Shown in pieces: positions 1-64,000 of a stretch of DNA of 64,000 bases. Under the pieces are notes generated by a model. That model saw nothing but the letters and a program-made list of their open reading frames with translations. It was not told the origin of the DNA and made no database searches. How positions within the stretch are numbered: position 1 is the stretch's first letter; the number at the start of each line of letters is the position of its first letter. The DNA comes from Candidatus Woesearchaeota archaeon. Lineage in GTDB: Archaea > Nanobdellota > Nanobdellia > SCGC-AAA011-G17 > ARS1403. The stretch is taken from positions 1,954-65,953 of the forward strand of contig JACPIN010000021.1 of assembly GCA_016188065.1 (NCBI GenBank). The letters run 5' to 3'. The position numbers and the translations under genes were made by a program.

Positions 1-531
1 TTGCAGTGGAATGATGCCAAACTGCAAACTCTGTATTATCAAAATCTGGAGCCTAGGTTTTGTGATTCTGCAATTAAGGCGAATTTAGATTTTGCTGATA
101 AAGTGTATGAGGAAGGATTGAGGATAGAGGAATATGACCGAGCAAGCTTCTTGACTAGCGATCTTGAATTGGAGAAGAAGAAATATGCCTTGCTGAAAGT
201 TGAGTTCTGGCTGAATAGCATCGTTCTGAAAGAAAAGTGCAAAGCCAATTACGTAAACCTGGTGTACTTCTTTGCAAATGATCCTGAATTCAATGCAGAG
301 GCTGAGCAGGATACACAGGCAGAGATACTAAAAGACCTGAAAGAAAAATACGGAAAAGATTTGATGCTGATTCCTTTGCCGATAGACTTGGATATTTCCA
401 TGATAAATATAATTAAAGAAACTTATGACATCACAAGGACGCCTACACTTCTGATAAATGAAAAGACGAAACTAGAAGGACTGCAGAACCTTGAGGAGCT
501 TTCTAAATTAATAAAGAATGGGCAGCTGTGA
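1..531 (+). CDS. hypothetical protein, 5'-truncated by the window edge; C-terminus vaguely thioredoxin-fold-like ('TRTPTLLINEK')
   Basis: ORF open from base 1; ends 14 nt into the next gene. Confidence 0.45.
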   Translation: MQWNDAKLQTLYYQNLEPRFCDSAIKANLDFADKVYEEGLRIEEYDRASFLTSDLELEKKKYALLKVEFWLNSIVLKEKCKANYVNLVYFFANDPEFNAEAEQDTQAEILKDLKEKYGKDLMLIPLPIDLDISMINIIKETYDITRTPTLLINEKTKLEGLQNLEELSKLIKNGQL

Positions 532-973
532 TCTTTGCGGGAGAGAAGCTGGATTGTTTAAAGTAAGAATAGAAGGGAGCTTAGTTAATGTATGCGAAAA
601 ATGCGGCAGATTCGGAAAAATTATTGAGAAGAAAACTGAATATTTTCCCGAGACTAAAAAATTGACTGTAAATGAGATCGAGGAAGAGATTCTTGTAGAG
701 AGTTTTAATAAAATAGTTAGAAAAGAAAGAGAGAAGAGAGGATTGACTCAAGAAGAATTAGCGAAAACCATAAACGAAAAGGTAAGCCTAATACAGAAAT
801 TAGAAAACAAGGAAATTGAGCCGGATTTTAAGATTGTAAAGAAGCTAGAAAAATATTTTGGGATTGTTTTGACTGAAAAGCAACAGCTTATAAAAGAAAA
901 AATCAAGCATTACGAAATCAAATCCTATACTTTAGGAGACTTGATTCATGAAAAGCAAAAAGGAACTGGCTAA
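518..973 (+). CDS. mbf1: archaeal MBF1 (N-terminal Zn-ribbon plus C-terminal HTH)
   Basis: 'CDLCG...CEKCGRFG' zinc ribbon, then 'REKRGLTQEELAKTINEKVSLIQKLE' cro/C1-type HTH. Confidence 0.85.
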   Translation: MGSCDLCGREAGLFKVRIEGSLVNVCEKCGRFGKIIEKKTEYFPETKKLTVNEIEEEILVESFNKIVRKEREKRGLTQEELAKTINEKVSLIQKLENKEIEPDFKIVKKLEKYFGIVLTEKQQLIKEKIKHYEIKSYTLGDLIHEKQKGTG

Positions 974-1550
974 AAAACTTTCTTATCTTGACAAGTTTGA
1001 TAATCCTGTTGTGAATCTCGAGCAATATTCTACCGATTCTGAAATAGCAGCTGAAGCGTTATGGTTTTTACACATGAATAATGGGATAAATGGAAAGATA
1101 CTTGCTGATCTTGGATGCGGCAACGGGATTTTGGGGATAGGCTGCCTGCTGCTTGGGGCTGAAAGGGTTTACTTCGTCGAGAAAGATAAAAACGCAATTG
1201 ATCTTGCTAAGAGAAATTTTGAAACTTTGAAGTTGAGAAATGGAGCCTTTGTCAATAAAGACGTTTTTGAATTTGATAAGAAAGTTGATGCCGTGATTGA
1301 AAACCCCCCTTTTGGAGTTCAAGAAGAGCACGCAGACAGAGTATTTTTAGATGCTGCAATGAAAATCAGCGATAAAATTTATAGCTTCCACAAGCTTGAG
1401 AGCCATGATTTTCTGGAGAAATATTGCAATGGCTTCAGAGTCGAGCTTTTATTTTCCTTTAATTTTGTTTTGAGAAAAACTCAGAGATTTCATAGGAAAG
1501 AAAAGCATTATGTAAAAGTTGGGTTCTTTAAGATAGACAGAAAGGTTTAA
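948..1550 (+). CDS. class I SAM-dependent methyltransferase (METTL5-like / putative RNA methylase)
   Basis: 'LADLGCGNGILG' SAM-binding motif I and 'IENPPFG' motif IV. Confidence 0.7.
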   Translation: MKSKKELAKKLSYLDKFDNPVVNLEQYSTDSEIAAEALWFLHMNNGINGKILADLGCGNGILGIGCLLLGAERVYFVEKDKNAIDLAKRNFETLKLRNGAFVNKDVFEFDKKVDAVIENPPFGVQEEHADRVFLDAAMKISDKIYSFHKLESHDFLEKYCNGFRVELLFSFNFVLRKTQRFHRKEKHYVKVGFFKIDRKV

Positions 1551-1575
1551 AAGTGCTGTAAATTGTGGCAGAGAG

Positions 1576-1842
1576 ATGGAAGTTCAATTTCTTATTGAGG
1601 AAAAAAATAAGGTCAAAGTCGAGATAAAAGGCGAGGGGCATACATTGTGCAATCCTCTTGTCAAGGAGCTTTGGAAAGACGATAAAGTTGATATTGCCGG
1701 CTATAGCATTGATCATTCTCTTGTCAGCAACCCTTTTTTGACTGTTGAGGGAAGTGATGCTAAAAATAGCTTAAGAAAAGCGATAGAAAGATTAAATAAA
1801 AAAGCAAAAGACTTGGATGATAAATTTAAAAAGGCCAAATAA
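1576..1842 (+). CDS. rpoL: DNA-directed RNA polymerase subunit L (Rpo11)
   Basis: 'KVEIKGEGHTLCNPLVKEL...DIAGYSIDHSLVSNPFLTVE' matches the Rpo11/RpoL pattern; size 88 aa. Confidence 0.8.
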   Translation: MEVQFLIEEKNKVKVEIKGEGHTLCNPLVKELWKDDKVDIAGYSIDHSLVSNPFLTVEGSDAKNSLRKAIERLNKKAKDLDDKFKKAK

Positions 1843-1853
1843 TTTTTTTATTT

Positions 1854-2498
1854 ATGAGCTGGAAAAAGCTTTGGTGGTTTATCTGGAAAGATGATAGTTT
1901 TGCTAGCCTTTTGGTGAATATTTTAATTGCGATAGTTCTGATCAAATTCGTTGTTTATCCTATCCTTGGCTTGATTTTGGGGACTAGCTTTCCTGTTGTT
2001 GCAGTTGTCAGCTGCAGCATGCAGCATGATGCTACTAATTGCTGGGCTGACTGCTATTTGAAAGGACAGGGCAATTTAAATTATTGCATGAACAGAGAAG
2101 AGAATTTATGCGGGAAAAATGCGGAAAAGAATTACTGGGGTGCCTGCGGCGAGTGGTATGAAAATAAAGGAATTACAAAAGATGAGTTTGAAGAATTTCC
2201 GCAGAAGAATGGCTTTAACATAGGGGACATCTTTGTGCTGAAAAAAGCTGATAGTGTGGAGATTGGTGATGTGATAGTGTACAATAATAAGGTTAACAAT
2301 GCCCCAATTATACATAGAGTAGTGGATATTAAGGATGGATACTATACAACTAAAGGAGACCATAATTCCGATACTTTCTTCTTTGAGGAGAAAATTGCAA
2401 AAGAGCAGGTTTATGGGAAAGTTTTATTAAAGATACCCTACTTAGGCTGGGTTAAAGTCATGTTCAATATATTGCTTAAGGGAATTGGTGTGATATGA
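1854..2498 (+). CDS. signal peptidase I, archaeal/ER type (S26B), with a Cys-rich insertion
   Basis: N-terminal TM, 'VVSCSMQH' (Ser box), 'GDIFVLKK', 'IHRVV', 'TKGDHN'. Confidence 0.7.
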   Translation: MSWKKLWWFIWKDDSFASLLVNILIAIVLIKFVVYPILGLILGTSFPVVAVVSCSMQHDATNCWADCYLKGQGNLNYCMNREENLCGKNAEKNYWGACGEWYENKGITKDEFEEFPQKNGFNIGDIFVLKKADSVEIGDVIVYNNKVNNAPIIHRVVDIKDGYYTTKGDHNSDTFFFEEKIAKEQVYGKVLLKIPYLGWVKVMFNILLKGIGVI

Positions 2499-2812
2499 AG
2501 TTTTGCAGCAGCGATGGGGGGCTATTAGTCCCTGACAAATCTGGAAAGAAAAAACTAGTTTGCATCAGGTGCGGGAAGAGCTTTCCAATGACTAAAGAAA
2601 AAGTAATTCTTAAAGAGGGGGTTAAAAGCAAAGAAAGAATTGAGGTTGTTGACAGCAATATTGAGGTTAATCCCAAAGTTGATATTGAGTGCCCTAAATG
2701 CGGACATGGAAAAGCATACTATTGGAGCTTGCAGACTAGAGCTGCTGACGAGGGGGAAACTAGATTTTACAAATGCGTTAAATGTAATCATAAATGGAGA
2801 GACTATACTTGA
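2495..2812 (+). CDS. tfs: transcription factor S (TFS / RpoM-like)
   Basis: two Zn ribbons 'CIRCG' and 'CPKCGHGKAYYWSLQTRAADEGETRFYKCVKCNHKW'. Confidence 0.88.
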   Translation: MKFCSSDGGLLVPDKSGKKKLVCIRCGKSFPMTKEKVILKEGVKSKERIEVVDSNIEVNPKVDIECPKCGHGKAYYWSLQTRAADEGETRFYKCVKCNHKWRDYT

Positions 2813-3075
2813 AAGGGTTTGTTAGAAAATTGATTGGATATGAAAAACAGCCTGAGTTAAGAACTTTAAAAATTATTTTGAAAAGTATCTCCAAAAATTC
2901 TTACTTAGAATTAGAGAAAATTTTTAGCAGCATGGAAGGGATTACTTGCCCCGGACTTGATGTGCCAACCAAAAAATTTGAGACAGTCTACGATCCGAGT
3001 GTGATAAGCAAGGAAAAAATTCTGCAAATTGTAAAAAAGCTTGGCTACTGTATTGAAAAAGTTTTTGATAGTTAA
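2794..3075 (+). CDS. hypothetical protein (start uncertain)
   Basis: ORF only; overlaps the tfs stop. Confidence 0.3.
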   Translation: MERLYLKGFVRKLIGYEKQPELRTLKIILKSISKNSYLELEKIFSSMEGITCPGLDVPTKKFETVYDPSVISKEKILQIVKKLGYCIEKVFDS

Positions 3076-3124
3076 TAGTTTAAAAGCAGTTATATTTATA
3101 TAGAAGTTTAAAATATATATTCTT

Positions 3125-3544
3125 ATGGTAGTTTGGAATGCAGTTGTTGTTCTTGGAGTTATTCTCGGATTGTATGAATTATTTGCTATCCATGGGGACT
3201 TGAATTTTCGAGGAAGCCACTGGATTGGGCATGGGGTACATTCTATAATCTTGATGATGATCGGGTTGTTTGCTGTCTTTAACTGGCAGCTGTTTTTAGA
3301 CATCACTACCTTGTCTTCCAGCAGTATCCCTTTTTTAAGCAATGTCTGGATAGGAAGAATTGCAATAGGATTGATTTTAAATTTGAAGATGCATGCTGTC
3401 TCGAAAGTTGTTCATGGCCAATTAGCTGCTAGGGGAATGGCTGAGCACTGGACACATACTTTGCTTGTTTCTGGGCTTGTTGTTGCCGCTCCTTTATATT
3501 GGCCATATATCGAACCATTACTTCCAATATGGCTGATTTTTTAA
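3125..3544 (+). CDS. hypothetical integral membrane protein
   Basis: about four hydrophobic segments. Confidence 0.5.
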   Translation: MVVWNAVVVLGVILGLYELFAIHGDLNFRGSHWIGHGVHSIILMMIGLFAVFNWQLFLDITTLSSSSIPFLSNVWIGRIAIGLILNLKMHAVSKVVHGQLAARGMAEHWTHTLLVSGLVVAAPLYWPYIEPLLPIWLIF

Positions 3545-3598
3545 ATTATATTTTTAAAGATACTTAATTTTATAAATTAGCAATTTAAAACATTATTT

Positions 3599-4342
3599 AT
3601 GAAACTGGTATTAGCCGAGACAAAACTGTTGAAAGAGCCGATCAGTATACTATCTGACCTGGTTAATGATGTGCAATTCAAGATTGACAAAGAGAAATTA
3701 GAGATTGCCGCTACAGATCCTGCCAACGTCGTTCTTGCAGTTTTTAAATTATTGAGCAGCGCCTTTATTGAATACCAAGTCGATGATAAAGAGATTATTT
3801 GCGTCAGCCTGGATAATCTAAATCAAATATTGAGAAGGCTAAAAGGGAATGATGTTTTAACTTTGGAGCTGGACAAGAGAAGAAATAAATTAAGAGTGGG
3901 AATGCAGGGGGACTCTCAGAGATTATTTCATTTGAGCTTGATTGACATAGAGGAGAAAGAGCACCATATTCCTGAGCTGGAATTCAAATCTAATGTGATA
4001 ATGAATTCAAAGATGCTTGAGGATGCAGTTGAGGATGTTGGCATTGTTGCTGAAAGCGTTGCACTCGGGTTGAGCAAGGAAAGGATGACAATCAAAGGGG
4101 AAGGGAATTTGAGCAATGCCCATGTTGAATTTCCTAAAGGCGAGAATACTGAGATCAGCACTGAAGACGAAATCAATGCCAAGTATAGCATAGAGTACTT
4201 AAAAAAACTGATAAAGGGCGGAAAGCTGAGCGATAAAGTCGCAATTAGATGGAATACTGACTATCCGTTAAAATTAGAATACAATGTTTTGGATAAATTA
4301 GCTTTGAGCTTTATCCTGGCTCCAAGAATTTCTGAAGATTAA
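3599..4342 (+). CDS. pcn: DNA polymerase sliding clamp (PCNA)
   Basis: 247 aa; 'LEIAATDPANVVLAVF', 'KYSIEYLKK', C-terminal 'FILAPRI'. Confidence 0.9.
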   Translation: MKLVLAETKLLKEPISILSDLVNDVQFKIDKEKLEIAATDPANVVLAVFKLLSSAFIEYQVDDKEIICVSLDNLNQILRRLKGNDVLTLELDKRRNKLRVGMQGDSQRLFHLSLIDIEEKEHHIPELEFKSNVIMNSKMLEDAVEDVGIVAESVALGLSKERMTIKGEGNLSNAHVEFPKGENTEISTEDEINAKYSIEYLKKLIKGGKLSDKVAIRWNTDYPLKLEYNVLDKLALSFILAPRISED

Positions 4343-4377
4343 AATGAACCCTTTATGAAAACATTCACGAAAATAAA

Positions 4378-4836
4378 ATGGATGAGATTGAGAAGGCAAT
4401 TAGGAAGATAAGGAATGGGGTTTTTGTAATAACTTTTAATTTAGACGGGAAACATTATGGGATGACTAGTGCATGGGTTAACCGTGCCAGCTTTAAGCCA
4501 AATATACTGACGGTAAGCATAGGAAAAAACAGGAAAGGCTGTGAAGAGCTTTTGGATGCAGAGGTTTTTTGCGTTAATATTCTTGGCAATGAACACTTAG
4601 AAATTGCGAGACACTTTGGATCCACCGATGGCAAAAACTTGAATAATTTTAAAGACATTGAAGTGAAAGAGATGGAAGATGGGAGCCCTGTGCTAGAGAA
4701 TTGCGTCGGTGCTGTTGAATGCAAGCTGGTTAAGAAAATTGATGCTGGAGATCACGTAGTTTTATTTGGAGAGATTTTGAATGGGGCAATCCAGGATGGA
4801 GAAAGCATGATTTTTGATAGAAATGAGTTTTCTTAG
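4378..4836 (+). CDS. flavin reductase-like (FMN-binding split-barrel) protein
   Basis: 'GMTSAWVNRASFKPNILTVSIGK...H' pattern; 152 aa. Confidence 0.65.
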   Translation: MDEIEKAIRKIRNGVFVITFNLDGKHYGMTSAWVNRASFKPNILTVSIGKNRKGCEELLDAEVFCVNILGNEHLEIARHFGSTDGKNLNNFKDIEVKEMEDGSPVLENCVGAVECKLVKKIDAGDHVVLFGEILNGAIQDGESMIFDRNEFS

Positions 4837-4941
4837 CTAGATAGATTATAAATCCTGATTAAAACTATTAAAATCATTGATTTATAAATGTTTCACTAAA
4901 AAGCGAAAGATTTATAAATAAAATATTCTTTAAAGTGAAAT

Positions 4942-5550
4942 ATGAAATATGAGAAGATCTATAGGGAAATCCTTATAGGGGCACTTGAAAGAAGGGAAAG
5001 ATTTACACAACTTGAGTTATCTAAAAAATGCGCTCTTTCGCTAGGTTTCGTCAATAAAATAATAAAAAGATTAGCAGAAATTGGAGCGGTGGATATACAG
5101 AGAAGAGGATTTAGAATAATAGATAGCTCTAAGATCCTTTTTGACTGGGCATCTAAAAGAAGAATAAAGAAAGAGGTTTCTGAGAGTTATTGCATTGATA
5201 TGAATATTGGTGAAATAGAGAAGTCTTTGCCTTTTATATTCACGGCTTATTCTGCATGGAGATTATTAATGAATTCTATGCCATTTGATTATGATGAAGT
5301 TTATATTTATGTTCCTATTGAAGGAAAAAAATTATTTAGAATGTGGCTTAAGGATAAACCTGCTAAAAAAAGAAAAGAAAATTTGTTTGTTATTTTTACG
5401 GATGATGATCATTTAATAAAGAATAGCAAAAATAAAATTGCACCATTGCCTCAGATATTTGTCGATACTTATAATCTTGGAAGCATAGCTAGTAAATATT
5501 TTATAAAAGAAATGCTGGATAAATATCCTATTTTTAAGGTAGAGGCTTAA
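4942..5550 (+). CDS. winged-helix DNA-binding protein, possible AbiEi-like partner of the next gene
   Basis: N-terminal 'FTQLELSKKCALSLGFVNKIIKRLAEIGAV' wHTH; 1-nt gap to the next ORF. Confidence 0.45.
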   Translation: MKYEKIYREILIGALERRERFTQLELSKKCALSLGFVNKIIKRLAEIGAVDIQRRGFRIIDSSKILFDWASKRRIKKEVSESYCIDMNIGEIEKSLPFIFTAYSAWRLLMNSMPFDYDEVYIYVPIEGKKLFRMWLKDKPAKKRKENLFVIFTDDDHLIKNSKNKIAPLPQIFVDTYNLGSIASKYFIKEMLDKYPIFKVEA

Positions 5551-5551
5551 A

Positions 5552-6190
5552 ATGGAATTGTGGAATGAAACTGTAGTTGAGAAGAGTTATGATATATTAA
5601 ATAAAATAAAGGAAGAATTAGATTTTATTATTATAGGCGGATGGGCTTCTTGGTTTCATACTAAAACAGTAAAATCAAAAGATATAGATATATATGTTGA
5701 TTTTGGAGACTTTTTTAATTTTCAAAAATCTCTTGCTAATAAGGGGATTTTTATTTCTCTAAATCAAAAACTGAAAAAATACGAATCTAAGATAGATGAC
5801 GTGGATATTGATATCTATACTCCCAATTATTGTGATTTAATAATTCCCTGCAAGGATGTGTTTTTTGAGAAGTGGTTTAAGAAAATTGATGGGTTTAATG
5901 TTATCTTGCCTGAGCCTTTTTTGATTTTGAAATTAAAGGCCGAAGAAAATAGGAGCGGAACAATAAAAGGATTTAAGGATAGGATAGATATTCTTGCGAT
6001 GATTCATAAATCGGATTTGGATAGAAAATTTTTGTCAGAAATAGAAAAGAGATATAAATTTGATGCAAAGGGAAGGGTTTCAAAAATAATTAGAACGGCT
6101 AAAAAGGAATTCGAATATTTCTTTCCAGAATATCAAAATTTAAGATTACTAAAGAAATTAAAATTAGATTTGATGAAAAAATTGGACTGA
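5552..6190 (+). CDS. nucleotidyltransferase-fold protein (AbiEii/MNT-like)
   Basis: 'FIIIGGWASWFH...SKDIDIYVD' G-x-S...DxD-type NTase signature. Confidence 0.5.
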   Translation: MELWNETVVEKSYDILNKIKEELDFIIIGGWASWFHTKTVKSKDIDIYVDFGDFFNFQKSLANKGIFISLNQKLKKYESKIDDVDIDIYTPNYCDLIIPCKDVFFEKWFKKIDGFNVILPEPFLILKLKAEENRSGTIKGFKDRIDILAMIHKSDLDRKFLSEIEKRYKFDAKGRVSKIIRTAKKEFEYFFPEYQNLRLLKKLKLDLMKKLD

Positions 6191-6298
6191 TTCTGCAGGG
6201 TTAATTTTATATATTAGTTTGAGTTCTATGAAATAAGTTATATAAATTAAATTGCTAAGCTAAATAAGTTAAATAAGCTAAGTTAGTTAAGTTATTTC

Positions 6299-6436
6299 AT
6301 GACAAGAGTGAACATAGAAGTTGAGGATGAGCTGCACAAGAAGGCTAAATTAGCTGCTGTTCTGGAAAATAAAACTTTGATAGAATTCATTAATGATGCT
6401 ATTAGAGAAAAGGTTGAAAAAGGTAAAAGAAAATGA
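6299..6436 (+). CDS. ribbon-helix-helix (CopG/Arc-like) small protein, 45 aa; not in the ORF track
   Basis: Translates to 'MTRVNIEVEDELHKKAKLAAVLENKTLIEFINDAIREKVEKGKRK'; stop overlaps the next start (AAATGATG). Confidence 0.6.
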   Translation: MTRVNIEVEDELHKKAKLAAVLENKTLIEFINDAIREKVEKGKRK

Positions 6437-7212
6437 TGTTTGATGAAAAAAGAGGGCAGAGCACTATTTTCATTATAGCTGGAATTGTTATTGTTATAGC
6501 TGCTGTTCTTGTTGTGTTCTTTATGCGTGAGAATGTGCAAATTGGCGAGAGGATAACAACTGCTCAAATAGAGCCAATTAAGGAATATGTTGAGGGATGC
6601 GTTAAAGATGAATTGAAGGAAAATTTGGAAAATAGACGAGAATTCGGAGGTAGAGACATTCCTGACTTTGCTGCCCGTAAACTTCAACCAGATTATCCAG
6701 ATTACAATGTTTTAAATGTTCCAAGCAATAATCTACCGTCGTTACTTGCTATTGAAAGAGAAATCTCTATTAAGATCAAATCTAATTTAGAAAATGTTTG
6801 TACCTTAGAAAGATTTAGAGATAATTTTAATGTTGAAAAGAAAGGAGATATAGGTGTCAGAGTTAATATCTCTGACAAACTTATTGAGGTCGATGTTAGC
6901 TACCCCATTGTTATTGAGAAAGCTAATTTCAAAACTGAGGTTAAGGATTTTAATGTGATTTATGAAAATAAATTTGGAAAAATATACGGTGTTGTTAGAG
7001 ATATCTTAAATGGATTTGATGCCGGAACTAATGAGCCTATTTCCAGCTACTGCTTTGGTTCTCCTGATTTAATTTGTAATGTTGTTGAAAATAGTGGAGG
7101 GTTGATGTTTGTTCAAGTTGGTGAGGTGGATAAATTTCCTAAACCAAGCGGAAATCGATTTGTTACAGGAGATGCAAGGGAGGTTTTTACATTTGTGATT
7201 GCTAAACCATGA
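6433..7212 (+). CDS. class III signal peptide (archaeal prepilin-like) protein, 259 aa
   Basis: 'EKRGQSTIFIIAGIVIVIAAVLVVFF': [KR]G-Q followed by a hydrophobic helix. Confidence 0.65.
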   Translation: MMFDEKRGQSTIFIIAGIVIVIAAVLVVFFMRENVQIGERITTAQIEPIKEYVEGCVKDELKENLENRREFGGRDIPDFAARKLQPDYPDYNVLNVPSNNLPSLLAIEREISIKIKSNLENVCTLERFRDNFNVEKKGDIGVRVNISDKLIEVDVSYPIVIEKANFKTEVKDFNVIYENKFGKIYGVVRDILNGFDAGTNEPISSYCFGSPDLICNVVENSGGLMFVQVGEVDKFPKPSGNRFVTGDAREVFTFVIAKP

Positions 7213-9326
7213 ATAAGAAGATTTTGTTTTGGATATTTGTATTTGTTTTTTCAATAATTAATGTTCATATATCTTTCTCGCAAAGTAATGTTTGCTGCTT
7301 GGAGGCCGATGGATACTGCAGTTCTAACAAAGAGATTAATACTTGTGTGTCTGGAGGGGGAGTCTCTCTCGGAGCTGCTAGTTGCTACAAAATTGATTGG
7401 AGCTCTAATTTTAACCAGTGTTCGCTTGTTAGCTGTGTATTCTCAAATGTTAATAAATGTAGCTTTACGACTGCTTCCCGATGTCAGGCTTTGAATGGAA
7501 GAATTGACAATACTTTAGATAAAGATGGATGCAGTAGGTTCAATATTCCTATTGTTAGCAAAGGTTGTTGTGTTGTTGGTAATTCTTGCAGTCAGATTTC
7601 CAATAATGAGTGTACTCAAATGAAAGGTAATCTTGTTTCAAGAACTTGCAAAGATGTTCCTGCTTGCAACGGAAAATGTGGAGAGACGAGAGAGATTTGC
7701 AGTTCTGATGGGAGGAGAATAGAAAAATGGAATAATTGCGGACTATTAGATGCTGGAAATGAGCTTCCTAGCGATCAAAGATGTGTTCTTGAAGATGGAA
7801 GAGTTAAGACTAAAAGCACTTCTTGTAAAGTTGGCGATTCTACAATAGTAAGAAAGATGAATCTTGGGACGAAAGAGCCACTTGTCAAAGAAGAGATTAT
7901 TACAAAAGATATGCTAGGGGGATTTAAGAATGTAGAGAAAACTGAAAGAAAGAATGGAGAGAGCTGGTGTATAATTTATGGAACTGAAGATGGGAGAAAT
8001 TGGAAATTGTACCCTAAAGGGGCATTAGATGATAAGGATAATCCTTGGTCTGGTAAAAATTATAAGAAATTAAGAATTGAATACTCTGCAGGACAGAGGC
8101 ATGCAGTTTATAGCTGTCAGGATGGAAACATTGTTGTTGATGAAGGTGATCAGTTTAGGGTTAAAAGTGGGATTTGTTTTCAAAATGACGAATTCAGATA
8201 TTATCTTTTAGGTACTAGTGATGAAGATTTGGCTACTTGTGATAAAGACGCATCTATTTGGAGAACTGATACATTTCCGGATTTGGTTTTATTTGGAGAG
8301 CTTTATGATCCAAAGGAAAATGCGAATTATTTAAACTTATTAATTAATAAATTAGGAGTTAGCGGTACGGGTTCTAGAACTCGGGGGGTTAGAAATGATC
8401 CTATTAAGAATGCTTTAGCTGATTATCAGAAAGATTTTAGTCGAGCTAAATTAGTTGATAATTACGCAATTACGACTAGTTGCAGAGCAAGATATCCATA
8501 TGGTAATATTTTTTATGGTGAGAAAGCAGTGAATGATATCGCTCCTGAGCCTATATGTGGGAAATGCGGAGAGGGATTTTTTAACCGATGTGATAAAGAT
8601 GAATGCCATAGACGAGGGGATTGTAGTTATAAAGGAAGAGGATTTTTTGGGATCTTTAAAGGATGCGCAACGGGTGCTGCTATTGCTGAGATTATGTATT
8701 TAACCGCTGGTAGTGCTGGTTTACATTCTGGGGGCGGATGGGGGACTATTTTTGCCAGTCAACCTGTTGCAGGTAGCATTGCTGTTGATGTTTCTCAGCC
8801 AGTTGGAGCTGTTGGTACAGGTATACAAGGATCTGGAGTTTCTGCTGCTAGTAGTGTTGGACAAGTAAGTCCTTTTGTTTCAGGTGGAGGAACAGGAATT
8901 CCTGTGAGTGTTGGTAGTTCTACTGTTTCCTTTGGTCCTCCTACTGGTACTGGAGTTTTCACTTCAGGGGTAAGTGCAGGAACGAGTGCTGCTCAGACGA
9001 CTACTGTTCTAGTTGTTAAGGAAGGCAGTGCTTCCATGGCATCTCAGATAGCACAATATACTTCTGCAGCTGCAGCGGGTAATCAAATTGTTGCTACTTT
9101 TCGCGGACCGAGGAATTTGAGAGATGCTCCTTCACTTGATGCTGACGTTGTTGGTGTTGCTCAGAGCGGACAGCCTCTTCCGGTTGTTGAGTATAAATTG
9201 GATGGCGACAAATTATACGGGAAAACTATTGACGGTAAATGGGCTTTGTTAAATTCTCCGGATGGAACTAATCCTGCAACATTGTCTTACTCTCCTATAA
9301 ATCCTGGAGATATAAAAGGTAGTTAA
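7209..9326 (+). CDS. Cys-rich secreted/surface protein with a G/S/V/T-rich linker and a C-terminal SH3b-like domain
   Basis: Sec-type signal 'KKILFWIFVFVFSIINVHISFSQ'; many Cys; C-terminal 'LRDAPSLDADVVGVAQSGQPLPVVEY...GKTIDGKWALL'. Confidence 0.7.
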   Translation: MNKKILFWIFVFVFSIINVHISFSQSNVCCLEADGYCSSNKEINTCVSGGGVSLGAASCYKIDWSSNFNQCSLVSCVFSNVNKCSFTTASRCQALNGRIDNTLDKDGCSRFNIPIVSKGCCVVGNSCSQISNNECTQMKGNLVSRTCKDVPACNGKCGETREICSSDGRRIEKWNNCGLLDAGNELPSDQRCVLEDGRVKTKSTSCKVGDSTIVRKMNLGTKEPLVKEEIITKDMLGGFKNVEKTERKNGESWCIIYGTEDGRNWKLYPKGALDDKDNPWSGKNYKKLRIEYSAGQRHAVYSCQDGNIVVDEGDQFRVKSGICFQNDEFRYYLLGTSDEDLATCDKDASIWRTDTFPDLVLFGELYDPKENANYLNLLINKLGVSGTGSRTRGVRNDPIKNALADYQKDFSRAKLVDNYAITTSCRARYPYGNIFYGEKAVNDIAPEPICGKCGEGFFNRCDKDECHRRGDCSYKGRGFFGIFKGCATGAAIAEIMYLTAGSAGLHSGGGWGTIFASQPVAGSIAVDVSQPVGAVGTGIQGSGVSAASSVGQVSPFVSGGGTGIPVSVGSSTVSFGPPTGTGVFTSGVSAGTSAAQTTTVLVVKEGSASMASQIAQYTSAAAAGNQIVATFRGPRNLRDAPSLDADVVGVAQSGQPLPVVEYKLDGDKLYGKTIDGKWALLNSPDGTNPATLSYSPINPGDIKGS

Positions 9327-9327
9327 T

Positions 9328-12300
9328 ATGGATAAAAAAATAAAATTGCGTTTAGTATGGATTTTGTTAATTATAATCTTCTCAAGTAGCATGGTGGTTG
9401 TGCCAAATGCTTTAAGTTATGCAGGTATAGATGATGCAGTTGTTGCGGGAGTTGGTTGTATAACAGGAGCGTTTTTAGCTGGTGGAAGCTGTCGATTGTA
9501 TAACCCTCCTAAAGATAGCTATGATTGCGAAGTGTGCAATAAAAAAATTTTTGGTAAATGTACGGAGTATCAATGCAGAGCTATTGGAAGAGATTGTAGA
9601 TTTGTTCCAAGTTTAAAAGATCCTAAAGAAGGATTCTGTGTTGCCAAAGGAAAACCTGTTTATAGCTCTCCAGACATAATCTCTTGTGGCGTGATTGATA
9701 TTGCGACGATGAAACCTAAAATAGATGTTAGGCAATTTAAGGGTTCAGCAAGTTCTGTAAGTTCTGGTATTTCCACAGTCGGTTCAGGTTCAGATGGTTT
9801 GACACCAGAAACATTTACTGGAGGCGCTGTTACAAACATTGTTTATGGATGCGACCTTGGAGAGTTAGCTTTAAACAAACAATATGTATTGATATTATCT
9901 ACAGATAGAGTTGCTGAATGCAGATTTAGCAGAACGCCTAATAAGAGAGACCTTTTTGAAGTAGATCTCTTTAGAGATGTTTATGAAGATATGCCTGAAG
10001 AAGAAGCATATGGAAAAATTTTGAACAATGCCAGAAACAGTGGCATAAATTTATTTACTGAAGCGCCTAATGGTTTGGATCATTTATGGCCGATTTACTT
10101 TAACAATGGTCAAACTCCTGATCAGCAATGGACTCCTGAAAATATTGATCAATGCAATAATGGTGGCTGCACTTGGTATGCAAGGTGTGCTGATTTTGAT
10201 GGGAATGAAATGAGTCGGGATTATGTATTTAAGTTTTCTTTAGTTGATGGTGTTGGCGATATTGATCCTCCTGTTATTCTTGCTTTTGACCCCATTGATA
10301 AATTTGGAGAGGATAAATATACCCTGCCATTAGGAGCAAAAGGCGAGCTAGGAGTTAAATTTAAAGTTTCTGATTTGACCGGAGTCGAGAGTTGTGGATA
10401 TAGTGATAAAATTGTTGGATTCGAGCAGATGGTTTCTGTTAATTGCAGAATACCTACTGAAAATGAGACTACCTTTAATCTTGGTGAGCAGCCGTTTCTT
10501 AAATTATGCACTGTACCTCTTACAGGAATTAAAGAAGGAAATAATGAATTCTATTTTAGTTGCAGAGACTCTAGTGAAAAGAGAAATGTGAATCCTGTTC
10601 CTTATAAATATACTATTGTTGGAGCGAGTAAATTGTCTTTACAGATTAAAACTCCTATAGATGGAAGTACAATTGATGGGATTAATGATGTTTTGCATGT
10701 TACAACTTTTGGAGGCATTGACGGTACTGCCCTGTGTAAGTATAATTATGCTAAAGTTGGAGGGGGTGTTTCTGGGACTAATTTAGTTTTTGCTTCTGAT
10801 ACTCCTGGGTCTGAAAATAAAAAAGAGCATAAACAGGGAATTAATTTCTTAACTGAAAATGGAGAATATATTTTAACTATTAATTGCGCTGATTTTAATG
10901 ATCCTGAAAATACTGCTAATGGAGATTTGAAGATTAAGTTTGAAAAATCCCAACTTGTGATTACTAAAGAATCTCCTTCTGATCTTATTGCAGAAAGAAA
11001 TCCTATGTTAAAAGTGAAAACTAGCGGGTATGATAATGGAAGGGCTGAATGCAGGTTATATGATAAGCAGAGCATTGCTGTCTTTGATGACAGGAGCGGA
11101 GTTTCTATGACCTCTTCTGGAAATTTATTGCACCAGTTTATTTTTAAGGATTTAACTTTAGGAAAACATAGTTCTTCTGTTGTTTGCAGGTCTCTCGATA
11201 AAAATATACAAAACTCTTTAGAAATTTCTTTTGAAATTCGAGAAAATTTGCCTGTTGCTTGCACTTCACCAACTCAATGCCCTTCTTGTTCGAATGATAA
11301 ATATTGTGCTACTGTTATAGGATCTGGCAAGCATTTATGTGACCCAAATAAAGTTAAACAAAGCTGTGTTAATGGATTTTGCTCTGAGGTAAGTTGTCCT
11401 ACCGGCGATAAGTTTAGTACAGACTATTGCGAGATAAATCCGGATCCTTTATGCTTAAGCGATAAAGATAAAGATAGAATTGCAGATAATTTAGATTGCA
11501 ATGATAGATTAAGTAATATAGGACCGTGCTTAATTGACCAATGCAAGAGATGCAGTGAAGACGAGAGTAAAATAGATAATACTGGGATTTGTGTTGATAT
11601 TCCGAATTGCACTCCAAAAACTCCAACGCGGCCTCCTGGAACCGGAACAGGACAACCCACTGGGCAGTGTAAGTTAACTAAAGCTATGTGGGTTGATAGT
11701 ACTGGAAGAAATCAATTAAGCGGAAATGTTAATGAAAATACAAAAGTAAATGTTGCCTTACAAGGACAAAATTGTCAAGGACAGAGCTTCAATTTAGAAC
11801 TTTATGAATTGGATGATAGAGGATTATTAGGAAAATCTTTTGAAAAAATAAATACTTTAGATTTCCCAAGCCAAATTGTATTTGGCGATCAGGGAGCAGC
11901 ATTTGCTGAATGGGGAGTTAAATGGCTGGAAGACAATGGAGGCATTAATGATGATCCTGAATTTGTATTTAGAGCTGCTAATACTAATATCGAATCTCCT
12001 GTGATAAACGTGAAGAAAGTTCTACTGCCTTCTGGAGCTAAACAAGGCGATTCTTGTAAGACAAATGATAATTGTGATGGTAAACGGGATAGTAGTTTAG
12101 CTTGTGTTAAGATAGATCCTAACTGTCCATCTCAACCAGTACAGAGCGGAGATATAAGGATTTCAATAATAAATCCTGCTCCTGGAAAAGTATTTACTTC
12201 ACTTCCAGTTGAATTCGGCTTAGATATCAAAACTGGAGATCAAACTTTGTCGAAAGAAGAATGCGGATACTGGTTTAAATTTGGGAGATATCAGGCAAGT

Positions 12301-14397
12301 GATCTTCCTCTTGGAAATGTTCCTGATTTCAACACGTTATTTAAATTTCAAAGAATAGGAAGGGATACTACTTATCAAAGTGCAATTGTTAATTTGTATA
12401 CTGTTTTAGGTGTATCTGGACCTGCAAGTGTTAGTAGTGGAGATTATGGATACTATCTTAAATGCAAGAAAGGTGAAAAAGAAGGAGAAACAATTGGGTA
12501 CATAAATTTGAATCTCCTAACTTCTCAGGGAATTTATCATTCAGAATGCAACACTAATCGAGAATGTGTTCAAGTAAGTGGTGCTGGAACTAATAAATGC
12601 GCTATTCCTGAAAACTGCCAAAATGTTCCTACAAGTCCAAGTCATAAAATTTGTGGAGCAAACGGAAGATGCATTAATGTTGTTGGAGCTGGAACAAATA
12701 CTTGCGACGATGATAATCAATGTACAGTTACTCCTCCTCCTGCGTTGCCAAAACTTACTATCAGAAGCATTTCTGCAGAGAATACTGATACTTTAGCTCC
12801 AACACTTAATGTGGAAACAATTGGAGGAAGCAGAATTGAAAAAGATGGAAGAGCTAGCTGTGTATATGGGACAAATGTTGATGAAGTAAGGGCTGGAAGA
12901 GGGAATTCATTTTCTAATGTTCAGCCACTTTTAGACTATACAAAGCATTCTGTAAATCTAGGCGGGTTGAAAGCCGGCGATAAAATTACTTATTTTATTA
13001 AATGCACTGATACTGTAAATTCAAATATATTTGATATTAAACAAAAAGAGATTAACATTAAAATCGTTGCTGTTGATCCAAATTTACCTAAACTAAGTAT
13101 CTCCAATTTTAAAGCAATTAACACTGATACAAGAAATCCGATGATTATTTTAGATACTACTGGCGGGGTTGAAAATGGGAGAGCTACATGCAAATATAGC
13201 AATAAACTTGAAACTGTTCAAGCTGCTGGGGGAAATTCGATGATTAAATCAACGCGTATATCTTCTGTTAATCATGGTGCTTTACTATCTGACTTAATCG
13301 ATGGGAGCCATAGTTATTTTGTAAGATGCGTCGATGATAAAAATGATAGGATTTATTCTGATGCTGAAATTCAGTTTATAGTTAAGATTCCAATTGAGAA
13401 AGCTCAATGCAGTGATGGGATAGATAATGATGCGGATGGATGTCTTGATTTGCAAGATAATGACTGCCAAAATGCTGCGGATAATACAGAATCTGGAAGC
13501 AATTGCCAAGCTGCTCCTCCGATACAATTAGCACCTTCAACCTTGCGTGTTGTCAGCAAAGGACCAAGTGGAATTCAAGCAGATACAAGGGTAAATCTTT
13601 CAGTTACTTTGAGCGGCGGACCTGGCAAATATGGACAAGATGCTGAATGCAGATTTACTAATATAGCTAATAATAATTTATTGGAAGGATATGATGCAAC
13701 CCTCTTCCCAGAGACATTAGACTTTGATCCTACTAATGTTGTTTTGGGATCTACTGTTTATCGCAATGAAATAAATTTGGATAGAATTGGAGATTATACT
13801 TACTATGTTAAATGCAAGGATAATCTTGGAGGGATAACTGTATTACAAACTATTCCATTTAAAGTAGAGATTCCTGCAAGCCAGCAGATTAGCATTGTCA
13901 GAAAATCTCCTGAAGGAGTTTATGGAAGCAAGAATGTTGCGATTGCAATTGAGACCAATGGCGGATTGGATAATGGGGCTAGCGTTAACTGTAATTATCA
14001 AGGGATTATTGGCGGTGGAATCTTAACCAAGCAGCAGATTGCTGGAGGCAGATATGCACATCTTGCAATTGTTCCTAATGTTCCTAATGGAAATTATACT
14101 GCTACAGTAAGTTGTGTTGATAGAGCTAACCAAATTGCATCCACTACTTTAAACATTGATGTGCAAGAGGATTTAATTGTGCCTGTTGAGCAACTGATTA
14201 TAACAAAGGGAAGCAGCAAGTTTATTACTGTTAGCGAGGCTGCTGAGTGCGAAGCTTCTACAGACAATGTTAATTGGCAGAAAGTCGGAAGCGACCAAAA
14301 TAAAAGGAAACATATTGTTACTTTGAGCGGAACTTATTACTTTAGATGCAAGGACTTGTGGAATAATCAGATGCAGACAATTATAATTCATCCATAG
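9328..14397 (+). CDS. giant (1689 aa) secreted protein with about eight Ig-like repeats that each carry a conserved Cys pair, plus Cys-knot-like linkers
   Basis: N-terminal TM/signal; recurring 'G..(A/T)(E/T)C(R/K)Y ... Y(F/Y)(V/I)(K/R)C.D' units; 'CSDGIDNDADGCLDLQDNDC' motif. Confidence 0.75.
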   Translation: MDKKIKLRLVWILLIIIFSSSMVVVPNALSYAGIDDAVVAGVGCITGAFLAGGSCRLYNPPKDSYDCEVCNKKIFGKCTEYQCRAIGRDCRFVPSLKDPKEGFCVAKGKPVYSSPDIISCGVIDIATMKPKIDVRQFKGSASSVSSGISTVGSGSDGLTPETFTGGAVTNIVYGCDLGELALNKQYVLILSTDRVAECRFSRTPNKRDLFEVDLFRDVYEDMPEEEAYGKILNNARNSGINLFTEAPNGLDHLWPIYFNNGQTPDQQWTPENIDQCNNGGCTWYARCADFDGNEMSRDYVFKFSLVDGVGDIDPPVILAFDPIDKFGEDKYTLPLGAKGELGVKFKVSDLTGVESCGYSDKIVGFEQMVSVNCRIPTENETTFNLGEQPFLKLCTVPLTGIKEGNNEFYFSCRDSSEKRNVNPVPYKYTIVGASKLSLQIKTPIDGSTIDGINDVLHVTTFGGIDGTALCKYNYAKVGGGVSGTNLVFASDTPGSENKKEHKQGINFLTENGEYILTINCADFNDPENTANGDLKIKFEKSQLVITKESPSDLIAERNPMLKVKTSGYDNGRAECRLYDKQSIAVFDDRSGVSMTSSGNLLHQFIFKDLTLGKHSSSVVCRSLDKNIQNSLEISFEIRENLPVACTSPTQCPSCSNDKYCATVIGSGKHLCDPNKVKQSCVNGFCSEVSCPTGDKFSTDYCEINPDPLCLSDKDKDRIADNLDCNDRLSNIGPCLIDQCKRCSEDESKIDNTGICVDIPNCTPKTPTRPPGTGTGQPTGQCKLTKAMWVDSTGRNQLSGNVNENTKVNVALQGQNCQGQSFNLELYELDDRGLLGKSFEKINTLDFPSQIVFGDQGAAFAEWGVKWLEDNGGINDDPEFVFRAANTNIESPVINVKKVLLPSGAKQGDSCKTNDNCDGKRDSSLACVKIDPNCPSQPVQSGDIRISIINPAPGKVFTSLPVEFGLDIKTGDQTLSKEECGYWFKFGRYQASDLPLGNVPDFNTLFKFQRIGRDTTYQSAIVNLYTVLGVSGPASVSSGDYGYYLKCKKGEKEGETIGYINLNLLTSQGIYHSECNTNRECVQVSGAGTNKCAIPENCQNVPTSPSHKICGANGRCINVVGAGTNTCDDDNQCTVTPPPALPKLTIRSISAENTDTLAPTLNVETIGGSRIEKDGRASCVYGTNVDEVRAGRGNSFSNVQPLLDYTKHSVNLGGLKAGDKITYFIKCTDTVNSNIFDIKQKEINIKIVAVDPNLPKLSISNFKAINTDTRNPMIILDTTGGVENGRATCKYSNKLETVQAAGGNSMIKSTRISSVNHGALLSDLIDGSHSYFVRCVDDKNDRIYSDAEIQFIVKIPIEKAQCSDGIDNDADGCLDLQDNDCQNAADNTESGSNCQAAPPIQLAPSTLRVVSKGPSGIQADTRVNLSVTLSGGPGKYGQDAECRFTNIANNNLLEGYDATLFPETLDFDPTNVVLGSTVYRNEINLDRIGDYTYYVKCKDNLGGITVLQTIPFKVEIPASQQISIVRKSPEGVYGSKNVAIAIETNGGLDNGASVNCNYQGIIGGGILTKQQIAGGRYAHLAIVPNVPNGNYTATVSCVDRANQIASTTLNIDVQEDLIVPVEQLIITKGSSKFITVSEAAECEASTDNVNWQKVGSDQNKRKHIVTLSGTYYFRCKDLWNNQMQTIIIHP

Positions 14398-14518
14398 AGA
14401 GAACTTTGCAAGTCTATTAACTCTTTTTGTATTAACAAACCAGCTAATCAATGGTTAGACTAATGTCACAAATTTATCATAGGAAGATTTAAATAGTATA
14501 ATTATTATTAGTATAATC

Positions 14519-15841
14519 ATGATTATACAGTTTAAGGATAGGGACAAAGAGCTTAAAGAAATAAAAGAGGTTTTGGATTCTAATAGATTTGAGTTTCTTA
14601 TTCTTTATGGAAGGAGAAGGATCGGGAAAACGGAGTTGGTTTTAAATGCTACCAAACATAGAAGAAGAGTTTATTATCTAGCAACTGGAGAGAAAAATTT
14701 GGAAAGATTTTACAATAGCTGTTTAAAATACGACCATAATATATCAAAATTGAAAAAGGACTGGGAGATTTTATTTGAGCATCTTAAAGACAAAGCAGAG
14801 GTCATTATTATTGATGAATTCCAGAATCTGATAAAAGAAGATAAAAATATATTACATTTATTCCAATCCATTGTAGATACTATCTTTAAAAGCTCTAAAT
14901 TAAAATTAATCTTACTTGGCTCATCAGTTTCAATTATAAGTTCCAAAGTTTTAAGCTATCAAAGCCCGTTGTATGGCAGAAGAACTGGTTCTATTAATCT
15001 CAAACCCGTTTCTTTTTTTGAATTGAATAAATTTTTTCCAGATAAAGACATAAATGAATTAGTTGATATCTATGGGTTTGCTGACGGCATTCCGTTTTAT
15101 CTTGTAAGGATAGAAAAAGAATTTTGGTCGTGGATTAAAGAAGAGATTGTTAAAGAAAGAAGCTTCTTAAGAGACGAAGTTGATTTTTTAATGAAATATG
15201 AATTTGAGGATGCAGGAACTTATAAATTAATCTTAGAGGCTATTTCCAATGGATGCAACAAACTCAATGAAATGAAGAATTTTATTAAGGTTGAGAGGAC
15301 AGATATCAGCCCTTATTTAAGGAACCTCATAGACGTTGGATTTGTAGAGAGAAAAGTTTCAATTACAGAGAATGTAAAATCAAGAAATGGAAGATATTAC
15401 TTATGCGATAATTTTCTTAATTTTTGGTTTCGCTATTTCTATCCAAATCTAAGCTCATTAGAAGAAGGAATTTTTGATGTCAATTTTATTAGAAAGGATT
15501 ATAGCTCTTATTTGGGGCTTGTTTTTGAAAAAATTTCAATGGATTTTTTTATCCGGAAAAATATTTTCAAATTCGATAAAATTGGAAAGTGGTGGCATAA
15601 AGACAAGGAGATTGATATTGTTGCTTTAAATAATAATGAGGGTAAAGTTTTTTATGCTGAATGCAAATGGAAAGAAAGGGTGGATGCTCTTAAAGTTTTA
15701 AACGGGCTGAAGGAAAAAGCTAAATATGTGAAATGGAATAGGAAAAAAGAGGAGCATTATTGCATTATTGCTAAAAGCTTTAAAGAGAAGATAAAGGAAA
15801 AGAATTTATTGTTGTTCGATTTGGAAGACATTAAAAGATGA
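14519..15841 (+). CDS. archaeal ATPase (Arch_ATPase AAA plus DUF234 C-terminal domain)
   Basis: Walker A 'YGRRRIGKTELV', Walker B 'VIIIDEFQ'; stop overlaps the next start. Confidence 0.8.
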   Translation: MIIQFKDRDKELKEIKEVLDSNRFEFLILYGRRRIGKTELVLNATKHRRRVYYLATGEKNLERFYNSCLKYDHNISKLKKDWEILFEHLKDKAEVIIIDEFQNLIKEDKNILHLFQSIVDTIFKSSKLKLILLGSSVSIISSKVLSYQSPLYGRRTGSINLKPVSFFELNKFFPDKDINELVDIYGFADGIPFYLVRIEKEFWSWIKEEIVKERSFLRDEVDFLMKYEFEDAGTYKLILEAISNGCNKLNEMKNFIKVERTDISPYLRNLIDVGFVERKVSITENVKSRNGRYYLCDNFLNFWFRYFYPNLSSLEEGIFDVNFIRKDYSSYLGLVFEKISMDFFIRKNIFKFDKIGKWWHKDKEIDIVALNNNEGKVFYAECKWKERVDALKVLNGLKEKAKYVKWNRKKEEHYCIIAKSFKEKIKEKNLLLFDLEDIKR

Positions 15842-16338
15842 AAAGAGGACAGACTCAGGAAATTTTTGTATGGCTTTTTGTTTTAATTGTTGCGGCTGCT
15901 ATTTTATTTTTTGGAATTAAACTGATAAAGAAGAGCGAAGGATTGAAAGACGAAGTCTTGATTGTTAAATTGTTTAATGATATAGATAAGAAATTAAGTC
16001 AGTATTACTTTTTGGATAAAGGAAGTAGTGGAGAAGAGAGATTTTTGCTGCCAAGAAATATTGAATGGGTCTGCTTCGCTAAAAAGGGGGCTATTAATTT
16101 TAATTATTTGTCTCGACCACATGTTGGTGGTGAAGATGGCAAACTGATGAGAGATATTTTAGGTATATTAGACGAAGGGACTTATGTTTTTGTCGGTCCT
16201 TTAAACTTATATGAGAATAACAGATTTAAATTAAATATTAAGATTAAAACTGAGGTTTTATGCAAAGAAGTTGTTAATGGTGTTTTGAGTTTGGATTTAG
16301 AAAACAAAGGTGTTAGCGATGGTATCGAGGTTAAATAA
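15838..16338 (+). CDS. class III signal peptide (prepilin-like) protein
   Basis: 'MKRGQTQEIFVWLFVLIVAAAILFFGI'. Confidence 0.7.
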   Translation: MKRGQTQEIFVWLFVLIVAAAILFFGIKLIKKSEGLKDEVLIVKLFNDIDKKLSQYYFLDKGSSGEERFLLPRNIEWVCFAKKGAINFNYLSRPHVGGEDGKLMRDILGILDEGTYVFVGPLNLYENNRFKLNIKIKTEVLCKEVVNGVLSLDLENKGVSDGIEVK

Positions 16339-17296
16339 AAAAGGTATTGCAATTACTTTTGACTGGATGTTTTCAATAGTTGCCGGAGTTTTGATATTTT
16401 CCTTTCTTATTTATTTTGCTGTGCAGAACACTGATTTATTTGGAAAAGTAACTGCTAGAATTGTTTCTGAAGAACTTGATATCTTATTTTCTGGATATGA
16501 AACTGCTCAAGTTAGTACTGTGCTAGATTTTGGCAGAGAAGCTACATTGGATTTTAGATGCGATGAGATAAATAAAAGACAAAAATTTATGATTAATGAT
16601 AGAGAAGGAAAAAATTTGTGGGGCAAGATAATTTTTGCTCCTAAGAATGTTAAAAGTGACAAAATAAATGTGGCTACTGCTAGTTGGAATGCCCCTTTCA
16701 GGGTTGCTAACTTTGTTTATTTGTGGGATAAAAGATATCTGTTAGATTATGATTCTGATTTAGAGCTTCCTGAATGGGTTAATCCTTCTGCTTCTGGAGA
16801 TATTAATATTAAATTTGCACGTGATTCCAGTTTGGCTTTGAGTTCGTCTTCAAGTTTTGATTGTTCATACAATTTCAGGACTTCGAATAATGAAGAATAT
16901 GATAAGGTGATTTATTATGATAAAAATCCCTCAGATGATGATGTTAGAGGGTATGTTTGCTTCAAGGGCAAAGAAAAATCTTTTTTCTATGGCGAGGCAA
17001 TGATGATTGGTGCTATTTTTTCTGAAAGCAAAATAGAGTTTGACTGTGTTAAGGATATTGCTGTTGATAGATTAAAGATTGTGAATGATATTTATACAAA
17101 GAAGGTAAGTAATTTGATTATTTCTGATAGAAGCTGTAATCCTAATTTTGGTGCTTCTTATAATAATGCAGTTCATGAGATTGATAATAATGGCATGCTA
17201 GAAAAAGATTTTGATTCATTTGACTTTGGTTATGTTAATAGGATTAGAAGTGCAAATCAAAATTTAATATCTACGGGGTGTGCAGGTGTCTATTAA
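16319..17296 (+). CDS. class III signal peptide-like protein (ATG at 16319 preferred over the GTG at 16310)
   Basis: 'MVSRLNKKGIAITFDWMFSIVAGVLIFSFLIYFAV'. Confidence 0.6.
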   Translation: MVSRLNKKGIAITFDWMFSIVAGVLIFSFLIYFAVQNTDLFGKVTARIVSEELDILFSGYETAQVSTVLDFGREATLDFRCDEINKRQKFMINDREGKNLWGKIIFAPKNVKSDKINVATASWNAPFRVANFVYLWDKRYLLDYDSDLELPEWVNPSASGDINIKFARDSSLALSSSSSFDCSYNFRTSNNEEYDKVIYYDKNPSDDDVRGYVCFKGKEKSFFYGEAMMIGAIFSESKIEFDCVKDIAVDRLKIVNDIYTKKVSNLIISDRSCNPNFGASYNNAVHEIDNNGMLEKDFDSFDFGYVNRIRSANQNLISTGCAGVY

Positions 17297-17780
17297 TCAT
17301 AGAGGACAATTAGAAATAGGAATTACTACAATGGTTTTGATAGTATTTATTGTCTTACTGTTATTGAGCTTAATTCTTTATTTTAAGTTTACTTATTTAG
17401 AACTAGAAGAAGATAGAACGACTTTGTTAGACCAAAAATATAACAGCATTTTAAGCGTGATTATTGGCTTGCCAGAATTTAGATGCAGCAGAGGTGGGAT
17501 TGAAAGTGAATGCTTGGATGCTGCTAAACTCTCTGCATTTTCTGGAGTTTATGCAAGCAACAAGGAACATTATGGTAATATATTTGGCACTGTCAATGGA
17601 ATTTGGGTCGATGTTCCTGTTAATGATGTGAATAATTTGAATTATCCTGATCAAGGAAGATTTTCAGTATATGGAAAAGCTGATTTAAAAGGAGGGATTT
17701 ATTCTGTTCCTGTTTCATTATATTATCCTGAATCAAAAAAATATAAAATAGGAATTTTGAAGATTAGGGGGGAGTTATGA
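17280..17780 (+). CDS. class III signal peptide (prepilin-like) protein (GTG start)
   Basis: 'NHRGQLEIGITTMVLIVFIVLLLLSLILYF'. Confidence 0.6.
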   Translation: MQVSINHRGQLEIGITTMVLIVFIVLLLLSLILYFKFTYLELEEDRTTLLDQKYNSILSVIIGLPEFRCSRGGIESECLDAAKLSAFSGVYASNKEHYGNIFGTVNGIWVDVPVNDVNNLNYPDQGRFSVYGKADLKGGIYSVPVSLYYPESKKYKIGILKIRGEL

Positions 17781-18202
17781 AACGAGGTCAGGCTGAGATT
17801 ATCGGACTTGTGATAGTTGTTTTGTTGCTTGTGTTTGCATTGATATTTTTTGTTAAAATAAAGGGTTTTGAAGATGATAATGAGAGCAGACTGATAAGAA
17901 GCAATTTGAGAGCGAATAGCGCCTTGAATGCGTTGATGAAAGTGCATATTGAAAACGATAAAAAACAGATGAAGGACTTGGTTGATGACTGTATAACTGC
18001 TTCTAAAGATTGCGATAGTGTTGAGAGAAAGTTAAGAGAAGCTTTGCTTTATGCTTTTGAAGACAATATTAATTATAATCTTACGGTGTATAGGGGAGAT
18101 GTAGCAGATATAAGTCTTGGTAGAACTTGTAAGAGCAGCATAAACGCTAGTCCGTTTATTATAAGATCTAATGGTAAAGTTGAACTTAAAATTTGTACTT
18201 AG
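17777..18202 (+). CDS. class III signal peptide (prepilin-like) protein
   Basis: 'MKRGQAEIIGLVIVVLLLVFALIFFV'; ATGA overlap with the upstream gene. Confidence 0.7.
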   Translation: MKRGQAEIIGLVIVVLLLVFALIFFVKIKGFEDDNESRLIRSNLRANSALNALMKVHIENDKKQMKDLVDDCITASKDCDSVERKLREALLYAFEDNINYNLTVYRGDVADISLGRTCKSSINASPFIIRSNGKVELKICT

Positions 18203-18265
18203 TTAGTAAGTTAGTTAGTAATTTACTAAGAAAACTTTATATATCTTGAAATAATTGATGAATTG

Positions 18266-18388
18266 ATGAAAAAGTACCTTCTTCTTATTGAGGATGAGAA
18301 ACTTTGGGAAAAATTCAAAGAATCTATTAAAAACGATATCAATAGCGAAATTATTGAGATGATTAAAAAGAAGGTGAAAGAAAGATGA
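18266..18388 (+). CDS. small RHH-like protein, 40 aa; not in the ORF track
   Basis: Translates to 'MKKYLLLIEDEKLWEKFKESIKNDINSEIIEMIKKKVKER'; stop overlaps the next start (AGATGATT), as at 6299-6436. Confidence 0.5.
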   Translation: MKKYLLLIEDEKLWEKFKESIKNDINSEIIEMIKKKVKER

Positions 18389-20340
18389 TTTTTTGGGGTA
18401 AACGGGGGCAGATGACGCTGTTTATTATAGCTGGCATAGTTATCCTATTCGCTGCCTTCTTTATTGGCTACTTGCAGAATGAAAATTTTAGGCAGAGAGT
18501 TGAGAGCCAACTCTTTGGAGTTAGCGTTGTTCCTGAGCAGGCGAAAGGAGTTGTGAGCTACATAAATAATTGCATAGAGAACATTGCTAGCGACGGGGTT
18601 GAACTCTTAGGATTTCAGGGAGGGTATCTTGATGTTCCAAATTCTTTGAGTTCGAGAGAGTATTTACAGCCAGATCCTTTAAGCAAAGTTCCTTACTGGG
18701 TTTATGGAAATAAAGTTGTTGTTCCCTCTCCAGGGCAGATGGAATCCCAGTTAAAGAGCTATATAGATAGAAGGGCGAATGTTGAATGTGATTTCAATGC
18801 TTTTAGCGATTATGAATTTAGTTCTGAACAGATATCTACGAATGTTAAAATATCTGACGGAGGGATTTTAGTTAATTTAGATTCTGATATCGATGTTAAT
18901 ATAAAAGACAGTGTTTATTCTTTAGATGATTATATTAGTGCAAGCATTCCTGTTGATTTAAGTTTGTTATATGATCTTGCTGTTGATATTGTTAATAGGG
19001 AAATGAGAGAAGGCAAAATAGGAAGAGCTCCTTTTGAGTTGGCAACAAAGGAGTTGATAGCAAGCCATTCTAAAGATGAAAATAGTAGACTTAGCATTCC
19101 CCCTATTGGTAAATTAGATTTTAGCTGTAATCCTAAAACTTGGCTGATGGAAAATGTGAAAGAGAATATAAAAGAAATTTTGAGTGATAATATGAGATTT
19201 TTGCGTGTTGAAGGTGCTGGTAATCTTGACTATGGGGAGGATTATGTTAACCTATTTGTAGATGATGTTTTTTCGTCAGAACATTTAGATGTTGGGATAG
19301 ATTTTAACTACAATAAAGAATGGCCTTTATTTTTAGACATTTATCCAAGAAATGGAAGGGTGCTGAAACCAGATACTTTGAAAATTGGACTACCGTTTAT
19401 TTCTTTATTCTGTACTACAACATATAACTTTAGATACACTTTAAGATATCCGTTAATGGTTAATTTGGAAAATGACGGGTTTATATTTAGGTTTCCTATT
19501 GAGGTATTTATTTTAGATAATTATGCTGGGAGAGATATTGAAGGGGATGTTTCTCGTGTCAGTTTTGCTGACATAGAAAGTGAATTTTGTAATAAAGGGC
19601 AGAGATTGAGTGAAGACATAAACATTGTTACAATTGATGCAACTAATAGACAACCGCTGTCTGATGTTCAAGTTATGTATGTTTGCGGTGTAAACAACTG
19701 CGTTATTGGAGATACTAAATTGGAAAGTGGAGAGGTTAGACTTAATAGTAAATTTCCTTTGTGTTACAATGGTGAGATAAGATTAAGCAAGGAAGGTTAT
19801 GGAGAGTTTACTCAGGAATTAACAACTCTAAATTCTAAAAGCACGAGAATATTTGGCGTTATGAAACCTTTTATAGAAAAAGAAATTGAGCTTAGAGTTA
19901 TTGATCTTAGCGATGGGATTACTAGTGTAAGAGAGTTAAATGAAAATGAGATAGCTAGTGTGCAGTTTAATATTTTGGAGAATGGCATGATTAAAAATCA
20001 GATTGGTGTTGTATTCGAAGGGGATGGTATCGAGAAAATTGAGTTGTTGCCTGAGCAAGAATATAATATTTTGATAAATTTAGTTTTGAATGATAAAGTT
20101 GTTATTCCTAAAGGTAAATATGGAGAACAAGAAATTCCCTCTCAGGAATTGGAAAATATTTTGCTAGGTGGAGCAGATTTCAATGCTTACACCTCAGAGG
20201 AGGATTTGATGAAGGACAAGATAATTATTTTTGCCTTGTCTAATGGTATTCCGAAAAATTATCAGGACTATATTGAGGGCTTTGATATGAAAGCATTAAG
20301 CGAATTAAATCAAGATAAACTGGAGTTGAGGTTTGAATGA
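18385..20340 (+). CDS. large (651 aa) class III signal peptide protein, paralogous at its N-terminus to 6433..7212
   Basis: 'GKRGQMTLFIIAGIVILFAAFFIGY' versus 'EKRGQSTIFIIAGIVIVIAAVLVVF'. Confidence 0.7.
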   Translation: MIFWGKRGQMTLFIIAGIVILFAAFFIGYLQNENFRQRVESQLFGVSVVPEQAKGVVSYINNCIENIASDGVELLGFQGGYLDVPNSLSSREYLQPDPLSKVPYWVYGNKVVVPSPGQMESQLKSYIDRRANVECDFNAFSDYEFSSEQISTNVKISDGGILVNLDSDIDVNIKDSVYSLDDYISASIPVDLSLLYDLAVDIVNREMREGKIGRAPFELATKELIASHSKDENSRLSIPPIGKLDFSCNPKTWLMENVKENIKEILSDNMRFLRVEGAGNLDYGEDYVNLFVDDVFSSEHLDVGIDFNYNKEWPLFLDIYPRNGRVLKPDTLKIGLPFISLFCTTTYNFRYTLRYPLMVNLENDGFIFRFPIEVFILDNYAGRDIEGDVSRVSFADIESEFCNKGQRLSEDINIVTIDATNRQPLSDVQVMYVCGVNNCVIGDTKLESGEVRLNSKFPLCYNGEIRLSKEGYGEFTQELTTLNSKSTRIFGVMKPFIEKEIELRVIDLSDGITSVRELNENEIASVQFNILENGMIKNQIGVVFEGDGIEKIELLPEQEYNILINLVLNDKVVIPKGKYGEQEIPSQELENILLGGADFNAYTSEEDLMKDKIIIFALSNGIPKNYQDYIEGFDMKALSELNQDKLELRFE

Positions 20341-23300
20341 GATTAAAAATAATTGCTTTGCTTATTGTACTTTTAATAGCAGGAGTTAACTTTCATGCAT
20401 CTATTGCTTTAGCCCAGATTCAAGGAAGCACTGGAAGTCCTCAATTTGGTAATGCTTATGACAGCGATAGTGACGGGATATGTGATGCGCCTAGAGGAAG
20501 TGCAAAGCATCAGGGACAAAGTGGATTTAGTTCACTTGGATGCAATGATAATGCATATGGTGATTTGTGCCCTGGTACCTTTTTGAATGATAGGCCTGTT
20601 GGAAGTAGCTCTACTAATAGCGGATGTGGTCCGAGCCAGACTGCTAGATTGATAAATTTTTGGAGTGTTTCGAGAGGCGAATTAACGCCTAAAACATTAA
20701 AAGTAAATTGGATTACCGATACTAGAAATGGTGTTTTGGTTTATCAAATAATTAACCTTATTAGAAATCCTGTATTTTCTAATCGCAAGATTGAGTTGAG
20801 AGATGTTAGTGTAAGCTGTGATTCTGGGACTGGGATAGATAAAACTAGTGGGCAGTATAGGGAAATTCCTGGGGGGTTTATTTCTGATGCTAGAATTGTT
20901 CCTGCGGATGATACGCAAAATGAGGGGAGAGCGATTCAGTTTAGTGTGAGACAGAGATCTGATCAAGATGTGAGAACTAAGAGTGCAATTGCCCTTGCTT
21001 CAGAAAGGATAAAAGGCATAGATGAAATTAAAACAACTTGTAGAATAACAATAAACCAATGTGAGAAAGATGGTAAAACAGGAGACTGTTTTCCAATGTA
21101 TCCTGCTGAACAAGATGAAATAGATTTTTTTATTCCTATTGATACTTTGGCTGTTCAGCCTCCAGAGTTTGCATTGGCTGCTGGCATTGATTTTGCTGAA
21201 AAGACAATTAAGATTACAGATGATTTGATTCATAAGTTTACTAAGATTTATCAATTTACATTAAAGTGGTGCAGTTATTCTATTGCTGCTGTATTGGCTA
21301 CTAAGTTTCTGAAATTTATTACCGGTGGTTTTGGTGATTTAGCCGAGTTGATTTGGTATGGCCCTGAAGGATTGAGGAGATTTGGTTTTGAAGAGAAGAG
21401 CTTTGTTATAAGTGGGAGAAGTATGTGTGCTGCTGCTCTCTGTCCTAAGAACTGGTGTAAGTTTGCCAATATTGAAACTGGTCAGAAGCAAGTTCAGGAA
21501 TATGTTGATTTGGATAAGGATGGAAAACCAGAGACACCTGTATGGGAGCAAGATGAGAAAGGGAATATTAAATATTATCCTGGAAAAGATGGAGGAATAA
21601 CAACTACTCCAATTCCCAAACTAACAAGTCAAAAAATTACATTAGGAAGCAAAACTGTAAATATTCAGGATAGTTTAATCTTGAGTGCTGGATGTGGCTG
21701 TATTAGTGGAATTTTAACTAATTTATATGAGATTAGAGCTATTGCCGATTCTTGGAGAACTTGTTTGCTTGAGGCTAAGACTGGAGGGGCTTATACTGCC
21801 AGATGTGATCAGTTATTGAATCATGGAATTTGCAAATTTGTTTTACAGGAGCTTGATTCTTTCCATGGAACTGATTTATTAAAGAGAGCGTTTAGCGTTG
21901 ACAAAGGGGGGGTTCTAGGTGATGGAGAAACTAGAGGTGCGACTGAAGATGCCAGAATAGCCCAAGGACTAAAAGAAAAAGTTAAAGACTCTGTAGATGA
22001 TGCTAAGAGGTTTGCTAAGGATGATTTGGTTGAATTAGGAATGGCAGCTGGCGGTGGTGTTTTGGGTTATAATGAATTGCAATTAGAGAGTACAATTTGT
22101 TCACTTGCAATATATCAAAGACTTCCACAGATAGATGCATTTACAAGATTTGATTTTAACAGACCTGTATTAAAAACAAGCATTTCATTAAACTGGGATT
22201 CTAAACCTTTATTCCAAACGCCTACAGGAGAAAGGATGTTTGAGTATAGTCTTGACTGGATGATTTTAGCTGGAAGGGATAATTTGAGATATGAAGTTTA
22301 TTTGGAATCTTTTGATGGAAAGAGAAGCCCGAGATTGGATAGACAAAGCGGTTATTTGAATAGAGCAGGTGATTATCATAGTGACTTTGTTCAGATTTTA
22401 GACACTACTGATTATACAAGGGCATGTGTTAGCATTCCTAATGAATTTCCTGAACCGAGATGTTTCCCAATTGGGAAGGGAGGAGACGATACTATTTTTG
22501 GCGAGTTTAAAGTATATGGTGTTGAGTTAGATACAGATAAGGATGGGATGCCGGATGAATGGGAATTAGAAATGGGATTTAAACCCGATGATGCAAGAGA
22601 TGCTGCTCAAGATGAAGACATGGATGGTTTGAGTAATTTGAGAGAATATTCTTTAGGAACAAATCCTAAATCTGCTGATGATCCTGGTAACAAGCCGCTT
22701 AGTGTCGAATTTGCTCGAAGTGATTGCAGGGCAGTGTTCAATAAAGACATTGAATTCCTTGGCAAGACTGAAATTATTCCTCGATATCAACTAGGAGATA
22801 TGATTGAAGTAAATCCGGTTAGTTTAGTAACTATAACAAGGCCTAGCGACGGGGTGCAGATAAAAGTAGAGATTACTGGTGAGGGTGTTAATTTCAATAA
22901 AATTGTTAGAATTAATGCTCATGATGTTGCCAATAATGCCCGGTTTGTTGTGTGGGGTATTCCCAAAATAGGAGCAGAGGTTCCTTATGGTGGTATGTAT
23001 AATATTAAATTTAGTCTAGTTAAAAGTGCTGCTCTGAGCGATCCGTTATGTGGAGATGAAAGAGGATTAACTATTAATTCAATAAGGGAAAAAAAGATTG
23101 TTATTTATGATCCGGCTTTTAGCGGTTGTTCTGATTTTGGCGGGCATGATATCTCAAGACAGCAAGCTTGTATTTCTGGAAACGGAAACGTTCAAATTAA
23201 AATTGATGAATGCGTAGCTGATGGAAAACTTGTTGAGTATTCTTGCAAGGAAAATCAATGCGTTTCACAACTTGTTGGATGCCCTACTGGAAGTGTTTGC

Positions 23301-23981
23301 CAGAATGGAAGGTGTACTTTAGCAAAAGAAGTTAAGATCCCTATTATCCCTATTCCAACTGAGCCTGCTAAAGTTATTCCTGTACCTACACTTATTCCTC
23401 CCGGACCTTATGCTACAGAGCCTACGACTGGTACTATCTTTGAACAAACCAAAACCAATCTGGGCTATCCCGGAGGAGAGACATTTAATTATGTTAGGAA
23501 TACTGTGAAAGAGATTTTTGGTGATTCAGCAGCTACAGCATTACCTTTAATATTAGGAATGATTACCCAGGAATCAAAGGGAAACAGAGAAACCAAGCCG
23601 TCTTCAAAAGGAGCAATCGGTTTAATGCAGATTATGCCTGACGCTCAGAGTGATGTTAACTCTTACTTAAGAGGAAAAGGGATACAAGCAACTAAGGAAC
23701 GGGGGATATGGCAGGACAATGTTTATATCGGAGTTTTGTATTTCAAATTTCAAATTGATAAATATAAAGATTTTAAGTCTCAAACTGACAACTATAATGA
23801 GGTTAAATTAGCATTGGCTGCTTATAATGCCGGACCTGGATTTGTCGACAGAGCATGTACTACTCTTAAAAATTTTGAAGAGTGCAAATCTTTCTTGCCG
23901 AAGGAAACTCAAAATTATGTACCTTCTGTTATGAAGCATGCAGAGGCATGGAGAGGAGAGCTTAAAATACCTGGTGTTTGA
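20337..23981 (+). CDS. 1214-aa secreted protein with TSP3-like Ca-binding repeats and a C-terminal lytic transglycosylase (SLT/GH23) domain
   Basis: Signal peptide; 'DTDKDGMPDEWE...DEDMDGLSNLREYSLGTNP'; 'GMITQESKGN', 'GAIGLMQIMP', 'LAAYNAGPGFV'. Confidence 0.8.
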   Translation: MRLKIIALLIVLLIAGVNFHASIALAQIQGSTGSPQFGNAYDSDSDGICDAPRGSAKHQGQSGFSSLGCNDNAYGDLCPGTFLNDRPVGSSSTNSGCGPSQTARLINFWSVSRGELTPKTLKVNWITDTRNGVLVYQIINLIRNPVFSNRKIELRDVSVSCDSGTGIDKTSGQYREIPGGFISDARIVPADDTQNEGRAIQFSVRQRSDQDVRTKSAIALASERIKGIDEIKTTCRITINQCEKDGKTGDCFPMYPAEQDEIDFFIPIDTLAVQPPEFALAAGIDFAEKTIKITDDLIHKFTKIYQFTLKWCSYSIAAVLATKFLKFITGGFGDLAELIWYGPEGLRRFGFEEKSFVISGRSMCAAALCPKNWCKFANIETGQKQVQEYVDLDKDGKPETPVWEQDEKGNIKYYPGKDGGITTTPIPKLTSQKITLGSKTVNIQDSLILSAGCGCISGILTNLYEIRAIADSWRTCLLEAKTGGAYTARCDQLLNHGICKFVLQELDSFHGTDLLKRAFSVDKGGVLGDGETRGATEDARIAQGLKEKVKDSVDDAKRFAKDDLVELGMAAGGGVLGYNELQLESTICSLAIYQRLPQIDAFTRFDFNRPVLKTSISLNWDSKPLFQTPTGERMFEYSLDWMILAGRDNLRYEVYLESFDGKRSPRLDRQSGYLNRAGDYHSDFVQILDTTDYTRACVSIPNEFPEPRCFPIGKGGDDTIFGEFKVYGVELDTDKDGMPDEWELEMGFKPDDARDAAQDEDMDGLSNLREYSLGTNPKSADDPGNKPLSVEFARSDCRAVFNKDIEFLGKTEIIPRYQLGDMIEVNPVSLVTITRPSDGVQIKVEITGEGVNFNKIVRINAHDVANNARFVVWGIPKIGAEVPYGGMYNIKFSLVKSAALSDPLCGDERGLTINSIREKKIVIYDPAFSGCSDFGGHDISRQQACISGNGNVQIKIDECVADGKLVEYSCKENQCVSQLVGCPTGSVCQNGRCTLAKEVKIPIIPIPTEPAKVIPVPTLIPPGPYATEPTTGTIFEQTKTNLGYPGGETFNYVRNTVKEIFGDSAATALPLILGMITQESKGNRETKPSSKGAIGLMQIMPDAQSDVNSYLRGKGIQATKERGIWQDNVYIGVLYFKFQIDKYKDFKSQTDNYNEVKLALAAYNAGPGFVDRACTTLKNFEECKSFLPKETQNYVPSVMKHAEAWRGELKIPGV

Positions 23982-24784
23982 TTATGAATTTGAATTTTTT
24001 AAAATTATTTCTGGAAAGCCTGAAAATATTAAAGAACAAGAAAATATTTGCCTTATTCGGAATTGAGTTTCTTTTCTTTTTGTTATTGATGATTCTTGCT
24101 TTAGTAACGGTGACTTCTGTTGCTGAAGACGTTAATCAACTAAGAAATTTCCAGCAGGAATTTACTGTCGATGAGAATGCGAGCGCGAATTATCTGTATG
24201 AAAATCTTCTTTCTCTTTCCAATATATTAAATGACCTTATCAAAATAGTTATTGCTGCATTTATAATCCTCTTCTTTATCTCGGGTTTATTTAATGGGAT
24301 TTTATGGAAAGCGAGCGTTAATTTGATACATGGAAAACCACTGTTTAAAGATTATAATAAAAGATATTTCCTTAATTTTTTCTTGTTAACTTTCATTTGG
24401 TTTGTTGCTTTTGCTGGTGTGTTTTACTTACTTTATCAATATGGATTCAGCTATGGCGTTTTTGCAATAATTTTAATTTTGTTTTTCTATTCTGCTTGGA
24501 TTAATTTTAGCTGTTATGCGCTTGATAAAAACTTCAGTTCAATTATGAGGGGATTTGTTTTTGCAATAAAGAAACTTTATATTTTTGTACCTGCCTTTGT
24601 GCTGCTTGCAGTTATTTTATTTTTAGGCTCTTATGCTTTTGGAGTGTTTAATAATTTTTTTGTTTCTTTTTTGGCAAGTATATTTTTAGTATTTATTTTT
24701 GCATGGTTCAGAATTTTCTTGATAACGATTTGCGGGGAACAGGATTCGAAACCTGCCAAGAAATCTGCTGATAATAAATATTAA
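23978..24784 (+). CDS. multi-pass membrane protein, last gene of the cluster
   Basis: about six hydrophobic helices; start overlaps the upstream stop. Confidence 0.6.
   Translation: MIMNLNFLKLFLESLKILKNKKIFALFGIEFLFFLLLMILALVTVTSVAEDVNQLRNFQQEFTVDENASANYLYENLLSLSNILNDLIKIVIAAFIILFFISGLFNGILWKASVNLIHGKPLFKDYNKRYFLNFFLLTFIWFVAFAGVFYLLYQYGFSYGVFAIILILFFYSAWINFSCYALDKNFSSIMRGFVFAIKKLYIFVPAFVLLAVILFLGSYAFGVFNNFFVSFLASIFLVFIFAWFRIFLITICGEQDSKPAKKSADNKY
24732..24757. repeat. degenerate copy of the 3' end (acceptor plus T-arm) of the nearby tRNA-Leu gene; candidate att-type direct repeat
   Basis: 'gcggggaacaggattcgaaacctg' versus 'gcgggagacaggattcgaacctg' at 25441; same orientation. Confidence 0.5.
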
Positions 24785-25203
24785 ATGATTCTTGTAATGC
24801 TTACGCTCTTACTATCATTAAATAAGATTTTAAAATGCTCAAATACTCCTCTTGTTCCAACAACAACCTCTTGTTCTTCAGGATCCTGCATTACAGCAAT
24901 TGGAACATCATGTAGAACTTCATCTAGTCTCTGTACTTTACCTTTAAAGATAATTGTCACTTTACTATTTTTTATTTTTCCTATTCCTTTATAACCAATC
25001 ATCTCACTTTCTTCATTTTCAATTTCTAAGTCTAAAAAATCAGCAATCGCCTTAGGTACTGTGGTGATATCGCTTCCTGAATCAAGAATCACAGAGAATT
25101 CCATAGACTTATTTCCTTTCTTTAGTACAATATCAATTAGCGGTCTTTTAATATAGGTACCATTTTCTAATTTAAATTTTCTGAATCTATAAACTAAAGA
25201 CAT
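24781..25203 (-). CDS. retropepsin-like (clan AA) aspartyl protease
   Basis: 'VILDSGSDITTVP' active-site D-S/T-G; 140 aa. Confidence 0.65.
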   Translation of the reverse strand: MSLVYRFRKFKLENGTYIKRPLIDIVLKKGNKSMEFSVILDSGSDITTVPKAIADFLDLEIENEESEMIGYKGIGKIKNSKVTIIFKGKVQRLDEVLHDVPIAVMQDPEEQEVVVGTRGVFEHFKILFNDSKSVSITRII

Positions 25204-25204
25204 C

Positions 25205-25405
25205 TTAAGAATGTAATCTTAACAGCTTATTTGTAATCCTAGCAAACATTGGTCTAGATTTTGGGTGTTTATCTTTAATCTTATACAATAAGGTGCCTAT
25301 TTTAACATCACTATCTAAAACTTTTTTATTTTCTATAGCAATCCATTTACCAGAATATTCATCTAAATCAGTTTCAATAAACCAGTCATAATCTGTTTTT
25401 ACCAT
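25205..25405 (-). CDS. small partner protein (DUF5678-like, from memory)
   Basis: 'SGKWIAIENKKVLDSD...'; 1-nt spacing to the protease gene. Confidence 0.5.
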   Translation of the reverse strand: MVKTDYDWFIETDLDEYSGKWIAIENKKVLDSDVKIGTLLYKIKDKHPKSRPMFARITNKLLRLHS

Positions 25406-25440
25406 TTTAATAATGAATGATTTCAGTCTTTTTAAATATT

Positions 25441-25537
25441 GCGGGAGACAGGATTCGAACCTGTGAAGGCACTAAGCCATATGGTTTCTTTGAGATTTAC
25501 CTAAGCCATACCCGTTTGGCCACTCCGGCACTCCCGC
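25441..25537 (-). tRNA. tRNA-Leu (anticodon UAG), type II, with a 14-nt intron at the canonical 37/38 position
   Basis: Hand fold: acceptor GCGGGAG/CTCCCGC, 3-bp D stem, anticodon stem TATGG/CCATA, loop CT-TAG-G|intron|A, variable arm GGC-TTAGT-GCC, T arm ACAGG-TTCGAAT-CCTGT. Confidence 0.85.
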
Positions 25538-25595
25538 ATTCAAACTTTTAGAAAAAGTTTGGACAAAAATATATAGAATTAGCTGTTTTAAAAAG

Positions 25596-25790
25596 TTATT
25601 TCTTTTTTATTTCCAGATAGTCTTTTCTTGAAATCTTGAAACTTTTCGCATTTTTTATTTGGCTGTCAATTAGTAGTTTTTGCTGCCTGCTCCAAACTTC
25701 ATCAGGATTGTTTTTTACGAAGTCTGCCCAGTATTCTACAAAATTCATCCTTTCCTGCTTGTTATCCTTATCTGTTTTTAGTTTTTGCAT
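25596..25790 (-). CDS. hypothetical small protein
   Basis: ORF only; overlaps the end of the upstream NTase-like gene. Confidence 0.4.
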   Translation of the reverse strand: MQKLKTDKDNKQERMNFVEYWADFVKNNPDEVWSRQQKLLIDSQIKNAKSFKISRKDYLEIKKK

Positions 25791-26352
25791 TTTCTATCGT
25801 TATTCTATATTCTTTTACTTTATTATAATTTATGTTTTCTTTAAATAACTTTTCTATGTGTTTAGCGTCTTCCAAATCTTTGTCTGATTTTAGATAATAT
25901 TTTTTGAAAGCGATTTGCCTTTCTAATGAAGATATTTTTAATTCTCCTAATGTAGTTTTTACTATTACTGAATCTTTAAATGCTTCTTTGGCTAATAGTG
26001 TTTTTGCAAATTTTATCTCGAAATTCGGAATTGCCTGATCTTTGATTGCAACCCTTATTGGAAGCCCATCTTTCAGATAACTGTATATTTCATTTACCTC
26101 GTCACTATTTAAGCACCAATATTTTTCTTCTATCTCTTGATATAATTTTATGAAACTTTCTTTGGTAGCCTCCTCAATAAAAACATCTATATCCTCTGTT
26201 CCTCTCGCTCTTCCGAATAAAAGAGAGACATAACCGCTTATTATGACATAATCTGTGTGTTTTTTAAGAATTTTTATGAAGTCTAAGACAAATTTGTCCA
26301 ATTCATTTAATTCCTTGTCCAGTTTTATTGTATTTTTGCCGAGAAACTTCAT
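25768..26352 (-). CDS. nucleotidyltransferase-fold protein, paralog-like to 5552..6190
   Basis: 'VIISGYVSLLFGRARGTEDIDVFIE'. Confidence 0.5.
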   Translation of the reverse strand: MKFLGKNTIKLDKELNELDKFVLDFIKILKKHTDYVIISGYVSLLFGRARGTEDIDVFIEEATKESFIKLYQEIEEKYWCLNSDEVNEIYSYLKDGLPIRVAIKDQAIPNFEIKFAKTLLAKEAFKDSVIVKTTLGELKISSLERQIAFKKYYLKSDKDLEDAKHIEKLFKENINYNKVKEYRITIENAKTKNR

Positions 26353-26383
26353 TAAAACAGTGTAGAAGTAAAATTATAAAAAG

Positions 26384-26551
26384 TTATTTCTTTTTCTGCC
26401 ATGCATATTTTCTTAATCTTGAGGATTTTCCATAACCGCAGTAAGAGCACCTCTTCTCCCTAATGTGGTAGCTGTGCTTTCCGCATCGCCTGCATCTAAT
26501 ATGCGTTTTCTTCCCGGATTTTTTCCCCATTGAGGGGGTGCCCTTTGTCAT
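26384..26551 (-). CDS. rpl37e: 50S ribosomal protein L37e (55 aa; not in the ORF track)
   Basis: Translates to '[55 protein letters not shown]'; C4 zinc knuckle; ATGA overlap with the upstream gene; near LSm as is usual in archaea. Confidence 0.9.
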
Positions 26552-26832
26552 CTTCTAACCTTGTTATAGATTTTTATGATAATACAAGTAATGATATAAA
26601 CCATTATAATGTTTAAAATCATAAAACTAAATGAAAAACCCGAATCTACATATGCTCCGGCTGGTCCGAAATTTCCTCCTGCATTATAAAACGGAATTGG
26701 AAATCCATACTTATCGGGACAGTCATAACATTGTCCTAAACTTAAAATACTAAAGTTTTTTATAAGGCTTAGTCCGAATAAGATTACAAACATGATTAGT
26801 TTTTCTTTGTTTGGATTGAAAAATTCTTTCAT
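26548..26832 (-). CDS. small membrane protein
   Basis: two hydrophobic helices; lies between LSm and L37e. Confidence 0.5.
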
Positions 26833-26837
26833 TTTAT

Positions 26838-27068
26838 TTACTCTGAAGGAGAAATCAGAATTATTGTGTCCCCGCGGATAAATGCGGGGCCTAATTTTCT
26901 TTTCAACTCACTATCCTGATATTCTTCTGCTCCGTCTAATGTTACGTTAATATGAATGTCAAATGCCCTTAATATCCCTCTGATTTGCTTTCCGTTTTTC
27001 AATTCAACTATGACTTTTTTATCTCGGGCTTTGTTTAATGTGTCTAGCGGCCTTGAGCTTGTCTCCAT
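26838..27068 (-). CDS. Sm-like (LSm) protein
   Basis: 'KVIVELKNGKQIRGILRAFDIHINVTLDGAEE...FIRGDTIILI' Sm1/Sm2 motifs. Confidence 0.88.
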   Translation of the reverse strand: METSSRPLDTLNKARDKKVIVELKNGKQIRGILRAFDIHINVTLDGAEEYQDSELKRKLGPAFIRGDTIILISPSE

Positions 27069-27290
27069 GTAATTCCCTCCTGATTCTCTCGTAATAAGAG
27101 TGTATTTAAAACTTGCTAATCTCTTGCGTTAAGCAGGATTTAAAAATATATCCTAAATGGACAACAAAGCGATTAAAACTTATTATTTTATTATTCTTAG
27201 AATTAATAGGAAGCCTGGCATTACCCTACAGAGCCATACCAGCGCAGAAAACCGATAAATTTTTATAGGTCCTTTTATTATATAAATTGC

Positions 27291-27378
27291 AATAGGGAAA
27301 AGCGACCTGACGAATCCCGTGCTCCGTAAGGATGATGCGGTTAGTAGGATAGATGGACGCCCTTACCCTATTATTACA
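27291..27378 (+). ncRNA. candidate structured small RNA, possibly an H/ACA-type guide
   Basis: GC-rich island in an AT-rich spacer; closing stem AAUAGGG/CCCUAUU; internal GUAA-capped hairpin; 'GAUGAUG' K-turn-like element; ACA 3 nt after the stem; TTTTTATA box about 25 nt upstream. Confidence 0.3.
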
Positions 27379-27398
27379 ACCTTTTAAATTTTCTGCTT

Positions 27399-27857
27399 TC
27401 ATTTCTTTAACCTATTAATATTTAGCCAATTATCTAATACTAAGCTTAGTGAATACTCAACAGTTCTCCTCTTTAATTGACTTTCTTTTAAGACTTTGAT
27501 ATTATCTCCATCTATAATCTCAATAAATTTCCCAAAGGCGGAATATTGTTTATCATCAATAGATAAGAGAATAATGCAGTTAGAATGCTTTTTAATGAAC
27601 TCGCCAACATCCATAAATATACTTATGTTATCTCTTATATTTCTTATTTTTCCTTTTATAAAATATTGCTGAAGTTTTTCTTTTTTGAAGGTATTTCTGA
27701 CGTTTTTTATATACAAACTTTTATTTCTTGCTTCCCGATAATGCCTGAATTTTTTTGTTTTAGATAACAACTCTTTTATTTTTCCCTTATGAATAATGTT
27801 ATAACCAATTAAGTTCTCTGAAAAATCAATAAAAATATAGTAATCAAATTCCTTCAT
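27399..27857 (-). CDS. hypothetical protein
   Basis: ORF only, 152 aa. Confidence 0.5.
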   Translation of the reverse strand: MKEFDYYIFIDFSENLIGYNIIHKGKIKELLSKTKKFRHYREARNKSLYIKNVRNTFKKEKLQQYFIKGKIRNIRDNISIFMDVGEFIKKHSNCIILLSIDDKQYSAFGKFIEIIDGDNIKVLKESQLKRRTVEYSLSLVLDNWLNINRLKK

Positions 27858-28009
27858 TTCTTAGCCAACTCCCCTGACCTATCAAACCATGGCAGATCTT
27901 TTATATTTATTACACAAGTAAAAATCAACTAATATATAAATCAAATCACGGCAATCATCTTTAAATCTCAATAAATATTAAATATTATCAAATAAATCTA
28001 TAAAATGTT

Positions 28010-28092
28010 TTTTTCCTTTGGACACGATTTCTTTTTCCTAAAAAGAAAGTGTGAGAGGAAAGGCAAATGGAAAACTTCGTTGTCCATCAGCG
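28010..28092 (+). repeat. copy 1 of an ~80-nt conserved structured element (inverted copy at 54571..54653), upstream of rps8e
   Basis: Near-identical to the reverse complement of 54571-54653; contains an A/U hairpin, a GAGAGGAAAGG tract and an ATG. Confidence 0.75.
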
Positions 28093-28140
28093 CCAGCGCC
28101 ACCATAAGTTTTATAAGCATCTCTTTTTGTGTTTTATTTT

Positions 28141-28512
28141 ATGAAGAGCCAACTCAGATCAAGAAGGAAGGCTAGCGGCGGGAGATACAAGGCAATCAGA
28201 AAGAAAAAGTTGAGAGAGCTTGGAAGGGATCCGCTTTATACTTCAATAGGGAAGAAGAAAGTTAATCTCTATAGGGGTGCTGGCGGGAACATTAAAAGAA
28301 GTTTAGTTGTGGCTGATGAAGCTAATATCTTTGACGGCAGCAAACACAAGAAGGTCAAGATTTTAAGCGTTATCGGAAATAGTGCCAACAGGCATTTTGT
28401 CAGAAGGAATGTTTTGACTAAGGGTGCTGTCATTAAAACCGAGATAGGCGATGCTAAAGTTGTTAACAGACCTGGGCAAGAAGGGCAAATAAATGCAGTT
28501 TTGATCAGATAA
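28141..28512 (+). CDS. rps8e: 30S ribosomal protein S8e
   Basis: 'RSRRKASGGRYKAIRKKKLRELGRDP...'; ATG at 28141 preferred over the GTG at 28129. Confidence 0.9.
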   Translation: MKSQLRSRRKASGGRYKAIRKKKLRELGRDPLYTSIGKKKVNLYRGAGGNIKRSLVVADEANIFDGSKHKKVKILSVIGNSANRHFVRRNVLTKGAVIKTEIGDAKVVNRPGQEGQINAVLIR

Positions 28513-28619
28513 TTATCATCTAATTGTAGTGAATTAAAATTTGCAGGAATAGCAATGTTTATATACCACTTTTTCTCTGTGTTTATAAAGTTTGTTATGT
28601 TTGAATAGGGGGTTTGTAT

Positions 28620-29543
28620 ATGGCTATAAGCTATGTTAAAAAATGTCCTGAATGTGGGGGCATTAATCTTGTTCTTGACAAAGAGAGGGGGGAAGTTCAT
28701 TGCAGAGATTGCGGTCTAGTAATTGAAGAAAAGATGGTGGACTTTGGCCAGGAATGGAGAGAGTTTGACCATGAGCAAGCCACTTCTAGAAGAAGAACTG
28801 GCGGGCCTATGACCTATACAAAATTTGATAGGGGCCTTGGTACTGATGTTGGGAAGAAAAGTGATATTTATCAATTAGGCGGAAAAGAGAGAAATAGATT
28901 TTTCAGGTTAAGAAAGTGGCAATACCGGATTTCTACCGCTATTGAAAGAAATTTGAAATTAGCTCTTGCCGAGTTGAAAAGAGTTTCTAGTTATTTAAAA
29001 CTGCCTAAAGCTGTTGAAGAGGAATCCGCTAGAATTTACACTCTTGCTGTGCAGAGAGGGCTAGTAAGAGGAAGAAGCATGGAAAGTGTTGTTGCTGGCG
29101 CTTTGTATGCTGCATGCAGGAGACACGAAGTTCCTAGAACCTTGGATGAATTAAGCGAGGCGTCTGGCATAGATAAAAAAGAGATTGGAAGAACTTATAG
29201 ATTTGTTACAAGAGAATTAGGGATTAGGATTTTGCCAAGCAATCCTGTTGACTATTTAGCTAGATTTGCGTCTGCTCTTAAATTAAATGCTGAGACTCAA
29301 TCGAGAGCTGTTGAAATACTTGAGAAAGCGCAGAATTCTGAGCTGACTTCTGGAAGGGGCCCTACTGGAATTGCTGCTGCTTCTTTGTATGTCGCTGCTT
29401 TAATGAACAATGAAAAAAGGACGCAGAGAGAGGTTGCCGACGTTGCAGGCGTCACTGAAGTTACAATCAGAAACAGATACAAGGAATTGCTAAAGAAATT
29501 AAAATTGGATGAGAAAGTAAAGAAGAAAGTTGGAAGGGGATAA
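28620..29543 (+). CDS. tfb: transcription initiation factor IIB (TFB)
   Basis: Zn ribbon 'CPECGG...HCRDCGLV', B-finger, two cyclin repeats ('GRSMESVVAGALYAACR', 'GRGPTGIAAASLYVAAL'). Confidence 0.92.
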   Translation: MAISYVKKCPECGGINLVLDKERGEVHCRDCGLVIEEKMVDFGQEWREFDHEQATSRRRTGGPMTYTKFDRGLGTDVGKKSDIYQLGGKERNRFFRLRKWQYRISTAIERNLKLALAELKRVSSYLKLPKAVEEESARIYTLAVQRGLVRGRSMESVVAGALYAACRRHEVPRTLDELSEASGIDKKEIGRTYRFVTRELGIRILPSNPVDYLARFASALKLNAETQSRAVEILEKAQNSELTSGRGPTGIAAASLYVAALMNNEKRTQREVADVAGVTEVTIRNRYKELLKKLKLDEKVKKKVGRG

Positions 29544-29544
29544 G

Positions 29545-29730
29545 ATGGAAGGAAATTATAAAGATGAAAGAGAACCAACAATTTTGGGTGTTCCATATTC
29601 TGAACTTGAAGGAGAATTGAGAAATGCATATGTGGAATTAGAAAGAATTAAAGACCCTATTGAAAGGGAATGTGTTGAGTTGTTAATTCATTTAGCCGAA
29701 AAAAGATATCATAACAGATTTTTTGATTGA
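29545..29730 (+). CDS. hypothetical small protein
   Basis: ORF; ATG immediately after the tfb stop. Confidence 0.4.
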   Translation: MEGNYKDEREPTILGVPYSELEGELRNAYVELERIKDPIERECVELLIHLAEKRYHNRFFD

Positions 29731-29740
29731 ATTTTTTAAG

Positions 29741-30094
29741 ATGGAAGAAAACTACTGCTTTCTGACGAGAGAGGAAGTTCGCAATGGGATCTATATTAAT
29801 TATGATGCCCTGTTTGTTGTTCAGGCCGGAAACAAATGCGGAGAAAACCCTTGGATGAGAAGAGTTAGATCATATGCTGAAGAAATTGGAGGGCATTATG
29901 TAGTTGTTAGAGAAGATGAGCTCAAAACAAATACTGAAACAACATCTAATTTTTCTATTCTGGGTGTTGAGCATGAAAAAATAGTTGCTGAGGGCTTATG
30001 CTTAGATGAATGCAGGAAACTGGCTGCAAAAATTGCTGATCCACTGGGATGCGGTGTCAAAGACTTTACTATAGAAAAAACTGTTCAGTCTTAA
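29741..30094 (+). CDS. hypothetical protein
   Basis: ORF only. Confidence 0.45.
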   Translation: MEENYCFLTREEVRNGIYINYDALFVVQAGNKCGENPWMRRVRSYAEEIGGHYVVVREDELKTNTETTSNFSILGVEHEKIVAEGLCLDECRKLAAKIADPLGCGVKDFTIEKTVQS

Positions 30095-30105
30095 TTACTT
30101 TTAAA

Positions 30106-30477
30106 ATGGGAAAGATTTCTGACGCGATTAAAAGAGGAAGGATAGAGGGAAATCCTAATTATGAGAAGTGCGGCAGCGAGCCGATTATCATTAAGACCAA
30201 GAAGATTATCGACGTTGAAGAGTGGAAAGATTATCTTGACCTTGATCCTAATGGCTATTTCTTATTTGAAGTTGAAGATGAATGGATTTATGCAGGATTA
30301 GTGAATGATGACAATGAGATGACTTTGATCTTAAGAGGGAAAAGCGCAATTGACATGTTTAAGGGTATAATAAATAAAAAATTGGTGAGTTCATTAGATC
30401 ATGCTGCCTATATTGGATATGAATTAGGGAAGTGCGAAGAGGCTTTGAAGAAAAATAAAAAATATATTCAGGATTAA
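30106..30477 (+). CDS. hypothetical protein (DUF4346-like, from memory)
   Basis: 'DLDPNGYFLF...HAAYIGYELGKCEEAL...YIQD'. Confidence 0.45.
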   Translation: MGKISDAIKRGRIEGNPNYEKCGSEPIIIKTKKIIDVEEWKDYLDLDPNGYFLFEVEDEWIYAGLVNDDNEMTLILRGKSAIDMFKGIINKKLVSSLDHAAYIGYELGKCEEALKKNKKYIQD

Positions 30478-31364
30478 ACATTTATTTGCATGAAATCCTC
30501 TGCCAGAATCGTGTTCTTGAAAACCTTTTTTGCTTCCATCTCCAATTGGTCAATATCATTATAGCGCTGTGAGAAATGTGTTAAGATTAATTTCTTTGCA
30601 TTTGCCTGCTTTGCCATCTTTGCTGCTATCTCTGCCGTGAGATGCTTTCTTTTCATCACGAACTTTTCAAGGTCTTTGCTCCATGTAGATTCTGCTATCA
30701 ATATGTCTGAATTTTTTGCTATCTTAACTGCGCTATTTGCTGGTGCTGTGTCCATGATTATTGTAATTTTTTTCCCGGGAATTACATTTGTTGCTTTGCT
30801 TGCCAGGATTTTTTTCCCTTTGTAGACTATGTTTTTCCCCTTCTGCAAGTCTCCTAATAGCGGATGCTGTGTTAAATCAAATTTTTTCAGATAATTCAAA
30901 TTAATTTTTCTCCTGTCCTTTTCTTTGAATGAGTATGCCAAGCAAGGAATGATATGATTTAACTGAGCTGCTTCCAATGTGAAACTGTTTTTATAAAAAA
31001 TTCCAGATGATAATTCTTTTACCTCATACTTTATTCTTTCCTGCATAACAATTCCAGATAATAAACTTTTCAGATATTTCTTTGAGCCTTTTGGGCCGTA
31101 GATTTCCAATGTGCTTTTATAATTGTGAGCTGCTAAATTCTGTATTAATCCCGGGATTCCTAGAGTGTGATCGCCATGCCAGTGTGTGATTAGTAATTTT
31201 GTAATCTTGCCTGGTTTTATTCCTGCTATTCTTAACTGGCGCTGGGTTCCTTCGCCGCAATCTATTAATATCCCTTGATCCTTGTAACTAATTAGAATAG
31301 AACTATGGTTTCTTTCTTTTGTAGGAATCATTGCAGATGTCCCTAGGAAAGTTATAGTTATCAT
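30474..31364 (-). CDS. rnz: ribonuclease Z (tRNA 3' endonuclease, metallo-beta-lactamase fold)
   Basis: 'ITHWHGDHTLGIPGL' HxHxDH motif; 296 aa. Confidence 0.85.
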   Translation of the reverse strand: MITITFLGTSAMIPTKERNHSSILISYKDQGILIDCGEGTQRQLRIAGIKPGKITKLLITHWHGDHTLGIPGLIQNLAAHNYKSTLEIYGPKGSKKYLKSLLSGIVMQERIKYEVKELSSGIFYKNSFTLEAAQLNHIIPCLAYSFKEKDRRKINLNYLKKFDLTQHPLLGDLQKGKNIVYKGKKILASKATNVIPGKKITIIMDTAPANSAVKIAKNSDILIAESTWSKDLEKFVMKRKHLTAEIAAKMAKQANAKKLILTHFSQRYNDIDQLEMEAKKVFKNTILAEDFMQINV

Positions 31365-31415
31365 GAACTATATGTTGCCGAAAGGGTTTTAAATACCTTT
31401 TCATGAAATTATTTT

Positions 31416-31991
31416 ATGAGTAAGAAGCAAAAGAAGACTGGAGAGATTAAGGATGAAGAGACTAGCATAAAGAAATTCAAGGCTGTTTTTTCTAAGGAAA
31501 GAGTCCTGGCTGATAAATCTGACGAGGCTGTCGATCTATATAATAAAAGCAGGTATGGAGAATATGTCGAGGATAAAATACAATATTCTTTAGTTGAGGC
31601 TCTGCACTTGCTTGAAAGAAAAAGAGCCATGCTTAAAGATGCCAAGGGAAAGAATATCAAGATAGATGTGTTTAGAAAGATATGCGAGAAGCTTGAGAAG
31701 AATTTCTGGATTAGATACTGCGTTTTTAGAGATTTGAGGCAGAGAGGATATATTGTTAAAACTGCCTTGAAATTTGGAGCTGACTTTAGGGTTTATGACA
31801 AAGGAATTAAACCTGGTGATGATCATGCTAAGTGGATTGTTTACCCTTTACATGAGACTGAGACTTTGACTTTGTACGAGTTTTCTGCCAAGAATAGAGT
31901 TGCACATAGCACTAGGAAAACATTATTGCTTGCGGTTGTCGACGATGAAGGCGACGTAAGCTACTGGAATTCAAGCTGGGTGAAGCCGTAA
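31416..31991 (+). CDS. endA: tRNA-splicing endonuclease, single ~190-aa catalytic subunit
   Basis: 'KFGADFRVYD', 'DHAKWIV', 'AHSTRKTLLLAVVD' (Tyr/His/Lys catalytic residues). Confidence 0.85.
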   Translation: MSKKQKKTGEIKDEETSIKKFKAVFSKERVLADKSDEAVDLYNKSRYGEYVEDKIQYSLVEALHLLERKRAMLKDAKGKNIKIDVFRKICEKLEKNFWIRYCVFRDLRQRGYIVKTALKFGADFRVYDKGIKPGDDHAKWIVYPLHETETLTLYEFSAKNRVAHSTRKTLLLAVVDDEGDVSYWNSSWVKP

Positions 31992-32049
31992 GGTTTATAT
32001 AATCGTTATGATGTACTATAATATATTTGATGTACTATAGTGAAATTTA

Positions 32050-32307
32050 ATGACTGAACTTATAGTTTATGAAAAAAGAGTATTGTCTAAGAATGATTTT
32101 ATTGAAATTAAAGCTTGGAAATTTCCTGTAAGTGAGGATTTTCCAAATGGAGTGAAATATTCATTTGCTTATATCCGTTATGGAAAAAGAGTTTTTGGAT
32201 ATGATAATGAAAGAGGGAAAGGACACCACAGACATTTCGAAGATAAGGAAGAGGAAATAGAATTTGAAGGCTATGAAAATTGCTTGAGAAGTTTAGAAAT
32301 GAAGTAA
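32050..32307 (+). CDS. putative toxin (TumE/DUF6516-like, from memory)
   Basis: 'FGYDNERGKGHHRHFEDKEEEIEF'. Confidence 0.5.
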   Translation: MTELIVYEKRVLSKNDFIEIKAWKFPVSEDFPNGVKYSFAYIRYGKRVFGYDNERGKGHHRHFEDKEEEIEFEGYENCLRSLEMK

Positions 32308-32316
32308 AAGAACTAT

Positions 32317-32733
32317 TTGGAAAATATGAGGAGAAGGAAAATGAATAACGGAAATAAATTGGAAGTAGATAGTATACATATTGAAGTTAAACCTTTTGAT
32401 GAAAGCATAAAAGAAATTGCTAATGTTTTAAGGAATGCTTCTGAAGGAAAGCCGTTTAAAAAGATAAGAAGAGTTGCTTTTGAAGACATTGAAACATTGA
32501 GAAGTATTTTGACTCCGCAAAGGATAAAACTTATGCATTCAATAAGGGTAAAGCATCCTGAAAGCATTTATGAATTAGCAAAGATGACAGATAGAAAATG
32601 GAGGGCTGTTGCAAACGATATTGAAATATTAAGCAATGTTGGACTAGTAAAATTAGTGAGAAAAGAAAAGCCTAAAGAGATTATTAAGCCTATTGTCAAT
32701 TTCAGCAAGATGAATATAAGTGTTTCAGTATGA
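32317..32733 (+). CDS. HTH transcriptional regulator, putative cognate antitoxin
   Basis: 'LTPQRIKLMHSIRVKHPESIYELAKMTDRKWRAVANDIEILSNVGLV' wHTH. Confidence 0.5.
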   Translation: MENMRRRKMNNGNKLEVDSIHIEVKPFDESIKEIANVLRNASEGKPFKKIRRVAFEDIETLRSILTPQRIKLMHSIRVKHPESIYELAKMTDRKWRAVANDIEILSNVGLVKLVRKEKPKEIIKPIVNFSKMNISVSV

Positions 32734-32763
32734 TTTAAATATCTGTTTGTGTTTTATTTTGCT

Positions 32764-35700
32764 ATGCTTAAAAGAGGCGTTTGGATTATTTTGTTTGTTT
32801 TGTTAAGCAGTTCTGTTTTAGCTTTGAGAGGTGATTTTGATGATAATGGATGTGTTAATCTTGAAGATTTTTTCTTGTTTGTAGATAATTTTCAGAAAGA
32901 AGTGAATAAAGATAATGAGAAATTTGACTTGGATGGAAACAAGAAAATAGATGTGGAGGATTTTTTTATTTTTGCTGAGGATTGGGATAAATGTGGTGAA
33001 GACGAAAATTTACTGATAGACCTTGGTTCTGAGCATGAAACATTTAACTTCTTAAAGAAGGACAGTACAGCTTTTATTTTAGGCGTACCAGTGACTTTAA
33101 ATGAGATTGATTTGTCAGAAAGAAAATATAATCTCTCTATAGACAATAAATCTTTTGATAATTTGGAAATCGGGAGGAAAATACAATTAGAGGATTTTAC
33201 CATCACAATTGAAGACTTTTTTGAAACTGAGATGTATTATCGCCTTAGAATAAATAATCCATTGATAAAAACTTTTGATTCTTTGGGTGTGGAATATGAC
33301 TTTTATGGTGGAATTTTAGGGAGTTCTACGTTAGTAGTGAATAGACGCGGAGAAATCATAAAAGATGACAGTGAACATTTCCCACAACTTAATGATTTCT
33401 ACAAATATAAAAATATCTTTTGGATTGTTTCAGAAAAAGATCTATTTGATGAACAAGAGCTAAAAAAATTTGCTTTGTATTTAGAACATGGAGGTAACCT
33501 TTTTATCTTTTTTGAAAGAGCATTGCCTATGTCAAATGAGGATTGGAAAAAATTATCTTTTTTACCTGATGTAAGTTTTTCTGATAATAGGGGAAAGATA
33601 TTTTCTATTATTCCTGGTGGGCAAATTGACCTTGTTAGGGGACTATATCTGCTTGAATTTAGTAAAGGTGAAGGCTTGGAAATTGTTGCATTTGGTGTAG
33701 GTCCTTTTGACTTGAGTAGGGAACAATATGATAATTTAAGCAAGGAGGAGTTATACTCTGGGGAAGTCTTAAGAGCTGATTATTTCGGTTCTTTAGTCTA
33801 TGCAGATATGTTTGGTGGATCTAAGGTCTTGATCAGCAGTTTAAATTTTGACAGAAGGATTCCTTTAGATTTTTCAAAACAACTTTTTAAAAACATTTTT
33901 GAATGGACGAAATCTCCAATTGAGATTTGTTCTGATCATATTGATAATAATGGAAATAAATTAGTCGATTGCAATGACATCGGTTGTTTTGCAAGTGATC
34001 AATGCAAATCCTGTATAGAAAAAGGTCTTTTTGAAAACGATTGTTCATTATTTTCTACCCCTATGATGTGCCAGAATCTTACAATGGTTCCTAACTGTCA
34101 GAAATGTGGCTGTTTGGGAGGACTTGCTTGCAGGGAGGATGGTCAGTGTGAAAGAATAAGTCCTGGGCCTGTTTTTAAAAACTTTACGTTCAGAAATAAT
34201 TATTTTATTAATGAATTCGCTTCGGATATTTTTCTTAGATTTGAAGTTATAGAGCCAGATAAGTTAAATAATGAAAAAGGGATTGCGGTACTTAGGGATG
34301 AGCAAGGCCATTTAAAAAAACTAAGCAATGACATTTATTGTAACAAAGAGAATCTTTTTTCTTCAGTTTATGTATGTAGCTTAGTTATTGAAAGAGATAC
34401 TATTTCCAAATCAGGAAAATATTCTATGAAGATTTCTTTAACTAATAAAGATGGTGTAGCGGCTGTAAGTGAATGGTTTGATTTTGAAGTGTTAGATCTC
34501 CCAAAATGCCAGGCTATCAATGATGCAATAGGTGTTAAACCAGAGAAAAATGCAGTTAAAGTAGCTTTTTATGCTGACAACTACGAAGACTTTGATAGTT
34601 TTAAGAATAGGGTGACAAACATCACTAGTAAAATGTTTAAGAAACATGAAATTTATAATAGTTATAAAGATAAATTTGATTTCTATGTTTCAGAATATCT
34701 TGAGAAAAATAACTGTGAAACTTACGTGAATAGGGATACCTATTTAAGATGTAATGATCTTTTTAATTCTTTATTTTATAGTCGAAGTTGTAAAGAAGAT
34801 GTTGGAGTTGTTTTTAGTAAAAGGGACTTTAGAAGCAATTCTGCTATTCATCTTAGTGTTCCTCCAGATAATATTTATGTTTTTGGTTCAGAAGTTGAGA
34901 AGGTTCTTGCTCATGAATTGGGACATAATCCCATAGGTTTAGGTGATGCTTATTGTGAAAATAAGAGATATACCACTCCTACACCATATCCGAATACATT
35001 TGAAACTTTAAAAAAATGCGAGGAGTATTCTAAGACACATTTAGGTAGTAGGGATTGTGTTCAGATTTGTGAAGGAGACTCTGATTATAATATTGAACAA
35101 GGAGGTTATAAAATGAACCACACCGGGCCAATTATGATGATCTATGGTGGTGATTTCAATCTTGTTGAACAAATGAGAGTCAACTGGTTTTTTGATTGTT
35201 GTAGCCCTAACTCTTGCAGTGAGCTTCCTAAATATTGTTTTAGTAATATTTGTGGTAGTTGTCCATCTAAAGAATATGATCTCGATGAGAGTGCTTTGCC
35301 TCCTTGTGCAGAGGTTGTTTGTAAGGCAGCCAAAACTGATGAGGATATAGATGAAGATGGAAGTCCAAGAAAATTAGATTGCGGTATTAACGATTATGCA
35401 GTCCATCCAGGAAAACCTGTTGTTCCATTTATAGATGTGGAAAATAGGTTAAGCGAGAGCTGTGCTAAGACTGATTATAATTGCGATGGTAACATAGAGG
35501 AGCAATGCCATTTTACTCCTGAGTGTCCTGATTTATATAGAAGTAAATGTATGAATGATCGTGAATATATTGTTGAAACAGCTGTAACAAAAGAGAAATG
35601 TTGCGGTGGTTGTAGCGGAGAAATAGATGAATGGAAGGTTGTTCGAAAGGAAAGTTGCGATGATGGAGAGGTTTGTAGAGAAGTGACAGAAAAGAATGGA

Positions 35701-35805
35701 GGAGTATTTGCTAAGTGCAAAGGTAATTTTGAAGGATCCACAACGGAAACAAGACCTGTTATACCTACTGCTGCTACAAATGAGACGGGAGGAGGCGGAA
35801 AGTAA
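32764..35805 (+). CDS. large secreted Cys-rich protein: N-terminal dockerin-like EF-hand pair plus M64-like zinc metalloprotease module
   Basis: Signal peptide; 'GDFDDNGCVNLEDFFLFVDNF' and 'FDLDGNKKIDVEDFFIFAEDW'; 'LAHELGHNPIGLGDAY'. Confidence 0.7.
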   Translation: MLKRGVWIILFVLLSSSVLALRGDFDDNGCVNLEDFFLFVDNFQKEVNKDNEKFDLDGNKKIDVEDFFIFAEDWDKCGEDENLLIDLGSEHETFNFLKKDSTAFILGVPVTLNEIDLSERKYNLSIDNKSFDNLEIGRKIQLEDFTITIEDFFETEMYYRLRINNPLIKTFDSLGVEYDFYGGILGSSTLVVNRRGEIIKDDSEHFPQLNDFYKYKNIFWIVSEKDLFDEQELKKFALYLEHGGNLFIFFERALPMSNEDWKKLSFLPDVSFSDNRGKIFSIIPGGQIDLVRGLYLLEFSKGEGLEIVAFGVGPFDLSREQYDNLSKEELYSGEVLRADYFGSLVYADMFGGSKVLISSLNFDRRIPLDFSKQLFKNIFEWTKSPIEICSDHIDNNGNKLVDCNDIGCFASDQCKSCIEKGLFENDCSLFSTPMMCQNLTMVPNCQKCGCLGGLACREDGQCERISPGPVFKNFTFRNNYFINEFASDIFLRFEVIEPDKLNNEKGIAVLRDEQGHLKKLSNDIYCNKENLFSSVYVCSLVIERDTISKSGKYSMKISLTNKDGVAAVSEWFDFEVLDLPKCQAINDAIGVKPEKNAVKVAFYADNYEDFDSFKNRVTNITSKMFKKHEIYNSYKDKFDFYVSEYLEKNNCETYVNRDTYLRCNDLFNSLFYSRSCKEDVGVVFSKRDFRSNSAIHLSVPPDNIYVFGSEVEKVLAHELGHNPIGLGDAYCENKRYTTPTPYPNTFETLKKCEEYSKTHLGSRDCVQICEGDSDYNIEQGGYKMNHTGPIMMIYGGDFNLVEQMRVNWFFDCCSPNSCSELPKYCFSNICGSCPSKEYDLDESALPPCAEVVCKAAKTDEDIDEDGSPRKLDCGINDYAVHPGKPVVPFIDVENRLSESCAKTDYNCDGNIEEQCHFTPECPDLYRSKCMNDREYIVETAVTKEKCCGGCSGEIDEWKVVRKESCDDGEVCREVTEKNGGVFAKCKGNFEGSTTETRPVIPTAATNETGGGGK

Positions 35806-36326
35806 TGATTAAAACAAGGATTATATTATGTCTTCTGTTTGTATTTTTTGCTGTTTCTGTTTTAGCTAAAGGGTCCTTACCTGTTTATATAGTGAGCTTA
35901 ACTTTGCATGATGATTCTAGCATAATTTTGGATAAAATTTATTTATCAAATGTTTTTAAGGAGAGAGATTTTTTGGATGGGCCATTTATTTTGAGGGTTG
36001 TTTCTATTGATGGCAATACATTATATATTGATAGATTCGATTTTGAAGGCATTGCTCCTCCAAGAGAATGGTTTGATGAAAATGGCAAACAGATTGTTTT
36101 TCCTAAGAAATTGACCAAGCCAACAAAGGAATTAGTATCGCAGCCTATTAGTAAAGTTATCCTTACCCTTCCTTATTTTAAAGAAGGAAAGGAGATACAA
36201 ATTTACAATCCTAATGGTGAAAATGCCTTAAATATAGACTTAAGCCTTTATTGTAAAGGAGAGGGGTGTTTGAGAAAAGGTTCTTTATTTAATAGAGTTG
36301 TTAGATGGTTTGGTAACTTTTTTTAA
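35805..36326 (+). CDS. secreted hypothetical protein
   Basis: Signal peptide 'IILCLLFVFFAVSVLAKG'; start overlaps the upstream stop. Confidence 0.5.
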   Translation: MIKTRIILCLLFVFFAVSVLAKGSLPVYIVSLTLHDDSSIILDKIYLSNVFKERDFLDGPFILRVVSIDGNTLYIDRFDFEGIAPPREWFDENGKQIVFPKKLTKPTKELVSQPISKVILTLPYFKEGKEIQIYNPNGENALNIDLSLYCKGEGCLRKGSLFNRVVRWFGNFF

Positions 36327-36355
36327 TATCTTGAAGCTATAAATTTTTATAAACT
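36324..36355. repeat. left copy of a 32-nt direct repeat (30/32 identical) flanking a TA cassette
   Basis: 'taatatcttgaagctataaatttttataaact' versus 37165-37196 'taatatctcaaagctataaatttttataaact'. Confidence 0.85.
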
Positions 36356-36691
36356 TATTTCAATCTTTTTCTTCTCTAAATTAGGATGCACTTTTAATTT
36401 TGTTTTTGGATTGTTCAGGCTGAAAGTTTTTGTTAAGTCTTTTGGAAACGTCATTCCCCAGCTATGTCCTATCTTTATCGGATGTTTTATGTACTCTAAT
36501 TCCAGCTCTCTGGATTCTATTTTAGAAATTGCTTTCATTGCTAAATCCTCTGTAAATATTTTTTCTTTACATTTTGGACATTGCCTAGCTTCGAACTTAA
36601 TTCCGTTATACTCTATATAGGTCTTTCTCATTGGCATATTGCAGCTTATACACAATCTTTCATTTACCATCTTATTCCCTACCACTTTCAA
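36347..36691 (-). CDS. Zn-ribbon plus AbrB/SpoVT-like putative antitoxin
   Basis: 'CISCNMP...CPKCKEK' then 'IGHSWGMTFPKDL'. Confidence 0.55.
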   Translation of the reverse strand: MKVVGNKMVNERLCISCNMPMRKTYIEYNGIKFEARQCPKCKEKIFTEDLAMKAISKIESRELELEYIKHPIKIGHSWGMTFPKDLTKTFSLNNPKTKLKVHPNLEKKKIEISL

Positions 36692-36950
36692 TAATTACGG
36701 TTTTAATTAAATACTTTTTATAATTTTCAAATATCTTTTCTTTGCATATGACATAAAATGATAAATTATCTTTGAAGTACTGGTTAAATGTCACATAGTT
36801 TGCTGACAGGTGCTTTCTTTTTGCTAATCTTCCCAGCCTAACAGTGCTAAATGTCCTTTCTTTTGTATCATAATAATCCAGCCCGAATTTTTGTCCCCTT
36901 TCTAACATTCTGAAAAATGCATGAGATTCTATGTCTATTATTATCTTCAT
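36672..36950 (-). CDS. DUF4258-like putative toxin
   Basis: 'SHAFFRMLERG' motif; overlaps the downstream gene. Confidence 0.5.
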   Translation of the reverse strand: MKIIIDIESHAFFRMLERGQKFGLDYYDTKERTFSTVRLGRLAKRKHLSANYVTFNQYFKDNLSFYVICKEKIFENYKKYLIKTVIIESGRE

Positions 36951-37164
36951 GGCTCATTATAATTTATTTAAATAAATATATAAAACTTTTGGTTAAACTT
37001 TTTGTAAAACTATTTTTATGATGGAAAACTATTTAATGTGTTATATTTCTCAATAATGAATCTTTCTAGTTTATCATTTTTTTACTTTTGAATATCCTGC
37101 TTAATATATGTAACCCTACATATCTTTGAATGTTCCTATCTTGTAGGGTTATATTGCTGTTGTA

Positions 37165-37196
37165 TAATATCTCAAAGCTATAAATTTTTATAAACT
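37165..37196. repeat. right copy of the 32-nt direct repeat; also holds the TATA-like box of the downstream gene
   Basis: See 36324..36355; lies about 20 nt upstream of the ATG at 37217. Confidence 0.85.
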
Positions 37197-37216
37197 CTTC
37201 CGCCTTTTTTATTTTT

Positions 37217-38227
37217 ATGGCTGAGAGTCTGGTTTCTAAGAAGGAAAGAGCTGTCGGGATTGTGAAGGCTTATGGTCCCCTTCTGCCTGTTACTCTTGCT
37301 AAAAAGCTTGACTTGAATATTACTTTTGCTTCTGCTATTTTGTCTGAGCTTGTTGATAATAAATCTTTAGTGCTTACGAGCGTTAAATCCGGCGGAAGCC
37401 CTTTTTATTATGTTCAAGGGCAGGAGAATAAACTTCAGGATCTTATGAAATATTTGAATGGGAAAGATAAGGATACTGCTGAGCTTTTGAAGAAAGAAAA
37501 GATTTTGAGAGACCGGGATCTTGATAATTTGAAGAGATTTGGGTTGAGGCAGATGAAGGATTTTGCTGCACCTATTAAGGTAACTGTGAATAATGAAACT
37601 GATTTGTTCTGGAAATGGTATTTAGCAGATGACAAAGAAGTTAACGAGTTGATTGGCAAATATTTAGAGAGCAATTTCTCAAATAAATTTGAAAGCAAGG
37701 AAGAAGATAAGATATCTGAAAAAGAAGCCAAAGCTGAGGACATCAAAAATGGGAAGGAAGAGCAGAAAAAACTGAAAGAAATTTACGAACAAGAAGATAA
37801 ACGGGATGTAAAAATTAAGGATAAAATCGAGATTAAAACCAAACTTGAAACTGAAAAGCCTATGATTGTTAAAGAAGAGAAAATAAGACAAGAAAAATCT
37901 GAAGAAAAAAGCATTGAGACTGATGATGAAAATCGTGATATACTCGGCAGGTTCTTTGTTGACAATAAAATTGATATTATGGACCAGAAAATTATTCGAA
38001 AAAACAAGGAGATAAATTATGTTGCTGGGGTTAATACTGAAGTTGGGAAGGGGATCTTTTTCTTGAAATATAAGGATAAAGGAAAAATTAATGAAGCTGA
38101 TTTGAGCCTTGCTATGCATGAAGCAGGGAAGATTCCTTTAATATTTTTGGGCACTGGCGAATTGACAAAGAAAGCAAGGGAATTACTTGGAACTGAATTC
38201 AAAGGGGTGATATTTAAAAAGATATAA
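37217..38227 (+). CDS. winged-helix protein with a K/E-rich linker and a conserved C-terminal domain
   Basis: N-terminal wH-like 'LAKKLDLNITFASAILSELVDNKSLV...GGSPFYYV'; low-complexity centre. Confidence 0.5.
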   Translation: MAESLVSKKERAVGIVKAYGPLLPVTLAKKLDLNITFASAILSELVDNKSLVLTSVKSGGSPFYYVQGQENKLQDLMKYLNGKDKDTAELLKKEKILRDRDLDNLKRFGLRQMKDFAAPIKVTVNNETDLFWKWYLADDKEVNELIGKYLESNFSNKFESKEEDKISEKEAKAEDIKNGKEEQKKLKEIYEQEDKRDVKIKDKIEIKTKLETEKPMIVKEEKIRQEKSEEKSIETDDENRDILGRFFVDNKIDIMDQKIIRKNKEINYVAGVNTEVGKGIFFLKYKDKGKINEADLSLAMHEAGKIPLIFLGTGELTKKARELLGTEFKGVIFKKI

Positions 38228-38252
38228 AAAGATTGAATAATCTTTGTTTTTT

Positions 38253-39128
38253 ATGAGTGATTTAAAACCAGAAGGGATTTTTGGACAATATCATTATGAA
38301 AAAGAGGGAGTTGTCGGGCACTCTTGCGATGGCACCGGCAGTAAGATTGTTTTCGATTTGAAGCATGGAAACTTACATGACTCTGCTAGAAATTTAGTTG
38401 CCATGAACCTTGATGACCTTTCTTGCGAATATATTAGACCAAGCCATTTTTGGGATACTATTTTAATGGGGAAAATGAATGAGGGTTTAAAAAATAGGAT
38501 GATTAGCTCTTTGAGCTGCGTTCTTAATGCTTATAATGTTACTTTGATGGGTGGCGAGACTGCTATATTACCTTACCAATTAAAAGAAGGGAGCGTTATC
38601 TGGGACGGTTATGTATATGGAAAAGAAGAGGATATTAAGAGACATAATTTTTTTATTGATAGAAGAACTTCATTAGAGAAAGGTTTGCTGCTGTGCGCTA
38701 TTCCAGATAATAAAGGAAGCTTGGGAAGCAATGGGTTTACTTTCCTTCACGATATTCCATTTAGAAATGAGTTCATTGCACCTTGCAGGATTTATACCCC
38801 TCAAATATTAATGGCTAGGGATGATTCTTGGTTTTTCGCCCATATTACCGGTGGAGGATATAAAAATATTGAAAGAATTTTACCCGAGAATTTAGATGCT
38901 ATAATTGAATTGAGAAGCATTCCTGAAATATTTAGATATGTTCAAGATAAAGCAGGATTTTCTGATAAAGAGATGTTTGAAACTTATCATATGGGATCAA
39001 GATTAATTGTTGGAACGAAAAATGCCGGAAAATTAATGGAAATTTTTGGAAATGCTTTTGTTGTCGGTGAACTGAGAAAGGGAAATGGAAGGGTTTTTGT
39101 CAACAGAATTGGGTTAGATCCTTATTAA
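38253..39128 (+). CDS. PurM/AIR-synthase-like protein
   Basis: 'CDGTGSKIVF', 'VAMNLDDL', 'MGGETAILP'. Confidence 0.55.
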   Translation: MSDLKPEGIFGQYHYEKEGVVGHSCDGTGSKIVFDLKHGNLHDSARNLVAMNLDDLSCEYIRPSHFWDTILMGKMNEGLKNRMISSLSCVLNAYNVTLMGGETAILPYQLKEGSVIWDGYVYGKEEDIKRHNFFIDRRTSLEKGLLLCAIPDNKGSLGSNGFTFLHDIPFRNEFIAPCRIYTPQILMARDDSWFFAHITGGGYKNIERILPENLDAIIELRSIPEIFRYVQDKAGFSDKEMFETYHMGSRLIVGTKNAGKLMEIFGNAFVVGELRKGNGRVFVNRIGLDPY

Positions 39129-39129
39129 A

Positions 39130-40212
39130 ATGAGAGAATATATTTTTGTTTTTGGAAGAGAACCAGAATTAAGCTTTTTGGAAGCTGCGAGTTATTTTCA
39201 GAGCCATGATATTAATTTTAAATTAGTTGAATGGAAAAATGAAATTGCTATTTTTTTACTTGAGGACATGGATTTTGAGTTGCTGATTAAAAGACTAGGC
39301 GGAACTGTGAAAATTGCAGAGGTGTTTGCTGAATATAAATATAGTGGCAGAGAAAATAAATTGAACTATGGGATTAGCGTCTATTCTGGAAATGAAACTA
39401 AGCTAAGAAATTTTCTGGAAAGCGAGTTTAAGAAAGAAAGAGTTAAGGCACTTTTTAGAAAACCCAGGGACAAGGTGTTTATGCCTAGCGAGATATTTGC
39501 GAAGGGCTTAACTGAGTTCGTTGTATATGGAAAATATTGTGCGAGAACGATAGCAGTTTTCAATCCAAAAGACTATAAGGAAAGGGATGAAACTAGACCC
39601 AGACAGATACTGCTGCATCAAGTCAGCTTAAGGCTTGCCAGGATTTTAGTGAATTTGAGCTTTGCAAAACATAATTTGCTTGATCCTTTTTGCGGCGTTG
39701 GAACTATCTTGCAGGAGGCTATGATCTCCGGAATTGACGTTTATGGTGTTGACATCGATAGTGAAAGCATTGAAGCCAGCAAAGAAAATCTGAACTGGCT
39801 GAGAGGGAGATATAATTTAAAAAATAATTTTAAAGTCATTAAAGGCGACAGCGGGAAATTAACGGCGTATTTCAAGAGAGATGAAATTCATGCTGTTGCA
39901 ACTGAGCCTGATCTGGGCCCTTATTATAAGAAAATGCCTAGCAGGGAAAAAGTTGATGATGCTGTTAAAAGACTGGAAAACCTCTATTTGAATTTCTTTC
40001 TAGAATTGAGGCAGGTTATGAAGAAAAAAGGTAAAGTTGCGATAGTTTTGCCGAGGCTGAAGTATAAAAATGGATGCAGAGATATTAATGTTGAGAGGGT
40101 AATAAAGGGGACGGGATTTGAGATGTTTATTGCAGATAAGAAAATAAAATTGCCTATAATTTCAAAAGGCAGGTTTTTGGATAGAATGATCTATGTTTTT
40201 GAGGCTGCTTAA
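39130..40212 (+). CDS. putative RNA (tRNA guanine-N2, Trm11/UPF0020-like) methyltransferase
   Basis: 'LLDPFCGVGTILQEA', 'YGVDID'. Confidence 0.55.
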   Translation: MREYIFVFGREPELSFLEAASYFQSHDINFKLVEWKNEIAIFLLEDMDFELLIKRLGGTVKIAEVFAEYKYSGRENKLNYGISVYSGNETKLRNFLESEFKKERVKALFRKPRDKVFMPSEIFAKGLTEFVVYGKYCARTIAVFNPKDYKERDETRPRQILLHQVSLRLARILVNLSFAKHNLLDPFCGVGTILQEAMISGIDVYGVDIDSESIEASKENLNWLRGRYNLKNNFKVIKGDSGKLTAYFKRDEIHAVATEPDLGPYYKKMPSREKVDDAVKRLENLYLNFFLELRQVMKKKGKVAIVLPRLKYKNGCRDINVERVIKGTGFEMFIADKKIKLPIISKGRFLDRMIYVFEAA

Positions 40213-40320
40213 TCATACTTATTAAATCTTCTTCTAGTTGTTATTTGAAATGATCTATTCTCTTGTTTCTCTCGGTGGATGAATCATGTTGCAGTTTAAT
40301 CTAGTCTATGTTTAATTTTT

Positions 40321-40983
40321 TTATCCTAATGTTCCTCTAGGCAGAAAGATATTTTCTTTATTTTGATGTTGCGGTGCTAAGGAATAAAATATCTTACAAA
40401 CTCTTTTTCCTAATGTTAAACACTTTGGGTCGTACGACCATCTTTTAATAACCCTAACTTTTTTATCTGGAACCACTTCTTCTATTATCTCAACGAAAAC
40501 ATCTAAACACATTCCTACATAACATCCACCAACTAAATTTTCTTTTCCATCTTTAAATTGATTTAAGTCTGATAATTCTAAAGGTTTTCCTTGATTGTTT
40601 TCAGTTAAAATAACTCCATCAAATAGCCCCTCCTCAACAAAATTACAATCATTTATTATGTAGTCAATTGCATCACTTATTAGTATAGTTTTGTATCCAT
40701 CACGGTTTTTTTTAATATAATCTAATAATCTTTGTACTTGTTTTGGTCTTTTACCATTATCTATTTCTTCACAGGAAGGATGAACTACCCAGATATTTCC
40801 ATCACCTTTTGAAATTTTAAATCGCTTTTGACTAATATGTTGTCTTGTAATTTCTACTAATTTATTATAACTTGTCTTAAATTCTTTACTTTCTCTGTAA
40901 TCGACGGGAACAAATCCAAAATAAGTTTCGAGATTAAAATTGTTTAATCTTCTAGCTTCGAGTATATAGTCTTTATTTATCAT
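40321..40983 (-). CDS. hypothetical protein
   Basis: ORF only, 220 aa. Confidence 0.5.
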   Translation of the reverse strand: MINKDYILEARRLNNFNLETYFGFVPVDYRESKEFKTSYNKLVEITRQHISQKRFKISKGDGNIWVVHPSCEEIDNGKRPKQVQRLLDYIKKNRDGYKTILISDAIDYIINDCNFVEEGLFDGVILTENNQGKPLELSDLNQFKDGKENLVGGCYVGMCLDVFVEIIEEVVPDKKVRVIKRWSYDPKCLTLGKRVCKIFYSLAPQHQNKENIFLPRGTLG

Positions 40984-41178
40984 ATCAAAAATTCAGTTTT
41001 ATTATTTTTCATGATGTCTGTTTTTAAAAATAATTTTGTGATGTGCTGTGTTGCATAACTAGTTACATATTGTGATTTGGTGTACTACCGACTACAATAG
41101 GTTGTATCAAATTAATAGTCATGCAACAATGCATTTGTGATGGCAAAGTTTATAAACCTTTTTTCAAATTTTGATTTC

Positions 41179-41376
41179 ATGGGGAGAATTAAAACTCAAT
41201 TAGTGAAGAGGGCTGCCTTGAAGTTCATGCATCAGCACCCTAATACTTTCAAGAAAGATTTTTCTGAGAATAAGGTTCTACTGATGGGTGTTAGTGAGAT
41301 TTATTCTAAGAAATTGAGGAACATTATTGCAGGATACTTGACTAGATTAGTTAGACAACAAGAAACTGGAAAATGA
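41179..41376 (+). CDS. rps17e: 30S ribosomal protein S17e
   Basis: 'MGRIKTQLVKRAALKFM...'; internal ATG preferred over the track start. Confidence 0.85.
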   Translation: MGRIKTQLVKRAALKFMHQHPNTFKKDFSENKVLLMGVSEIYSKKLRNIIAGYLTRLVRQQETGK

Positions 41377-41425
41377 ATGCTCATCTATTGTTAGATGTGA
41401 GTAACTATAACAGGAGGCACAGAAA

Positions 41426-41755
41426 ATGGGGGAAGAGAAAGAAGGACCTGAATCTGGCAGGAGAGAGAGACTTAAGGATCATGTGGTGTTTATAGGTAAC
41501 AAGCCCTTTATGAATTATGTCACAGGTGTTGTCATGCAGTTTACTACACAAAATGCGAATGAGGTTGTAGTTAAGGCTAGAGGAAGATTTGCTTCTAGGG
41601 CTATTGACGTTGTCGAGGTAGCCAGGAAGAGATTTTTAGAAGGGCAGATTGATCTTGCGCCTAATGGGATAGAGATTGGGAGCGAGGAATTTCAAAACAA
41701 GGAAGGGAAAAACATTCGCGTTTCCTTTATCGAGATTAAACTTGTTAAGAAATAG
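41426..41755 (+). CDS. albA: Alba chromatin/RNA-binding protein
   Basis: 'VFIGNKPFMNYVTGVVMQF...VVVKARGRFASRAIDVVEV'. Confidence 0.85.
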   Translation: MGEEKEGPESGRRERLKDHVVFIGNKPFMNYVTGVVMQFTTQNANEVVVKARGRFASRAIDVVEVARKRFLEGQIDLAPNGIEIGSEEFQNKEGKNIRVSFIEIKLVKK

Positions 41756-41827
41756 GTTTTTCTTTTATTTATTTTTTTGAAAAGATTTAAATAGAAATTT
41801 TGTTTCATAAAACCAAGAGGTGAAATT

Positions 41828-43498
41828 TTGGCTGCTAATGTCTTTATTGAGTTAAGTATAATCCTTTCAGTTGCTACTGTTGTTGCAGCCCTGATGAGAG
41901 TTTTAAAACAGCCATTAATCATCGGATACCTGCTTGCGGGCATTTTAGTAAGCCCGTTTTTTTTGAATCTGATAAGATCGCAGGAATTGCTTTCTGTTTT
42001 TTCGCAAATTGGAGTTGCCTTTCTGCTGTTCATCGTCGGCCTGAGCTTAAATCCCAAAGTAATAAAAGAAGTTGGCAAAGCATCACTGATAACCGGAATA
42101 GGGCAGGTTGTTTTTACTTCTATTATCGGCTTCTTTATTGCAAGGCTTCTCGGATTTGAAACCATCACTTCTCTGTATATTGCTGTTGCTTTAACTTTTA
42201 GCAGCACCATCATTATAATGAAATTGCTGTCTGATAAGGGGGATCTTGAAAAATTATATGGAAAAATCTCGATCGGCTTCCTGCTAGTACAAGACTTAAT
42301 TGCTGTCCTTATACTGATACTTGTTTCATCTTTTTCAGAACCAAATCAGGCTTTGAACTCAATAATGTTTATTTTAATTAAGGGTGGCTTGATAATCTTC
42401 CTGTTGGTTTTGATTAGCTTGTATCTTTTACCCAAATTAGGATTCTTTTTTGCAAAATCCCAGGAATTGCTTTTCATGTTTTCTGTTGGATGGGGGCTTG
42501 GTCTGGCGAGTTTGTTTCATATAATTGGACTGACGCTGGAAATCGGGGCATTACTTGCCGGAATTACACTATCACTCTCTCCCTATAGCAATGAGATCAG
42601 CTCAAAGATGAAGCCTTTAAGAGATTTTTTTATAATCCTCTTTTTTATCCTGCTTGGTTCCCAGCTGGTTTTCAAAAACAATGCTGGCTTTATTTTGCCA
42701 GCAATTGTATTCTCTCTGTTTATCCTTATAGGTAATCCATTAATCGTCATGGTACTGATGGGGTTTCTAGGATATCCAAAGAAAGTTGGATTCTTTTCTG
42801 GATTGACCGTTGCCCAGATTAGCGAGTTTTCGCTTATTTTGATTGCACTGGGCATAAAAGTTGGCCACTTGCCTCAAGATGTTCTTTCCCTTATTACCGT
42901 TATTGGCTTAGTAACTATCATGGGCTCGACTTATTTCATATTATACTCTGAGAGAATCTATGCTCCACTCTCCTCATATCTAAGCATTTTTGAGAAGAAG
43001 AGAATCAAGAAAGAAAAAGGCAAGAAGAATTATGATATCATTCTCTTTGGCTACAACAGAATGGGGTATGATCTTGTGAAGAGTTTTATAAAAATGCACA
43101 AAAGATTTCTAGTTGTCGACTATAATCCTTTAACTATTTCAAGGATGCACAAAGAAAAAATAGATTGCGAGTATGGTGACGCGGATGATTTAGAGTTTTT
43201 AGAGCAGCTTAATTTTAAAATGGTTAAGATGATTGTTTCTACAGTTCCGGATTTTGAGACTAACTTGTTACTTATTAAAGAGGTTAAGAAGAAAAATAAA
43301 AGGGCGTTAGTGATAGTTGTTTCAAACCAAGTAGATAAAGCTAAACTGCTGTACAGTGAAGGAGCAACTTACGTTATAATGCCCCACTTCCTCGGTGGAA
43401 AATATGCATCCATGATGATAGACAGATGCGGATTCAGCATCCAAAGATTCAATGAAGAAAAAAATAAACACCTCAATCATCTTAAGGAGAGAAAGTAA
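41828..43498 (+). CDS. Kef-type cation/H+ antiporter with a C-terminal RCK/TrkA-N domain (TTG start)
   Basis: Multi-TM N-terminus; 'YDIILFGYNRMGYDLV' Rossmann; GAGGTGA SD 6 nt upstream of the TTG. Confidence 0.8.
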   Translation: MAANVFIELSIILSVATVVAALMRVLKQPLIIGYLLAGILVSPFFLNLIRSQELLSVFSQIGVAFLLFIVGLSLNPKVIKEVGKASLITGIGQVVFTSIIGFFIARLLGFETITSLYIAVALTFSSTIIIMKLLSDKGDLEKLYGKISIGFLLVQDLIAVLILILVSSFSEPNQALNSIMFILIKGGLIIFLLVLISLYLLPKLGFFFAKSQELLFMFSVGWGLGLASLFHIIGLTLEIGALLAGITLSLSPYSNEISSKMKPLRDFFIILFFILLGSQLVFKNNAGFILPAIVFSLFILIGNPLIVMVLMGFLGYPKKVGFFSGLTVAQISEFSLILIALGIKVGHLPQDVLSLITVIGLVTIMGSTYFILYSERIYAPLSSYLSIFEKKRIKKEKGKKNYDIILFGYNRMGYDLVKSFIKMHKRFLVVDYNPLTISRMHKEKIDCEYGDADDLEFLEQLNFKMVKMIVSTVPDFETNLLLIKEVKKKNKRALVIVVSNQVDKAKLLYSEGATYVIMPHFLGGKYASMMIDRCGFSIQRFNEEKNKHLNHLKERK

Positions 43499-43502
43499 AG
43501 AA

Positions 43503-44015
43503 TTACCTCATTGTTTGTGTTTCATATCTTAACATTAAATCTCTTGGAATCTTTATTTCCAGTAGCCTTAATGCACCCATATACTCTGTATCTCTATCTC
43601 TGTGAAAATATTTTTTAATTTCGTCTCCCAAGTAAAACCACAAAGCTGTTTGAATATCTTTTGGTTCTATAAGCGGCAGTTCCCTATGATGGATTTTCTC
43701 TTGATATTCAAAGGCTTCAAACCAGTATATTGAAATGTTTCCTTTTTTTAGCTCCCAATCATATCCTTCTCTCTTTCTTAGATGCCTTATTGTTGGAATT
43801 ATAATCCTATCCCTCTCTTCGTCGAATTTTGGACTGGAAAACATTACTCCTATCTCTAACGTTACTCTCCTTCCTATATCTTCCGGATCGAAATATTTTT
43901 TTGGAGGGAGGCTACTTGAATTTATTTCCTCTGTTTCTTTCCTTACCAGGATTAGGCTATCTTTTTGGCCAGATATTTTCTTTTTAAGATCAATGTAGAT
44001 TTCTTGCAGATGCAT
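43503..44015 (-). CDS. hypothetical protein
   Basis: ORF only. Confidence 0.5.
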   Translation of the reverse strand: MHLQEIYIDLKKKISGQKDSLILVRKETEEINSSSLPPKKYFDPEDIGRRVTLEIGVMFSSPKFDEERDRIIIPTIRHLRKREGYDWELKKGNISIYWFEAFEYQEKIHHRELPLIEPKDIQTALWFYLGDEIKKYFHRDRDTEYMGALRLLEIKIPRDLMLRYETQTMR

Positions 44016-44074
44016 TAAATTATGAATTGATACTTGTATTTAATTATTTTCGTTTTAGAACGTTTATTTTGGAA

Positions 44075-44149
44075 TGGCGCTTCGGGGATTTGAACCCCGG
44101 ACCTGCGGATCATGAGACCGCCACTCTTACCGGACTGAGCTAAAGCGCC
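44075..44149 (-). tRNA. tRNA with a CAU anticodon (elongator Met or Ile2)
   Basis: Hand fold: acceptor GGCGCTT/AAGCGCC, D arm GCTC/GAGT, anticodon loop CT-CAT-GA, T arm CGGGG-TTCAAAT-CCCCG. G37 and a U31/U39 mismatch are atypical. Confidence 0.8.
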
Positions 44150-44190
44150 TTAGAAAGAATTTCAGAAGACTTGTTTTAAAAGAGTTGCGT

Positions 44191-44622
44191 TTATCTGTAA
44201 GCTTTTTCTATTTCTAATTTTGGACATCCAGGATTATAATTATCTTCTGCCCTTGCACTTAATTTATAAAATGATTTTTTCCTGCCAATGAACACTTCTC
44301 CTTCATACCTGTATTTTTTAAATAAACTTAGAGTACTTGCAGGGCTTATGAACAAAAACAGGTTCAAACCAGCCAAGATATAGGCAAAATAAGAAGTTGG
44401 CTTTTCTGTATAATCTCCTTTGAACCTTACATCTTTCTTCTGCTCCACTGCATTTACAATTTCTTCCAATAGCTGGTTTTTTCCTGGAGACATCGGAATT
44501 TTTAATGTGTATTCTCTTTTTCTCCCTTGCCGATTTTCAAGAGTCATAATTGTCTGCCTAGAAGTATAGGCAACTATTCTTACAGGTCCATTTATTTTAT
44601 GTTTGATATCTTTTCTAACCAT
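44191..44622 (-). CDS. hypothetical protein with a central hydrophobic segment
   Basis: ORF only. Confidence 0.5.
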   Translation of the reverse strand: MVRKDIKHKINGPVRIVAYTSRQTIMTLENRQGRKREYTLKIPMSPGKNQLLEEIVNAVEQKKDVRFKGDYTEKPTSYFAYILAGLNLFLFISPASTLSLFKKYRYEGEVFIGRKKSFYKLSARAEDNYNPGCPKLEIEKAYR

Positions 44623-44623
44623 T

Positions 44624-45034
44624 TTAGTTTGTTAAATTCTGCTTGATCTTATCTACAATCTCTCTTAATTGTTTCTCTGAGAATTTTGGATTTGGCCTTT
44701 CCCAGTGGATTCCATCTCCGCTTTTTCTTGGGACTATGTGGAAATGAGCATGGTGAACTACTTGGCCTGCGACTTCTTTATTGTTTTGTATGACGTTATA
44801 ACCTTCTGAAATTTTGTTGATTGCTTTTGATATCTTTTGGACTGCCGCGATCAATGATCCTAGGGTGTTTTCATTTAACTTGTCCAATGTTTCCGCATGT
44901 GTCTTTGGAATAACTAATGTGTGTCCTAGTGAAACCGGTTTTATATCGAGGAAACCCAGAGTATATTTATCTTCATAAACTATATCCGATGGAATTTCTT
45001 TTTTTGCTATTTTGCAGAATATACAATCAGCCAT
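44624..45034 (-). CDS. HIT-family hydrolase
   Basis: 'CIFCKI', 'GQVVHHAHFHIVPR' histidine triad. Confidence 0.88.
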   Translation of the reverse strand: MADCIFCKIAKKEIPSDIVYEDKYTLGFLDIKPVSLGHTLVIPKTHAETLDKLNENTLGSLIAAVQKISKAINKISEGYNVIQNNKEVAGQVVHHAHFHIVPRKSGDGIHWERPNPKFSEKQLREIVDKIKQNLTN

Positions 45035-45668
45035 TTTTATCCAACCATTGCTGCAAAGATTTAACTGATTTTAAAACATTATCACTTTTTATTCCAAGCT
45101 TCTTAAAATCGTTTTTTTTATAAACTCCAGTTAATACTGCGATGAAATTTAATTTTGCCTTCTTTGCTGCAATGCAATCATAGATTGAATCTCCAACGTA
45201 CAAGATTTCATTCCTTTTTAGGTTTAGCTTTTTTAATGCTTTAATAAAAACGCGAGGATCTGGCTTGTGATGCTTAACATTATCTGAAGAATAAATAAAT
45301 TTGAAATATTTTGTGGATAATCCTATTTGCTTTAGATGTGGGTACATTAATGCTCTTGTTTTTGAGCTGAGCAATCCTAACTTGTACTTTTTGCTGAGTT
45401 GCACAACAACTTCCCTTGCTCCTGGAATTTGTTTTATTTTTTTGGATAAAATTTTTTTATGCTTTATTTTCTGAAACTTCTTTACATTTGCCTTTGGCCA
45501 TAGCTTTTTTATTATTATATGCGAGGGGATTCCATAAAGTTTTCTGATATTCTCAGCCTTGATTTCTCTTAAATTCAACAGTTTTGCAGTCTCTATGTAA
45601 GCTCTTGTTGATATCTCCCCTGTCTCTATTAATGTGTTGTCCACGTCGAATATTATTGCTTTTATCAT
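45027..45668 (-). CDS. HAD-superfamily hydrolase
   Basis: 'AIIFDVDNTLI' DxDxT; 'YVGDSIYD'. Confidence 0.8.
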   Translation of the reverse strand: MIKAIIFDVDNTLIETGEISTRAYIETAKLLNLREIKAENIRKLYGIPSHIIIKKLWPKANVKKFQKIKHKKILSKKIKQIPGAREVVVQLSKKYKLGLLSSKTRALMYPHLKQIGLSTKYFKFIYSSDNVKHHKPDPRVFIKALKKLNLKRNEILYVGDSIYDCIAAKKAKLNFIAVLTGVYKKNDFKKLGIKSDNVLKSVKSLQQWLDKNG

Positions 45669-46309
45669 TTTGTTCCCGAAAGTACGAATAAACCTCCAAA
45701 GAGAAATTCTTTTATTTCTACATTTTTCAGATATTTTTTAGCTTCAGTTATTATGTCCCTTTCAGATTGTGCGGCTGCTAGACAAGAAATAAATTTTACC
45801 CAGAAATTAAATATCTTTAATGGACCATTTAATAATTTTCCATCGATAATAACGACTCTTCCATTTGGCTTGACTGAATTTACCATTTTTTCCAAAGCTT
45901 TTTTCCAATTAGGGATGACTGTTAACCCTAGAGTTACCATTGCAGCATCGAATGTATTCTTATAAGAAATTTTAGCAGCATCTCCCTCTATGAACTTTAT
46001 ATTTTTCCATCCATTTTTTCCAGCTCTTTTTTTAGCAAGTTTTAGCATTTCCTTAGAATAATCAATAGCCGTAATTTTCCCTTTTGATCCTATTGAAGGG
46101 ATTATATAATCGAAATCAAAACCAGGTCCACAAGCCAGGTTTAATACATAGCCCCCTCGTTTCAAATTTAATTTTTTTGCTCCGTATTTTCTTGCTTTCT
46201 TATCTTGTTTCCAGAAGCTAATAAATCTCCCTAACTCAAAATATTTAACAAGTAGACTTTGATTGTATCTCTTTTTTACGCGTTGATGTGATTTTTTAGT
46301 GTTTTTCAT
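45665..46309 (-). CDS. class I SAM-dependent methyltransferase
   Basis: 'VLNLACGPGFD'. The track ORF's N-terminal 22 codons are actually tRNA-Ala, so I moved the start to the 'MKNTKKS' ATG. Confidence 0.72.
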   Translation of the reverse strand: MKNTKKSHQRVKKRYNQSLLVKYFELGRFISFWKQDKKARKYGAKKLNLKRGGYVLNLACGPGFDFDYIIPSIGSKGKITAIDYSKEMLKLAKKRAGKNGWKNIKFIEGDAAKISYKNTFDAAMVTLGLTVIPNWKKALEKMVNSVKPNGRVVIIDGKLLNGPLKIFNFWVKFISCLAAAQSERDIITEAKKYLKNVEIKEFLFGGLFVLSGTK

Positions 46310-46318
46310 TCTATTTTC

Positions 46319-46389
46319 TGGACCTGCCGAGAATTGAACTCGGACCTCAAGACTGCCAGCCTTGCATAATGCCATTTTACTACAGGCCC
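46319..46389 (-). tRNA. tRNA-Ala (anticodon GGC)
   Basis: Hand fold: acceptor GGGCCTG/CAGGTCC with G3:U70, anticodon loop CT-GGC-AG, T arm CCGAG-TTCAATT-CTCGG. Confidence 0.85.
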
Positions 46390-46451
46390 TTAATTCTATT
46401 GTAGAAATTAGTTTTTTAAAAACATATCGGAAAGAAAAATTTAAGGAGAAA

Positions 46452-46580
46452 TTATCTTCTCCTTCTTTTTGAGCTTTTGCCTACAGACATTTTAGCCATT
46501 CTTTTCTTTCTCTTTTCTAATCTTGTCGTCTGCCTTTTTAAGCTTCTTATTTTATTTGCTATTTGTTTTACAGTTACCAT
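46452..46580 (-). CDS. small basic protein, 42 aa; not in the ORF track
   Basis: Translates to 'MVTVKQIANKIRSLKRQTTRLEKRKKRMAKMSVGKSSKRRRR'; AGAGGTGAT SD 7 nt upstream. Confidence 0.4.
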   Translation of the reverse strand: MVTVKQIANKIRSLKRQTTRLEKRKKRMAKMSVGKSSKRRRR

Positions 46581-46693
46581 TTAAATTATCACCTCTTTTT
46601 TAGATTATTACTAGTGGTAGTAACTTTTTCTTTATAAAGTTTTTGTTAAAATTTATTTTTAGAGTTTAAGTAAGTTTCTGAGGAGCACTTAAA

Positions 46694-48202
46694 TTATTTT
46701 ACTGTTTTTCCTATCTGCTCAAATTTTATTTCTTCATTTAATAACTTTGAAATTTTTTCTTTTAGATCCTTTATTTTAACTCTCTTCTGCTTCATAGTGT
46801 TTCTATTTCTGATTGTTACATCTTTTTTCTTTAATGAATCATGGTCTACTGTTATCATAATGCTGCAGCCAATCTCATCCATCCTTCTGTACATTTTTCC
46901 TATGCTACCTGTTTCATCGTAAAAACACCTAAAATCGTCTTTTAGGCCGTCAAAAATCTTTTTAGCTATTTCAGGAAGCTTGTCTTTTCTCACTAGAGGG
47001 AAAATAGCTACATCAACTGGACTAAGTTTATACGGAAATGTAAATAAATTCCTTTCTTTCTCTTCTTTGAAAAAAACGTCCAACAAAGCCCAGATATTTC
47101 TGTCAACACCAAATGAAATCTCTAAGATATTTGGAATAAACCTTTTATTTTCGATGCATACTTCTAATTTTGTCTTCGATCCTGTTTGATGTCCTCCAAG
47201 ATCATGTGACCCGCGGAAATGAAGCCCCCCGAGCTCTACGAATTTTTCAAATGTTTCTAAATTTACTTCTATATCGAAATGAACTTGATTGTAGAATGCC
47301 CTCTCTTTTTCGGATAATTCCCTGAAACGAAATCTTTCTTTTGGAATTTTTAAATCTTCAAGATAGAATTTTTGTATTTGCACTAAATGATAAAGATAGA
47401 AACGAGTTATATTCTTCTTGTGCAGCTGTTCTGGAGTTCTTTCTATGACTTTGTTTGATTTCCTGTCTTGAACTAGAAACGTTCTGAGCTTGTAGTTTTT
47501 TATTTTATTCCAATCTTGGCATTCATCCATTTTATCCGGATCAAAAAATATCTGCAGCTCAGCTTGAGTAAACTCCCTTAATCTAAAGAATCCTTGCCTT
47601 GGACTTATTTCATTCCTGAATGCTTTTCCAATAACTGCTAATCCCATTGGAAGCTTTTCACGCAATGCAGCAAACTCCCGCTTAAATGCGAGATATGGGG
47701 ATTGAGCTGTTTCTGGACGGAGATGCATTATTTCTTTTCCAGTTGCTCCGACTTTTAATTCGAACATCATGTTGAAAAGCCTTGTCTCTCCAAGCTCTCC
47801 TCCGCATTCAGGGCATTTTAACTTATATTTTTTAATTAAACTGTCTAATTCTGCTGTTGTCAATGCTTCAGTTTCTACTCCAGATTCATCTTCTATATAT
47901 TGGTCTGCTCTAAATCTGAAATGACATTTGATACATTCGACTAAAGGGTCGTTAAAATTTTTTAGATGACCAGATGACTCGAAAACTTCTTTTGCTAGGA
48001 TATTAACGTCTTCGATTTCATGATAGTTTGTATTAAGCCCTAAGAATTTTTTCCTCCAAATGTTTTCCCATCTTTGTTTCATTAATGTGCCAAGATGTCC
48101 ATAAGTCCAGAATCCCCCCTTGACTGAATATATCTCTCCTGAGGGAAAGAAGAAACCACGCTGCTGTGCAATGCTCATTATCTTTTCTGCCTTGGTTTGC
48201 AT
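46694..48202 (-). CDS. glyS: glycine--tRNA ligase (archaeal/eukaryal type)
   Basis: 'RGFFFPSGEIYS..GGFWTYGHLG', 'FRNEISPR', 'GLHFRGSHDL'. Confidence 0.9.
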   Translation of the reverse strand: MQTKAEKIMSIAQQRGFFFPSGEIYSVKGGFWTYGHLGTLMKQRWENIWRKKFLGLNTNYHEIEDVNILAKEVFESSGHLKNFNDPLVECIKCHFRFRADQYIEDESGVETEALTTAELDSLIKKYKLKCPECGGELGETRLFNMMFELKVGATGKEIMHLRPETAQSPYLAFKREFAALREKLPMGLAVIGKAFRNEISPRQGFFRLREFTQAELQIFFDPDKMDECQDWNKIKNYKLRTFLVQDRKSNKVIERTPEQLHKKNITRFYLYHLVQIQKFYLEDLKIPKERFRFRELSEKERAFYNQVHFDIEVNLETFEKFVELGGLHFRGSHDLGGHQTGSKTKLEVCIENKRFIPNILEISFGVDRNIWALLDVFFKEEKERNLFTFPYKLSPVDVAIFPLVRKDKLPEIAKKIFDGLKDDFRCFYDETGSIGKMYRRMDEIGCSIMITVDHDSLKKKDVTIRNRNTMKQKRVKIKDLKEKISKLLNEEIKFEQIGKTVK

Positions 48203-48278
48203 GAATTGCTAATGAATACGGGATTTATAATATTTTTGATATGATAAGTTTTTAAAGCTGTTTTTTGAATGTTCTTTT

Positions 48279-49277
48279 ATGGAATATGATTTTGAAGAAA
48301 GCAGAGTAATGACTGAGATTAGAGGGAGAAATGCAAAGAAAGTTTTGATACAATTACCTGAGGGAATGAAAAAAGAAGCTTTTGGGATTTTAGACTCGAT
48401 AGGGAGAAATTGCAATGCAGAGATTGTTATTTCTGGATCAAGCTGCTGGGGAGGATGTGACTTAGCTGTTGACCAAGCTAAAAAAATAAATGCTGATTTG
48501 TTAATCCATTTTGGGCATGCCCAGTTTGTTAGAGCTGATTTTCCTGTCCTGTATGTTGAATTGCATTCTAAATTAGACGCTGCCAGCCTGCTTAGAGAAA
48601 ATATTGGAAAAATAGACATTGAAAAGATAGGCCTTGTTGGAAGTGTCCAGTATGTTAAGCAATTTGAAAATATTAAAAAATATCTTGAGAGCATTGGTAA
48701 GAAAGTTTTTATTCCTAAGAAAAAAGGATTTGCAGCTTATGACGGCCATGTTGTTGGATGCGAATATAATTCCTTGAAAACCATTGAAAATGAAGTTGAT
48801 GGCTTTCTTGTAATAGGAAATAAATTTCATTCTCTTGGAGCTGCTTTAATGTGCGTTGATAAAAACGTGTATTTACTTAATGAGCAGTCTAATAATCTAG
48901 AGCTCATGAACGACGAAAGAAACAAAGTAGTAAGACAGAGGGCGGTTGCTATTGATAAAGTTAAAAGAGCTAATAAAATAGGGATTGTTGTTGATAATAA
49001 AATTGGGCAGTATAACCTGAAGATTGCCGAGAGACTGAAAAATGATTTAGAAAAGTTAGGCAAAGAGGCGATGATAATCGTTGTGGGTGAATTCTCTCCC
49101 GGGCTCATGAATTTTTATGATGTTGATGCATTTATTGATACGGCATGCCCCCGAATTTCTATTGAGGACTATGGAAGGTATGATAAACCTATAATAAATT
49201 CAAGAGAGGCGAGCGTTGTCGTCGGCAGGAGAAGCTGGGAAGAATTATTAGAGAAAGGATTAATTGGGTTTGCTTGA
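48279..49277 (+). CDS. dph2: diphthamide synthesis protein Dph2 (radical-SAM-like ACP transferase)
   Basis: 'KKVLIQLPEGMKKEA...SGSSCWGGCD...LIHFGHA'. Confidence 0.8.
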   Translation: MEYDFEESRVMTEIRGRNAKKVLIQLPEGMKKEAFGILDSIGRNCNAEIVISGSSCWGGCDLAVDQAKKINADLLIHFGHAQFVRADFPVLYVELHSKLDAASLLRENIGKIDIEKIGLVGSVQYVKQFENIKKYLESIGKKVFIPKKKGFAAYDGHVVGCEYNSLKTIENEVDGFLVIGNKFHSLGAALMCVDKNVYLLNEQSNNLELMNDERNKVVRQRAVAIDKVKRANKIGIVVDNKIGQYNLKIAERLKNDLEKLGKEAMIIVVGEFSPGLMNFYDVDAFIDTACPRISIEDYGRYDKPIINSREASVVVGRRSWEELLEKGLIGFA

Positions 49278-49278
49278 A

Positions 49279-49686
49279 TTATTTTTCTTCAATGTTTGTG
49301 ATTTCTCCATCAAAGCAGGCTTTAAACAAATCTAACGATTCATTTCTACCTAATATTGGAGTAACATTATCTGAGTCTGCTATAAAAACCGGTGCGATAA
49401 ATTCATAATTTGCTATTTTTATTTTTAACTTATGTATGTAACCATTTAGGAATGTATTTGGCACTATCCCTCTAATTTCTTTATATGTCCCAGTTGTTAC
49501 TTTTCCCACTAATAGATCCCCTATGAATCTTGGAAGTAGACAAATGTCTGCCCCTGTATCTGCCAAAACATCACTAATAGCAATCCACTTACCTGATTTT
49601 TCTGAATATATTTCTAATTCTATCAATGGCCGTTTTATAGTTTCAAACAATAAACTCTTTCCTTCTTGATATTTAAATGAAGGCAA
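49279..49686 (-). CDS. retropepsin-like aspartyl protease (second copy)
   Basis: 'VLADTGADICLLP', 'ILGRNESL'. Confidence 0.65.
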   Translation of the reverse strand: MPSFKYQEGKSLLFETIKRPLIELEIYSEKSGKWIAISDVLADTGADICLLPRFIGDLLVGKVTTGTYKEIRGIVPNTFLNGYIHKLKIKIANYEFIAPVFIADSDNVTPILGRNESLDLFKACFDGEITNIEEK

Positions 49687-49855
49687 TTAGAATCCCCTCT
49701 TTTAATCTCCATCCTATTGAAACTTTTCTGCCTTGGTTTTTTTTAACTATTTCTTCATATTTTTCCTTTGGATTGAGACCATGCCAAACTAATTTTTTAT
49801 CTACATAAATTTGATATTCATAATCTGGTTTGTCTTCTTTAATCTTGAGCTTCAT
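49673..49855 (-). CDS. small partner protein of the second protease
   Basis: 60-aa ORF overlapping the protease start by 14 nt. Confidence 0.45.
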   Translation of the reverse strand: MKLKIKEDKPDYEYQIYVDKKLVWHGLNPKEKYEEIVKKNQGRKVSIGWRLKEGILIAFI

Positions 49856-49893
49856 ATTTTTGTAGAGAGAACTAAAATTTAAATAGTTATTGC

Positions 49894-50412
49894 TTACTTT
49901 AACTTTTGTACTTCCGTTTTATCTGAAATTATTGCTGAGTTTCCTGACTGGTCTTCCATAATTATTTTTAATGGGAATTCACCTAGTTCTGCCTTCCATA
50001 ATTTTTTGAGCAGATTTTTGGCATGCTTTTTTACTTCTGGATCGTCGGTGCTGTCTCTTTCTTTTTCTATTATTTTTTTGAATCTTAATAAAACGCCCTC
50101 GATGTTTGATATGTAGCCTGAAGATGCAACTCCTGGAGTGACTTCCATCTTTAACTGCGGAATTTTTACAGTTGCCTCTGATGATTTTATAACGCGAACG
50201 TTTAGATCTTTTTTGTTCTCCAATGTGAATGTCTGCCTTGTTGGAGGCTTTTGCTCTTCCGCTTCGACATCTGAGCTGTTGTAGCTGCAGCTTGAGCAGC
50301 TCATTGACATCAAGAAACATTTTCCGAAATGCGGCACATTGTAAGTCTCTTCCCTCAAAGTCAATGTTTTTTCCTTGCAGAAAGGGCAAACTTCATTTTT
50401 TAATTCTGACAT
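49894..50412 (-). CDS. ZPR1-type zinc-finger protein
   Basis: 'CPFCKEK...SCSSCSY' followed by a ZPR1-like beta domain. Confidence 0.72.
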   Translation of the reverse strand: MSELKNEVCPFCKEKTLTLREETYNVPHFGKCFLMSMSCSSCSYNSSDVEAEEQKPPTRQTFTLENKKDLNVRVIKSSEATVKIPQLKMEVTPGVASSGYISNIEGVLLRFKKIIEKERDSTDDPEVKKHAKNLLKKLWKAELGEFPLKIIMEDQSGNSAIISDKTEVQKLK

Positions 50413-50464
50413 GTAAATGACTTTCTATAGAAAGAATTTATAAATATTGCTCTTGCGAAAGATT

Positions 50465-50890
50465 TTAGATGTCACTTAGGCTTGTTGATCCAAATCCTTG
50501 CCTAGAAGGTAATCGAGGAGCTGATGGCTGCCTATGGACTTCTGCAAACTTAGGGGCTACCACGATCCAATCTTCACCGAACCCTGCTATATCGCCTTCA
50601 ACAGCATCACATGTCTTCTTTAGCTTGTTGATTGCCCTTTTTAATTCAACTATGTCTTTGTCCTTTAATGGCCTTATATTCACCAATGCTATTGTATAAC
50701 CATCTCTCAATGCATCTATTGGATGCTTGATGTCCTGGAAGTCATGCATAACAAATGGCTTTATGATTATCTTTGATCTTGAGCTTGATTCTGGGGTGTT
50801 TATCTCAACATAGTCTTCAGGAGACTCATCAAGAAAGTCATCATTTCTTTCGCCAAAAAGCTTTTCCCTGAGTTTTCCAAATGCACCCAT
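50465..50890 (-). CDS. sepF: archaeal SepF-like cell-division protein
   Basis: 'IIIKPFVMHDFQDIKHPIDALRDGYTIALVNIRPL...GDIAGFGEDWIVVAP'. Confidence 0.75.
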   Translation of the reverse strand: MGAFGKLREKLFGERNDDFLDESPEDYVEINTPESSSRSKIIIKPFVMHDFQDIKHPIDALRDGYTIALVNIRPLKDKDIVELKRAINKLKKTCDAVEGDIAGFGEDWIVVAPKFAEVHRQPSAPRLPSRQGFGSTSLSDI

Positions 50891-50944
50891 TTTTTTGCCT
50901 CTTGTCTAAAAATACACTAAGAGATATATAAACATTTCTATAGG

Positions 50945-51202
50945 CTAAACTATCGTTTCCAGCAGACTGGCAATATTCCATAATTGTGTTCTTGTGTAAT
51001 CCGGGATGTTATTTTCTTCCACCATGTCGTCAATTTCCTGCAACACTTTGTTTATCTGCAATGCCCTATCTTCTGAATTATCCTTTAGAATTGTTCCAAC
51101 TTCCTGTATTTTCTGCTTGACATTTTTAGGAACAGTGCTGTCACCATTAATAGTGTTTAGGATTTCCAGAACCTCTTTTTTAACGTCTGTCATTTTCTTC
51201 AA
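50945..51202 (-). CDS. UPF0147-family protein
   Basis: 'VPKNVKQKIQEV...NIPDYTRTQLWNIASLLE'. Confidence 0.6.
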   Translation of the reverse strand: MKKMTDVKKEVLEILNTINGDSTVPKNVKQKIQEVGTILKDNSEDRALQINKVLQEIDDMVEENNIPDYTRTQLWNIASLLETIV

Positions 51203-51524
51203 TTTCGCCGATAACTTCTTTCTGCAAGGCGTTTGCTTTTTCCCTAATTTTTGATTCTTCTTTTTCTAGGTTCTTAATTCTTATATCTGTTATTCCTTTT
51301 TTTGAGGCTAGCTCTTTTTTTAAATCTTCCTTTTTTTTCGAGAGCATTATATTCCCGACTATTTTGTAAACTTCCTCTGCATTTTCAATTTCTTTCAATG
51401 CATTTTCAATTTCAAATAATTCTGACTGGAAGCGCTGCTTTTGCAGCAATGTGTTCTGGAGATTCTGCTCTATTAATTGCAACTGGGCTATTTTTTTCTC
51501 TGTTTCTTTCTGCATCTGCTTCAT
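51180..51524 (-). CDS. pfdB: prefoldin beta subunit
   Basis: Coiled coil 'IAQLQLIEQNLQN...LFEIENALKEI...VYKIVGNIML'; ATGA overlap with the rpoP stop. Confidence 0.75.
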   Translation of the reverse strand: MKQMQKETEKKIAQLQLIEQNLQNTLLQKQRFQSELFEIENALKEIENAEEVYKIVGNIMLSKKKEDLKKELASKKGITDIRIKNLEKEESKIREKANALQKEVIGEIEENDRR

Positions 51525-51658
51525 ATTGCCTTCACTGTCGAAGAAATAATCCTTGGCTTGTATAATATTTTTGAGCCGCAATAAGGACAGCGAACTCTTT
51601 TTTTAATATAGTCCTGCTTTACGGTTTTACTACAGTGAAAACATTTATAGGCTACCAT
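51521..51658 (-). CDS. rpoP: RNA polymerase subunit P (Rpo12)
   Basis: 'YKCFHCSKTV...VRCPYCGSKILYK' zinc ribbon. Confidence 0.8.
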   Translation of the reverse strand: MVAYKCFHCSKTVKQDYIKKRVRCPYCGSKILYKPRIISSTVKAI

Positions 51659-51659
51659 T

Positions 51660-51857
51660 TTACAACTCGTATGCTTTTCCAGCAATTTTTGTGTTGCATT
51701 TTCTGCACTGCCATATGCCAACTGCAACCCTCTTTACTGCCTTCTTACTACAGCTAGGGCAGGTATAAAAAGATTTTTGTTTTTTTTCTACTTTTGCTAA
51801 TTTTACCCTTATTGTTCTTCCGTATCTCGGCCCTAATCTTTTTGTCGGATCTCCCAT
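51660..51857 (-). CDS. rpl37ae: 50S ribosomal protein L37Ae
   Basis: 'RYGRTIRVKLAKVEKKQKSFYTCPSCSKKAVKRVAVGIWQCRKC'. Confidence 0.9.
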   Translation of the reverse strand: MGDPTKRLGPRYGRTIRVKLAKVEKKQKSFYTCPSCSKKAVKRVAVGIWQCRKCNTKIAGKAYEL

Positions 51858-51875
51858 TCTTTAGCTTCTTGAGAT

Positions 51876-52088
51876 TTAGTTTTTAAGTTTAACTATTTTG
51901 AAAAGTCCTTTATCTCCAGATATAATCTCTTTTATTTTATCTTTTAATTTAGTATTAATTAAATAACTTACTGTCGTTTTAGCAAGATTTGTTTCTCTAC
52001 TAATTTGAGAGATATATGTTCCTTCTGGATGTTTTTTCAGCACGTCCATTATTTTTTTGATTTTGTTTTCATCTGCTCTTCTGACCAT
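51876..52088 (-). CDS. small winged-helix DNA-binding protein
   Basis: 'GTYISQISRETNLAKTTVSYLI'. Confidence 0.5.
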   Translation of the reverse strand: MVRRADENKIKKIMDVLKKHPEGTYISQISRETNLAKTTVSYLINTKLKDKIKEIISGDKGLFKIVKLKN

Positions 52089-52140
52089 AATTGTACATAC
52101 GACCAAAAACTATATAAATATTAAGTTTATTATTGCACAT

Positions 52141-52932
52141 ATGAACAGAAATAAATACAAAAGACTTTCTCAGGAAGAGAAAGACGGGATTAAGGAATTT
52201 ACTTTGAAAGGTAAAAGCCTTAGACAGGTCTCTAAGATCTTAGGTATTGGAATAACTACTATCTATTATCATGTTAGAAAATTTAAGCCGAAACAATTTA
52301 AGAAAATGGAGATAACTCTGAAGGATTTCCAATTAGGAGAGTTGATTGGTTCATTTGTTGGAGATGGGAATTTTTATTACGATAGAAATGGAAGAAGTAG
52401 AAGGTATGTGATAAGATATTATCTTTCTTATGAAGATGATCGCCCTTATTCGAGGTATTTAGTGAAACTTCTTAAAAATATGAATCTAAATACTAGAGTT
52501 TTATGTAGAAAAAATCAAGGAAGATTAAGCTCAATAGAGATTAGAATCTATTCTAAAGAATTTTATAATCTCCTAAGGGAGTATATCACATGGGAAGGAA
52601 TTAAAACTTATTCTGTCAGATTATTGAGAGGAATTAATGATTATAGCGAAGATTTTTTGAAAGGATTTATTCGTGGACTTATGGATACAGATGGGTTTGT
52701 TGAAAATTATAACCTCTCTCTTGGTGTTACTTCTAAACCACTTATACTCAATTTTGAGGATATTTTAAGTAAATTTGATATTCAATATAAGCTTACAATA
52801 AGAAAGAGAGATAGCACTAGAAAAGATTTGTTTTTATGTAGGATTCATAGAGTAAGTCTTGAATTGTATAGGGATTTATTTGGTTTTAGTAATCCAAGGA
52901 AAATGAATGGTCTGCTGAATATCTTAAAATGA
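52141..52932 (+). CDS. free-standing LAGLIDADG homing-endonuclease-like protein with an N-terminal HTH
   Basis: 'LIGSFVGDGNF' and 'FIRGLMDTDGFV' (two LAGLIDADG motifs); N-terminal 'SLRQVSKILGIGITTIYYHV'. Confidence 0.75.
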   Translation: MNRNKYKRLSQEEKDGIKEFTLKGKSLRQVSKILGIGITTIYYHVRKFKPKQFKKMEITLKDFQLGELIGSFVGDGNFYYDRNGRSRRYVIRYYLSYEDDRPYSRYLVKLLKNMNLNTRVLCRKNQGRLSSIEIRIYSKEFYNLLREYITWEGIKTYSVRLLRGINDYSEDFLKGFIRGLMDTDGFVENYNLSLGVTSKPLILNFEDILSKFDIQYKLTIRKRDSTRKDLFLCRIHRVSLELYRDLFGFSNPRKMNGLLNILK

Positions 52933-52933
52933 T

Positions 52934-53036
52934 TGGGGCTGCCCGGATTTGAATTTCTCAGTTACTTAGTTAAAAGTAACTTCCGAGATCGCGAGGTCCC
53001 AAACCTCGAAGCATAGCCAAATTAGCCCACAGCCCC
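52934..53036 (-). tRNA. tRNA-Pro (anticodon UGG) with a 29-nt non-canonical intron at the T-stem/T-loop junction (53/54)
   Basis: Hand fold: acceptor GGGGCTG/CAGCCCC, anticodon arm CGAGG-TT-TGG-GA-CCTCG, T arm CTCGG|intron|TTCAAAT-CCGGG. BHB-like: 4-bp helix TCTC/GAGA flanked by bulges GG|A and AA|T. Confidence 0.8.
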
Positions 53037-53108
53037 TCAATAGTTGAATTGTTTAATTTCGTTTATAAAATTATTTGTTTAGCTAACTATAAAAATTAGA
53101 AGCTACTA

Positions 53109-53861
53109 TTATTTTTTCTTCACTTCTTTTGCTTTGGGCTCTTCTTTAATTTTCTTTTCCTCTTTTACTTCTCCCTTTTCTTCAGCTTTGACTTCTTCTT
53201 TCTTCTCTTCAGCTCCTTCTTTTACCACAGCTTCTGCTTCTGCTACTAATTTCTTTGCTTTTGCTTCTTCTGCTTTCTTCTCTGCTTCTGCTTTCTCTAT
53301 TTCTTTCTTGATTCTTTCCTGGATTTCTGTTAACTGCTGCGTTAGAATTTTGAGCTTATCAGGAGAAACTTGAGCGACTTGATTATTGATTAATGAATCA
53401 TAATTCCCTGTATCTATGTCTTTGTTTATTTCCGAGGAGGTTTTTCCCTCTATTAAGACTCCGAGCGAGTTGCACGAGCCTGCAACTGTCTTTACAGCTG
53501 CCTTGAAATTGTTGAATAATAAAGAATCCTGCTTCATCTTTGTCAGCTTAATTATCTGCTCAACTGCTAAGTTTCCGACCTTGTTTATGTTTGGTGTTCC
53601 TGAGCCCTTTTCAATTCCAGCTTCTTTTTTGATTAATTCTGAGATTGGAGGAGTTCCCACTTTTAGATCAAAAGACTTGTCTTCTGTGTCGACGGTAACT
53701 TTCACAGGGACTTTCATCCCGTTAAAAGAAGAGGTTTTTTCGTTGATCTTTTTAATTACTTCCTGTATGTTCATTCCAAGAGGAGCGAGAGGCTGGGCTA
53801 TTGCAGGGCCTGCTTTTGCCTGCCCCCCTTCTATCATTAGATCTATAGTTTCTTTACCCAT
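53109..53861 (-). CDS. rpl11: 50S ribosomal protein L11 with an ~85-aa K/E/A-rich C-terminal extension
   Basis: 'GGQAKAGPAIAQPLAPLGMNIQEVIKKINEKT...KVTVD'; 250 aa. Confidence 0.9.
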   Translation of the reverse strand: MGKETIDLMIEGGQAKAGPAIAQPLAPLGMNIQEVIKKINEKTSSFNGMKVPVKVTVDTEDKSFDLKVGTPPISELIKKEAGIEKGSGTPNINKVGNLAVEQIIKLTKMKQDSLLFNNFKAAVKTVAGSCNSLGVLIEGKTSSEINKDIDTGNYDSLINNQVAQVSPDKLKILTQQLTEIQERIKKEIEKAEAEKKAEEAKAKKLVAEAEAVVKEGAEEKKEEVKAEEKGEVKEEKKIKEEPKAKEVKKK

Positions 53862-53862
53862 T

Positions 53863-54327
53863 TTATCTTCTCTCTTCTTCTAACTTGTCCCTTCTAATAA
53901 CTTTAACAGCGTCGAGCTTAACTGTGATTGGAATTGGAACTGCAGCTTCTAATAATTCCACGACGACTTCATTCTTCTGCTCGTCTATTCTTGTTACTTT
54001 TGCATTTTCCCTTTTAAATGGGCCCGAGATTATCTCTACAATGTCTCCTTTTTGTATATTTACCTGGGCTTTTGCCTGCTCCAGCATTGGCTCAATTTCC
54101 TTGTAATCGACAGGAGAATCAAGCAGTGATTTTGCGTATGGAACACCTTCGAATGCTTCTTGGGCATCCTGCTTTGTTTCAGCCTCGAGAAATACATAGC
54201 TGCGCATTCCATGAGGGCGGACAATTGCATACACTTTCAATCCGTGCTTTTTTATGTTGCTGGCTATGAAATCTACTACTTGGTCTTCTCTGTTTGCTGT
54301 TGTCCTTAATGCAAAAATTTGCGTCAT
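53863..54327 (-). CDS. spt5: transcription elongation factor Spt5 (archaeal NusG)
   Basis: NGN domain 'IFALRTTANREDQV', KOW 'KGDIVEIISGPFKRENAKVTRID'. Confidence 0.9.
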   Translation of the reverse strand: MTQIFALRTTANREDQVVDFIASNIKKHGLKVYAIVRPHGMRSYVFLEAETKQDAQEAFEGVPYAKSLLDSPVDYKEIEPMLEQAKAQVNIQKGDIVEIISGPFKRENAKVTRIDEQKNEVVVELLEAAVPIPITVKLDAVKVIRRDKLEEERR

Positions 54328-54521
54328 GATGCTAATCTCCAGAGGATTTGGATGATGAAGCCAATTATTCCTATCAAAGCGATCCCTATTGCTGAAACTT
54401 TCACTACTGCTTTAAACTCAGTCATTGTCGGCTTCTTCGTTATCCTGAAAACACGCATAGATTCTAAAATGAAAGATTTTAAGCGCGTTAACAGAGTTGG
54501 ATTTTGCTGAAACTCTTCCAT
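54324..54521 (-). CDS. secE: protein translocase subunit SecE (Sec61 gamma)
   Basis: 'RITKKPTMTEFKAVVKVSAIGIALIGIIGFIIQ'; conserved secE-spt5-rpl11 order. Confidence 0.8.
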   Translation of the reverse strand: MEEFQQNPTLLTRLKSFILESMRVFRITKKPTMTEFKAVVKVSAIGIALIGIIGFIIQILWRLAS

Positions 54522-54570
54522 CAAGAAATTTGTAGAAATTGGGTTTATAAATTTAACCGCTCACTATGCT

Positions 54571-54653
54571 CGCTGATGGACAACTGCGTTTTCCATTTGC
54601 CTTTCCTCTCACACTTTCTTTTTAGAAAAAAGAAATCGTGTCCAAAGAAAAAC
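54571..54653 (-). repeat. copy 2 of the ~80-nt conserved structured element, between ftsZ and secE
   Basis: Reverse complement is near-identical to 28010-28092. Confidence 0.75.
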
Positions 54654-54671
54654 TAAGAAATTTTTTTGAAA

Positions 54672-55781
54672 TTAATCAAAGAACTCTATTCCCAGCTCTT
54701 CTCCAAGTTCACTCTTTACTCTTTTTGGCGCTGATGGCGCGGTCTTATGACCGAGTATTTGAGGCGATGAAACCCCAGTTACAATTAACATAGTGCGCAA
54801 TGTGTTTTCCAAATCATCCGATATCTGCGCCCCCCAGATAATTCTAGCGTCTTCATCTAATCTTGAGGATACTGTCTCCACAACTTTCTTTGCTTCGCTT
54901 AATGTTAAGTCCTGACCGCCAGATACGTTAATCAATGCACCTGTTGCACCGCTAATATCTACATCTAATAATGGATTTGAGATTGCTTTTTCAACTGCCT
55001 CTATTGCCCTGTTCTCTGTATCGCTTTCTCCTACACCTATTAATGCTACTCCGCCGTCGCTCATCACTGCTTTTATATCTGCGAAATCAAGATTTACCAG
55101 GCCTGCTTTTGTGACTAACTCTGCTATGCCTTTTACAGCATTTGTTAAAATTTCATCAGCTACCTTGAAAGAGGTTTGCAACGGCAAATCAGGAGCTAAC
55201 TCTAATAGCTTATCATTTGGAATTACTATTAATGTGTCTACAGTTTTTTCCATTTTTTCCAGGCCCATCATTGCATTTTCAATTCTTCTTTGGCCTTCCA
55301 TTGCGAATGGGATTGTGACTATCCCTACTGTCAATGCACCTAATTTTTTTGCTATCTCTGCTACTACGGGGGCTGCTCCTGTTCCAGTTCCACCACCTAG
55401 CCCGCAAGTAATAAAAATCATATCTGACCCCTGCAGCCTTTTTTTTATCTCCTGCTCATTTTCTTTTGCTGATTCCTCTCCTATTTTCGGGATTGAGCCT
55501 GCACCTAGTCCTCCTGTTGTCTCTTTTCCTATCAGGATTTTTACATCTGAATTCGTATAAAGAAGATCTTGAGCGTCTGTGTTAACTGCAATTGTCTCTG
55601 CGCCTGCGATTCCTATTTCTGTGACCCTGTTTATTGTATTATTTCCGCCTCCGCCAACCCCAACAACTTTTATTTTAGCCCTGTGCTTTGACAATAATTC
55701 TTCTAATTCCCTATCAATCTCCGCATTTGACCTTGACCTTTCTGAGAATTCTTCCTTTGAGTCTCTGAAATTGATATCCAT
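54672..55781 (-). CDS. ftsZ: cell division protein FtsZ
   Basis: '[19 protein letters not shown]' tubulin signature. Confidence 0.95.
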
Positions 55782-55813
55782 ATAAACTGACAGAAGGGTG
55801 TTCTATATAAAGA

Positions 55814-56461
55814 TTATTCTTTTTCGATTGTTACTTTCTTTATTGCAGGCATTAAACCCACTATTTTTTCTTTTATGATGTCTTGGAGTTCTTTTGGAAT
55901 GTTCATGCTTGCTGAGATAACTGCCTCATCCTGCTTTATTTCTGCCTTGAATTCCTTGAGGTAGAATGAGAGAAGAGAATCAAGCTTTTCCTTTTCATCT
56001 GTCACTTTCTTTATTATTTTTACTTTGTAGATTACTGCTTTTCCTGCCAATGGATGATTGAAATCTACAATTACTCTTCCAGGGGTTACTGTTCTTACTG
56101 TCCCCATAATTCCGTCAAGATTTATCTGCAGTCCCGGATATGGAGTGATATTCTGCTTCCTAAAAGAGGACTGCGAAACCAACTGAAGAAGCTTCGGATT
56201 TTTTTTGCCGAATGCATTTTCCGGCTGCAGTGTGATTTTATATTCTTTTAACTGCTTTCCTTTCAATGACTCATCAAGGCCTTTTAGGATTTGATTTTCA
56301 CCGATGCAGATTGTAACTGGCTTGTATTTCTGATTTTTATTATAGATATTTGCCGACTTTGCTGTTTTCTCATCGGTCGTGTCGAATGTTTGATTTGTGC
56401 CTTCTATTATTGCTGTGTATTCTATCTCTATGAAATCGTGTTCCTTTATTTCTTCACTCAT
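55814..56461 (-). CDS. FKBP-type peptidyl-prolyl cis-trans isomerase
   Basis: 'DFIEIEYTA...FDTT', 'VDFNHPLAGK'; internal ATG 'MSEEIKEH' preferred as the start. Confidence 0.72.
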   Translation of the reverse strand: MSEEIKEHDFIEIEYTAIIEGTNQTFDTTDEKTAKSANIYNKNQKYKPVTICIGENQILKGLDESLKGKQLKEYKITLQPENAFGKKNPKLLQLVSQSSFRKQNITPYPGLQINLDGIMGTVRTVTPGRVIVDFNHPLAGKAVIYKVKIIKKVTDEKEKLDSLLSFYLKEFKAEIKQDEAVISASMNIPKELQDIIKEKIVGLMPAIKKVTIEKE

Positions 56462-56562
56462 GCCATAAAAATTTGTAGGAAAGGTTTTTATAACTTGCCA
56501 TGCCTGCTTCAAAACCAAATAGTTTATAAACAAATTAGACAAATTTTATTTTTAGAGGAATA

Positions 56563-56955
56563 ATGACGGAAATTAAACAAGTCCAGATTACCAGCTTGAA
56601 ACCTGGAAGATACGTTGTTATCGACGGGATTGCCTGCAGGGTAAACAAGATGGATATTTCTAAGCCCGGGAAACACGGGCATGCAAAATGCAGAGTAGAA
56701 GCTGTCGGGCTCATAAGAGGAGAGAAGAAAGTTATTGTCTTGCCAGGGCATGATAAAATTGACAGCCCTGTTATCGAGAAGAAAAGCGCCCAAGTTCTGT
56801 CTGTTCATGGAGATATTGCAAATGTAATGGATGAGGAAAATTTTGAGACATTTGACTTGAAGATTCCTGAAGAATTGGAAGGGAAGATTGAAAGCGGAGC
56901 AAAAATCCTTTATTGGATGGTTTTAGATGAGAGGGTTTTGAAGGAGATTAAATAA
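56563..56955 (+). CDS. eif5a: translation initiation factor 5A (aIF5A)
   Basis: 'SKPGKHGHAKCRVEAVG' hypusine loop. Confidence 0.92.
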   Translation: MTEIKQVQITSLKPGRYVVIDGIACRVNKMDISKPGKHGHAKCRVEAVGLIRGEKKVIVLPGHDKIDSPVIEKKSAQVLSVHGDIANVMDEENFETFDLKIPEELEGKIESGAKILYWMVLDERVLKEIK

Positions 56956-56956
56956 A

Positions 56957-57121
56957 ATGGTTAGGTTTCCAGAAGCAACTGCGAGATTATTTCATGGTGT
57001 TTTTGTATGCAAGAGGTGCAAAACTAAAAGAAAAGGGGATATGAGGAGCGTCATGCTGAAGAAGATTAGCTGCAGGAGGTGCGGCGGGAAAAGTTTTAGA
57101 ATGGTAAAGAGCAAGAGGTGA
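56957..57121 (+). CDS. rpl40e: 50S ribosomal protein L40e (54 aa; not in the ORF track)
   Basis: Translates to 'MVRFPEATARLFHGVFVCKRCKTKRKGDMRSVMLKKISCRRCGGKSFRMVKSKR'. Confidence 0.85.
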   Translation: MVRFPEATARLFHGVFVCKRCKTKRKGDMRSVMLKKISCRRCGGKSFRMVKSKR

Positions 57122-57145
57122 TAAATTATAGTCAATTATGATTTG

Positions 57146-58330
57146 ATGCTGCTGTTCGGGTTTGGATTAGTTCTCCTTGGTATTATGCTGTTTAACAAAA
57201 AGAGCGTCAAAATTGAAAAAATTCTATTTCCATTTGTTTACATGATCTTGTACAGGACTAAAATTGGCCTTCTTTTAATGGACAAGATTGCAAAGAAACA
57301 CTCTAAACTTGTAAGTGCCTTTGCTTATTTCAGCATTGCTGCAGGATTTGCCGGAATGGCAACTATTTTAATATTACTTGTTAATGGGACATATAACTTT
57401 TTATTTGCCGGCGCCCCTCCTCCGGTTGCTCCGCTTTTTCCAGGCGTGAGAACGGTTCCTGGCCTGCCAGAGCTTAGTTTTTTTCATTGGATAATTGCGA
57501 TATTTATTCTTGCAGGTGTGCACGAGTTCAGCCACGGCTTGATTGCAAGGCTGCATGATATAAAAGTAAAGTCAAGCGGATTTGCCGTGTTTTCGTTTTT
57601 ACTTCCCGTGATTCCTGCTGCGTTTGTTGAGCCTGATGAAAAAGAGCTTGCGAGCAAGAAAAGCAGAGAGCAGCTTGGTGTTCTTGGCGCTGGAAGCGCT
57701 TCTAATTTGATTACTGCCGGTGTTTTTTTCATGCTGTTTATCCTTGTAATGGCACCAATAGTGTCGTCGATAACTATAAGCGAAGGGGTAGTTATAAGGG
57801 GCATTAATGAAGGAAGCCCTGCATCTAATGCCGGGATTGGCACTGATGAGAAGATACTATCAATTAATAATGTAGATGTGAGAAACATCGAGGACTTTAT
57901 CGAATTTTTATCTGGAATTAAACCCGGGGATACTTTACAACTTGAGACTGACAAGAGAGTGTATAATCTTGAAGCCGGGGAGAATAATGGAAAAGGATAT
58001 CTTGGATTGAGTTTCAGCCCTGAGAGACAATACATCGATAATAAATCTGGCTTCTTTGGAAAATTTATTTCCTGGACAGCTTTGTTGTTCTTCTGGATCT
58101 TTGCTGCCAATCTTGGTGTTGGATTATTTAACCTGCTGCCAATGGGGCCTCTTGACGGAGGGAAAATGTTCTACCTTCTTTGCTTGAAAGTGTTTAAAAA
58201 AGAAAACATAGCAAAAAAGATATGGATCTCTGCCAGCTTATTTTGCCTGATGCTTATTGTTATCTCACTTGCTCCATTTTTTGGCAAATTAGCCAGCTTT
58301 GTATTTGGCATTTTTACAGGGCTGTTTTAA
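57146..58330 (+). CDS. site-2 protease (M50) with a PDZ domain
   Basis: 'HEFSHGL' HExxH, PDZ 'GSPASNAGI', 'NLLPMGPLDGG'. Confidence 0.82.
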   Translation: MLLFGFGLVLLGIMLFNKKSVKIEKILFPFVYMILYRTKIGLLLMDKIAKKHSKLVSAFAYFSIAAGFAGMATILILLVNGTYNFLFAGAPPPVAPLFPGVRTVPGLPELSFFHWIIAIFILAGVHEFSHGLIARLHDIKVKSSGFAVFSFLLPVIPAAFVEPDEKELASKKSREQLGVLGAGSASNLITAGVFFMLFILVMAPIVSSITISEGVVIRGINEGSPASNAGIGTDEKILSINNVDVRNIEDFIEFLSGIKPGDTLQLETDKRVYNLEAGENNGKGYLGLSFSPERQYIDNKSGFFGKFISWTALLFFWIFAANLGVGLFNLLPMGPLDGGKMFYLLCLKVFKKENIAKKIWISASLFCLMLIVISLAPFFGKLASFVFGIFTGLF

Positions 58331-58458
58331 TCTTCCTCTTCGCCAAAATATCCCTTTAGAAACCCTGCCTCTCCAGCATCAATCTCTTCATCATCTAACG
58401 CCTGCTCAATCTCTTCTTCTTCCGACAATTCTTCCTCAAGGAAATCGTCACCTTCCAT
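58327..58458 (-). CDS. acidic micro-protein, 43 aa; not in the ORF track
   Basis: Translates to 'MEGDDFLEEELSEEEEIEQALDDEEIDAGEAGFLKGYFGEEED'; GAGGTGAT SD 7 nt upstream; paralog at 60899..61000. Confidence 0.5.
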   Translation of the reverse strand: MEGDDFLEEELSEEEEIEQALDDEEIDAGEAGFLKGYFGEEED

Positions 58459-58527
58459 TAAATATCACCTCTGAAATTTTGTTGCAGTGGTTAAGTATAT
58501 ATAGCTATAGGATATACTGTATATCCT

Positions 58528-59493
58528 ATGGAGCAAAGGAGGCTGATAAGATTCGGGAGCAACTCTCATGTGCTTTCTATGCCGAGCTATTGGCTCAAAA
58601 AAAACAAACTAGTTAAGGGAGATTTTTTGTATGTGCGTGAAGGCATCAACGGCGACCTTGTTATTTCAAATGATTTAAAAATAAAAAAACACCTCAAGAG
58701 CATAATTATTTCTGCCGATGATAAGCAAATTGAGAGGGTTAGCAGGGAGATTCTTGCAGCATACATTAATAATTATGACACGATAAAAATCATCGGAAAA
58801 AATCTCAACAAGATTATGAGCGAGATCAGAAGAATTTTACACAGCTTTGTCGCCTTGGAGATTATCGAGGAGGATGATAAGAAAATTGTTGCAAAAGATT
58901 TCTTGAACATGGGGGATGTTTCTGTTTCAGAAAATATTAGGAGAATGGACATCATAATAAGAGGGATGATGGGCGACATGAGAAAGTGCGTCTATGAAAA
59001 CTGCTCGGATTCTGTCTACCAGAGGGATTTTGACGTCAACAGATTCAGCTTTCTTTTGATGAGGGCAGTCAACGGCGCTATTGAAGACCCTAATATTGCA
59101 AAGCTGCTGAATGTGAAAAGCAGCGAGCTGATGCTGATAAGGATTCTCAGCGTTAATTTAGAGGACATTGGCGATGAGGTAAAAAGGGTTTCCAGATTTT
59201 TGGGCTCTCACGATCTTGATGATAAATTAAAAAAATCCCTGATGCTACTCTTGTCCGATGTAGAAAACGCTTACCTTAATGTGATGAAGGCCTATTATAC
59301 AAAAGATGTTGAACTGGCATTTGAAGTCGACTTCTGGAAGGATGGATTTGTGGAGAGATGCAACAAGCTTTATGATAAGTATCCTGTAAGCGGGTTTGCA
59401 AGAATACTAGAAAGGCTGAAAAAGATGAGTTCTGGAATCAGCAATTTAGCATGGGTGATATACAGCTCAGGATTTGAAAATGAGAAAAAATAA
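58528..59493 (+). CDS. AbrB/SpoVT-domain plus PhoU-domain regulator (phosphate uptake regulator-like)
   Basis: 'RLIRFGSNSHVLSMPSYWLKKNKLVKGDFLYV', then two PhoU-like helical repeats. Confidence 0.72.
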   Translation: MEQRRLIRFGSNSHVLSMPSYWLKKNKLVKGDFLYVREGINGDLVISNDLKIKKHLKSIIISADDKQIERVSREILAAYINNYDTIKIIGKNLNKIMSEIRRILHSFVALEIIEEDDKKIVAKDFLNMGDVSVSENIRRMDIIIRGMMGDMRKCVYENCSDSVYQRDFDVNRFSFLLMRAVNGAIEDPNIAKLLNVKSSELMLIRILSVNLEDIGDEVKRVSRFLGSHDLDDKLKKSLMLLLSDVENAYLNVMKAYYTKDVELAFEVDFWKDGFVERCNKLYDKYPVSGFARILERLKKMSSGISNLAWVIYSSGFENEKK

Positions 59494-59513
59494 TTTAGAT
59501 TTGAGATGGAAAG

Positions 59514-59885
59514 ATGCTTAACGAGATAGTAGCCATTGCTAGCGGATATACTCTGTTAAAGTATTTAGCCAGCAGAACTTTTCATTACCATATGGATAAG
59601 AGCCATTTTGCATACGAAGAAGGAGTGATTGATAAAGATTTGAGAAAACTTAGGGAGATTCATTCAATAAAGGATGAAATAAATTTACATAGGAAAATTG
59701 TCATGGACGGCGATTTAGAGCGCAGGCTTTTTGCCTTCTCTGGATACATTAAGGATAGATACATTGATCTAAATCCGATTTCTGACCTTAAGCATATTTC
59801 TGATGATGTCAGAGAAAGATATAATATAAAACTAAGCGTTTTAAGAGCACTTTATAACACAAATGATGCATTTAAATCTCAATAA
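59514..59885 (+). CDS. hypothetical protein
   Basis: ORF only. Confidence 0.45.
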   Translation: MLNEIVAIASGYTLLKYLASRTFHYHMDKSHFAYEEGVIDKDLRKLREIHSIKDEINLHRKIVMDGDLERRLFAFSGYIKDRYIDLNPISDLKHISDDVRERYNIKLSVLRALYNTNDAFKSQ

Positions 59886-60465
59886 CTTTCCCCTTATTTC
59901 CCGGGTTGATGATCACTGTTGATTTTATTTTGTCTACTTTGCTTTCGTTTTCATGCAGATGACCACAAATGCTCAGCACAGGCTTAAGCTCAGCAATAAA
60001 TTTTCTAATTGATTTGTTTCCTGCATGACCTGATGGAAGTTTGTCGAGTTTTGTCTTATAAGGAGGCTGATGTGTGATTATAATCAGCATTTTATTTTTT
60101 GCAAGAGCTTTTATTTTTGGCATTAACTTTTCCATCTCAAGGCTTTCTTTACCAAAACCCCCAAGACCGTAGCCAAAAAATAAGTAATCATTAAACTGGT
60201 ATATTTTTCTGTGGATGTTAATTGCGAATTTTGTTTTTTTGCATGCTTCTGTTAATTGTGGACTAGTTTCATGATTTCCTGGAATTATCAGCAAAGGAAG
60301 ATTTGTTTTTTCGAACATGTTCAACAGCTTTTTCAAAGCCCTTCCAAAATTTGTCAAATCTCCAGCGCAGATTACTATATCTGGTTTTGAATTTTGAATT
60401 TTTTTTATCAAAGAAGAGATTATTTTTTTATTTCCGTGAGTGTCTGTGAATGCGAAGAGCCTCAT
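59872..60465 (-). CDS. metallophosphoesterase (calcineurin-like)
   Basis: 'FAFTDTHG', 'CAGDLTNFG', 'IPGNHE', 'CGHLHE'. Confidence 0.78.
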   Translation of the reverse strand: MRLFAFTDTHGNKKIISSLIKKIQNSKPDIVICAGDLTNFGRALKKLLNMFEKTNLPLLIIPGNHETSPQLTEACKKTKFAINIHRKIYQFNDYLFFGYGLGGFGKESLEMEKLMPKIKALAKNKMLIIITHQPPYKTKLDKLPSGHAGNKSIRKFIAELKPVLSICGHLHENESKVDKIKSTVIINPGNKGKVIEI

Positions 60466-60488
60466 AAAATAAAAAAAGAATTTTTGGT

Positions 60489-60767
60489 TTATAAGCTTTC
60501 GGCTGGATACAATAAAGAGCAAATTTTTTCGTGTATGGTTAAATACTTCTCTTGAAAGTCCTTAGAAACTCTGCTAAACAGCTGGCTTGGGCAAGCCTTA
60601 TTTGGCGCATATTTTTGTTTCATAATATTTAAAATGGTCTCTTGTCCGGGGGTTCTTTGCCCGGTAGGTACTGGTACAATCCCAACTAACTGCTCAAGAT
60701 CCCTATTAAACTCTTTATCTAGAAGATTTCTAAATAAATTATCGTAATAACCTTGAAGATTTACCAT
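60489..60767 (-). CDS. hypothetical protein
   Basis: ORF only. Confidence 0.4.
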   Translation of the reverse strand: MVNLQGYYDNLFRNLLDKEFNRDLEQLVGIVPVPTGQRTPGQETILNIMKQKYAPNKACPSQLFSRVSKDFQEKYLTIHEKICSLLYPAESL

Positions 60768-60898
60768 ATTTGTATTATGGGCTTATCCTTTTTAAAGTTT
60801 ATTGTGATAGAGACTTATTTTCAAGACTTTCTTCGATTATTATACCTATAAGACTATTTGCCATTTTGATTATTCTTTATCTAATTTTATAGCCTTAT

Positions 60899-61000
60899 CT
60901 AATTCTCATCTAAGTAGCCGAGCATGAATCCTGCATCTCCTGCTTCTATATCGTCATTATCCAAAGCTTTTTCTATATATTTTTTTGAGTAGATGTTCAT
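60899..61000 (-). CDS. acidic micro-protein, 33 aa, paralog of 58327..58458
   Basis: Translates to 'MNIYSKKYIEKALDNDDIEAGDAGFMLGYLDEN'; GGAGGT SD upstream. Confidence 0.45.
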   Translation of the reverse strand: MNIYSKKYIEKALDNDDIEAGDAGFMLGYLDEN

Positions 61001-61002
61001 TT

Positions 61003-61113
61003 TTAACCTCCGCAATATATGCATTTTTTCTTTGATATCTGCGCCATTTTTGTTGGAAGCTTCATCAACTGCCTGCTCAGCAGGTCTCCGATTGTCCGAG
61101 GGTCTAGAGCCAT
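61003..61113 (-). CDS. micro-ORF, 36 aa
   Basis: Translates to 'MALDPRTIGDLLSRQLMKLPTKMAQISKKKCIYCGG'; GGAGGTGA SD upstream. Confidence 0.4.
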   Translation of the reverse strand: MALDPRTIGDLLSRQLMKLPTKMAQISKKKCIYCGG

Positions 61114-61247
61114 TTTTTCACCTCCTTTTTCCAATAATTCTCTACAGATTTTTGCGTTGTTGAAGAAATAAAATCGAGAAGCTGCGCTTCCCGATCTCTG
61201 GCGGCATATTCATGCCATGTTAGATATGTTCTTTTTAACCATCTCAT
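61104..61247 (-). CDS. micro-ORF, 47 aa
   Basis: Translates to 'MRWLKRTYLTWHEYAARDREAQLLDFISSTTQKSVENYWKKEVKKWL'; GGAGGTG SD upstream; overlaps the next ORF. Confidence 0.4.
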   Translation of the reverse strand: MRWLKRTYLTWHEYAARDREAQLLDFISSTTQKSVENYWKKEVKKWL

Positions 61248-61373
61248 TTTGGCACCTCCCTGGCTTATATTCTTTAGAAGCATCTCTTGTTTATATCTGG
61301 TGCGAGGGTATGTGGCAGATATGTCAGTTGAATGGAAAATATATATTGGAAAATATACTTTAAAAATTAATAA

Positions 61374-62738
61374 TTATTGCGGTATTTTACTTCTAAGGCA
61401 ATTATTAACAAAATCACTTAACTCAGAATTATTCCTGCCAATGTGGCTTATTATCTTATTGATAGCATCTGCATATATTTGAAACACTCTTGATTCGGAT
61501 AATGTTCTGCCCAGAATTCCCGAATGACCTATCTGTTTAATAGTCATGTTTTGAAAACAATATGCCCTAAACACTTTTCTTTCATCTCCGCTGAGCTTTC
61601 TAACTGCTTCCACAATCTTTTCTGACCTTTCTTTATAATATAGATTATCTATTGGTGTTAATGATCTGTAGTCATCCACAGCATTAATAACTTCTATACT
61701 ATCTCCTAAAGTTAAGGGCTTGTCATCTCTATCATTAAGCAATATGGAATCTAATGATATTTCTTGTATGAATGCGAGGGAGGATATCTGCCTTAATTCT
61801 GGTTGGGAGATTCCGAAAATTTCAGCTGCTTCTGATTCATCTTTCGTTTTGTTATATTGTGTAAGTTTATGCCTTTCTTCTCTGCTTAAGATATCAAAGT
61901 TTCTTAACTCATCAAAAATTGCGCCTATGATTCTTGGAGCTGTCCATGATGTTACTCTCACACCAATTGAAGGATCAAATTTCCCCAGTGCTTCTATAAA
62001 TCCGGTTATGCCTGCCATGTAATAATCATTTTTCTCTAAGATCTTGTTTTCCATGGGAACTTTTTTAAGAATATCAGTTAGTAATTTCCAGATAAATCCT
62101 TTATATTTTGGAATTATGACATTAAGCAGAGAAGGGTCTTTTGTAGTTGTGTAAATTTGGATAATCTTGTTAAATGCCGGATTGTCTTCAGGATATTCGT
62201 CTACTTTTTTTGTTTCGCTATATCTTTTTTTTAGTTCTGAAAGATTTGAATATGCTCTGACAAGGTTTTCCAGATATGTATCGAGTATGTTTTTTTTTGA
62301 TTCTTTATGTATGGAATTAAATGCGCTTGTAAAAACATCTTTAGAATTTGAATATTGCTGTCTTGTAATAAATGCTATTTCTTCAACTAAAGACTCTTCG
62401 CCATTTTTAAGTTGTTTGGTATGATTCGAATTTAGAGCGTATTCTAATTTCCTTTTTTCGGACTGGAAAAAACTTTGTGCAATTCTATCTATTCTTTCAA
62501 AGTCAAATCCATATGCCATCATTGGAATATAATTAGTAAAATAAGCCAGCTGATCGCCATTCAGGCTGCTTAGAAGAATTCTTTCAGTTGGAGTTATAAA
62601 ATCTGGATATATTTTCCATGCCGAGAATGCAGTTAAAAAATCTGGAGAATTATCGAAATGTATTAGAACTTTATTATCAAGTGTTGCCAAACATTTTTTT
62701 ATCTTATCTAAAGATACCCCATTATTTTCTCTTGACAT
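61374..62738 (-). CDS. sigma-70 family (FliA/sigma-28-like) protein with an ~230-aa N-terminal extension
   Basis: Region 2 'GFIEALGKFDPSIGVRVTSWTAPRIIGAIFDELRNFD', region 3 'AAEIFGISQPELRQI', region 4 'LSGDERKVFRAYCFQNMTIKQIG...LSESRVFQIYADAINKI'. Confidence 0.7.
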   Translation of the reverse strand: MSRENNGVSLDKIKKCLATLDNKVLIHFDNSPDFLTAFSAWKIYPDFITPTERILLSSLNGDQLAYFTNYIPMMAYGFDFERIDRIAQSFFQSEKRKLEYALNSNHTKQLKNGEESLVEEIAFITRQQYSNSKDVFTSAFNSIHKESKKNILDTYLENLVRAYSNLSELKKRYSETKKVDEYPEDNPAFNKIIQIYTTTKDPSLLNVIIPKYKGFIWKLLTDILKKVPMENKILEKNDYYMAGITGFIEALGKFDPSIGVRVTSWTAPRIIGAIFDELRNFDILSREERHKLTQYNKTKDESEAAEIFGISQPELRQISSLAFIQEISLDSILLNDRDDKPLTLGDSIEVINAVDDYRSLTPIDNLYYKERSEKIVEAVRKLSGDERKVFRAYCFQNMTIKQIGHSGILGRTLSESRVFQIYADAINKIISHIGRNNSELSDFVNNCLRSKIPQ

Positions 62739-62795
62739 CCTTATACGGAATTGGAACGATTTCTTTAAAAGCTTTGTTGATTTCTCTTACTTTAA

Positions 62796-63872
62796 ATGAC
62801 AGTGGATTATAAATCAAAACCTATAATGAAGCTTGAAGAGGTTATGGAAAATCAAGCTGATTTGTTGGAGCATAGTGTATATGAAATGATTAAAAGCGTT
62901 TATGAAGATCCTGATTTACACGCCAAAGCTAAATTTGAAGAAATAAGATCCGGAATTAAGAAATCACTTTCTTCTTTAGTTGCATTGAATGTGCGCCCGC
63001 GTTTTTATGCAGCATTGTACGGGATAATGGCTCCTTATTATAGTGAGGAACAGCGAGAAAGGATATGGGAATTTTTTAGTAGAGTTGCATCTAATGAACT
63101 AACTTATATTGTTAATGCGGATAAGGTCTTTGCAGAATTGCCTGATAAGAAATTAGAGGATAATTTAGTAAGGGCTGCTGGGAAAGAAAATCAAAAAGCA
63201 CTTCTGCCAAAGAATGACTTGAATCCTGAAGATAAGCCTGGGGATTCTTTAGAATGGAAAATAGCAGCTGCTGATATTTACAAAGCAGTTATTAGACCTG
63301 AATATCTTGATAAAAATGGAAAAATATTACCTTCTAAATATGTAATTTTAAACAATGTTAGTATATCTTTGAGAGGTGATTTATTAAGAAAAGTTGACGG
63401 TTCAAAGGGGTATTATGTTGATGAGAAGAACATACAGAAAGTTGTTGATTATTTGTGCAAAACAAAACCAGATTTAACTCGTCGACCAGCTGAATTACCA
63501 ACTGCTAAAACTATTTCTGAAAAACCGATTCCTAAAAAGACATCTAGTAGAAGAGAAGAATTTAAATCTGATTCTAGAAATATCATCAATTATCAAGTAG
63601 CGAGGAAGAATGCCAATACTTCAAAAAGAAATACTGTAACTTCTGGAGCATCTTCCGGAGATTTGTGGGGATTTGCAGTGATTGAGAAAGCAATATTAGC
63701 GGAGATGCCAAATCTTATGAAACAAGAAATTAAAATCGCTAGAGATGATATAGAAGAGATCTTGGGGAGATCAGCTATTGGCGAAGTTGATGATGATAAA
63801 GTCAAATGGTCATATAAATCAGCAATAGAGCCAAATTGGTATAGGATACTTGAATTATTTTCAAATAAATAA
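62796..63872 (+). CDS. hypothetical protein, divergent from the sigma-like gene
   Basis: ORF only, 358 aa. Confidence 0.5.
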   Translation: MTVDYKSKPIMKLEEVMENQADLLEHSVYEMIKSVYEDPDLHAKAKFEEIRSGIKKSLSSLVALNVRPRFYAALYGIMAPYYSEEQRERIWEFFSRVASNELTYIVNADKVFAELPDKKLEDNLVRAAGKENQKALLPKNDLNPEDKPGDSLEWKIAAADIYKAVIRPEYLDKNGKILPSKYVILNNVSISLRGDLLRKVDGSKGYYVDEKNIQKVVDYLCKTKPDLTRRPAELPTAKTISEKPIPKKTSSRREEFKSDSRNIINYQVARKNANTSKRNTVTSGASSGDLWGFAVIEKAILAEMPNLMKQEIKIARDDIEEILGRSAIGEVDDDKVKWSYKSAIEPNWYRILELFSNK

Positions 63873-64000
63873 GTTTAGAAAAACCTTCTATTATGCAATA
63901 ATTTTCTTTTCAATTTTTTCTTTTTTAAAATCAGTATTTATTATTTTGTCAAATAGCTCAATGAGTATAATAACATAGTAGTTGCTTATATTGAGTTTGT

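Follow-up and report, generated by a model that had tools for sequence, protein, structure and literature searches.

A conserved woesearchaeal operon of pilin-like and giant cysteine-rich proteins: candidate apparatus for contact with bacteria

Why would an archaeon encode, in a single run of genes, a set of pilin-like proteins and a giant secreted protein that ends in a lytic transglycosylase domain? We addressed this question in the window, a 64-kb stretch of a Woesearchaeota contig, and in related genomes, drawing on gene content, synteny, N-terminal motifs, SLT motifs and fold, variable cargo and promoter repeats, all of which were established directly. Our best reading is a surface apparatus, particular to this lineage, through which polymorphic lytic cargo would be presented to bacterial walls; we give a probability of about 0.55 to a chromosomal operon complex, specific to Woesearchaeota and Pacearchaeota, that builds a surface apparatus for contact with bacteria. 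The bacterial target and an episymbiotic lifestyle on bacteria are inferred. The initial annotation had proposed a unit for attaching to and opening another cell's wall; its observations are partly confirmed and its interpretation is partly supported.

Gene order and conservation

Thirteen co-directional plus-strand ORFs, mostly overlapping, occupy positions 6299–24784. A near-gapless, co-directional run of fourteen genes had been claimed; the run stands, the number does not. Junctions include eight overlaps of 4–29 nt and one 1-nt gap, and the only sizeable gaps measure 121 nt (before the ATPase gene) and 60 nt (before sm41). The features are:

6206–6294, plus strand: promoter/leader of sub-operon 1; TATA-like boxes, then TAAG(C/T)TA tandem repeats (sequence, TRF)
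6299–6436, plus strand: rhh1, 45-aa ribbon-helix-helix (RHH)-like protein; stop overlaps start of A259; sub-threshold RHH matches
6433–7212, plus strand: A259, short B-family paralogue; N-terminus KRG-QSTIFIIAG (BLASTP, motif scan)
7209–9326, plus strand: S705, Sec-type Cys-rich exoprotein; 32 Cys
9328–14397, plus strand: G1689, giant Sec-type Cys-rich adhesin-like protein; 68 Cys; Ig/PKD/MG-like repeats
14519–15841, plus strand: ATPase_2 + DUF234 archaeal ATPase, variable insert (Pfam)
15838–16338, plus strand: p166a, small pilin-like protein; MKRG-QTQEIF, Glu at +4; nine orthologous loci
16310–17296, plus strand: p328, larger pilin-like protein; NKKG-IAITFDW, without Glu; conserved Cys
17280–17780, plus strand: p166b, small pilin-like protein; HRG-QLEIG, Glu at +3
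17777–18202, plus strand: p141, small pilin-like protein; KRG-QAEIIG; nine orthologues compared
18197–18244, plus strand: promoter of sub-operon 2; TTAG/TAAG tandem array, then BRE/TATA-like element
18263–18388, plus strand: sm41, 41-aa microprotein; stop overlaps start of B651
18385–20340, plus strand: B651, B-family member; class III-like N-terminus KRG-QMTLFIIAG
20337–23981, plus strand: SLT1214, Sec-type Cys-rich giant; GH23 domain at nt ~23541–23876
23978–24784, plus strand: T268, polytopic 'T' family protein; ~8 TM by TM count, in line with the multi-TM protein first annotated

Two modules are apparent, A259-S705-G1689 and B651-SLT1214-T268, with four small pilin-like genes between them. 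The whole 12-gene order recurs in loci L001–L006, L009 and L012 of related MAGs, with proteins 36–65% identical. Its 5' part runs from a small RHH-like gene through a 243–270 aa pilin-like, a ~600 aa Cys-rich and a 1400–2400 aa giant protein to four small pilin-like genes; its 3' part comprises a 40-aa gene, a ~650 aa pilin-like, a ~1200 aa SLT and a ~260 aa multi-TM protein. Identical housekeeping neighbours follow the operon in the syntenic loci, and the shared flanks (LSM, S8e, TFIIB, tRNA-intron endonuclease and a 296-aa metallo-beta-lactamase-fold gene with Lactamase_B_4/tRNase Z-type Pfam matches) keep their position at 36–51% identity. The proposal of one unit is borne out as regards the genes, which are conserved in synteny beyond the source genome.

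The DUF234 ATPase, which had been included in that unit, is a variable insert outside it. Pfam upholds its family (3.7e-26 for ATPase_2, 2.1e-23 for DUF234), but it is missing from this position in L002–L006, L009 and L012, and L001 carries an AAA_14/DUF4143 ATPase there, with a DUF234 gene elsewhere on the opposite strand.

At the core of the operon, a pilin-like B gene stands directly ahead of the gene for a giant Cys-rich protein; a gene for a polytopic membrane protein often joins the pair. Across 87 loci, B-giant pairs occur in one or two copies per locus, the protein directly after B measures ~950–2600 aa, and the junction is 20 nt or less in 68 loci and overlapping in 45. T-family proteins, which have no Pfam relative (32 members), are present in 28 of the 87, either behind the giant or immediately ahead of B. 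The B family comprises 7049 representative clusters and has no Pfam model; a genome scan with the B alignment recovered at least 280 stretches that encode a relative, from at least 280 species-level Woese-, Pace- and Nanoarchaeota genomes.

Could the cluster instead be an integrated virus or mobile-element module, for example a tail fibre with a virion-associated lysin? Phage tail proteins with C-terminal SLT domains on very long chains do occur; BFVD returned weak matches to endolysin and FN3 proteins, and some genomes carry variable ATPase and ORF6N inserts inside the cluster. We nonetheless regard a viral module as extremely improbable: none of 2.9 million IMG/VR contigs holds a B relative, the chromosomal position beside LSM, S8e, TFIIB and the other flanking genes is unchanged even at 36–51% identity, and genes for a capsid, a terminase and an integrase are all lacking.

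Pilin-like N-termini and the B family

An N-terminal [KRH][GA] with a 20-residue hydrophobic stretch occurs in exactly six ORFs of the 64-kb window, all six inside the cluster; five read [KR]G-Q and one, p328, reads KKG-I. Of the claim of six class III starts, the motif and the hydrophobic stretch hold, but Pfam Class_IIIsignal and NCBIfam pilin models matched none of the six. In p141, which has a weak Pfam match to DUF7288 (E=0.012), nine orthologues all keep Gly, Gln and Glu(+3); K10 and G12 are invariant in p328 orthologues, and p328 has no sequence relative in the PDB. Glu in the small pilin-like proteins sits at +3/+4 instead of +5, and B and p328 lack it. Only a clade close to that of the window, about 10 of 87 loci, carries the four small genes, and no major pilin is evident. 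The six N-termini may be cleaved, and the proteins may assemble into a filament or a pedestal.

A259 aligns with the 651-aa B651 over its N-terminal ~170 aa (BLASTP E=4e-12) and has orthologues of 243–270 aa in L003–L005. Conservation in B is highest at the N-terminus, with consensus [KR][KR]GQ[VI]T[IL]FII, an invariant Gly(-1) and Gln(+1) in 54 of 56 sequences, and the remainder is just 25–30% identical; a peptidase cleavage site joined to a helix for assembly would be expected to look this way. The Gly(-1)/Gln(+1) pair is also the signature of Methanococcus pilins that EppA processes (PMC3875500). The AF2 model of B651 (pLDDT 78) places an alpha/beta domain and tandem CnaB/transthyretin-like beta-sandwiches behind the class III-like N-terminus. 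In Foldseek, it matches Gram-positive pilin/adhesin Ig-like domains and SlaB; neither the B nor the SLT1214 model returned a type IV pilin or a PilY1-like propeller.

The SlaB match would also fit a different architecture, a two-component S-layer-like envelope with B as the membrane-anchored stalk (SlaB), the giant as the canopy (SlaA), the hydrolases as add-ons and the N-terminal motif as a signal-anchor only. B and giant genes are adjacent like slaA and slaB at the copy number given above, the partner proteins are large and fast-evolving, no pilus motor lies nearby, and the match itself (8qox_B) has E=4e-5 and probability 0.99. Its TM-score, however, is just 0.14–0.19 and reflects generic beta-sandwiches, a plain anchor needs no strictly conserved [KR]G-Q motif, and the four extra pilin-like genes, with their invariant Glu in p141, are left unexplained. 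We consider such an envelope unlikely.

As the initial annotation had stated, the 64-kb window contains no FlaI/PilB-type pilus ATPase, platform or A24 prepilin peptidase; a motif-based check, for the ATPase only, found none within 10 kb of B in 87 loci. One preprint describes type IV pilus systems as missing from DPANN genomes, although some DPANN do have FlaI/TadC loci according to Makarova et al. 2016 (PMC4858521).

Giant proteins and their variable cargo

The 705-, 1689- and 1214-aa proteins have Sec-like N-termini and 4.5, 4.0 and 2.6% Cys, versus 1.5% in 17 other window genes, in agreement with their description as large, Sec-type and Cys-rich. The giants share a conserved Cys-rich module. 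Such Cys contents (2.6–4.5%), together with enzyme cargo that varies between genomes, would be unusual in S-layer lattice proteins.

Their annotated domains fared unevenly. The SH3b module of S705 remains a weak, non-conserved call: its SH3_3 match (E=2e-4, 21.8 bits) lies under the 27-bit Pfam cut-off, all three orthologues (599–622 aa) lack the SH3b-like C-terminal tail, and this weak tail and the G/S/T-rich C-terminal linker are specific to the source genome. For the Ig-like repeats, G1689 itself gives only a weak Pfam match (Big_13, E=0.024), but its orthologues at the same position (1387–2378 aa) match Big_13 (5e-10), MG2, PKD and TSP3_bac, and the models contain beta-sandwiches. G1689 also carries an acidic double-disulfide (TSP3-like) repeat. 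Of the TSP3 claim, the DxDxDG motifs are invariant, but TSP3_bac matches in homologues are mostly faint.

SLT1214 combines TSP3-type DxDxDG repeats, beta-sandwiches and a conserved Cys-rich helical module with a C-terminal GH23 domain, in a model of moderate confidence (pLDDT 66, pTM 0.37). The terminal domain scores 51.5 bits against PF01464 (cut-off 21.3), contains the motifs QES (aa 1078), GLMQ (aa 1095) and AYNAG (aa 1162), aligns with Slt70-family catalytic domains and is modelled with an MltE/g-type lysozyme fold (Foldseek probability 1.0, TM ~0.6). The annotated lytic transglycosylase is confirmed by profile, motifs and fold, and from its sequence the domain seems competent for catalysis. 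A marine relative has Amidase_3, a peptidoglycan amidase, in place of the SLT domain, a swap that points to murein as the target. Cargo domains in 48 partner proteins include SLT, Peptidase_M15_4, Phage_lysozyme2, DUF2272, GDSL and EEP, and an SLT+GDSL combination is also present among large partners.

A murein-cleaving domain might also serve the archaeon itself, opening a self-made murein-like layer to insert surface structures in the manner of FlgJ or VirB1. Many bacterial machines that span the envelope have a dedicated lytic transglycosylase of their own, and the SLT domain has a weak NCBIfam match to a flagellar-assembly lytic transglycosylase. Murein synthesis, however, is not known from archaea, the window holds no murein synthesis genes, and the nuclease and lipase cargo of relatives does not fit; remodelling of the archaeon's own wall is highly improbable.

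With 16 homologues, SLT1214 fits earlier descriptions of extracellular SLT proteins of more than 1000 aa in Woese- and Pacearchaeota, namely fam00969 of Castelle et al. 2021 (PMC8204110) and the "large lytic murein transglycosylase" of Vigneron et al. 2022 (PMC9723730), both interpreted as bacterial-wall binders or degraders. A term search found no mention of pili or pilins in either paper, and we found no description of the operon. The initial view that this is not a described system holds for the operon with its pilin-like partners, but not for the giant SLT proteins.

Giants of this kind could be released as free exoenzymes that act away from the cell, lysing bacteria or breaking down wall debris, with the pilin-like genes forming an ordinary adhesion pilus that shares the operon. 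They carry Sec signals and diverse lytic domains, bacteria-killing archaeal peptidoglycan hydrolases are documented (PMC12352652), and the literature offers a "vampiristic" reading of Woesearchaeota SLT genes. Yet in 87 loci B and giant are, almost without exception, adjacent and translationally coupled, which argues for a physical complex; an Ig/TSP3/Cys-rich scaffold of at least ~1000 aa is excessive for a free enzyme, and the T membrane protein is linked too. Free release is, in our judgement, quite unlikely.

Promoter repeats, proposed apparatus and known systems

Sub-operon 1 has TATA-like boxes at 6206–6214 and 6238–6246, and repeats at 6256–6294 (TRF period 9/18) that reach the ATG; the last ~45 nt of its leader are near-identical in L004, despite ~30% protein identity there. 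In sub-operon 2, a TTAG/TAAG array (18197–18230, also detected by TRF) is followed by AAGAAAAC-TTTATATAT (BRE/TATA-like, 18228–18244), an architecture shared by 26 distinct loci. The arrays co-occur with sm41 (4.1 versus 1.06 TAAG/CTTA per best 40-nt window; background 1.18). sm41 (MKKYLLLIEDEKLWEKFK..DINSEI..) spans 522 clusters at 77–95% identity, with invariant amino acids and varying synonymous codons, lies directly upstream of B in ~30 loci and has no match in Pfam, NCBIfam or PDB. Of the two genes annotated as RHH-like, rhh1, with 43-aa orthologues at the equivalent place in L003/L004, has sub-threshold matches to the HicB, ParD, TacA, VapB and YlcI N-terminal RHH families and sm41 has none; the residue pattern of sm41 is possibly that of an Arc-like RHH regulator. 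This ultra-conserved ~40–41-aa microprotein and the conserved TAAG-repeat/TATA promoter ahead of B are new here. The putative small regulators and repeat operators, dedicated to the operon, point to expression that is controlled and not constitutive, which speaks against an S-layer.

In the preferred reading, a surface apparatus for contact with bacteria, a class III peptidase of the EppA/PibD type, encoded at another locus, would process the six [KR]G-Q-type N-termini. Glu-bearing small subunits and the Glu-less p328, A259 and B651 would build a short stalk or tip complex resembling a pilus, or at the minimum a membrane pedestal, with B and A holding the Sec-exported giants at its distal end. 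The giants, disulfide-rich and Ca-binding, would bind a partner cell through Ig/PKD/TSP3 modules, and the terminal GH23 domain would make local cuts in bacterial murein glycan strands; its counterpart in relatives would be an amidase, M15 peptidase, lysozyme, esterase or nuclease. Control of each sub-operon may lie with a small RHH-like protein of its own that acts at the TAAG-repeat operators next to the TATA box. The operon is a strong, so far undescribed candidate for machinery with which these archaea grip and open bacteria.

Among known systems, archaeal type IV pilus loci (Epd/'system 1', Methanococcales and some DPANN; PMC4858521) similarly combine several co-directional genes whose short basic leaders end in Gly and are followed by Gln (+1) and a hydrophobic helix. 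They also encode putative adhesins that are large, secreted and in many cases rich in Cys, and they evolve fast and give no Pfam matches. The operon differs in having no cis ATPase, TadC/FlaJ platform or peptidase (window; the 87 loci by motif, for the ATPase only), no PilY-like propeller, Glu at +3/+4 or absent, a dominant pilin-like (B) protein of 610–800 aa with an extra alpha/beta domain and beta-sandwich stalk, and a partner protein that carries lytic enzymes.

Like T2SS GspH-I-J-K and T4aP FimU-PilVWX with PilY1, the operon has four small pilin-like genes, one of them larger and Glu-less; GspK is the larger, Glu-less member of its set. Bacterial minor-pilin tip complexes also present a large non-pilin protein, and modular pilins such as S. 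sanguinis PilB (PMC8179133) fuse a pilin module to functional domains. The likeness is an analogy only: there is no sequence or fold match to either, and the domain of life is another. With polymorphic toxin and contact-dependent effector systems the operon shares a conserved scaffold with variable enzymatic ends; features of those systems that did not turn up are immunity genes, Rhs/PAAR/LXG-type trafficking domains and a known secretion machine.

SlaA/SlaB of Sulfolobales likewise pair, in adjacent genes, a beta-sandwich stalk bearing one membrane helix with a very large outer protein, and the predicted CnaB/transthyretin-like stalk of B resembles Gram-positive pilus adhesins. Unlike in SlaB, with its C-terminal TM and low TM-score to B, the B anchor is N-terminal and pilin-like, and unlike SlaA, the giants are Cys-rich and enzyme-bearing. 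To the fam00969 and large murein transglycosylase proteins described before (PMC8204110, PMC9723730), the operon adds a T protein, a 40-aa microprotein, a repeat promoter and hydrolase swapping.

Cluster architecture and inheritance

The window has a GC content of ~34% and encodes PCNA, TFIIB and FtsZ, indicating a low-GC archaeon, and the closest relatives of the cluster proteins lie in MAGs named Woesearchaeota, Pacearchaeota or Nanoarchaeota. The cluster comprises 13 plus-strand ORFs at 6299–24784. Eight of its 12 junctions overlap by 4–29 nt, and at another the genes stand 1 nt apart; real gaps occur only 5′ of the ATPase gene (121 nt) and 5′ of sm41 (60 nt).

Table. Genes of the cluster in order (window 6299–24784, all plus strand)
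1st: rhh1, 45 aa, RHH-like
2nd: A259, 259 aa, short B paralogue
3rd: S705, 705 aa, Cys-rich exoprotein
4th: G1689, 1689 aa, giant exoprotein
5th: ATPase, 14519–15841, 440 aa, ATPase_2/DUF234
6th: p166a, 166 aa, pilin-like
7th: p328, 328 aa, pilin-like
8th: p166b, 166 aa, pilin-like
9th: p141, 141 aa, pilin-like
10th: sm41, 18263–18388, 41 aa, microprotein
11th: B651, 651 aa, B family
12th: SLT1214, 1214 aa, giant with SLT end
13th: T268, 268 aa, ~8 TM

The window holds two paralogous modules, with A259 resembling B651 across ~170 residues at the N-terminus (E=4e-12). S705 and G1689 combined approach the size of the single giants, the large Cys-rich exoproteins encoded right after B, at other loci.

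The initial annotation had proposed co-occurrence in synteny across related genomes as a check, and six homologous loci (L001–L006) keep the cluster order: a small gene, a B-like gene of 243–270 aa, genes of ~600 aa and 1400–2400 aa, four small pilin-like genes, a 40-aa gene, a B gene of ~650 aa, an SLT or amidase gene of ~1200 aa, and a TM gene of ~260 aa. Wherever downstream sequence is present (L001–L003), the window's own housekeeping set follows, encoding LSM, S8e, TFIIB, a metallo-beta-lactamase-fold protein and a tRNA-intron endonuclease. The same gene order with the same housekeeping flanks argues for a vertically inherited chromosomal unit. We rejected a viral or mobile origin, as no relatives turned up in IMG/VR and the BFVD matches are just generic lysozyme and FN3 domains. 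The cluster is a genuine unit, conserved and lineage-specific.

The DUF234 ATPase, initially counted as a cluster member, does carry the named domains, but its gene is not conserved at this position in relatives. It is absent from L002–L006 and from two further syntenic loci (L009, L012), and is placed elsewhere in L001; we therefore treat it as an insert and, given this lack of conservation, reject it as the motor of the system. Its stop overlaps the p166a start. Gaps between conserved cluster genes are insertion hot spots (14519–15841 in the window; 1698–3002, 3488–4381 and 6354–7544 in L001), and the L001 inserts are an AAA_14/DUF4143 ATPase, an ORF6N-domain gene and a DUF234 ATPase on the other strand.

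The flanks hold a wHTH and a DUF6036 nucleotidyltransferase upstream (4942–6190) and a DUF2204-like nucleotidyltransferase downstream (25768–26352). Toxin–antitoxin-like genes gather around the locus, and its downstream side in relatives bears MazE/PIN and RHH/PemK pairs. Adjoining the cluster downstream is a 98-nt tRNA (25440–25537, minus strand) called by Rfam (47 bits), missed by ARAGORN and probably intron-containing.

The reading we favor, at a probability of roughly 55%, is that the cluster encodes a surface apparatus whose pilin-like proteins display giant adhesin-hydrolases toward the walls of bacteria.

Pilin-like N-termini and the B family

On both strands, all ORFs of 60 aa or longer were scanned near their N-termini for [KRH][GA] preceding a 20-mer of strong hydrophobicity. 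Besides one chance match inside a 60-aa ORF, the scan returned exactly six ORFs, all within the cluster. A short basic leader and a ~20-residue hydrophobic helix are present in all six, and five read [KR]G-Q, with Gln at +1; p328 has KKG-I. The motif agrees with the signature published for the EppA-processed pilins of Methanococcus maripaludis, whose leader terminates in Gly and is followed by Gln at +1 (PMC3875500). In contrast to the Glu at +5 of EppA-type pilins, which none of the six has, the cluster proteins place Glu at +3 (p141, p166b) or +4 (p166a), or have none near the N-terminus (A259, p328, B651). The Pfam Class_IIIsignal/DUF361 model and the NCBIfam archaeal pilin N-terminal models gave no match to full proteins or isolated N-termini, even at E≤10. 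The class III signals of the initial annotation are thus borne out in leader, helix and, five times in six, Gln, but not by curated signal models or by the position of Glu. The pilin-like proteins weakly match DUF7288 (E=0.012) and BasB (E=0.02), with nothing else near. Searched against every PDB sequence, profiles built for the B family, p141, p328 and sm41 gave no significant match. When p141 seeded an iterative search, the N-terminal helix common to both carried it over to B-family proteins, and its result is not counted as evidence for minor pilins.

Conservation within the B family strengthens the case. In B proteins that are otherwise 25–30% identical, the N-terminus is the best-conserved segment ([KR][KR]-G-Q-[VI]-T-[IL]-F-I-I); across 56 divergent members the Gly is invariant and the Gln is kept in 54. 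Such conservation would be unexpected of a plain signal-anchor and suggests pilin-like behavior, with a peptidase site and an assembly helix.

No Pfam family covers the B protein. In an exhaustive profile search, representative clusters numbered 7049 at E≤1e-3, of which 1462 reached E≤1e-30. Scanning one genome per species with the B alignment gave at least 280 stretches encoding a relative. The 80 loci fetched are labeled as Woesearchaeota, Pacearchaeota or Nanoarchaeota MAGs or unclassified archaea, besides some Methanosarcinales and one Gammaproteobacteria bin. The bins labeled Gammaproteobacteria or Methanosarcinales (L008 and several of L020–L086; binchicken or co-assembly MAGs) carry the archaeal operon, and these labels are probably taxonomic errors.

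ORFs were mapped around B in 87 loci. A co-directional gene for a Cys-rich protein (~950–2600 aa) almost always follows B (610–800 aa) directly, across a junction of at most 20 nt in 68 loci and an overlapping one in 45. The polytopic T family sits beside this pair in 28 of the 87, and the four-gene block of small pilin-like proteins occurs only in ~10, which are close to the window. Another clade instead has B, a ~1800-aa giant, a ~188-aa pilin-like protein and then another large one.

In the B651 AlphaFold model (pLDDT 78), N-terminal helices (6–77) are followed by an alpha/beta domain and then a stalk built of CnaB/transthyretin-like sandwiches. Foldseek matched the stalk to Ig domains of Gram-positive pilins and adhesins and weakly to SlaB, and returned no type IV pilins. 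The main rival reading, an S-layer-like envelope role, we regard as less probable than the favored one. The SlaB match has a Foldseek E-value of 4e-5 but a TM-score of 0.14–0.19.

Consistent with the initial annotation, which had reported no FlaI/PilB ATPase, FlaJ/PilC platform or prepilin peptidase, the 64-kb window encodes no FlaI/PilB ATPase, FlaJ/TadC platform or A24 peptidase. Likewise, a FlaI/PilB-type ATPase motif occurs neither in the window nor within 10 kb of B in the 87 loci. The literature on the presence of pilus machinery in DPANN archaea is contradictory. We rejected T268 as a diverged prepilin peptidase or platform: its family of 32 members has no Pfam relative, and the only invariant column is the initiator Met, with no conserved acidic or GxGD-type motif. 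Elsewhere in the window, a 214-aa membrane protein (1854–2498, plus strand) has an SCSM motif after two N-terminal hydrophobic segments and by eye resembles a type I (Sec11/S26) signal peptidase; its Pfam matches are weak and unrelated. For the surface apparatus, we infer leader cleavage, filament formation, binding of B to the giant and the identity of the target cell.

Giant exoproteins and their hydrolase domains

S705, G1689 and SLT1214 begin with Sec-like signals and contain 4.5, 4.0 and 2.6% Cys, against 1.5% in the other window genes. The terminal SLT domain named at the outset held up in SLT1214. Residues 1069–1180 match PF01464 at 51.5 bits (gathering 21.3), and the catalytic motifs are intact (QESKG at 1078, GLMQI at 1095, AYNAG at 1162), with the Glu invariant among 16 homologues in the family alignment. 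The domain aligns to Slt70-type catalytic domains and its motifs to those of P. aeruginosa Slt. In the structural model it has a lysozyme-like fold, which Foldseek matched to MltE, MltC, MltF and g-type lysozymes at probability 1.0 and target TM-scores of 0.33–0.64 (~0.6 for MltE and g-type lysozyme). The SLT/GH23 assignment is therefore secure, and SLT1214 is a predicted lytic transglycosylase.

The rest of the SLT1214 model is of moderate confidence (pLDDT 66) and consists of beta-sandwiches and long helices. Its Foldseek matches cover beta-sandwich, helical and lysozyme-like parts only and include no PilY1-like C-terminal beta-propeller; with no propeller found, we rejected a PilY1-type tip adhesin identity for this protein. 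The SH3b-like module of the initial annotation is weak and not conserved: in S705, Pfam SH3_3 scores 21.8 bits against a cut-off of 27, and the L003, L005 and L009 orthologues lack the tail that carries it. We therefore reject SH3b as a conserved wall-binding module. The Ig-like repeats, also part of the initial annotation, show weakly in G1689, whereas its orthologues have them clearly (Big_13, MG2, PKD).

SLT1214 has 16 full-length homologues at 28–65% identity, one of which carries Amidase_3 in place of SLT. The giants are otherwise very divergent, with one Cys-rich helical module common to them. We ran Pfam on 48 large proteins encoded downstream of B in divergent loci.

Table. Cargo domains carried by giants: Pfam families matched among 48 large proteins downstream of B
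FGE-sulfatase-like domains: 5 of 48
SLT: 4 of 48
Glucodextran_B domains: 3 of 48
Peptidase_M15_4: 2 of 48
DUF2272: 2 of 48
GDSL esterase: 2 of 48
Exo_endo_phos nuclease: 2 of 48
Phage_lysozyme2: 1 of 48

This variety, together with the Amidase_3 swap, points to a conserved scaffold with interchangeable hydrolases, and the domain assignments show that most giant-borne hydrolases are predicted to be aimed at bacterial murein. That such proteins act as free secreted enzymes is the next rival and less likely again; they carry Sec-like signals, and they are encoded almost invariably as the direct neighbor of a pilin-like B protein.

Two further proteins deserve mention. In a distant Woesearchaeota locus (L016, 17956–21150), SLT is joined to a GDSL/SGNH esterase-like domain in the second of the large proteins that follow B, a pairing that suggests de-O-acetylation of peptidoglycan followed by glycan cleavage. 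Within the window, 32749–35805 (plus strand) encodes a 1018-aa Sec-type Cys-rich protein without a Pfam match. By eye, it contains a zincin HELGH motif and, close to the N-terminus, a pair of dockerin/EF-hand-like repeats (DFDDNGCVNLEDFF, DLDGNKKIDVEDFF); this organism may thus have a further hydrolase that is secreted or displayed on its surface.

Putative regulators, implications and known systems

The microprotein sm41 lies directly 5′ of B, with overlapping stop and start, and is far better conserved than the B protein to which it is coupled. It falls into 522 protein clusters at 77–95% identity in which amino acids are invariant and synonymous codons vary, a pattern that marks it as a real, extraordinarily conserved microprotein. 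In 26 distinct loci, sm41 is preceded by four to six TTAG/TAAG units and then AAGAAA(A/C)NTTTATATA, a BRE/TATA-like box; in the window, array and box lie at 18197–18244. The best 40-nt window holds 4.1 TAAG-type half-sites where sm41 is present versus 1.06 where it is not (background 1.18). The first sub-operon has its own RHH-like gene, rhh1, with TAAG(C/T)TA repeats just 5′ of the ATG that are conserved in L004.

Of the two RHH-like genes initially proposed, rhh1 draws RHH-family matches that are all below cut-offs (HicB 1.4e-3, ParD 6.7e-3, TacA, VapB, YlcI N-terminal), but sm41 is supported by no profile, with pArc reached at E=5 only. The co-occurrence of repeat arrays with sm41 lends indirect support to an RHH-type DNA-binding protein. 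From these sequence patterns we infer that sm41 and rhh1 are putative autoregulators and the repeats their operators. A scan of the window for sigma-70 promoters and intrinsic terminators was uninformative, the organism being an archaeon. A 454-aa ORF at 61374–62738 (minus strand) has borderline Pfam matches to bacterial sigma-70 regions 2 and 4 (region 4 at 25.6 bits versus 24.1).

Few uncultured archaea rival Woesearchaeota and Pacearchaeota in abundance and diversity, and we know of no established hosts, or attachment and feeding molecules, for either. The operon is a concrete, lineage-wide candidate for how they attach to and feed on cells: thousands of pilin-like proteins lack a Pfam model, each tied to a giant whose enzymatic end is often murein-directed. 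More tentatively, it could be an undescribed archaeal surface machine universal in both groups, a pilin-like tip complex or pedestal without an in-cis motor. Such a machine would present giant effectors rich in disulfides, whose exchangeable ends degrade walls, membranes or nucleic acids, breach bacteria across the domain boundary, and be switched by an ultra-conserved 40-aa microprotein on TAAG-repeat operators. If the operon is indeed used for attachment and feeding, it would give molecular support to the view that for many DPANN archaea the hosts are bacteria, not other archaea, supply host-finding markers (cargo type versus co-occurring bacteria) and antibacterial enzymes of archaeal origin, and offer a simple regulatory pair, a 40-aa protein and a repeat operator, testable in vitro.

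Earlier work reported the large SLT proteins of Pacearchaeota and Woesearchaeota and took them to bind or degrade walls (PMC8204110, PMC9723730); by term search, neither paper mentions pili or pilins. The cluster is assembled from known kinds of parts, and we found no description of the pilin/giant operon itself in the literature, including work on DPANN pilins and lytic transglycosylases. Relative to the SlaA/SlaB S-layer, the B651 model matches the SlaB stalk at low TM. Among described systems, the nearest are the minor-pilin tip complexes of bacteria and those archaeal type IV pilus loci that combine a tip adhesin with several minor pilins (PMC4858521); the window locus resembles both in its parts, but departs from them in several features of membership.

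Follow-up and report, generated by a model that had tools for sequence, protein, structure and literature searches.

The locus and its archaeal host

The gene at the centre of this work lies at positions 20337..23981 on the forward strand of a 64,000-nucleotide stretch of archaeal DNA, hereafter called the window. Its open reading frame codes for a modular protein of 1214 residues, composed of a signal peptide, an orphan core, a Pro-rich linker and a C-terminal SLT domain. The original prediction, made from the sequence of the window, had described an exported protein of this length, and the reading frame and the Sec-type signal peptide at its N-terminus agree with that description. The archaeal source that it had proposed is borne out by archaeal information-processing genes that flank the gene on both sides on the same contig, coding for a TFS-type zinc ribbon protein (2495-2812), PCNA (3599-4342), TFB (28614-29543) and a tRNA-splicing endonuclease (31416-31991). 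The contig also harbours a diphthamide synthase gene and a 98-nt intron-containing tRNA, which was picked up by Rfam and missed by ARAGORN. The host is a Woesearchaeota-type DPANN archaeon (Nanoarchaeota in GTDB), and the gene is chromosomal.

Full-length relatives (n=16) were all found in DPANN metagenome-assembled genomes (MAGs), named Woesearchaeota or Nanoarchaeota. One homologous contig of 5.4 kb, L008, has been assigned to a MAG labelled 'Gammaproteobacteria'. The flanking synteny is kept in the loci of the relatives, with genes for TFB, a metallo-beta-lactamase, the tRNA endonuclease and a methyltransferase. The SLT part and the core have the same GC content (0.377), and no relatives of the core were found in IMG/VR. 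The conserved synteny, the matching GC content and the lack of IMG/VR relatives indicate that the gene is chromosomal and vertically inherited.

A viral or prophage origin was ruled out by the lack of core relatives in IMG/VR and by the low similarity of phage SLT domains, the best of which are at most 36% identical and mostly annotated as tail or virion proteins. Contamination or mis-binning was ruled out by the archaeal marker genes and the conserved synteny. No bacterial or phage donor could be named either. The nearest non-DPANN SLT protein, P0018, which sits in an ordinary bacterial gene neighbourhood, is just 43% identical, and this distance, together with the GC content, suggests that the SLT domain has no recent donor.

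The surrounding genes form a conserved cluster on the forward strand. Directly upstream of the core gene, a 651-residue protein (18385..20340) harbours a class III (type-IV-pilin-like) signal peptide, with GKRGQ followed by a hydrophobic stretch. Its orthologues are found in the same position in 11 loci (L001-L006, L008-L010 and L013-L014), and in L015 the slot is occupied by a 654-residue protein with the same class III start. The start of the core gene overlaps the stop of the 651-residue protein gene (ATGA at 20337-20340). Always directly downstream of the core gene is a gene for a membrane protein of 266/268 residues with 6-7 predicted spans (23978..24784, with the ATG at 23984 as the likelier start), which matches no Pfam family and is kept whatever the tail of the core protein, also in L002 with its amidase tail and in the giant variant L015. 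The start and stop codons of these three genes overlap or abut. The triad, with a 650-residue pilin-like protein, core and membrane protein, recurs beside a 2686-residue giant relative on a DPANN contig of 909,730 bp (ERZ26692762 ctg84340).

Farther upstream, four small pilin-like genes (15838..18202) code for proteins of 166, 328, 166 and 141 residues with a [KRN]-G-[QIF] motif and a hydrophobic N-terminus, and both their motif and their order are kept in L001, L002, L009, L013 and L014. They are followed by a 41-residue open reading frame (18263..18388), with 74-90% identity across loci the best conserved gene of the cluster; it matches no Pfam family, and its reading as a ribbon-helix-helix regulator from its sequence pattern was abandoned for lack of such support. 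The upstream part of the cluster (6433..14397) encodes a 259-residue pilin-like protein, a 705-residue secreted Cys-rich protein and a secreted, adhesin-like giant of 1689 residues. The C-terminal part of the latter is conserved in L001, L002, L009 and L010, and its L001 counterpart has PKD and TSP3_bac domains. The window shares its gene order with L001, L002, L009/L010, L013 and L014, and L009, whose core protein lacks an enzymatic tail, keeps the whole operon.

In all, six proteins of the window carry a class III signal motif ([KR]-G, then ~20 hydrophobic residues), and across six loci five orthologous groups preserve such a motif. The small pilin-like proteins were matched by none of the pilin models of Pfam and NCBIfam, and a weak BasB-like N-terminal match was obtained in the cluster with NCBIfam. 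Pfam searches of the open reading frames scanned in the 64-kb window revealed no gene for the ATPase, platform protein or prepilin peptidase of a type IV pilus, which may lie in other parts of the genome. As no assembly genes were found there, the link to pili is drawn entirely from the N-terminal motifs and the gene order. A DUF234/ATPase_2 gene (14519-15841) was considered as the ATPase of the system and rejected, since it is missing from that position in L002, L009, L013 and L014; in L001, other AAA genes are inserted elsewhere in the cluster. The original prediction had also invoked an SH3b module as supporting evidence. In the 705-residue neighbour, SH3b (PF08239) scores 21.8 bits for a cutoff of 27 and was not found by a PDB sequence search; this part of the prediction is weak, and SH3b was dropped as evidence for wall binding.

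An exported core with a lytic transglycosylase domain

The N-terminus of the 1214-residue protein, MRLKIIALLIVLLIAGVNFHASIALA/Q, follows the pattern of a Sec-type signal peptide, as judged by eye from its n-h-c layout and by hydropathy. This signal peptide (aa 1-27, 20337..20417, + strand), with predicted cleavage after ALA, is the sole hydrophobic segment of the protein, and hydropathy analysis revealed no recognizable membrane or cell-surface anchor.

The orphan core (aa 28-995, 20418..23321, + strand) was delimited by its shared end point in relatives, its invariant residues and AlphaFold2 (AF2) models. A DxDxDG loop occurs at aa 42 and another at aa 391. The core also comprises a pair of Ig-like sandwiches, a Cys-rich module with a long helix, two TSP3 repeats, one further sandwich and a beta knob rich in Cys. 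In the alignment of relatives, Cys, Asp and Trp residues of the core are invariant at many positions. The AF2 model of aa 28-790 is of moderate confidence only (pLDDT 68, pTM 0.46), and that of aa 780-1214 has a mean pLDDT of 78. Foldseek searches of the PDB and BFVD with the core returned nothing meaningful, with generic Ig-like sandwiches and low-TM matches to complement C3; a fold assignment for the N-terminal core was dropped given the moderate AF2 confidence and these generic matches. Among 1.84 billion representative proteins, just 16 matched below 1e-30. The core is distantly common to Nanoarchaeota giants of 1200-2750 residues, 6 of 25 of which also have an SLT domain.

The two putative TSP3-type calcium-binding repeats (aa 732-743 and 759-777, 22530..22667, + strand) correspond to DTDKDGMPDEWE at 22530-22565 and DEDMDGLSNLREYSLGTNP at 22611-22667. 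Pfam TSP3_bac (PF18884) matches the two stretches slightly under its cutoff (E=2.2e-5, 24.6 bits for a cutoff of 25), and the orthologue P0009 scores above it (27.7 bits). An alignment of 16 sequences shows no variation at the Asp, Gly, Trp and Glu positions of either repeat. A six-frame translation of the whole window contains just two copies of the motif D.D.DG..[DN]..E, each within the 1214-residue protein, and none of 20000 shuffled versions of that protein contained at least two copies. The repeats had been part of the original prediction; their positions are exact, and they may bind calcium as proposed. NCBIfam matches to the Amuc_1099 pilus-like protein and to MtsD were discarded, as they span only the TSP3 repeats and are far under their cutoffs.

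A Pro-rich linker (aa 996-1030, 23322..23426, + strand), predicted to be disordered (pLDDT <50 at model residues 219-251), forms a sharp junction between the core and the C-terminal domain (aa 1031-1209, 23427..23963, + strand), which we call SLT type A. Pfam SLT (PF01464) matches aa 1069-1180 (nt 23541-23876) well above its cutoff (E=9.2e-14, 51.5 bits for a cutoff of 21.3), and the motifs ITQES (23562-23576), GAIGLMQIMP (23610-23639) and AAYNAGPG (23817-23840) lie at the bases originally proposed. A phmmer search of the PDB aligned the domain with the catalytic domains of Slt of P. aeruginosa (5ohu) and LtgA of Neisseria (5mpq), with ES, GLMQ, AYNAGPG and ET-x-x-YV-x-x-V (ETQNYVPSV) matching column for column. 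The predicted catalytic residue, Glu1079 in the ES motif (codon GAA at 23571..23573, + strand), aligns with the catalytic Glu of Slt and LtgA. Residues E1079, S1080, G1095 and Q1098 are invariant across 14 SLT-bearing relatives, and the catalytic residues are unchanged in relatives whose cores are only 28-68% identical.

The AF2 model of the domain (pLDDT ~80-94 over most of its length) predicts an alpha-helical, lysozyme-like fold. Foldseek matched it with a probability of 1.00 to MltC (4c5f), LtgA (5o1j), MltE (3t36), Slt70 (1qte) and phiKZ gp144, with target TM scores of up to 0.69 (0.68 for MltE 3t36); a GH23 chitinase from Ralstonia and goose-type lysozymes are among the lower-ranked matches. 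The domain is ~20-24% identical to the solved structures and at most 43% identical to any non-DPANN protein retrieved. NCBIfam also returned the flagellar-assembly lytic transglycosylase BB0259, with a weak match (E=3e-5) far under its cutoff. By its profile, all four motifs, the invariant Glu1079 and the predicted fold, the C-terminal domain is a family-1 lytic transglycosylase (GH23/SLT). The original prediction thus stands for the SLT/GH23 domain and for the position of its catalytic Glu, and both that residue and the motifs, whose conservation on alignment had been chosen beforehand as one of the points on which the prediction might fail, are conserved.

Exchange of the C-terminal tail

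Our census of the tails comprises 23 proteins, the window protein and 22 relatives. In 22/22 relatives the core stops at query aa 982-995, and the junction is sharp in all. Type A SLT tails are found in the window protein, P0002, P0003, P0004 and P0006, type B SLT tails in nine proteins and a type C SLT tail in P0016. Two other tails belong to distinct hydrolase families: P0011 harbours an Amidase_3 domain (N-acetylmuramoyl-L-alanine amidase, E=2.8e-29) and P0140 a Peptidase_M23 domain (endopeptidase, E=4.6e-20) with visible HxxxD and HxH motifs. The tails of P0014 and P0143 are non-enzymatic, and P0137, P0139, P0141 and P0144 have no tail. The existence of these four proteins devoid of an enzymatic tail indicates that the core has a role independent of murein cleavage.

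The core of P0005 is 66% identical to that of the window protein, yet their SLT tails cannot be aligned by BLAST, which indicates that the cassette has been exchanged among close relatives. Outside its own group, the type A SLT domain is matched best, among the sequences retrieved, by small SLT proteins of bacteria (43% identity) rather than by the sister type B tails. As judged from these comparisons, the tail is a swappable end-piece on a conserved orphan scaffold of ~970 residues. Because three unrelated classes of murein hydrolases sit on one scaffold, peptidoglycan is likely to be their common target: it is the only substrate that they share, and this argues strongly for peptidoglycan as the target of the enzyme. 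The case for bacterial murein, which had been advanced in the original prediction, is now stronger, although it is still a target that we infer.

Proposed role and relation to known systems

In the reading that best explains these data, to which we assign a probability of roughly 65%, the protein is an exported scaffold with a lytic transglycosylase warhead, held by a pilus-like structure against the wall of an attached bacterium. We infer its enzymatic activity, its bacterial target, its association with the pilin-like proteins and its dependence on contact as follows. The lineage-specific core of ~970 residues, rich in disulfides and calcium-binding motifs, would serve as the scaffold, joined by the proline-rich linker of ~35 residues to the C-terminal Slt70-type lytic transglycosylase, which would use Glu1079 to cleave the beta-1,4 MurNAc-GlcNAc bond of bacterial peptidoglycan. 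The overlapping or abutting genes suggest that the core protein is produced together with the 651-residue pilin-like protein and the multi-pass membrane protein. The wider cluster would add the four small pilin-like proteins and the giant adhesin-like proteins, giving a pilus-like or pseudopilus-like surface structure. On a bacterium to which the archaeon attaches, this structure may keep the enzyme close against the wall, where it might make a local opening in the sacculus that serves contact or feeding.

The protein might instead be a freely released bacteriolytic or scavenging enzyme that kills competitors or digests necromass as a source of amino acids and amino sugars, with neither stable contact nor a pilus-like carrier. 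Its Sec signal peptide, the absence of an anchor and the lack of pilus assembly genes among the open reading frames scanned in the window fit such a role. It also finds precedents in the literature: Pacearchaeota have been proposed to feed on the peptidoglycan of dead bacteria (PMC11537232), a lifestyle described as predatory or 'vampiristic' has been put forward (PMC9723730), and experiments reported in PMC12352652 showed that antagonistic peptidoglycan hydrolases of other archaeal lineages kill bacteria. However, a free enzyme would not need a conserved core of ~970 residues with calcium-binding and Ig-like modules, nor the strict, translationally coupled linkage to pilin-like and membrane proteins seen in every locus examined. 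In addition, the operon is retained in full where the enzymatic tail is missing (L009), and no uptake or catabolic genes for anhydromuropeptides, the products of lytic transglycosylases, are visible in the window. We consider this explanation unlikely, though it carries real weight. It is quite improbable that the GH23 domain cuts another glycan, be it chitin or chito-oligosaccharides, the pseudomurein of methanogens or an archaeal surface glycan. The Ralstonia GH23 chitinase, which acts on chitin, and the goose-type lysozymes found among the lower-ranked fold matches would be compatible with such a substrate, as would the proposed partnership of Woesearchaeota with methanogens. Nevertheless, all four family-1 motifs are of the Slt70 type, the top structural matches are MltC, LtgA, MltE and Slt70, and in sister proteins the place of the domain is taken by an M23 endopeptidase or a MurNAc-L-Ala amidase, enzymes for which chitin offers no substrate. 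Pseudomurein, with its beta-1,3 linkages to N-acetyltalosaminuronic acid, is resistant to lysozyme-type enzymes.

A housekeeping role in the envelope of the archaeon itself, in which the enzyme would clear a path through its own wall for a surface machine, like VirB1, FlgJ or BB0259, could account for the sub-threshold similarity to BB0259 and for the linkage to pilin-like genes. Yet to our knowledge archaea do not make murein, and no murein synthesis gene is visible among the open reading frames of the window. Some orthologous operons work without a hydrolase tail, and tails that can be interchanged and that attack three kinds of bond are more reminiscent of weapons or effectors than of dedicated assembly enzymes, all of which makes this role very improbable. 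Finally, SLT domains are overwhelmingly bacterial and the L008 contig has been assigned to a gammaproteobacterial MAG, as might be expected if a bacterial or phage gene lay on a chimeric or mis-binned contig or had been transferred very recently and were non-functional. The archaeal genes on both sides of the same contig, the orthologues with conserved flanking synteny in several independent assemblies, the distance to non-DPANN (43%) and phage (<=36%) SLT domains with a GC content equal to that of the core, the lack of IMG/VR relatives and the catalytic residues that are invariant across divergent cores render such an artefact practically negligible.

Returning to an exported scaffold presented by a pilus-like structure, we tentatively propose, as a possibility somewhat short of even odds, that the cluster encodes a DPANN-specific machine for bacterial contact. 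Five or six pilin-like proteins would make up a pilus-like filament bearing a conserved tip or scaffold protein of ~1000 residues, whose warhead would be swapped by recombination among glycan-, amide- and peptide-cutting murein hydrolases and would breach the walls of hosts or prey. If so, archaea would possess in this machine an equivalent of the tail lysins of phages and of polymorphic effectors, acting across the domain boundary, and the variety of warheads would mirror adaptation to different bacterial wall chemistries.

Woesearchaeota and Pacearchaeota are among the most abundant uncultured archaea, and whether their hosts are bacteria or archaea is still debated; we know of no Woesearchaeota for which a bacterial host has been demonstrated. 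Taken alone, the SLT domain of the window is one more member of a class hinted at since 2015, when the presence of an SLT domain in these archaea is said to have been cited as a hint by Castelle. A sharper, testable argument comes from the three classes of murein hydrolases on one scaffold, which are hard to explain without a peptidoglycan target, and a second strand from the locking of the gene in an operon with pilin-like and membrane proteins. The gene cluster offers a marker for picking candidate bacterium-associated DPANN archaea in enrichment cultures, as well as three small domains for sacculus assays and a defined complex to seek at cell-cell contacts.

A murein-directed enzyme in these archaea has already been published, and the finding as originally stated is not new. 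Large extracellular GH23 lytic transglycosylase proteins (fam00969), proposed to bind and degrade bacterial walls, were described in Woesearchaeota and Pacearchaeota (Castelle 2021, PMC8204110), and the same conclusion on bacterial walls was reached for GH23 proteins of both groups (Vigneron 2022, PMC9723730). The window protein shares with these DPANN proteins the lineage, the large size and export, the C-terminal SLT domain and the proposed role against walls. With its Woesearchaeota relatives, signal peptide and SLT domain, it belongs to the DPANN extracellular lytic transglycosylase class, and we liken it to fam00969 by the description of that family. P0006, with 52% core identity, comes from a Woesearchaeota genome of the Rifle aquifer and is named 'lytic transglycosylase domain-containing protein' at NCBI. 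The compact core of ~1000 residues with a fixed junction, the exchange of tails, the three SLT types and the pilin-like operon are unmentioned in the papers searched, and the word 'pili' does not occur in PMC8204110 or PMC9723730. What our analysis adds are the swappable end-piece, the conserved operon and the apparent lack of a recent donor.

With the bacterial family 1 enzymes Slt70, MltC, MltE and LtgA (PF01464, GH23), the SLT domain shares all four motifs, the Glu in ES and the alpha-helical, lysozyme-like fold. Unlike them, it is fused neither to the superhelical ring of Slt70 nor to a lipoprotein anchor but to an unrelated archaeal scaffold of ~970 residues, in a host that has no murein. 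Phage tail lysins of the phiKZ gp144/gp181 class likewise combine a large structural protein with a small terminal murein hydrolase that breaches the wall locally from outside; their enzyme class varies between relatives, as in the family described here, and phiKZ gp144 is one of the structural matches. In contrast with them, the core is unrelated to phage proteins in both sequence and structure, and its gene is chromosomal, among syntenic housekeeping genes.

Polymorphic toxins, including Rhs, CDI, T6SS and T7SS effectors, are also built of a conserved scaffold and an interchangeable C-terminal enzyme separated by a fixed junction, and the window family has this organization, with a conserved N-terminal part and a variable enzymatic C-terminus that meet at aa ~995. 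Pfam revealed no Rhs, PAAR or CdiA motifs in the 1214-residue protein, and, unlike in polymorphic toxins, no immunity gene co-varies with the tail, as the downstream gene codes for the same membrane protein in the SLT, amidase and giant variants. An archaeon without murein would presumably not need an immunity gene. By sequence, the cluster shows no homology to PilY1 or known pilin families, and no assembly ATPase, platform or peptidase gene is found nearby. Its resemblance to the PilVWX-FimU minor pilins with PilY1 and to the archaeal bindosome BasABC, which we take to be organizational, lies in the combination of a small pilin set and a large exported protein with calcium-binding loops in one operon, here four genes for small pilin-like proteins and one for a larger pilin-like protein, beside a non-pilin exported protein of >1000 residues.

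Lytic transglycosylase domain of the exported window protein

The original prediction placed a lytic transglycosylase (SLT/GH23) domain at the C-terminus of a 1214-residue exported protein (ORF 20337-23981, + strand). A profile search agreed, with residues 1069-1180 matching the Pfam SLT family (PF01464) at E=9.2e-14, far over the gathering score, and all motifs originally quoted are in place, including the GAA codon of the catalytic Glu1079 at 23571-23573. In a sequence search of the PDB, the catalytic domains of P. aeruginosa Slt and Neisseria LtgA align with this domain, with the four motifs of family-1 lytic transglycosylases (ES, GLMQ, AYNAGPG and ET-x-x-YV) all in register. Glu1079 is invariant in 14/14 SLT-bearing relatives, as are Ser1080, Gly1095 and Gln1098. 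An AlphaFold2 model of residues 780-1214 (mean pLDDT 78) begins with a beta-sandwich and a beta knob rich in Cys, continues with a disordered, Pro-rich linker (residues ~998-1030) and ends in a helical lysozyme-like domain, which Foldseek matched to MltC, LtgA, MltE, Slt70 and phiKZ gp144 with a probability of 1.00. The initial observation is thereby confirmed as real and accurately described, and its interpretation is supported.

The N-terminus follows the pattern of a Sec-type signal peptide, the sole hydrophobic segment of the protein, consistent with the predicted export. Two TSP3-type repeats score 24.6 bits with the Pfam profile, against a 25-bit cutoff. Their loop residues show no variation across 16 sequences, two motif copies arose in 0 of 20,000 shuffles, and six-frame translation of the whole window confined the motif to this protein. 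The SH3b (SH3_3) module proposed for a 705-residue neighbour (residues 636-687) fared less well, with a sub-threshold score of 21.8 bits against 27 and without support from PDB sequences.

A conserved core with various C-terminal tails

Upstream of the linker, the core (residues 28-995) is made up of DxDxDG loops, Ig-like sandwiches and a Cys-rich long-helix module, and structure comparison of this core gave no informative match. The family is rare: we collected 16 full-length relatives from a set of 5.8 billion proteins, and the core alone used as a query yielded only 16 matches below 1e-30 among 1.84 billion representatives. Distant similarity links the helical module and the second sandwich of the core to giant proteins of Nanoarchaeota (1200-2750 residues), 6/25 of which harbour SLT and 1/25 OmpA domains; these are probably the proteins of 'up to 3,000 aa' described by Castelle et al. 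2021.

BLAST similarity to the core ends at query residues 982-995, right behind the Cys-rich knob, in 22/22 relatives. Among the 23 proteins formed by these relatives and the window protein, SLT tails of type A are found in the window protein, P0002, P0003, P0004 and P0006, of type B in P0005, P0007-P0010, P0012, P0013, P0015 and P0138, and of type C in P0016. Other tails are an Amidase_3 domain (P0011, E=2.8e-29), a Peptidase_M23 domain with HxxxD and HxH motifs (P0140, E=4.6e-20), a dockerin-like tail together with an unknown region (P0014) and additional Cys-rich repeats (P0143), while P0137 (the protein of locus L009), P0139, P0141 and P0144 are devoid of tails. The core of P0005 is 66% identical to that of the window protein, but no BLAST alignment was obtained between the type B SLT of the former and the type A SLT of the latter, and among the sequences retrieved the best matches of type A outside its group are small SLT proteins of bacteria rather than type B. 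The C-terminal domain is thus a cassette that can be exchanged on a conserved scaffold. The presence of three types of SLT suggests that such a domain was acquired or exchanged more than once. The closest non-DPANN SLT, that of the bacterial protein P0018, is 43% identical and surrounded by ordinary bacterial genes; phage SLTs, mostly tail or virion proteins, reach at most 36% identity, and the SLT segment does not differ from the core in GC content. No donor could be named from these comparisons.

Gene cluster and archaeal host

The SLT gene is next to last in a co-directional cluster (6433-24784) coding, in order, for a 259-residue pilin-like protein, a 705-residue secreted Cys-rich protein, a 1689-residue secreted giant, a DUF234 ATPase, four small pilin-like proteins, a 41-residue ORF, a 651-residue pilin-like protein, the SLT protein and a membrane protein (266 or 268 residues depending on the start codon, 6-7 predicted spans). 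We called pilin-like the proteins with an N-terminal [KRN]-G-[QIF] followed by ~20 hydrophobic residues, the archaeal class III signal pattern, which is kept in five groups of orthologues from six loci; none of those in the cluster matched pilin profiles. The start codon of the SLT gene overlaps the upstream stop codon (ATGA), and the downstream gene begins no more than a few bases from its stop codon. This gene order is repeated in loci L001, L002 (amidase variant), L009/L010 (no tail), L013 and L014, and the triad of 650-residue pilin-like protein, core and membrane protein also occurs beside a 2686-residue giant relative on a 909,730-bp DPANN contig.

The 41-residue ORF (MMKKYLLLIEDEKLWEKFKESIKNDINSEIIEMIKKKVKER; 18263-18388, +), just 5' of the 651-residue pilin-like gene, has counterparts at L013:7927-8049, L014:6485-6607, L001:7888-8010, L002:7934-8050 and L009:7808-7921. 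With identities of 74-90% between loci, against only 28-68% for the adjoining core proteins, it surpasses every other gene of the cluster in conservation; it matched no Pfam family. Its slot in L015, a giant-protein locus, holds a 65-residue ORF with weak winged-helix matches. The 705-residue protein (7209-9326, +) contains many Cys residues and a long Gly/Ser/Thr/Val-rich low-complexity stretch. The 1689-residue giant (9328-14397, +) matched no Pfam domain, and NCBIfam gave just a short 'acidic double-disulfide repeat' at E=8e-6; the final ~300 residues of the protein are kept in the giants of L001, L002, L009 and L010, and the L001 counterpart has PKD and TSP3_bac domains. The ATPase_2 + DUF234 archaeal ATPase gene (14519-15841, +) breaks up the conserved cluster. 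It is missing at that position in L002, L009, L013 and L014, and L001 has two other AAA-type genes inserted at different positions; the gene of the window seems to be an insert, variable or mobile, that does not belong to the system.

Directly past the cluster, a 140-residue ORF (24781-25203, -) has sub-threshold matches to retropepsin-like aspartyl proteases (gag-asp_proteas, Asp_protease_2). Farther on are a large orphan ORF of 1018 residues (32749-35805, +), with no significant Pfam match and very weak dockerin/EF-hand-like matches near its N-terminus only, and a free-standing 291-residue ORF (52057-52932, +) whose LAGLIDADG_3 domain and N-terminal HTH are consistent with a homing-endonuclease-like gene; in L002, a LAGLIDADG gene (14620-15255) follows the cluster. 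A 454-residue ORF (61374-62738, -) shows Pfam similarity to regions 2 and 4 of bacterial Sigma-70, with scores of 23-26 bits that stay just short of the cutoffs.

The assignment to an archaeal host held. The contig carries genes for PCNA, a TFS-type zinc ribbon protein, TFB, a tRNA-splicing endonuclease (31416-31991) and diphthamide synthase, and a 98-nt tRNA (25440-25537, -) detected by Rfam (47 bits) and missed by ARAGORN, which suggests that it is an archaeal tRNA with an intron. Flanking synteny (TFB, metallo-beta-lactamase, tRNA endonuclease, methyltransferase) is kept with a Rifle-aquifer Woesearchaeota contig and others. The SLT gene is therefore a chromosomal one of a DPANN archaeon and is inherited vertically. 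Contamination as its source is excluded, and an artefact is unlikely. All full-length relatives belong to MAGs labelled Woesearchaeota or Nanoarchaeota. One 5.4-kb contig (L008, CAYWKL010000054.1), deposited in a MAG labelled 'uncultured Gammaproteobacteria bacterium', encodes a core homologue (67% identity, tblastn) and the 651-residue protein; mis-binning of a DPANN contig is the likeliest explanation, and a less likely one is that it hints at a physical association with some bacterium.

Putative target and relation to earlier reports

In the best-supported reading, an exported scaffold protein would display a predicted murein-cleaving domain outside a murein-free organism. The proposal that the enzyme is aimed at bacterial murein gains support, as an interpretation, from the three tail classes on one scaffold. 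These non-homologous hydrolases replace one another behind the core from one relative to the next, which is the strongest new argument for peptidoglycan as the target; the SLT, amidase and M23 domains would cut the glycan strand, the amide bond between MurNAc and L-Ala, and the peptide, respectively. A substrate other than murein is unlikely, because chitin or other glycans would leave the amidase and M23 variants unexplained, and so is a function in the wall of the archaeon itself. The scaffold might be held on a pilus-like structure at the site of contact with a bacterium, as suggested by the conservation of the operon and by translational coupling; this idea is weakened by the lack of an anchor and of assembly genes, as neither a pilus ATPase nor a platform protein nor a prepilin peptidase was found among the ORFs scanned in the window. 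The main rival to such display is a released bacteriolytic or scavenging enzyme.

The idea that lytic transglycosylases of these archaea are aimed at bacterial walls has been published before. Castelle et al. 2021 (PMC8204110) described large extracellular GH23 proteins in Woesearchaeota and Pacearchaeota with this interpretation, and refer back to Rinke 2013 and Castelle 2015 for earlier observations. In 2022, Vigneron et al. (PMC9723730) reported Woesearchaeota MAGs with a 'large lytic murein transglycosylase' (GH23) and proposed predation on bacteria, and Zhang et al. 2024 (PMC10936187) repeated the observation. In a 2025 PLoS Biology paper (PMC12352652), homologues of peptidoglycan hydrolases are prominent in Nanoarchaeota, and archaeal hydrolases are reported to be able to kill bacteria. 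Homologues are already labelled 'lytic transglycosylase domain-containing protein' at NCBI. The searchable literature contained no mention of fixed-junction cassette exchange, of amidase/M23 variants on the core scaffold or of the pilin-like operon, which is weak evidence because the search was limited to open access. Relative to these reports, the residual novelty is the scaffold and exchangeable-warhead architecture with its conserved pilin-like operon, which, if confirmed, would represent a defined archaeal apparatus to breach bacterial walls.

Follow-up and report, generated by a model that had tools for sequence, protein, structure and literature searches.

Two near-identical elements ahead of rps8e and secE in a woesearchaeal genome as probable members of a dispersed, hairpin-forming intergenic repeat family

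The REP/BIME sequences of enterobacteria and pseudomonads are intergenic imperfect palindromes of ~35-100 nt, and REPINs are mobilised by RAYT transposases. The BOX elements of Streptococcus pneumoniae are organised as boxA-boxB-boxC, have no coding capacity and have no known mobilising enzyme. The attC sites carry an R''/R' core (RYYYAAC / GTTRRRY) within an R''-L''...L'-R' architecture, and are accompanied by IntI or a co-oriented array. The DPANN archaea have genomes that are among the smallest and most compact of all cellular genomes known, and a search of the literature on intergenic repeats, RNA motifs and MITEs of DPANN and Woesearchaeota returned no description of an element such as the one reported here.

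We analysed a stretch of 64,000 nucleotides from Candidatus Woesearchaeota, referred to below as the window (64 kb). By far the longest and best repeat returned by a repeat search of the window was an inverted pair of 82 nt, at 28011-28092 on the plus strand and 54571-54652 on the minus strand, which is 94% complementary and has 26478 nt between its members. When sub-patterns of 27 nt and 35 nt were searched with 3 mismatches allowed, only these two places of the window matched, the number expected from dinucleotide shuffles being 0.00; the near-identical inverted copies of ~80 nt described in the first-pass annotation are therefore no chance match. The alignment of copy 1 with copy 2 has sharp borders, identity running from TTTTT(C)CTTTGGACAC to CATCAGCG. 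Within these borders the copies differ in one loop base of an A/U hairpin (CCT vs TCT) and in a triplet (TTC vs GCA), which folding assigns to another hairpin, AUGGA-A-AAC[NNN]GUU-G-UCCAU, as its triloop. All differences thus fall in loops, in agreement with the earlier description of a structured repeat with an A/U hairpin. The copies end 48-49 nt ahead of the start codons of rps8e and secE, respectively, close to the ~50 nt given before.

Comparison with related loci, designated here by L numbers, revealed that the family-wide core is ~55 nt long and reads AA-AGGAAAGG-CAAAU-[GGAAAAC(C)-loop-(G)GUUGUCC]-[AUC-A-GC-loop-GC-GRU]-UAAA. It reaches 3' past the 82 nt recognised earlier, and is complete in copy 2 and truncated in copy 1; after position 28092 the loose ends of other contigs run on as AAGCGGTTAAAA, the canonical 3' module. 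The 5' half of the 82-nt repeat (GGACACGAUUUCUUUUU...), which holds the A/U hairpin, is missing from most of the relatives' copies and is thus optional. Three modules can be distinguished: module A, a T-rich, A/U-rich long hairpin (P1); module B, the purine box AGGAAAGG followed by a 7-8 bp hairpin (P2) with a fixed A.G mismatch; and module C, a 5-bp hairpin (P3) with a bulged A, followed by UUAAA. The majority of copies have the combination B-C. The full combination A-B-C is present in window copies 1 and 2, L001 and L028 16154-16260, a form A'-B-C with a different A/U hairpin occurs in L010 and L011 1691-1751, and A is joined directly to C in L022 1060-1117. In the five copies in which module A was seen (window copies 1 and 2, L001, L028 and L022), its variation is confined to the loop. 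The pairing GGACA...UGUCC that had been proposed around the A/U hairpin does not hold across the family: in all copies UGUCC pairs with GGA(A)AAC of P2, and many copies have no GGACAC. The features of the window are as follows.

27155-27178, plus strand: truncated remnant of the element (AAATGGACAAC AA AGCGATTAAAA) on the LSM side
28010-28054, plus strand: module A of copy 1, T-run and long hairpin P1 (sequence, folding, pattern search)
28022-28025 with 28049-28052, plus strand: outer pairing ACAC/GUGU of P1 in copy 1
28028-28036 with 28040-28048, plus strand: A/U stem of P1 in copy 1 (UUUCUUUUU with AAAAAGAAA, loop CCU)
28055-28085, plus strand: module B of copy 1, comprising the purine box AGGAAAGG at 28056-28063, CAAAU and P2 (alignment, covariation)
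28069-28075 with 28079-28085, plus strand: P2 of copy 1 (GGAAAAC with GUUGUCC, A.G mismatch), loop UUC at 28076-28078
28086-28100, plus strand: module C of copy 1, remodelled and truncated (AUCAGC GCCA GCGCC; comparison with L038 and L035)
28101-28118, plus strand: rps8e core promoter (ACCATAAG TTTTATAA GC), outside the element and kept in element-free relatives
28141-28512, plus strand: rps8e coding sequence, flanking gene (Pfam PF01201)
54324-54521, minus strand: secE coding sequence, flanking gene (orthologue, PF00584), followed by spt5/nusG and L11
54536-54551, minus strand: secE core promoter (TTTATAAACCCAATTT), outside the element and kept in all relatives
54552-54577, minus strand: module C of copy 2, P3 (AUC-A-GC ... 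GC-GGU) with the 11-nt loop GAGCAUAGUGA, then UAAA
54578-54608, minus strand: module B of copy 2, purine box and P2
54594-54588 with 54584-54578, minus strand: P2 of copy 2 (GGAAAAC with GUUGUCC), loop GCA at 54587-54585
54609-54652, minus strand: module A of copy 2, P1 hairpin with loop UCU
54672-55781, minus strand: ftsZ, upstream flanking gene, whose stop codon abuts the secE promoter in relatives

Copy 1 lacks the canonical GRUUAAA tail and is joined directly to the rps8e promoter region. A covariance model of the B-C core (R1), which was used to find more diverged copies, scored copy 2 at 66.6 bits over 54550-54610, and the P3 loop type of this copy recurs in L011 1691-1751. Two orphan ORFs (27226-27857) lie between the 27155-27178 remnant and copy 1, and the LSM promoter region of the window can be aligned with that of L035 as far as the remnant.

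A scan of the genome collection revealed a third copy in a MAG of Candidatus Woesearchaeota, with an S6e-like gene on one side and aIF2-gamma on the other. A metagenome scan that needed an exact 20-mer returned 22 loci, ~14 of them true relatives and 8 chance matches; as an exact match was demanded, the conservation of that 20-nt stretch is partly ascertainment. Seven additional diverged copies were recovered with R1, and ~22 distinct copies are now known from related Woesearchaeota contigs. The genes beside them are unrelated to each other and include toxin-antitoxin, HNH endonuclease, proteasome beta subunit, RNase J-like, membrane protein, sepF, response regulator and aIF2-gamma genes in addition to rps8e and secE, so that the tie to translation and secretion genes suggested by the window pair is not upheld. 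Among the copies with a callable downstream gene, 15/21 are co-directional with that gene and 6/21 face a convergent one; 13/15 of the co-directional copies end 29-65 nt before the start codon, abutting the BRE/TATA, and the upstream gene is divergent in nine copies.

The density in the window is ~2.5 copies per 64 kb. We infer ~40 copies per 1-Mb genome, in line with the ratio of contig depths in four groundwater DNA runs, where the depth over the element, summed across the community's similar contigs, was 20-50x that of unique flanks. Each stretch was covered by 40-59 contigs in these runs; the majority fell on the element, and their flanks disagree. Contigs from the same population stop inside the repeat. 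Within the Woesearchaeota (DPANN), the family is confined to a single lineage, of genus or family rank, of tiny groundwater archaea. No Rfam family matched the 64-kb window at the gathering score, permissive E-values around copy 1 gave chance-level matches only (E 5-7), and Rfam 15 gave none at E<=1 for three loci with canonical copies. The element was not matched in the phage, plasmid and viral contig collections, and a look-up of RNA-seq runs for the window, a related locus and the element returned none.

Folded singly, the sequences gave z-values of -1.9 to -2.4, mildly better than shuffles, and the case for structure therefore rests on the comparison between copies and not on folding energy. 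When 16 copies were aligned by hand (A2), 90% of cells paired as against 33-56% with slid partners, and three P3 pairs changed on both sides. In a model-aligned set of 20 copies (A4), the share of paired cells is 90.8%, slid partners giving 31-51%; 5 pairs, mostly in P3, have changes on both sides, and the covariation score is higher than in 500/500 shuffles, although A4, being fitted to the covariance model, leans toward the structure. The P2 arms shorten jointly by one base in L011b and L028b, and the foot pair of P2 in L035 is A-U and not G-C. P3 pairing is kept as GC/GC, AC/GU, GU/AC and UUU/AAA, and all copies retain the A.G mismatch at the centre of P2 and the bulged A in P3. On the strand as written there are 12 G.U cells vs 5 A.C cells, indicating that this strand, whether RNA or single-stranded DNA, folds better. 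Strong conservation is seen in the purine box, which is unpaired, and in the A.G mismatch, and this is compatible with recognition by a putative protein.

Orthologous spacers with and without the element were available at both window sites. The ftsZ-secE spacer is 35-75 nt long and element-free in L024/25/27, L029/30 and L041, is filled in the window, and in L028 holds a degenerate copy behind an inserted RelA/SpoT gene; in L043 the same spacer harbours an unrelated classic MITE, whose terminal inverted repeats measure 12 bp and whose target duplication measures 9 bp. The LSM-rps8e spacer is 86 nt long and element-free in L038-40. It is occupied by a diverged copy in L035-37; in L034 it has the remnant of a tail together with a second copy, which lies behind an HNH gene, and in the window it has copy 1 preceded by the remnant and the two orphan ORFs. 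The fact that the window copies are 94% alike, whereas the orthologous copies of relatives are far more diverged, indicates that, inside a genome, the element has recently spread or undergone gene conversion. At the secE site the filled sequence reads GATTAA/...GCGGTTAA/A vs GATTAA/AAAC for the empty one; a duplication of TTAA is possible and would be indistinguishable from the element's own end. The left flanks of copies often end in TAA/TTAA, which is suggestive at most in DNA of ~70% A+T. The two ends of the long element, TTTTTCTTTGGACAC on the left and GCGGTTAAA on the right, are not inverted repeats of each other, nor are those of the short copies (AGGAAAGG...GRTTAAA). Pfam revealed no transposase or recombinase among 10 copy-adjacent proteins, the domains found being one HNH endonuclease, DUF5678 and a zinc finger, with weak, sub-threshold matches of coiled-coil type in one membrane protein; reading the ORF predictions for the 64-kb window by eye revealed no transposase or recombinase either.

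The first-pass annotation had raised the possibility that the inverted copies mediate inversion of the intervening 26.5 kb. Both junctions of the window, LSM/rps8e-TFB... and ...L11-spt5-secE/ftsZ, match the gene order of relatives, which places the segment in its ancestral orientation. In principle 82-bp inverted copies could recombine. The four DNA runs were examined for alternative junctions and empty alleles, and no joints appeared at either site; the contigs of these runs break inside the repeat and for this reason cannot reveal alternative junctions or minor forms.

Taken together, these sequence comparisons suggest, with a probability of about 0.55, that the two window copies are paralogues in a high-copy, modular, hairpin-forming intergenic repeat family of REP/BOX/MITE-like character. 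A recombination substrate had been listed among the options from the beginning, and the number and contexts of the copies favour a dispersed repeat. Random placement with respect to genes in the manner of a MITE had at the same time been named as an outcome that would refute the first-pass reading, and this is largely what was found. The comparisons show that copies are gained, lost, truncated and kept alike inside a genome, and that they pile up in the sole free space that these compact genomes offer: the few bases ahead of the core promoter of a leaderless gene, which are bounded on the other side by a gene end or a divergent promoter. The hairpins of the strand given would be what a protein acting in trans recognises, in the form of single-stranded DNA while the element spreads or recombines, or in the form of read-through RNA; recognition of the folded strand would explain why stems covary while loops drift. 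Spread may depend on an enzyme that is encoded elsewhere and acts in trans, for instance by single-strand transposition, or on recombination between copies. Oligo-T tracts in module A could terminate transcription in both directions, and read-through transcripts would carry the hairpins, but such effects on neighbouring genes would be side effects and not a dedicated rps8e/secE regulatory circuit.

The first-pass annotation had listed a leader, a riboregulator and a leader peptide among its options; on this reading, rps8e and secE would be controlled through an SD-like box and a uORF that is translated from their 5' leaders. Its sequence basis is literally correct: AGGAAAGG stands 3-7 nt ahead of an AUG, the uORF of copy 1 (ATG at 28067-28069, 25 codons) ends in a TGA at 28142-28144 that overlaps the rps8e ATG at 28141-28143 (ATGA), and that of copy 2 runs for 10 codons to a TAG. 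However, the rps8e promoter, ACC(A/G)TAAGTTTTATAAGC, and the secE promoter, TTTATAAACCCAATTT, are kept in relatives with and without the element, and both lie between the element and the start codon, so the element is not within the leaders of these genes. The TATA box of each ends about 23-24 nt before the ATG. It is well known that the archaeal TATA box is centred near -26, and the two mRNAs therefore look leaderless or nearly so. Nor is there a conserved uORF, because the P2 loop is 3, 5 or 6 nt long, which shifts the frame after the third codon, and because at the corresponding place an AUG is missing from the diverged copies in L035 and L028; moreover, the end of the uORF stands in no constant relation to the next gene, and the adjoining genes are functionally unrelated. 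A leader, riboregulator or leader peptide is thus largely refuted here and is very improbable. The palindrome of P2, ATGGAAAAC-N3-GTTGTCCAT, could instead be an operator in double-stranded DNA that is bound by a dimeric transcription factor upstream of promoters, and an imperfect palindrome does adjoin promoters in this family. Yet the distance between half-sites varies by +2 bp (CC/GG extension) and by -2 bp (both arms shortened) with pairing kept, and P3 likewise changes in sequence while its pairing is kept. Since the spacing of the half-sites varies while pairing stays, P2 behaves as a stem and not as two protein-contacted half-sites, and we give the operator hardly any credence.

A better case can be made for a host-functional cis element at intergenic boundaries, which might act as a terminator/insulator, as a promoter-upstream structure or as a protective hairpin on read-through RNA. 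In keeping with such a role, nearly all co-directional copies abut the BRE/TATA directly, unpaired bases are strongly conserved, and different genomes, with neighbouring proteins that are ~85% identical, have kept the element at their rps8e and secE promoters; this persistence may reflect selection for local function, as could the tight spacing to the start codon and the 15/21 strand bias. Archaeal RNA polymerase terminates at oligo-T, and module A carries TTTCTTTTT on both strands. Against this, the same promoters are free of the element in close relatives, module A is missing in most copies, 6/21 copies face a convergent gene, and nine have a divergent gene upstream, where termination is not called for. 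Tight promoter spacing need not mean function, because the empty spacers are so short (35-90 nt) that any tolerated insertion necessarily adjoins a promoter, and the MITE of L043 lies in the same place. We consider a cis element unlikely, while rating it above the other alternatives. The copies could also be genes for a small non-coding RNA, each copy being its own unit and giving a putative RNA of 45-105 nt made up of P2 and P3 with or without P1. Two covarying hairpins and G.U pairs that favour one strand are what such a gene would show, and in many short copies TATA-like octamers, noted by eye ~9-14 nt upstream of the purine box, would set the start near AAAUGG. But with that start the conserved purine box would not be transcribed, and the long form is not accommodated; strings that resemble a TATA box are frequent in spacers of 70% A+T, and Rfam holds no match. 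The lack of an oligo-T terminator after P3 in most copies, the modules that are shuffled, truncated and lost, and a copy number (~40 per genome equivalent) that would be unusual for an sRNA make a family of sRNA genes less likely, and we regard it as doubtful, more so than a cis element.

A more speculative proposal is that modules A, B and C are the recognition sites of a single-strand, hairpin-guided recombination or transposition system in DPANN, akin in function to attC/IntI or IS200-type Y1 and unrelated to them in sequence. We hold this for improbable, somewhat more so than sRNA genes. The insertion sites of such a putative system would be TTAA(A)-like words immediately ahead of core promoters, and small accessory cassettes would travel with it, candidates for which are the two orphan ORFs of the window, the HNH gene in L034, the RelA/SpoT gene in L028 and the toxin-antitoxin genes in L014 and L022.

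Several other identities were considered and set aside. A small protein on the opposite strand (MDNEVFHLPFL...) has its frame broken too by the variation in loop length. ARAGORN and Rfam found no tRNA, and the TTC/GCA triplet, which might be read as an anticodon of a tRNA or split tRNA, is a variable triloop. A K-turn (L7Ae site) in module A fits the GA/GA of the window copies by eye and is lost in L028 (GUGUGAAGGGG). The boxes required for C/D box, H/ACA, hammerhead and BHB motifs are absent from both strands of the window copies. The likeness to an origin recognition box (TGGAAAAC) is that of copies which are numerous, dispersed and not near cdc6. A ribosomal-protein leader or riboswitch class was rejected on the position of the promoters, the unrelated neighbours and the 6/21 convergent copies. 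Loop flipping, as might be read from complementary triloops (UUC/GAA, GUA/UAC and UUU/AAA), amounts to 3 pairs among 11 loop types vs ~0.9 expected on a rough count, which is not significant.

With respect to annotation, the element should not be labelled a ribosomal-protein leader, a secE leader or a small ORF. As DPANN genomes are so compact, a repeat with roughly 40 copies per genome equivalent, placed at the promoters of essential leaderless genes, is a notable load, and it marks places where these genomes tolerate and exchange DNA. The covarying hairpins with their fixed mismatch and bulge provide a ready comparative data set for tracing the protein that recognises them. While the ideas of a translation-gene riboregulator and a uORF fail, the presence of a covarying repeat at high copy number in so streamlined an archaeal genome offers a useful lead.

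Of the known systems, REP/BIME sequences share with the element short length, high copy number, strictly intergenic location, covarying stems and a conserved mismatch or bulge, as well as clustering and likeness within a genome; they also have secondary effects on termination and mRNA stability. Unlike them, the element has no GTAG-type 5' tetranucleotide and no inverted doublet organisation, resides in an archaeal host, and is composed of two or three different hairpins with a conserved unpaired purine box. No RAYT/Y1 gene was found among the Pfam-scanned neighbours or, by eye, among the ORFs of the 64-kb window. BOX elements are similarly modular with variable content (A-B-C, B-C and A-C in the element), form stable hairpins, lie near gene starts and are non-coding, but they are unrelated in sequence, belong to another domain of life and have larger modules. 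Like MITEs such as Correia/NEMIS and the L043 MITE, the element is small, non-coding, dispersed and present or absent at orthologous spacers; of the attributes of a MITE it has small size, lack of coding capacity, multiple copies and insertion polymorphism, and not the terminal inverted repeats. It likewise differs from the L043 MITE, with its terminal repeats and target duplication, in having no clear duplication.

PATEs derived from IS200/IS605, and other single-strand hairpin transposons, resemble the element in their subterminal imperfect hairpins, strand asymmetry and lack of inverted terminal repeats. They have no target duplication and the element no clear one, and the A/T word (TTAA/TAA) at which its flanks often end is suggestive of a further likeness. 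The short B-C copies, on the other hand, have no left-end hairpin, and no TnpA/TnpB with matching ends was found among the Pfam-scanned neighbours or by eye in the window ORFs. With attC sites the element has in common a folded single-strand site, extrahelical or mismatched bases and a variable loop, and its copies frequently flank small accessory genes, one to three in number, e.g. toxin-antitoxin pairs; in contrast to attC, it has no R''/R' core (P2 being GGAAAAC/GUUGUCC), consists of two separate short hairpins in place of one long bipartite stem and occurs in mixed orientations and not in a co-oriented array, and no integrase was found next to its copies among the Pfam-scanned neighbours. 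The element departs from the defining features of MITEs, of REP/RAYT, of attC and of leaders. We place it in the known broad class of small, dispersed, structured intergenic repeats, to which it belongs and within which it is closest in behaviour to REP/BIME and BOX.

In the window, the ftsZ-secE spacer is occupied by a copy of the dispersed hairpin-forming repeat; in one relative (L043), the same spacer is filled by an unrelated miniature element (MITE). This spacer is a hot spot for insertion. The features discussed here, in the window and in related Woesearchaeota loci, are as follows.

L043:7744-7866, classic MITE of about 80 nt in the ftsZ-secE spacer of a relative, unrelated to the repeat
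L026:11110-12526 and L028:11143-12219, strand opposite ftsZ, inserted RelA/SpoT-domain gene immediately past the ftsZ stop codon
27226-27857 (-), pair of orphan ORFs, encoding 58 and 152 aa, between LSM and rps8e
36319-36355 and 37160-37196 (+), direct repeat of 37 nt, 89% identity, containing GCTATAAATTTTTATAAACT
25440-25537 (-), tRNA of 98 nt (Rfam, 47 bits)
7209-24784 (+), long co-oriented cluster whose large products (705, 1689, 651 and 1214 aa) are membrane or secreted proteins
52141-52932 (+), free-standing gene adjoining the L11 operon

Terminal inverted repeats of 12 bp (GGCTTTGTGTAA / TTACACAAAGCC) bound the MITE, and its target site is duplicated over 9 bp (AACTGATTA). Insertion of the RelA/SpoT-domain gene after ftsZ was found in two relatives (L026 and L028); L024, whose FtsZ protein sequence is identical to that of L026, lacks it.

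The orphan ORFs of the LSM-rps8e spacer gave no match in Pfam and are missing in relatives. They are flanked by a truncated remnant of the repeat (27155-27178) on one side and by repeat copy 1 on the other, and the equivalent position in L034 holds an HNH endonuclease gene. Elsewhere, the 37-nt direct repeat encloses two small minus-strand genes (36347-36950), one of which has an L035 orthologue encoding a DUF7479 zinc-ribbon protein and the other one encoding its 92-aa partner; the whole arrangement looks like a duplicated promoter flanking an inserted two-gene cassette.

Comparison of the variable triloop of P2, the second hairpin of the repeat, between the two window copies (28076-28078 and 54585-54587) and five related loci (L008, L014, L016, L020 and L028) revealed that variants recur in different genomes (TTC, GCA and GTA, three times each) and that several are mutual reverse complements (TTC/GAA, GTA/TAC and TTT/AAA). 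Such pairs could arise by loop flipping through template switching inside the palindrome, although by a rough count they are not significant. In the metagenome-assembled genome L001, a run of about 100 N (6831-6929) lies directly upstream of the repeat copy, which has AAAGCAGAAGTTTTAA on either side; the run is probably a scaffold gap due to the repeat.

The tRNA, called by Rfam and missed by ARAGORN, is probably an archaeal tRNA gene with an intron. L035 and L038 orthologues of the 1214-aa protein contain an SLT lytic transglycosylase domain. The gene at 52141-52932 is also found in relatives without a nearby repeat copy. Because its L024 orthologue matches HTH_38 and LAGLIDADG_3 in Pfam, its predicted product resembles a homing endonuclease.
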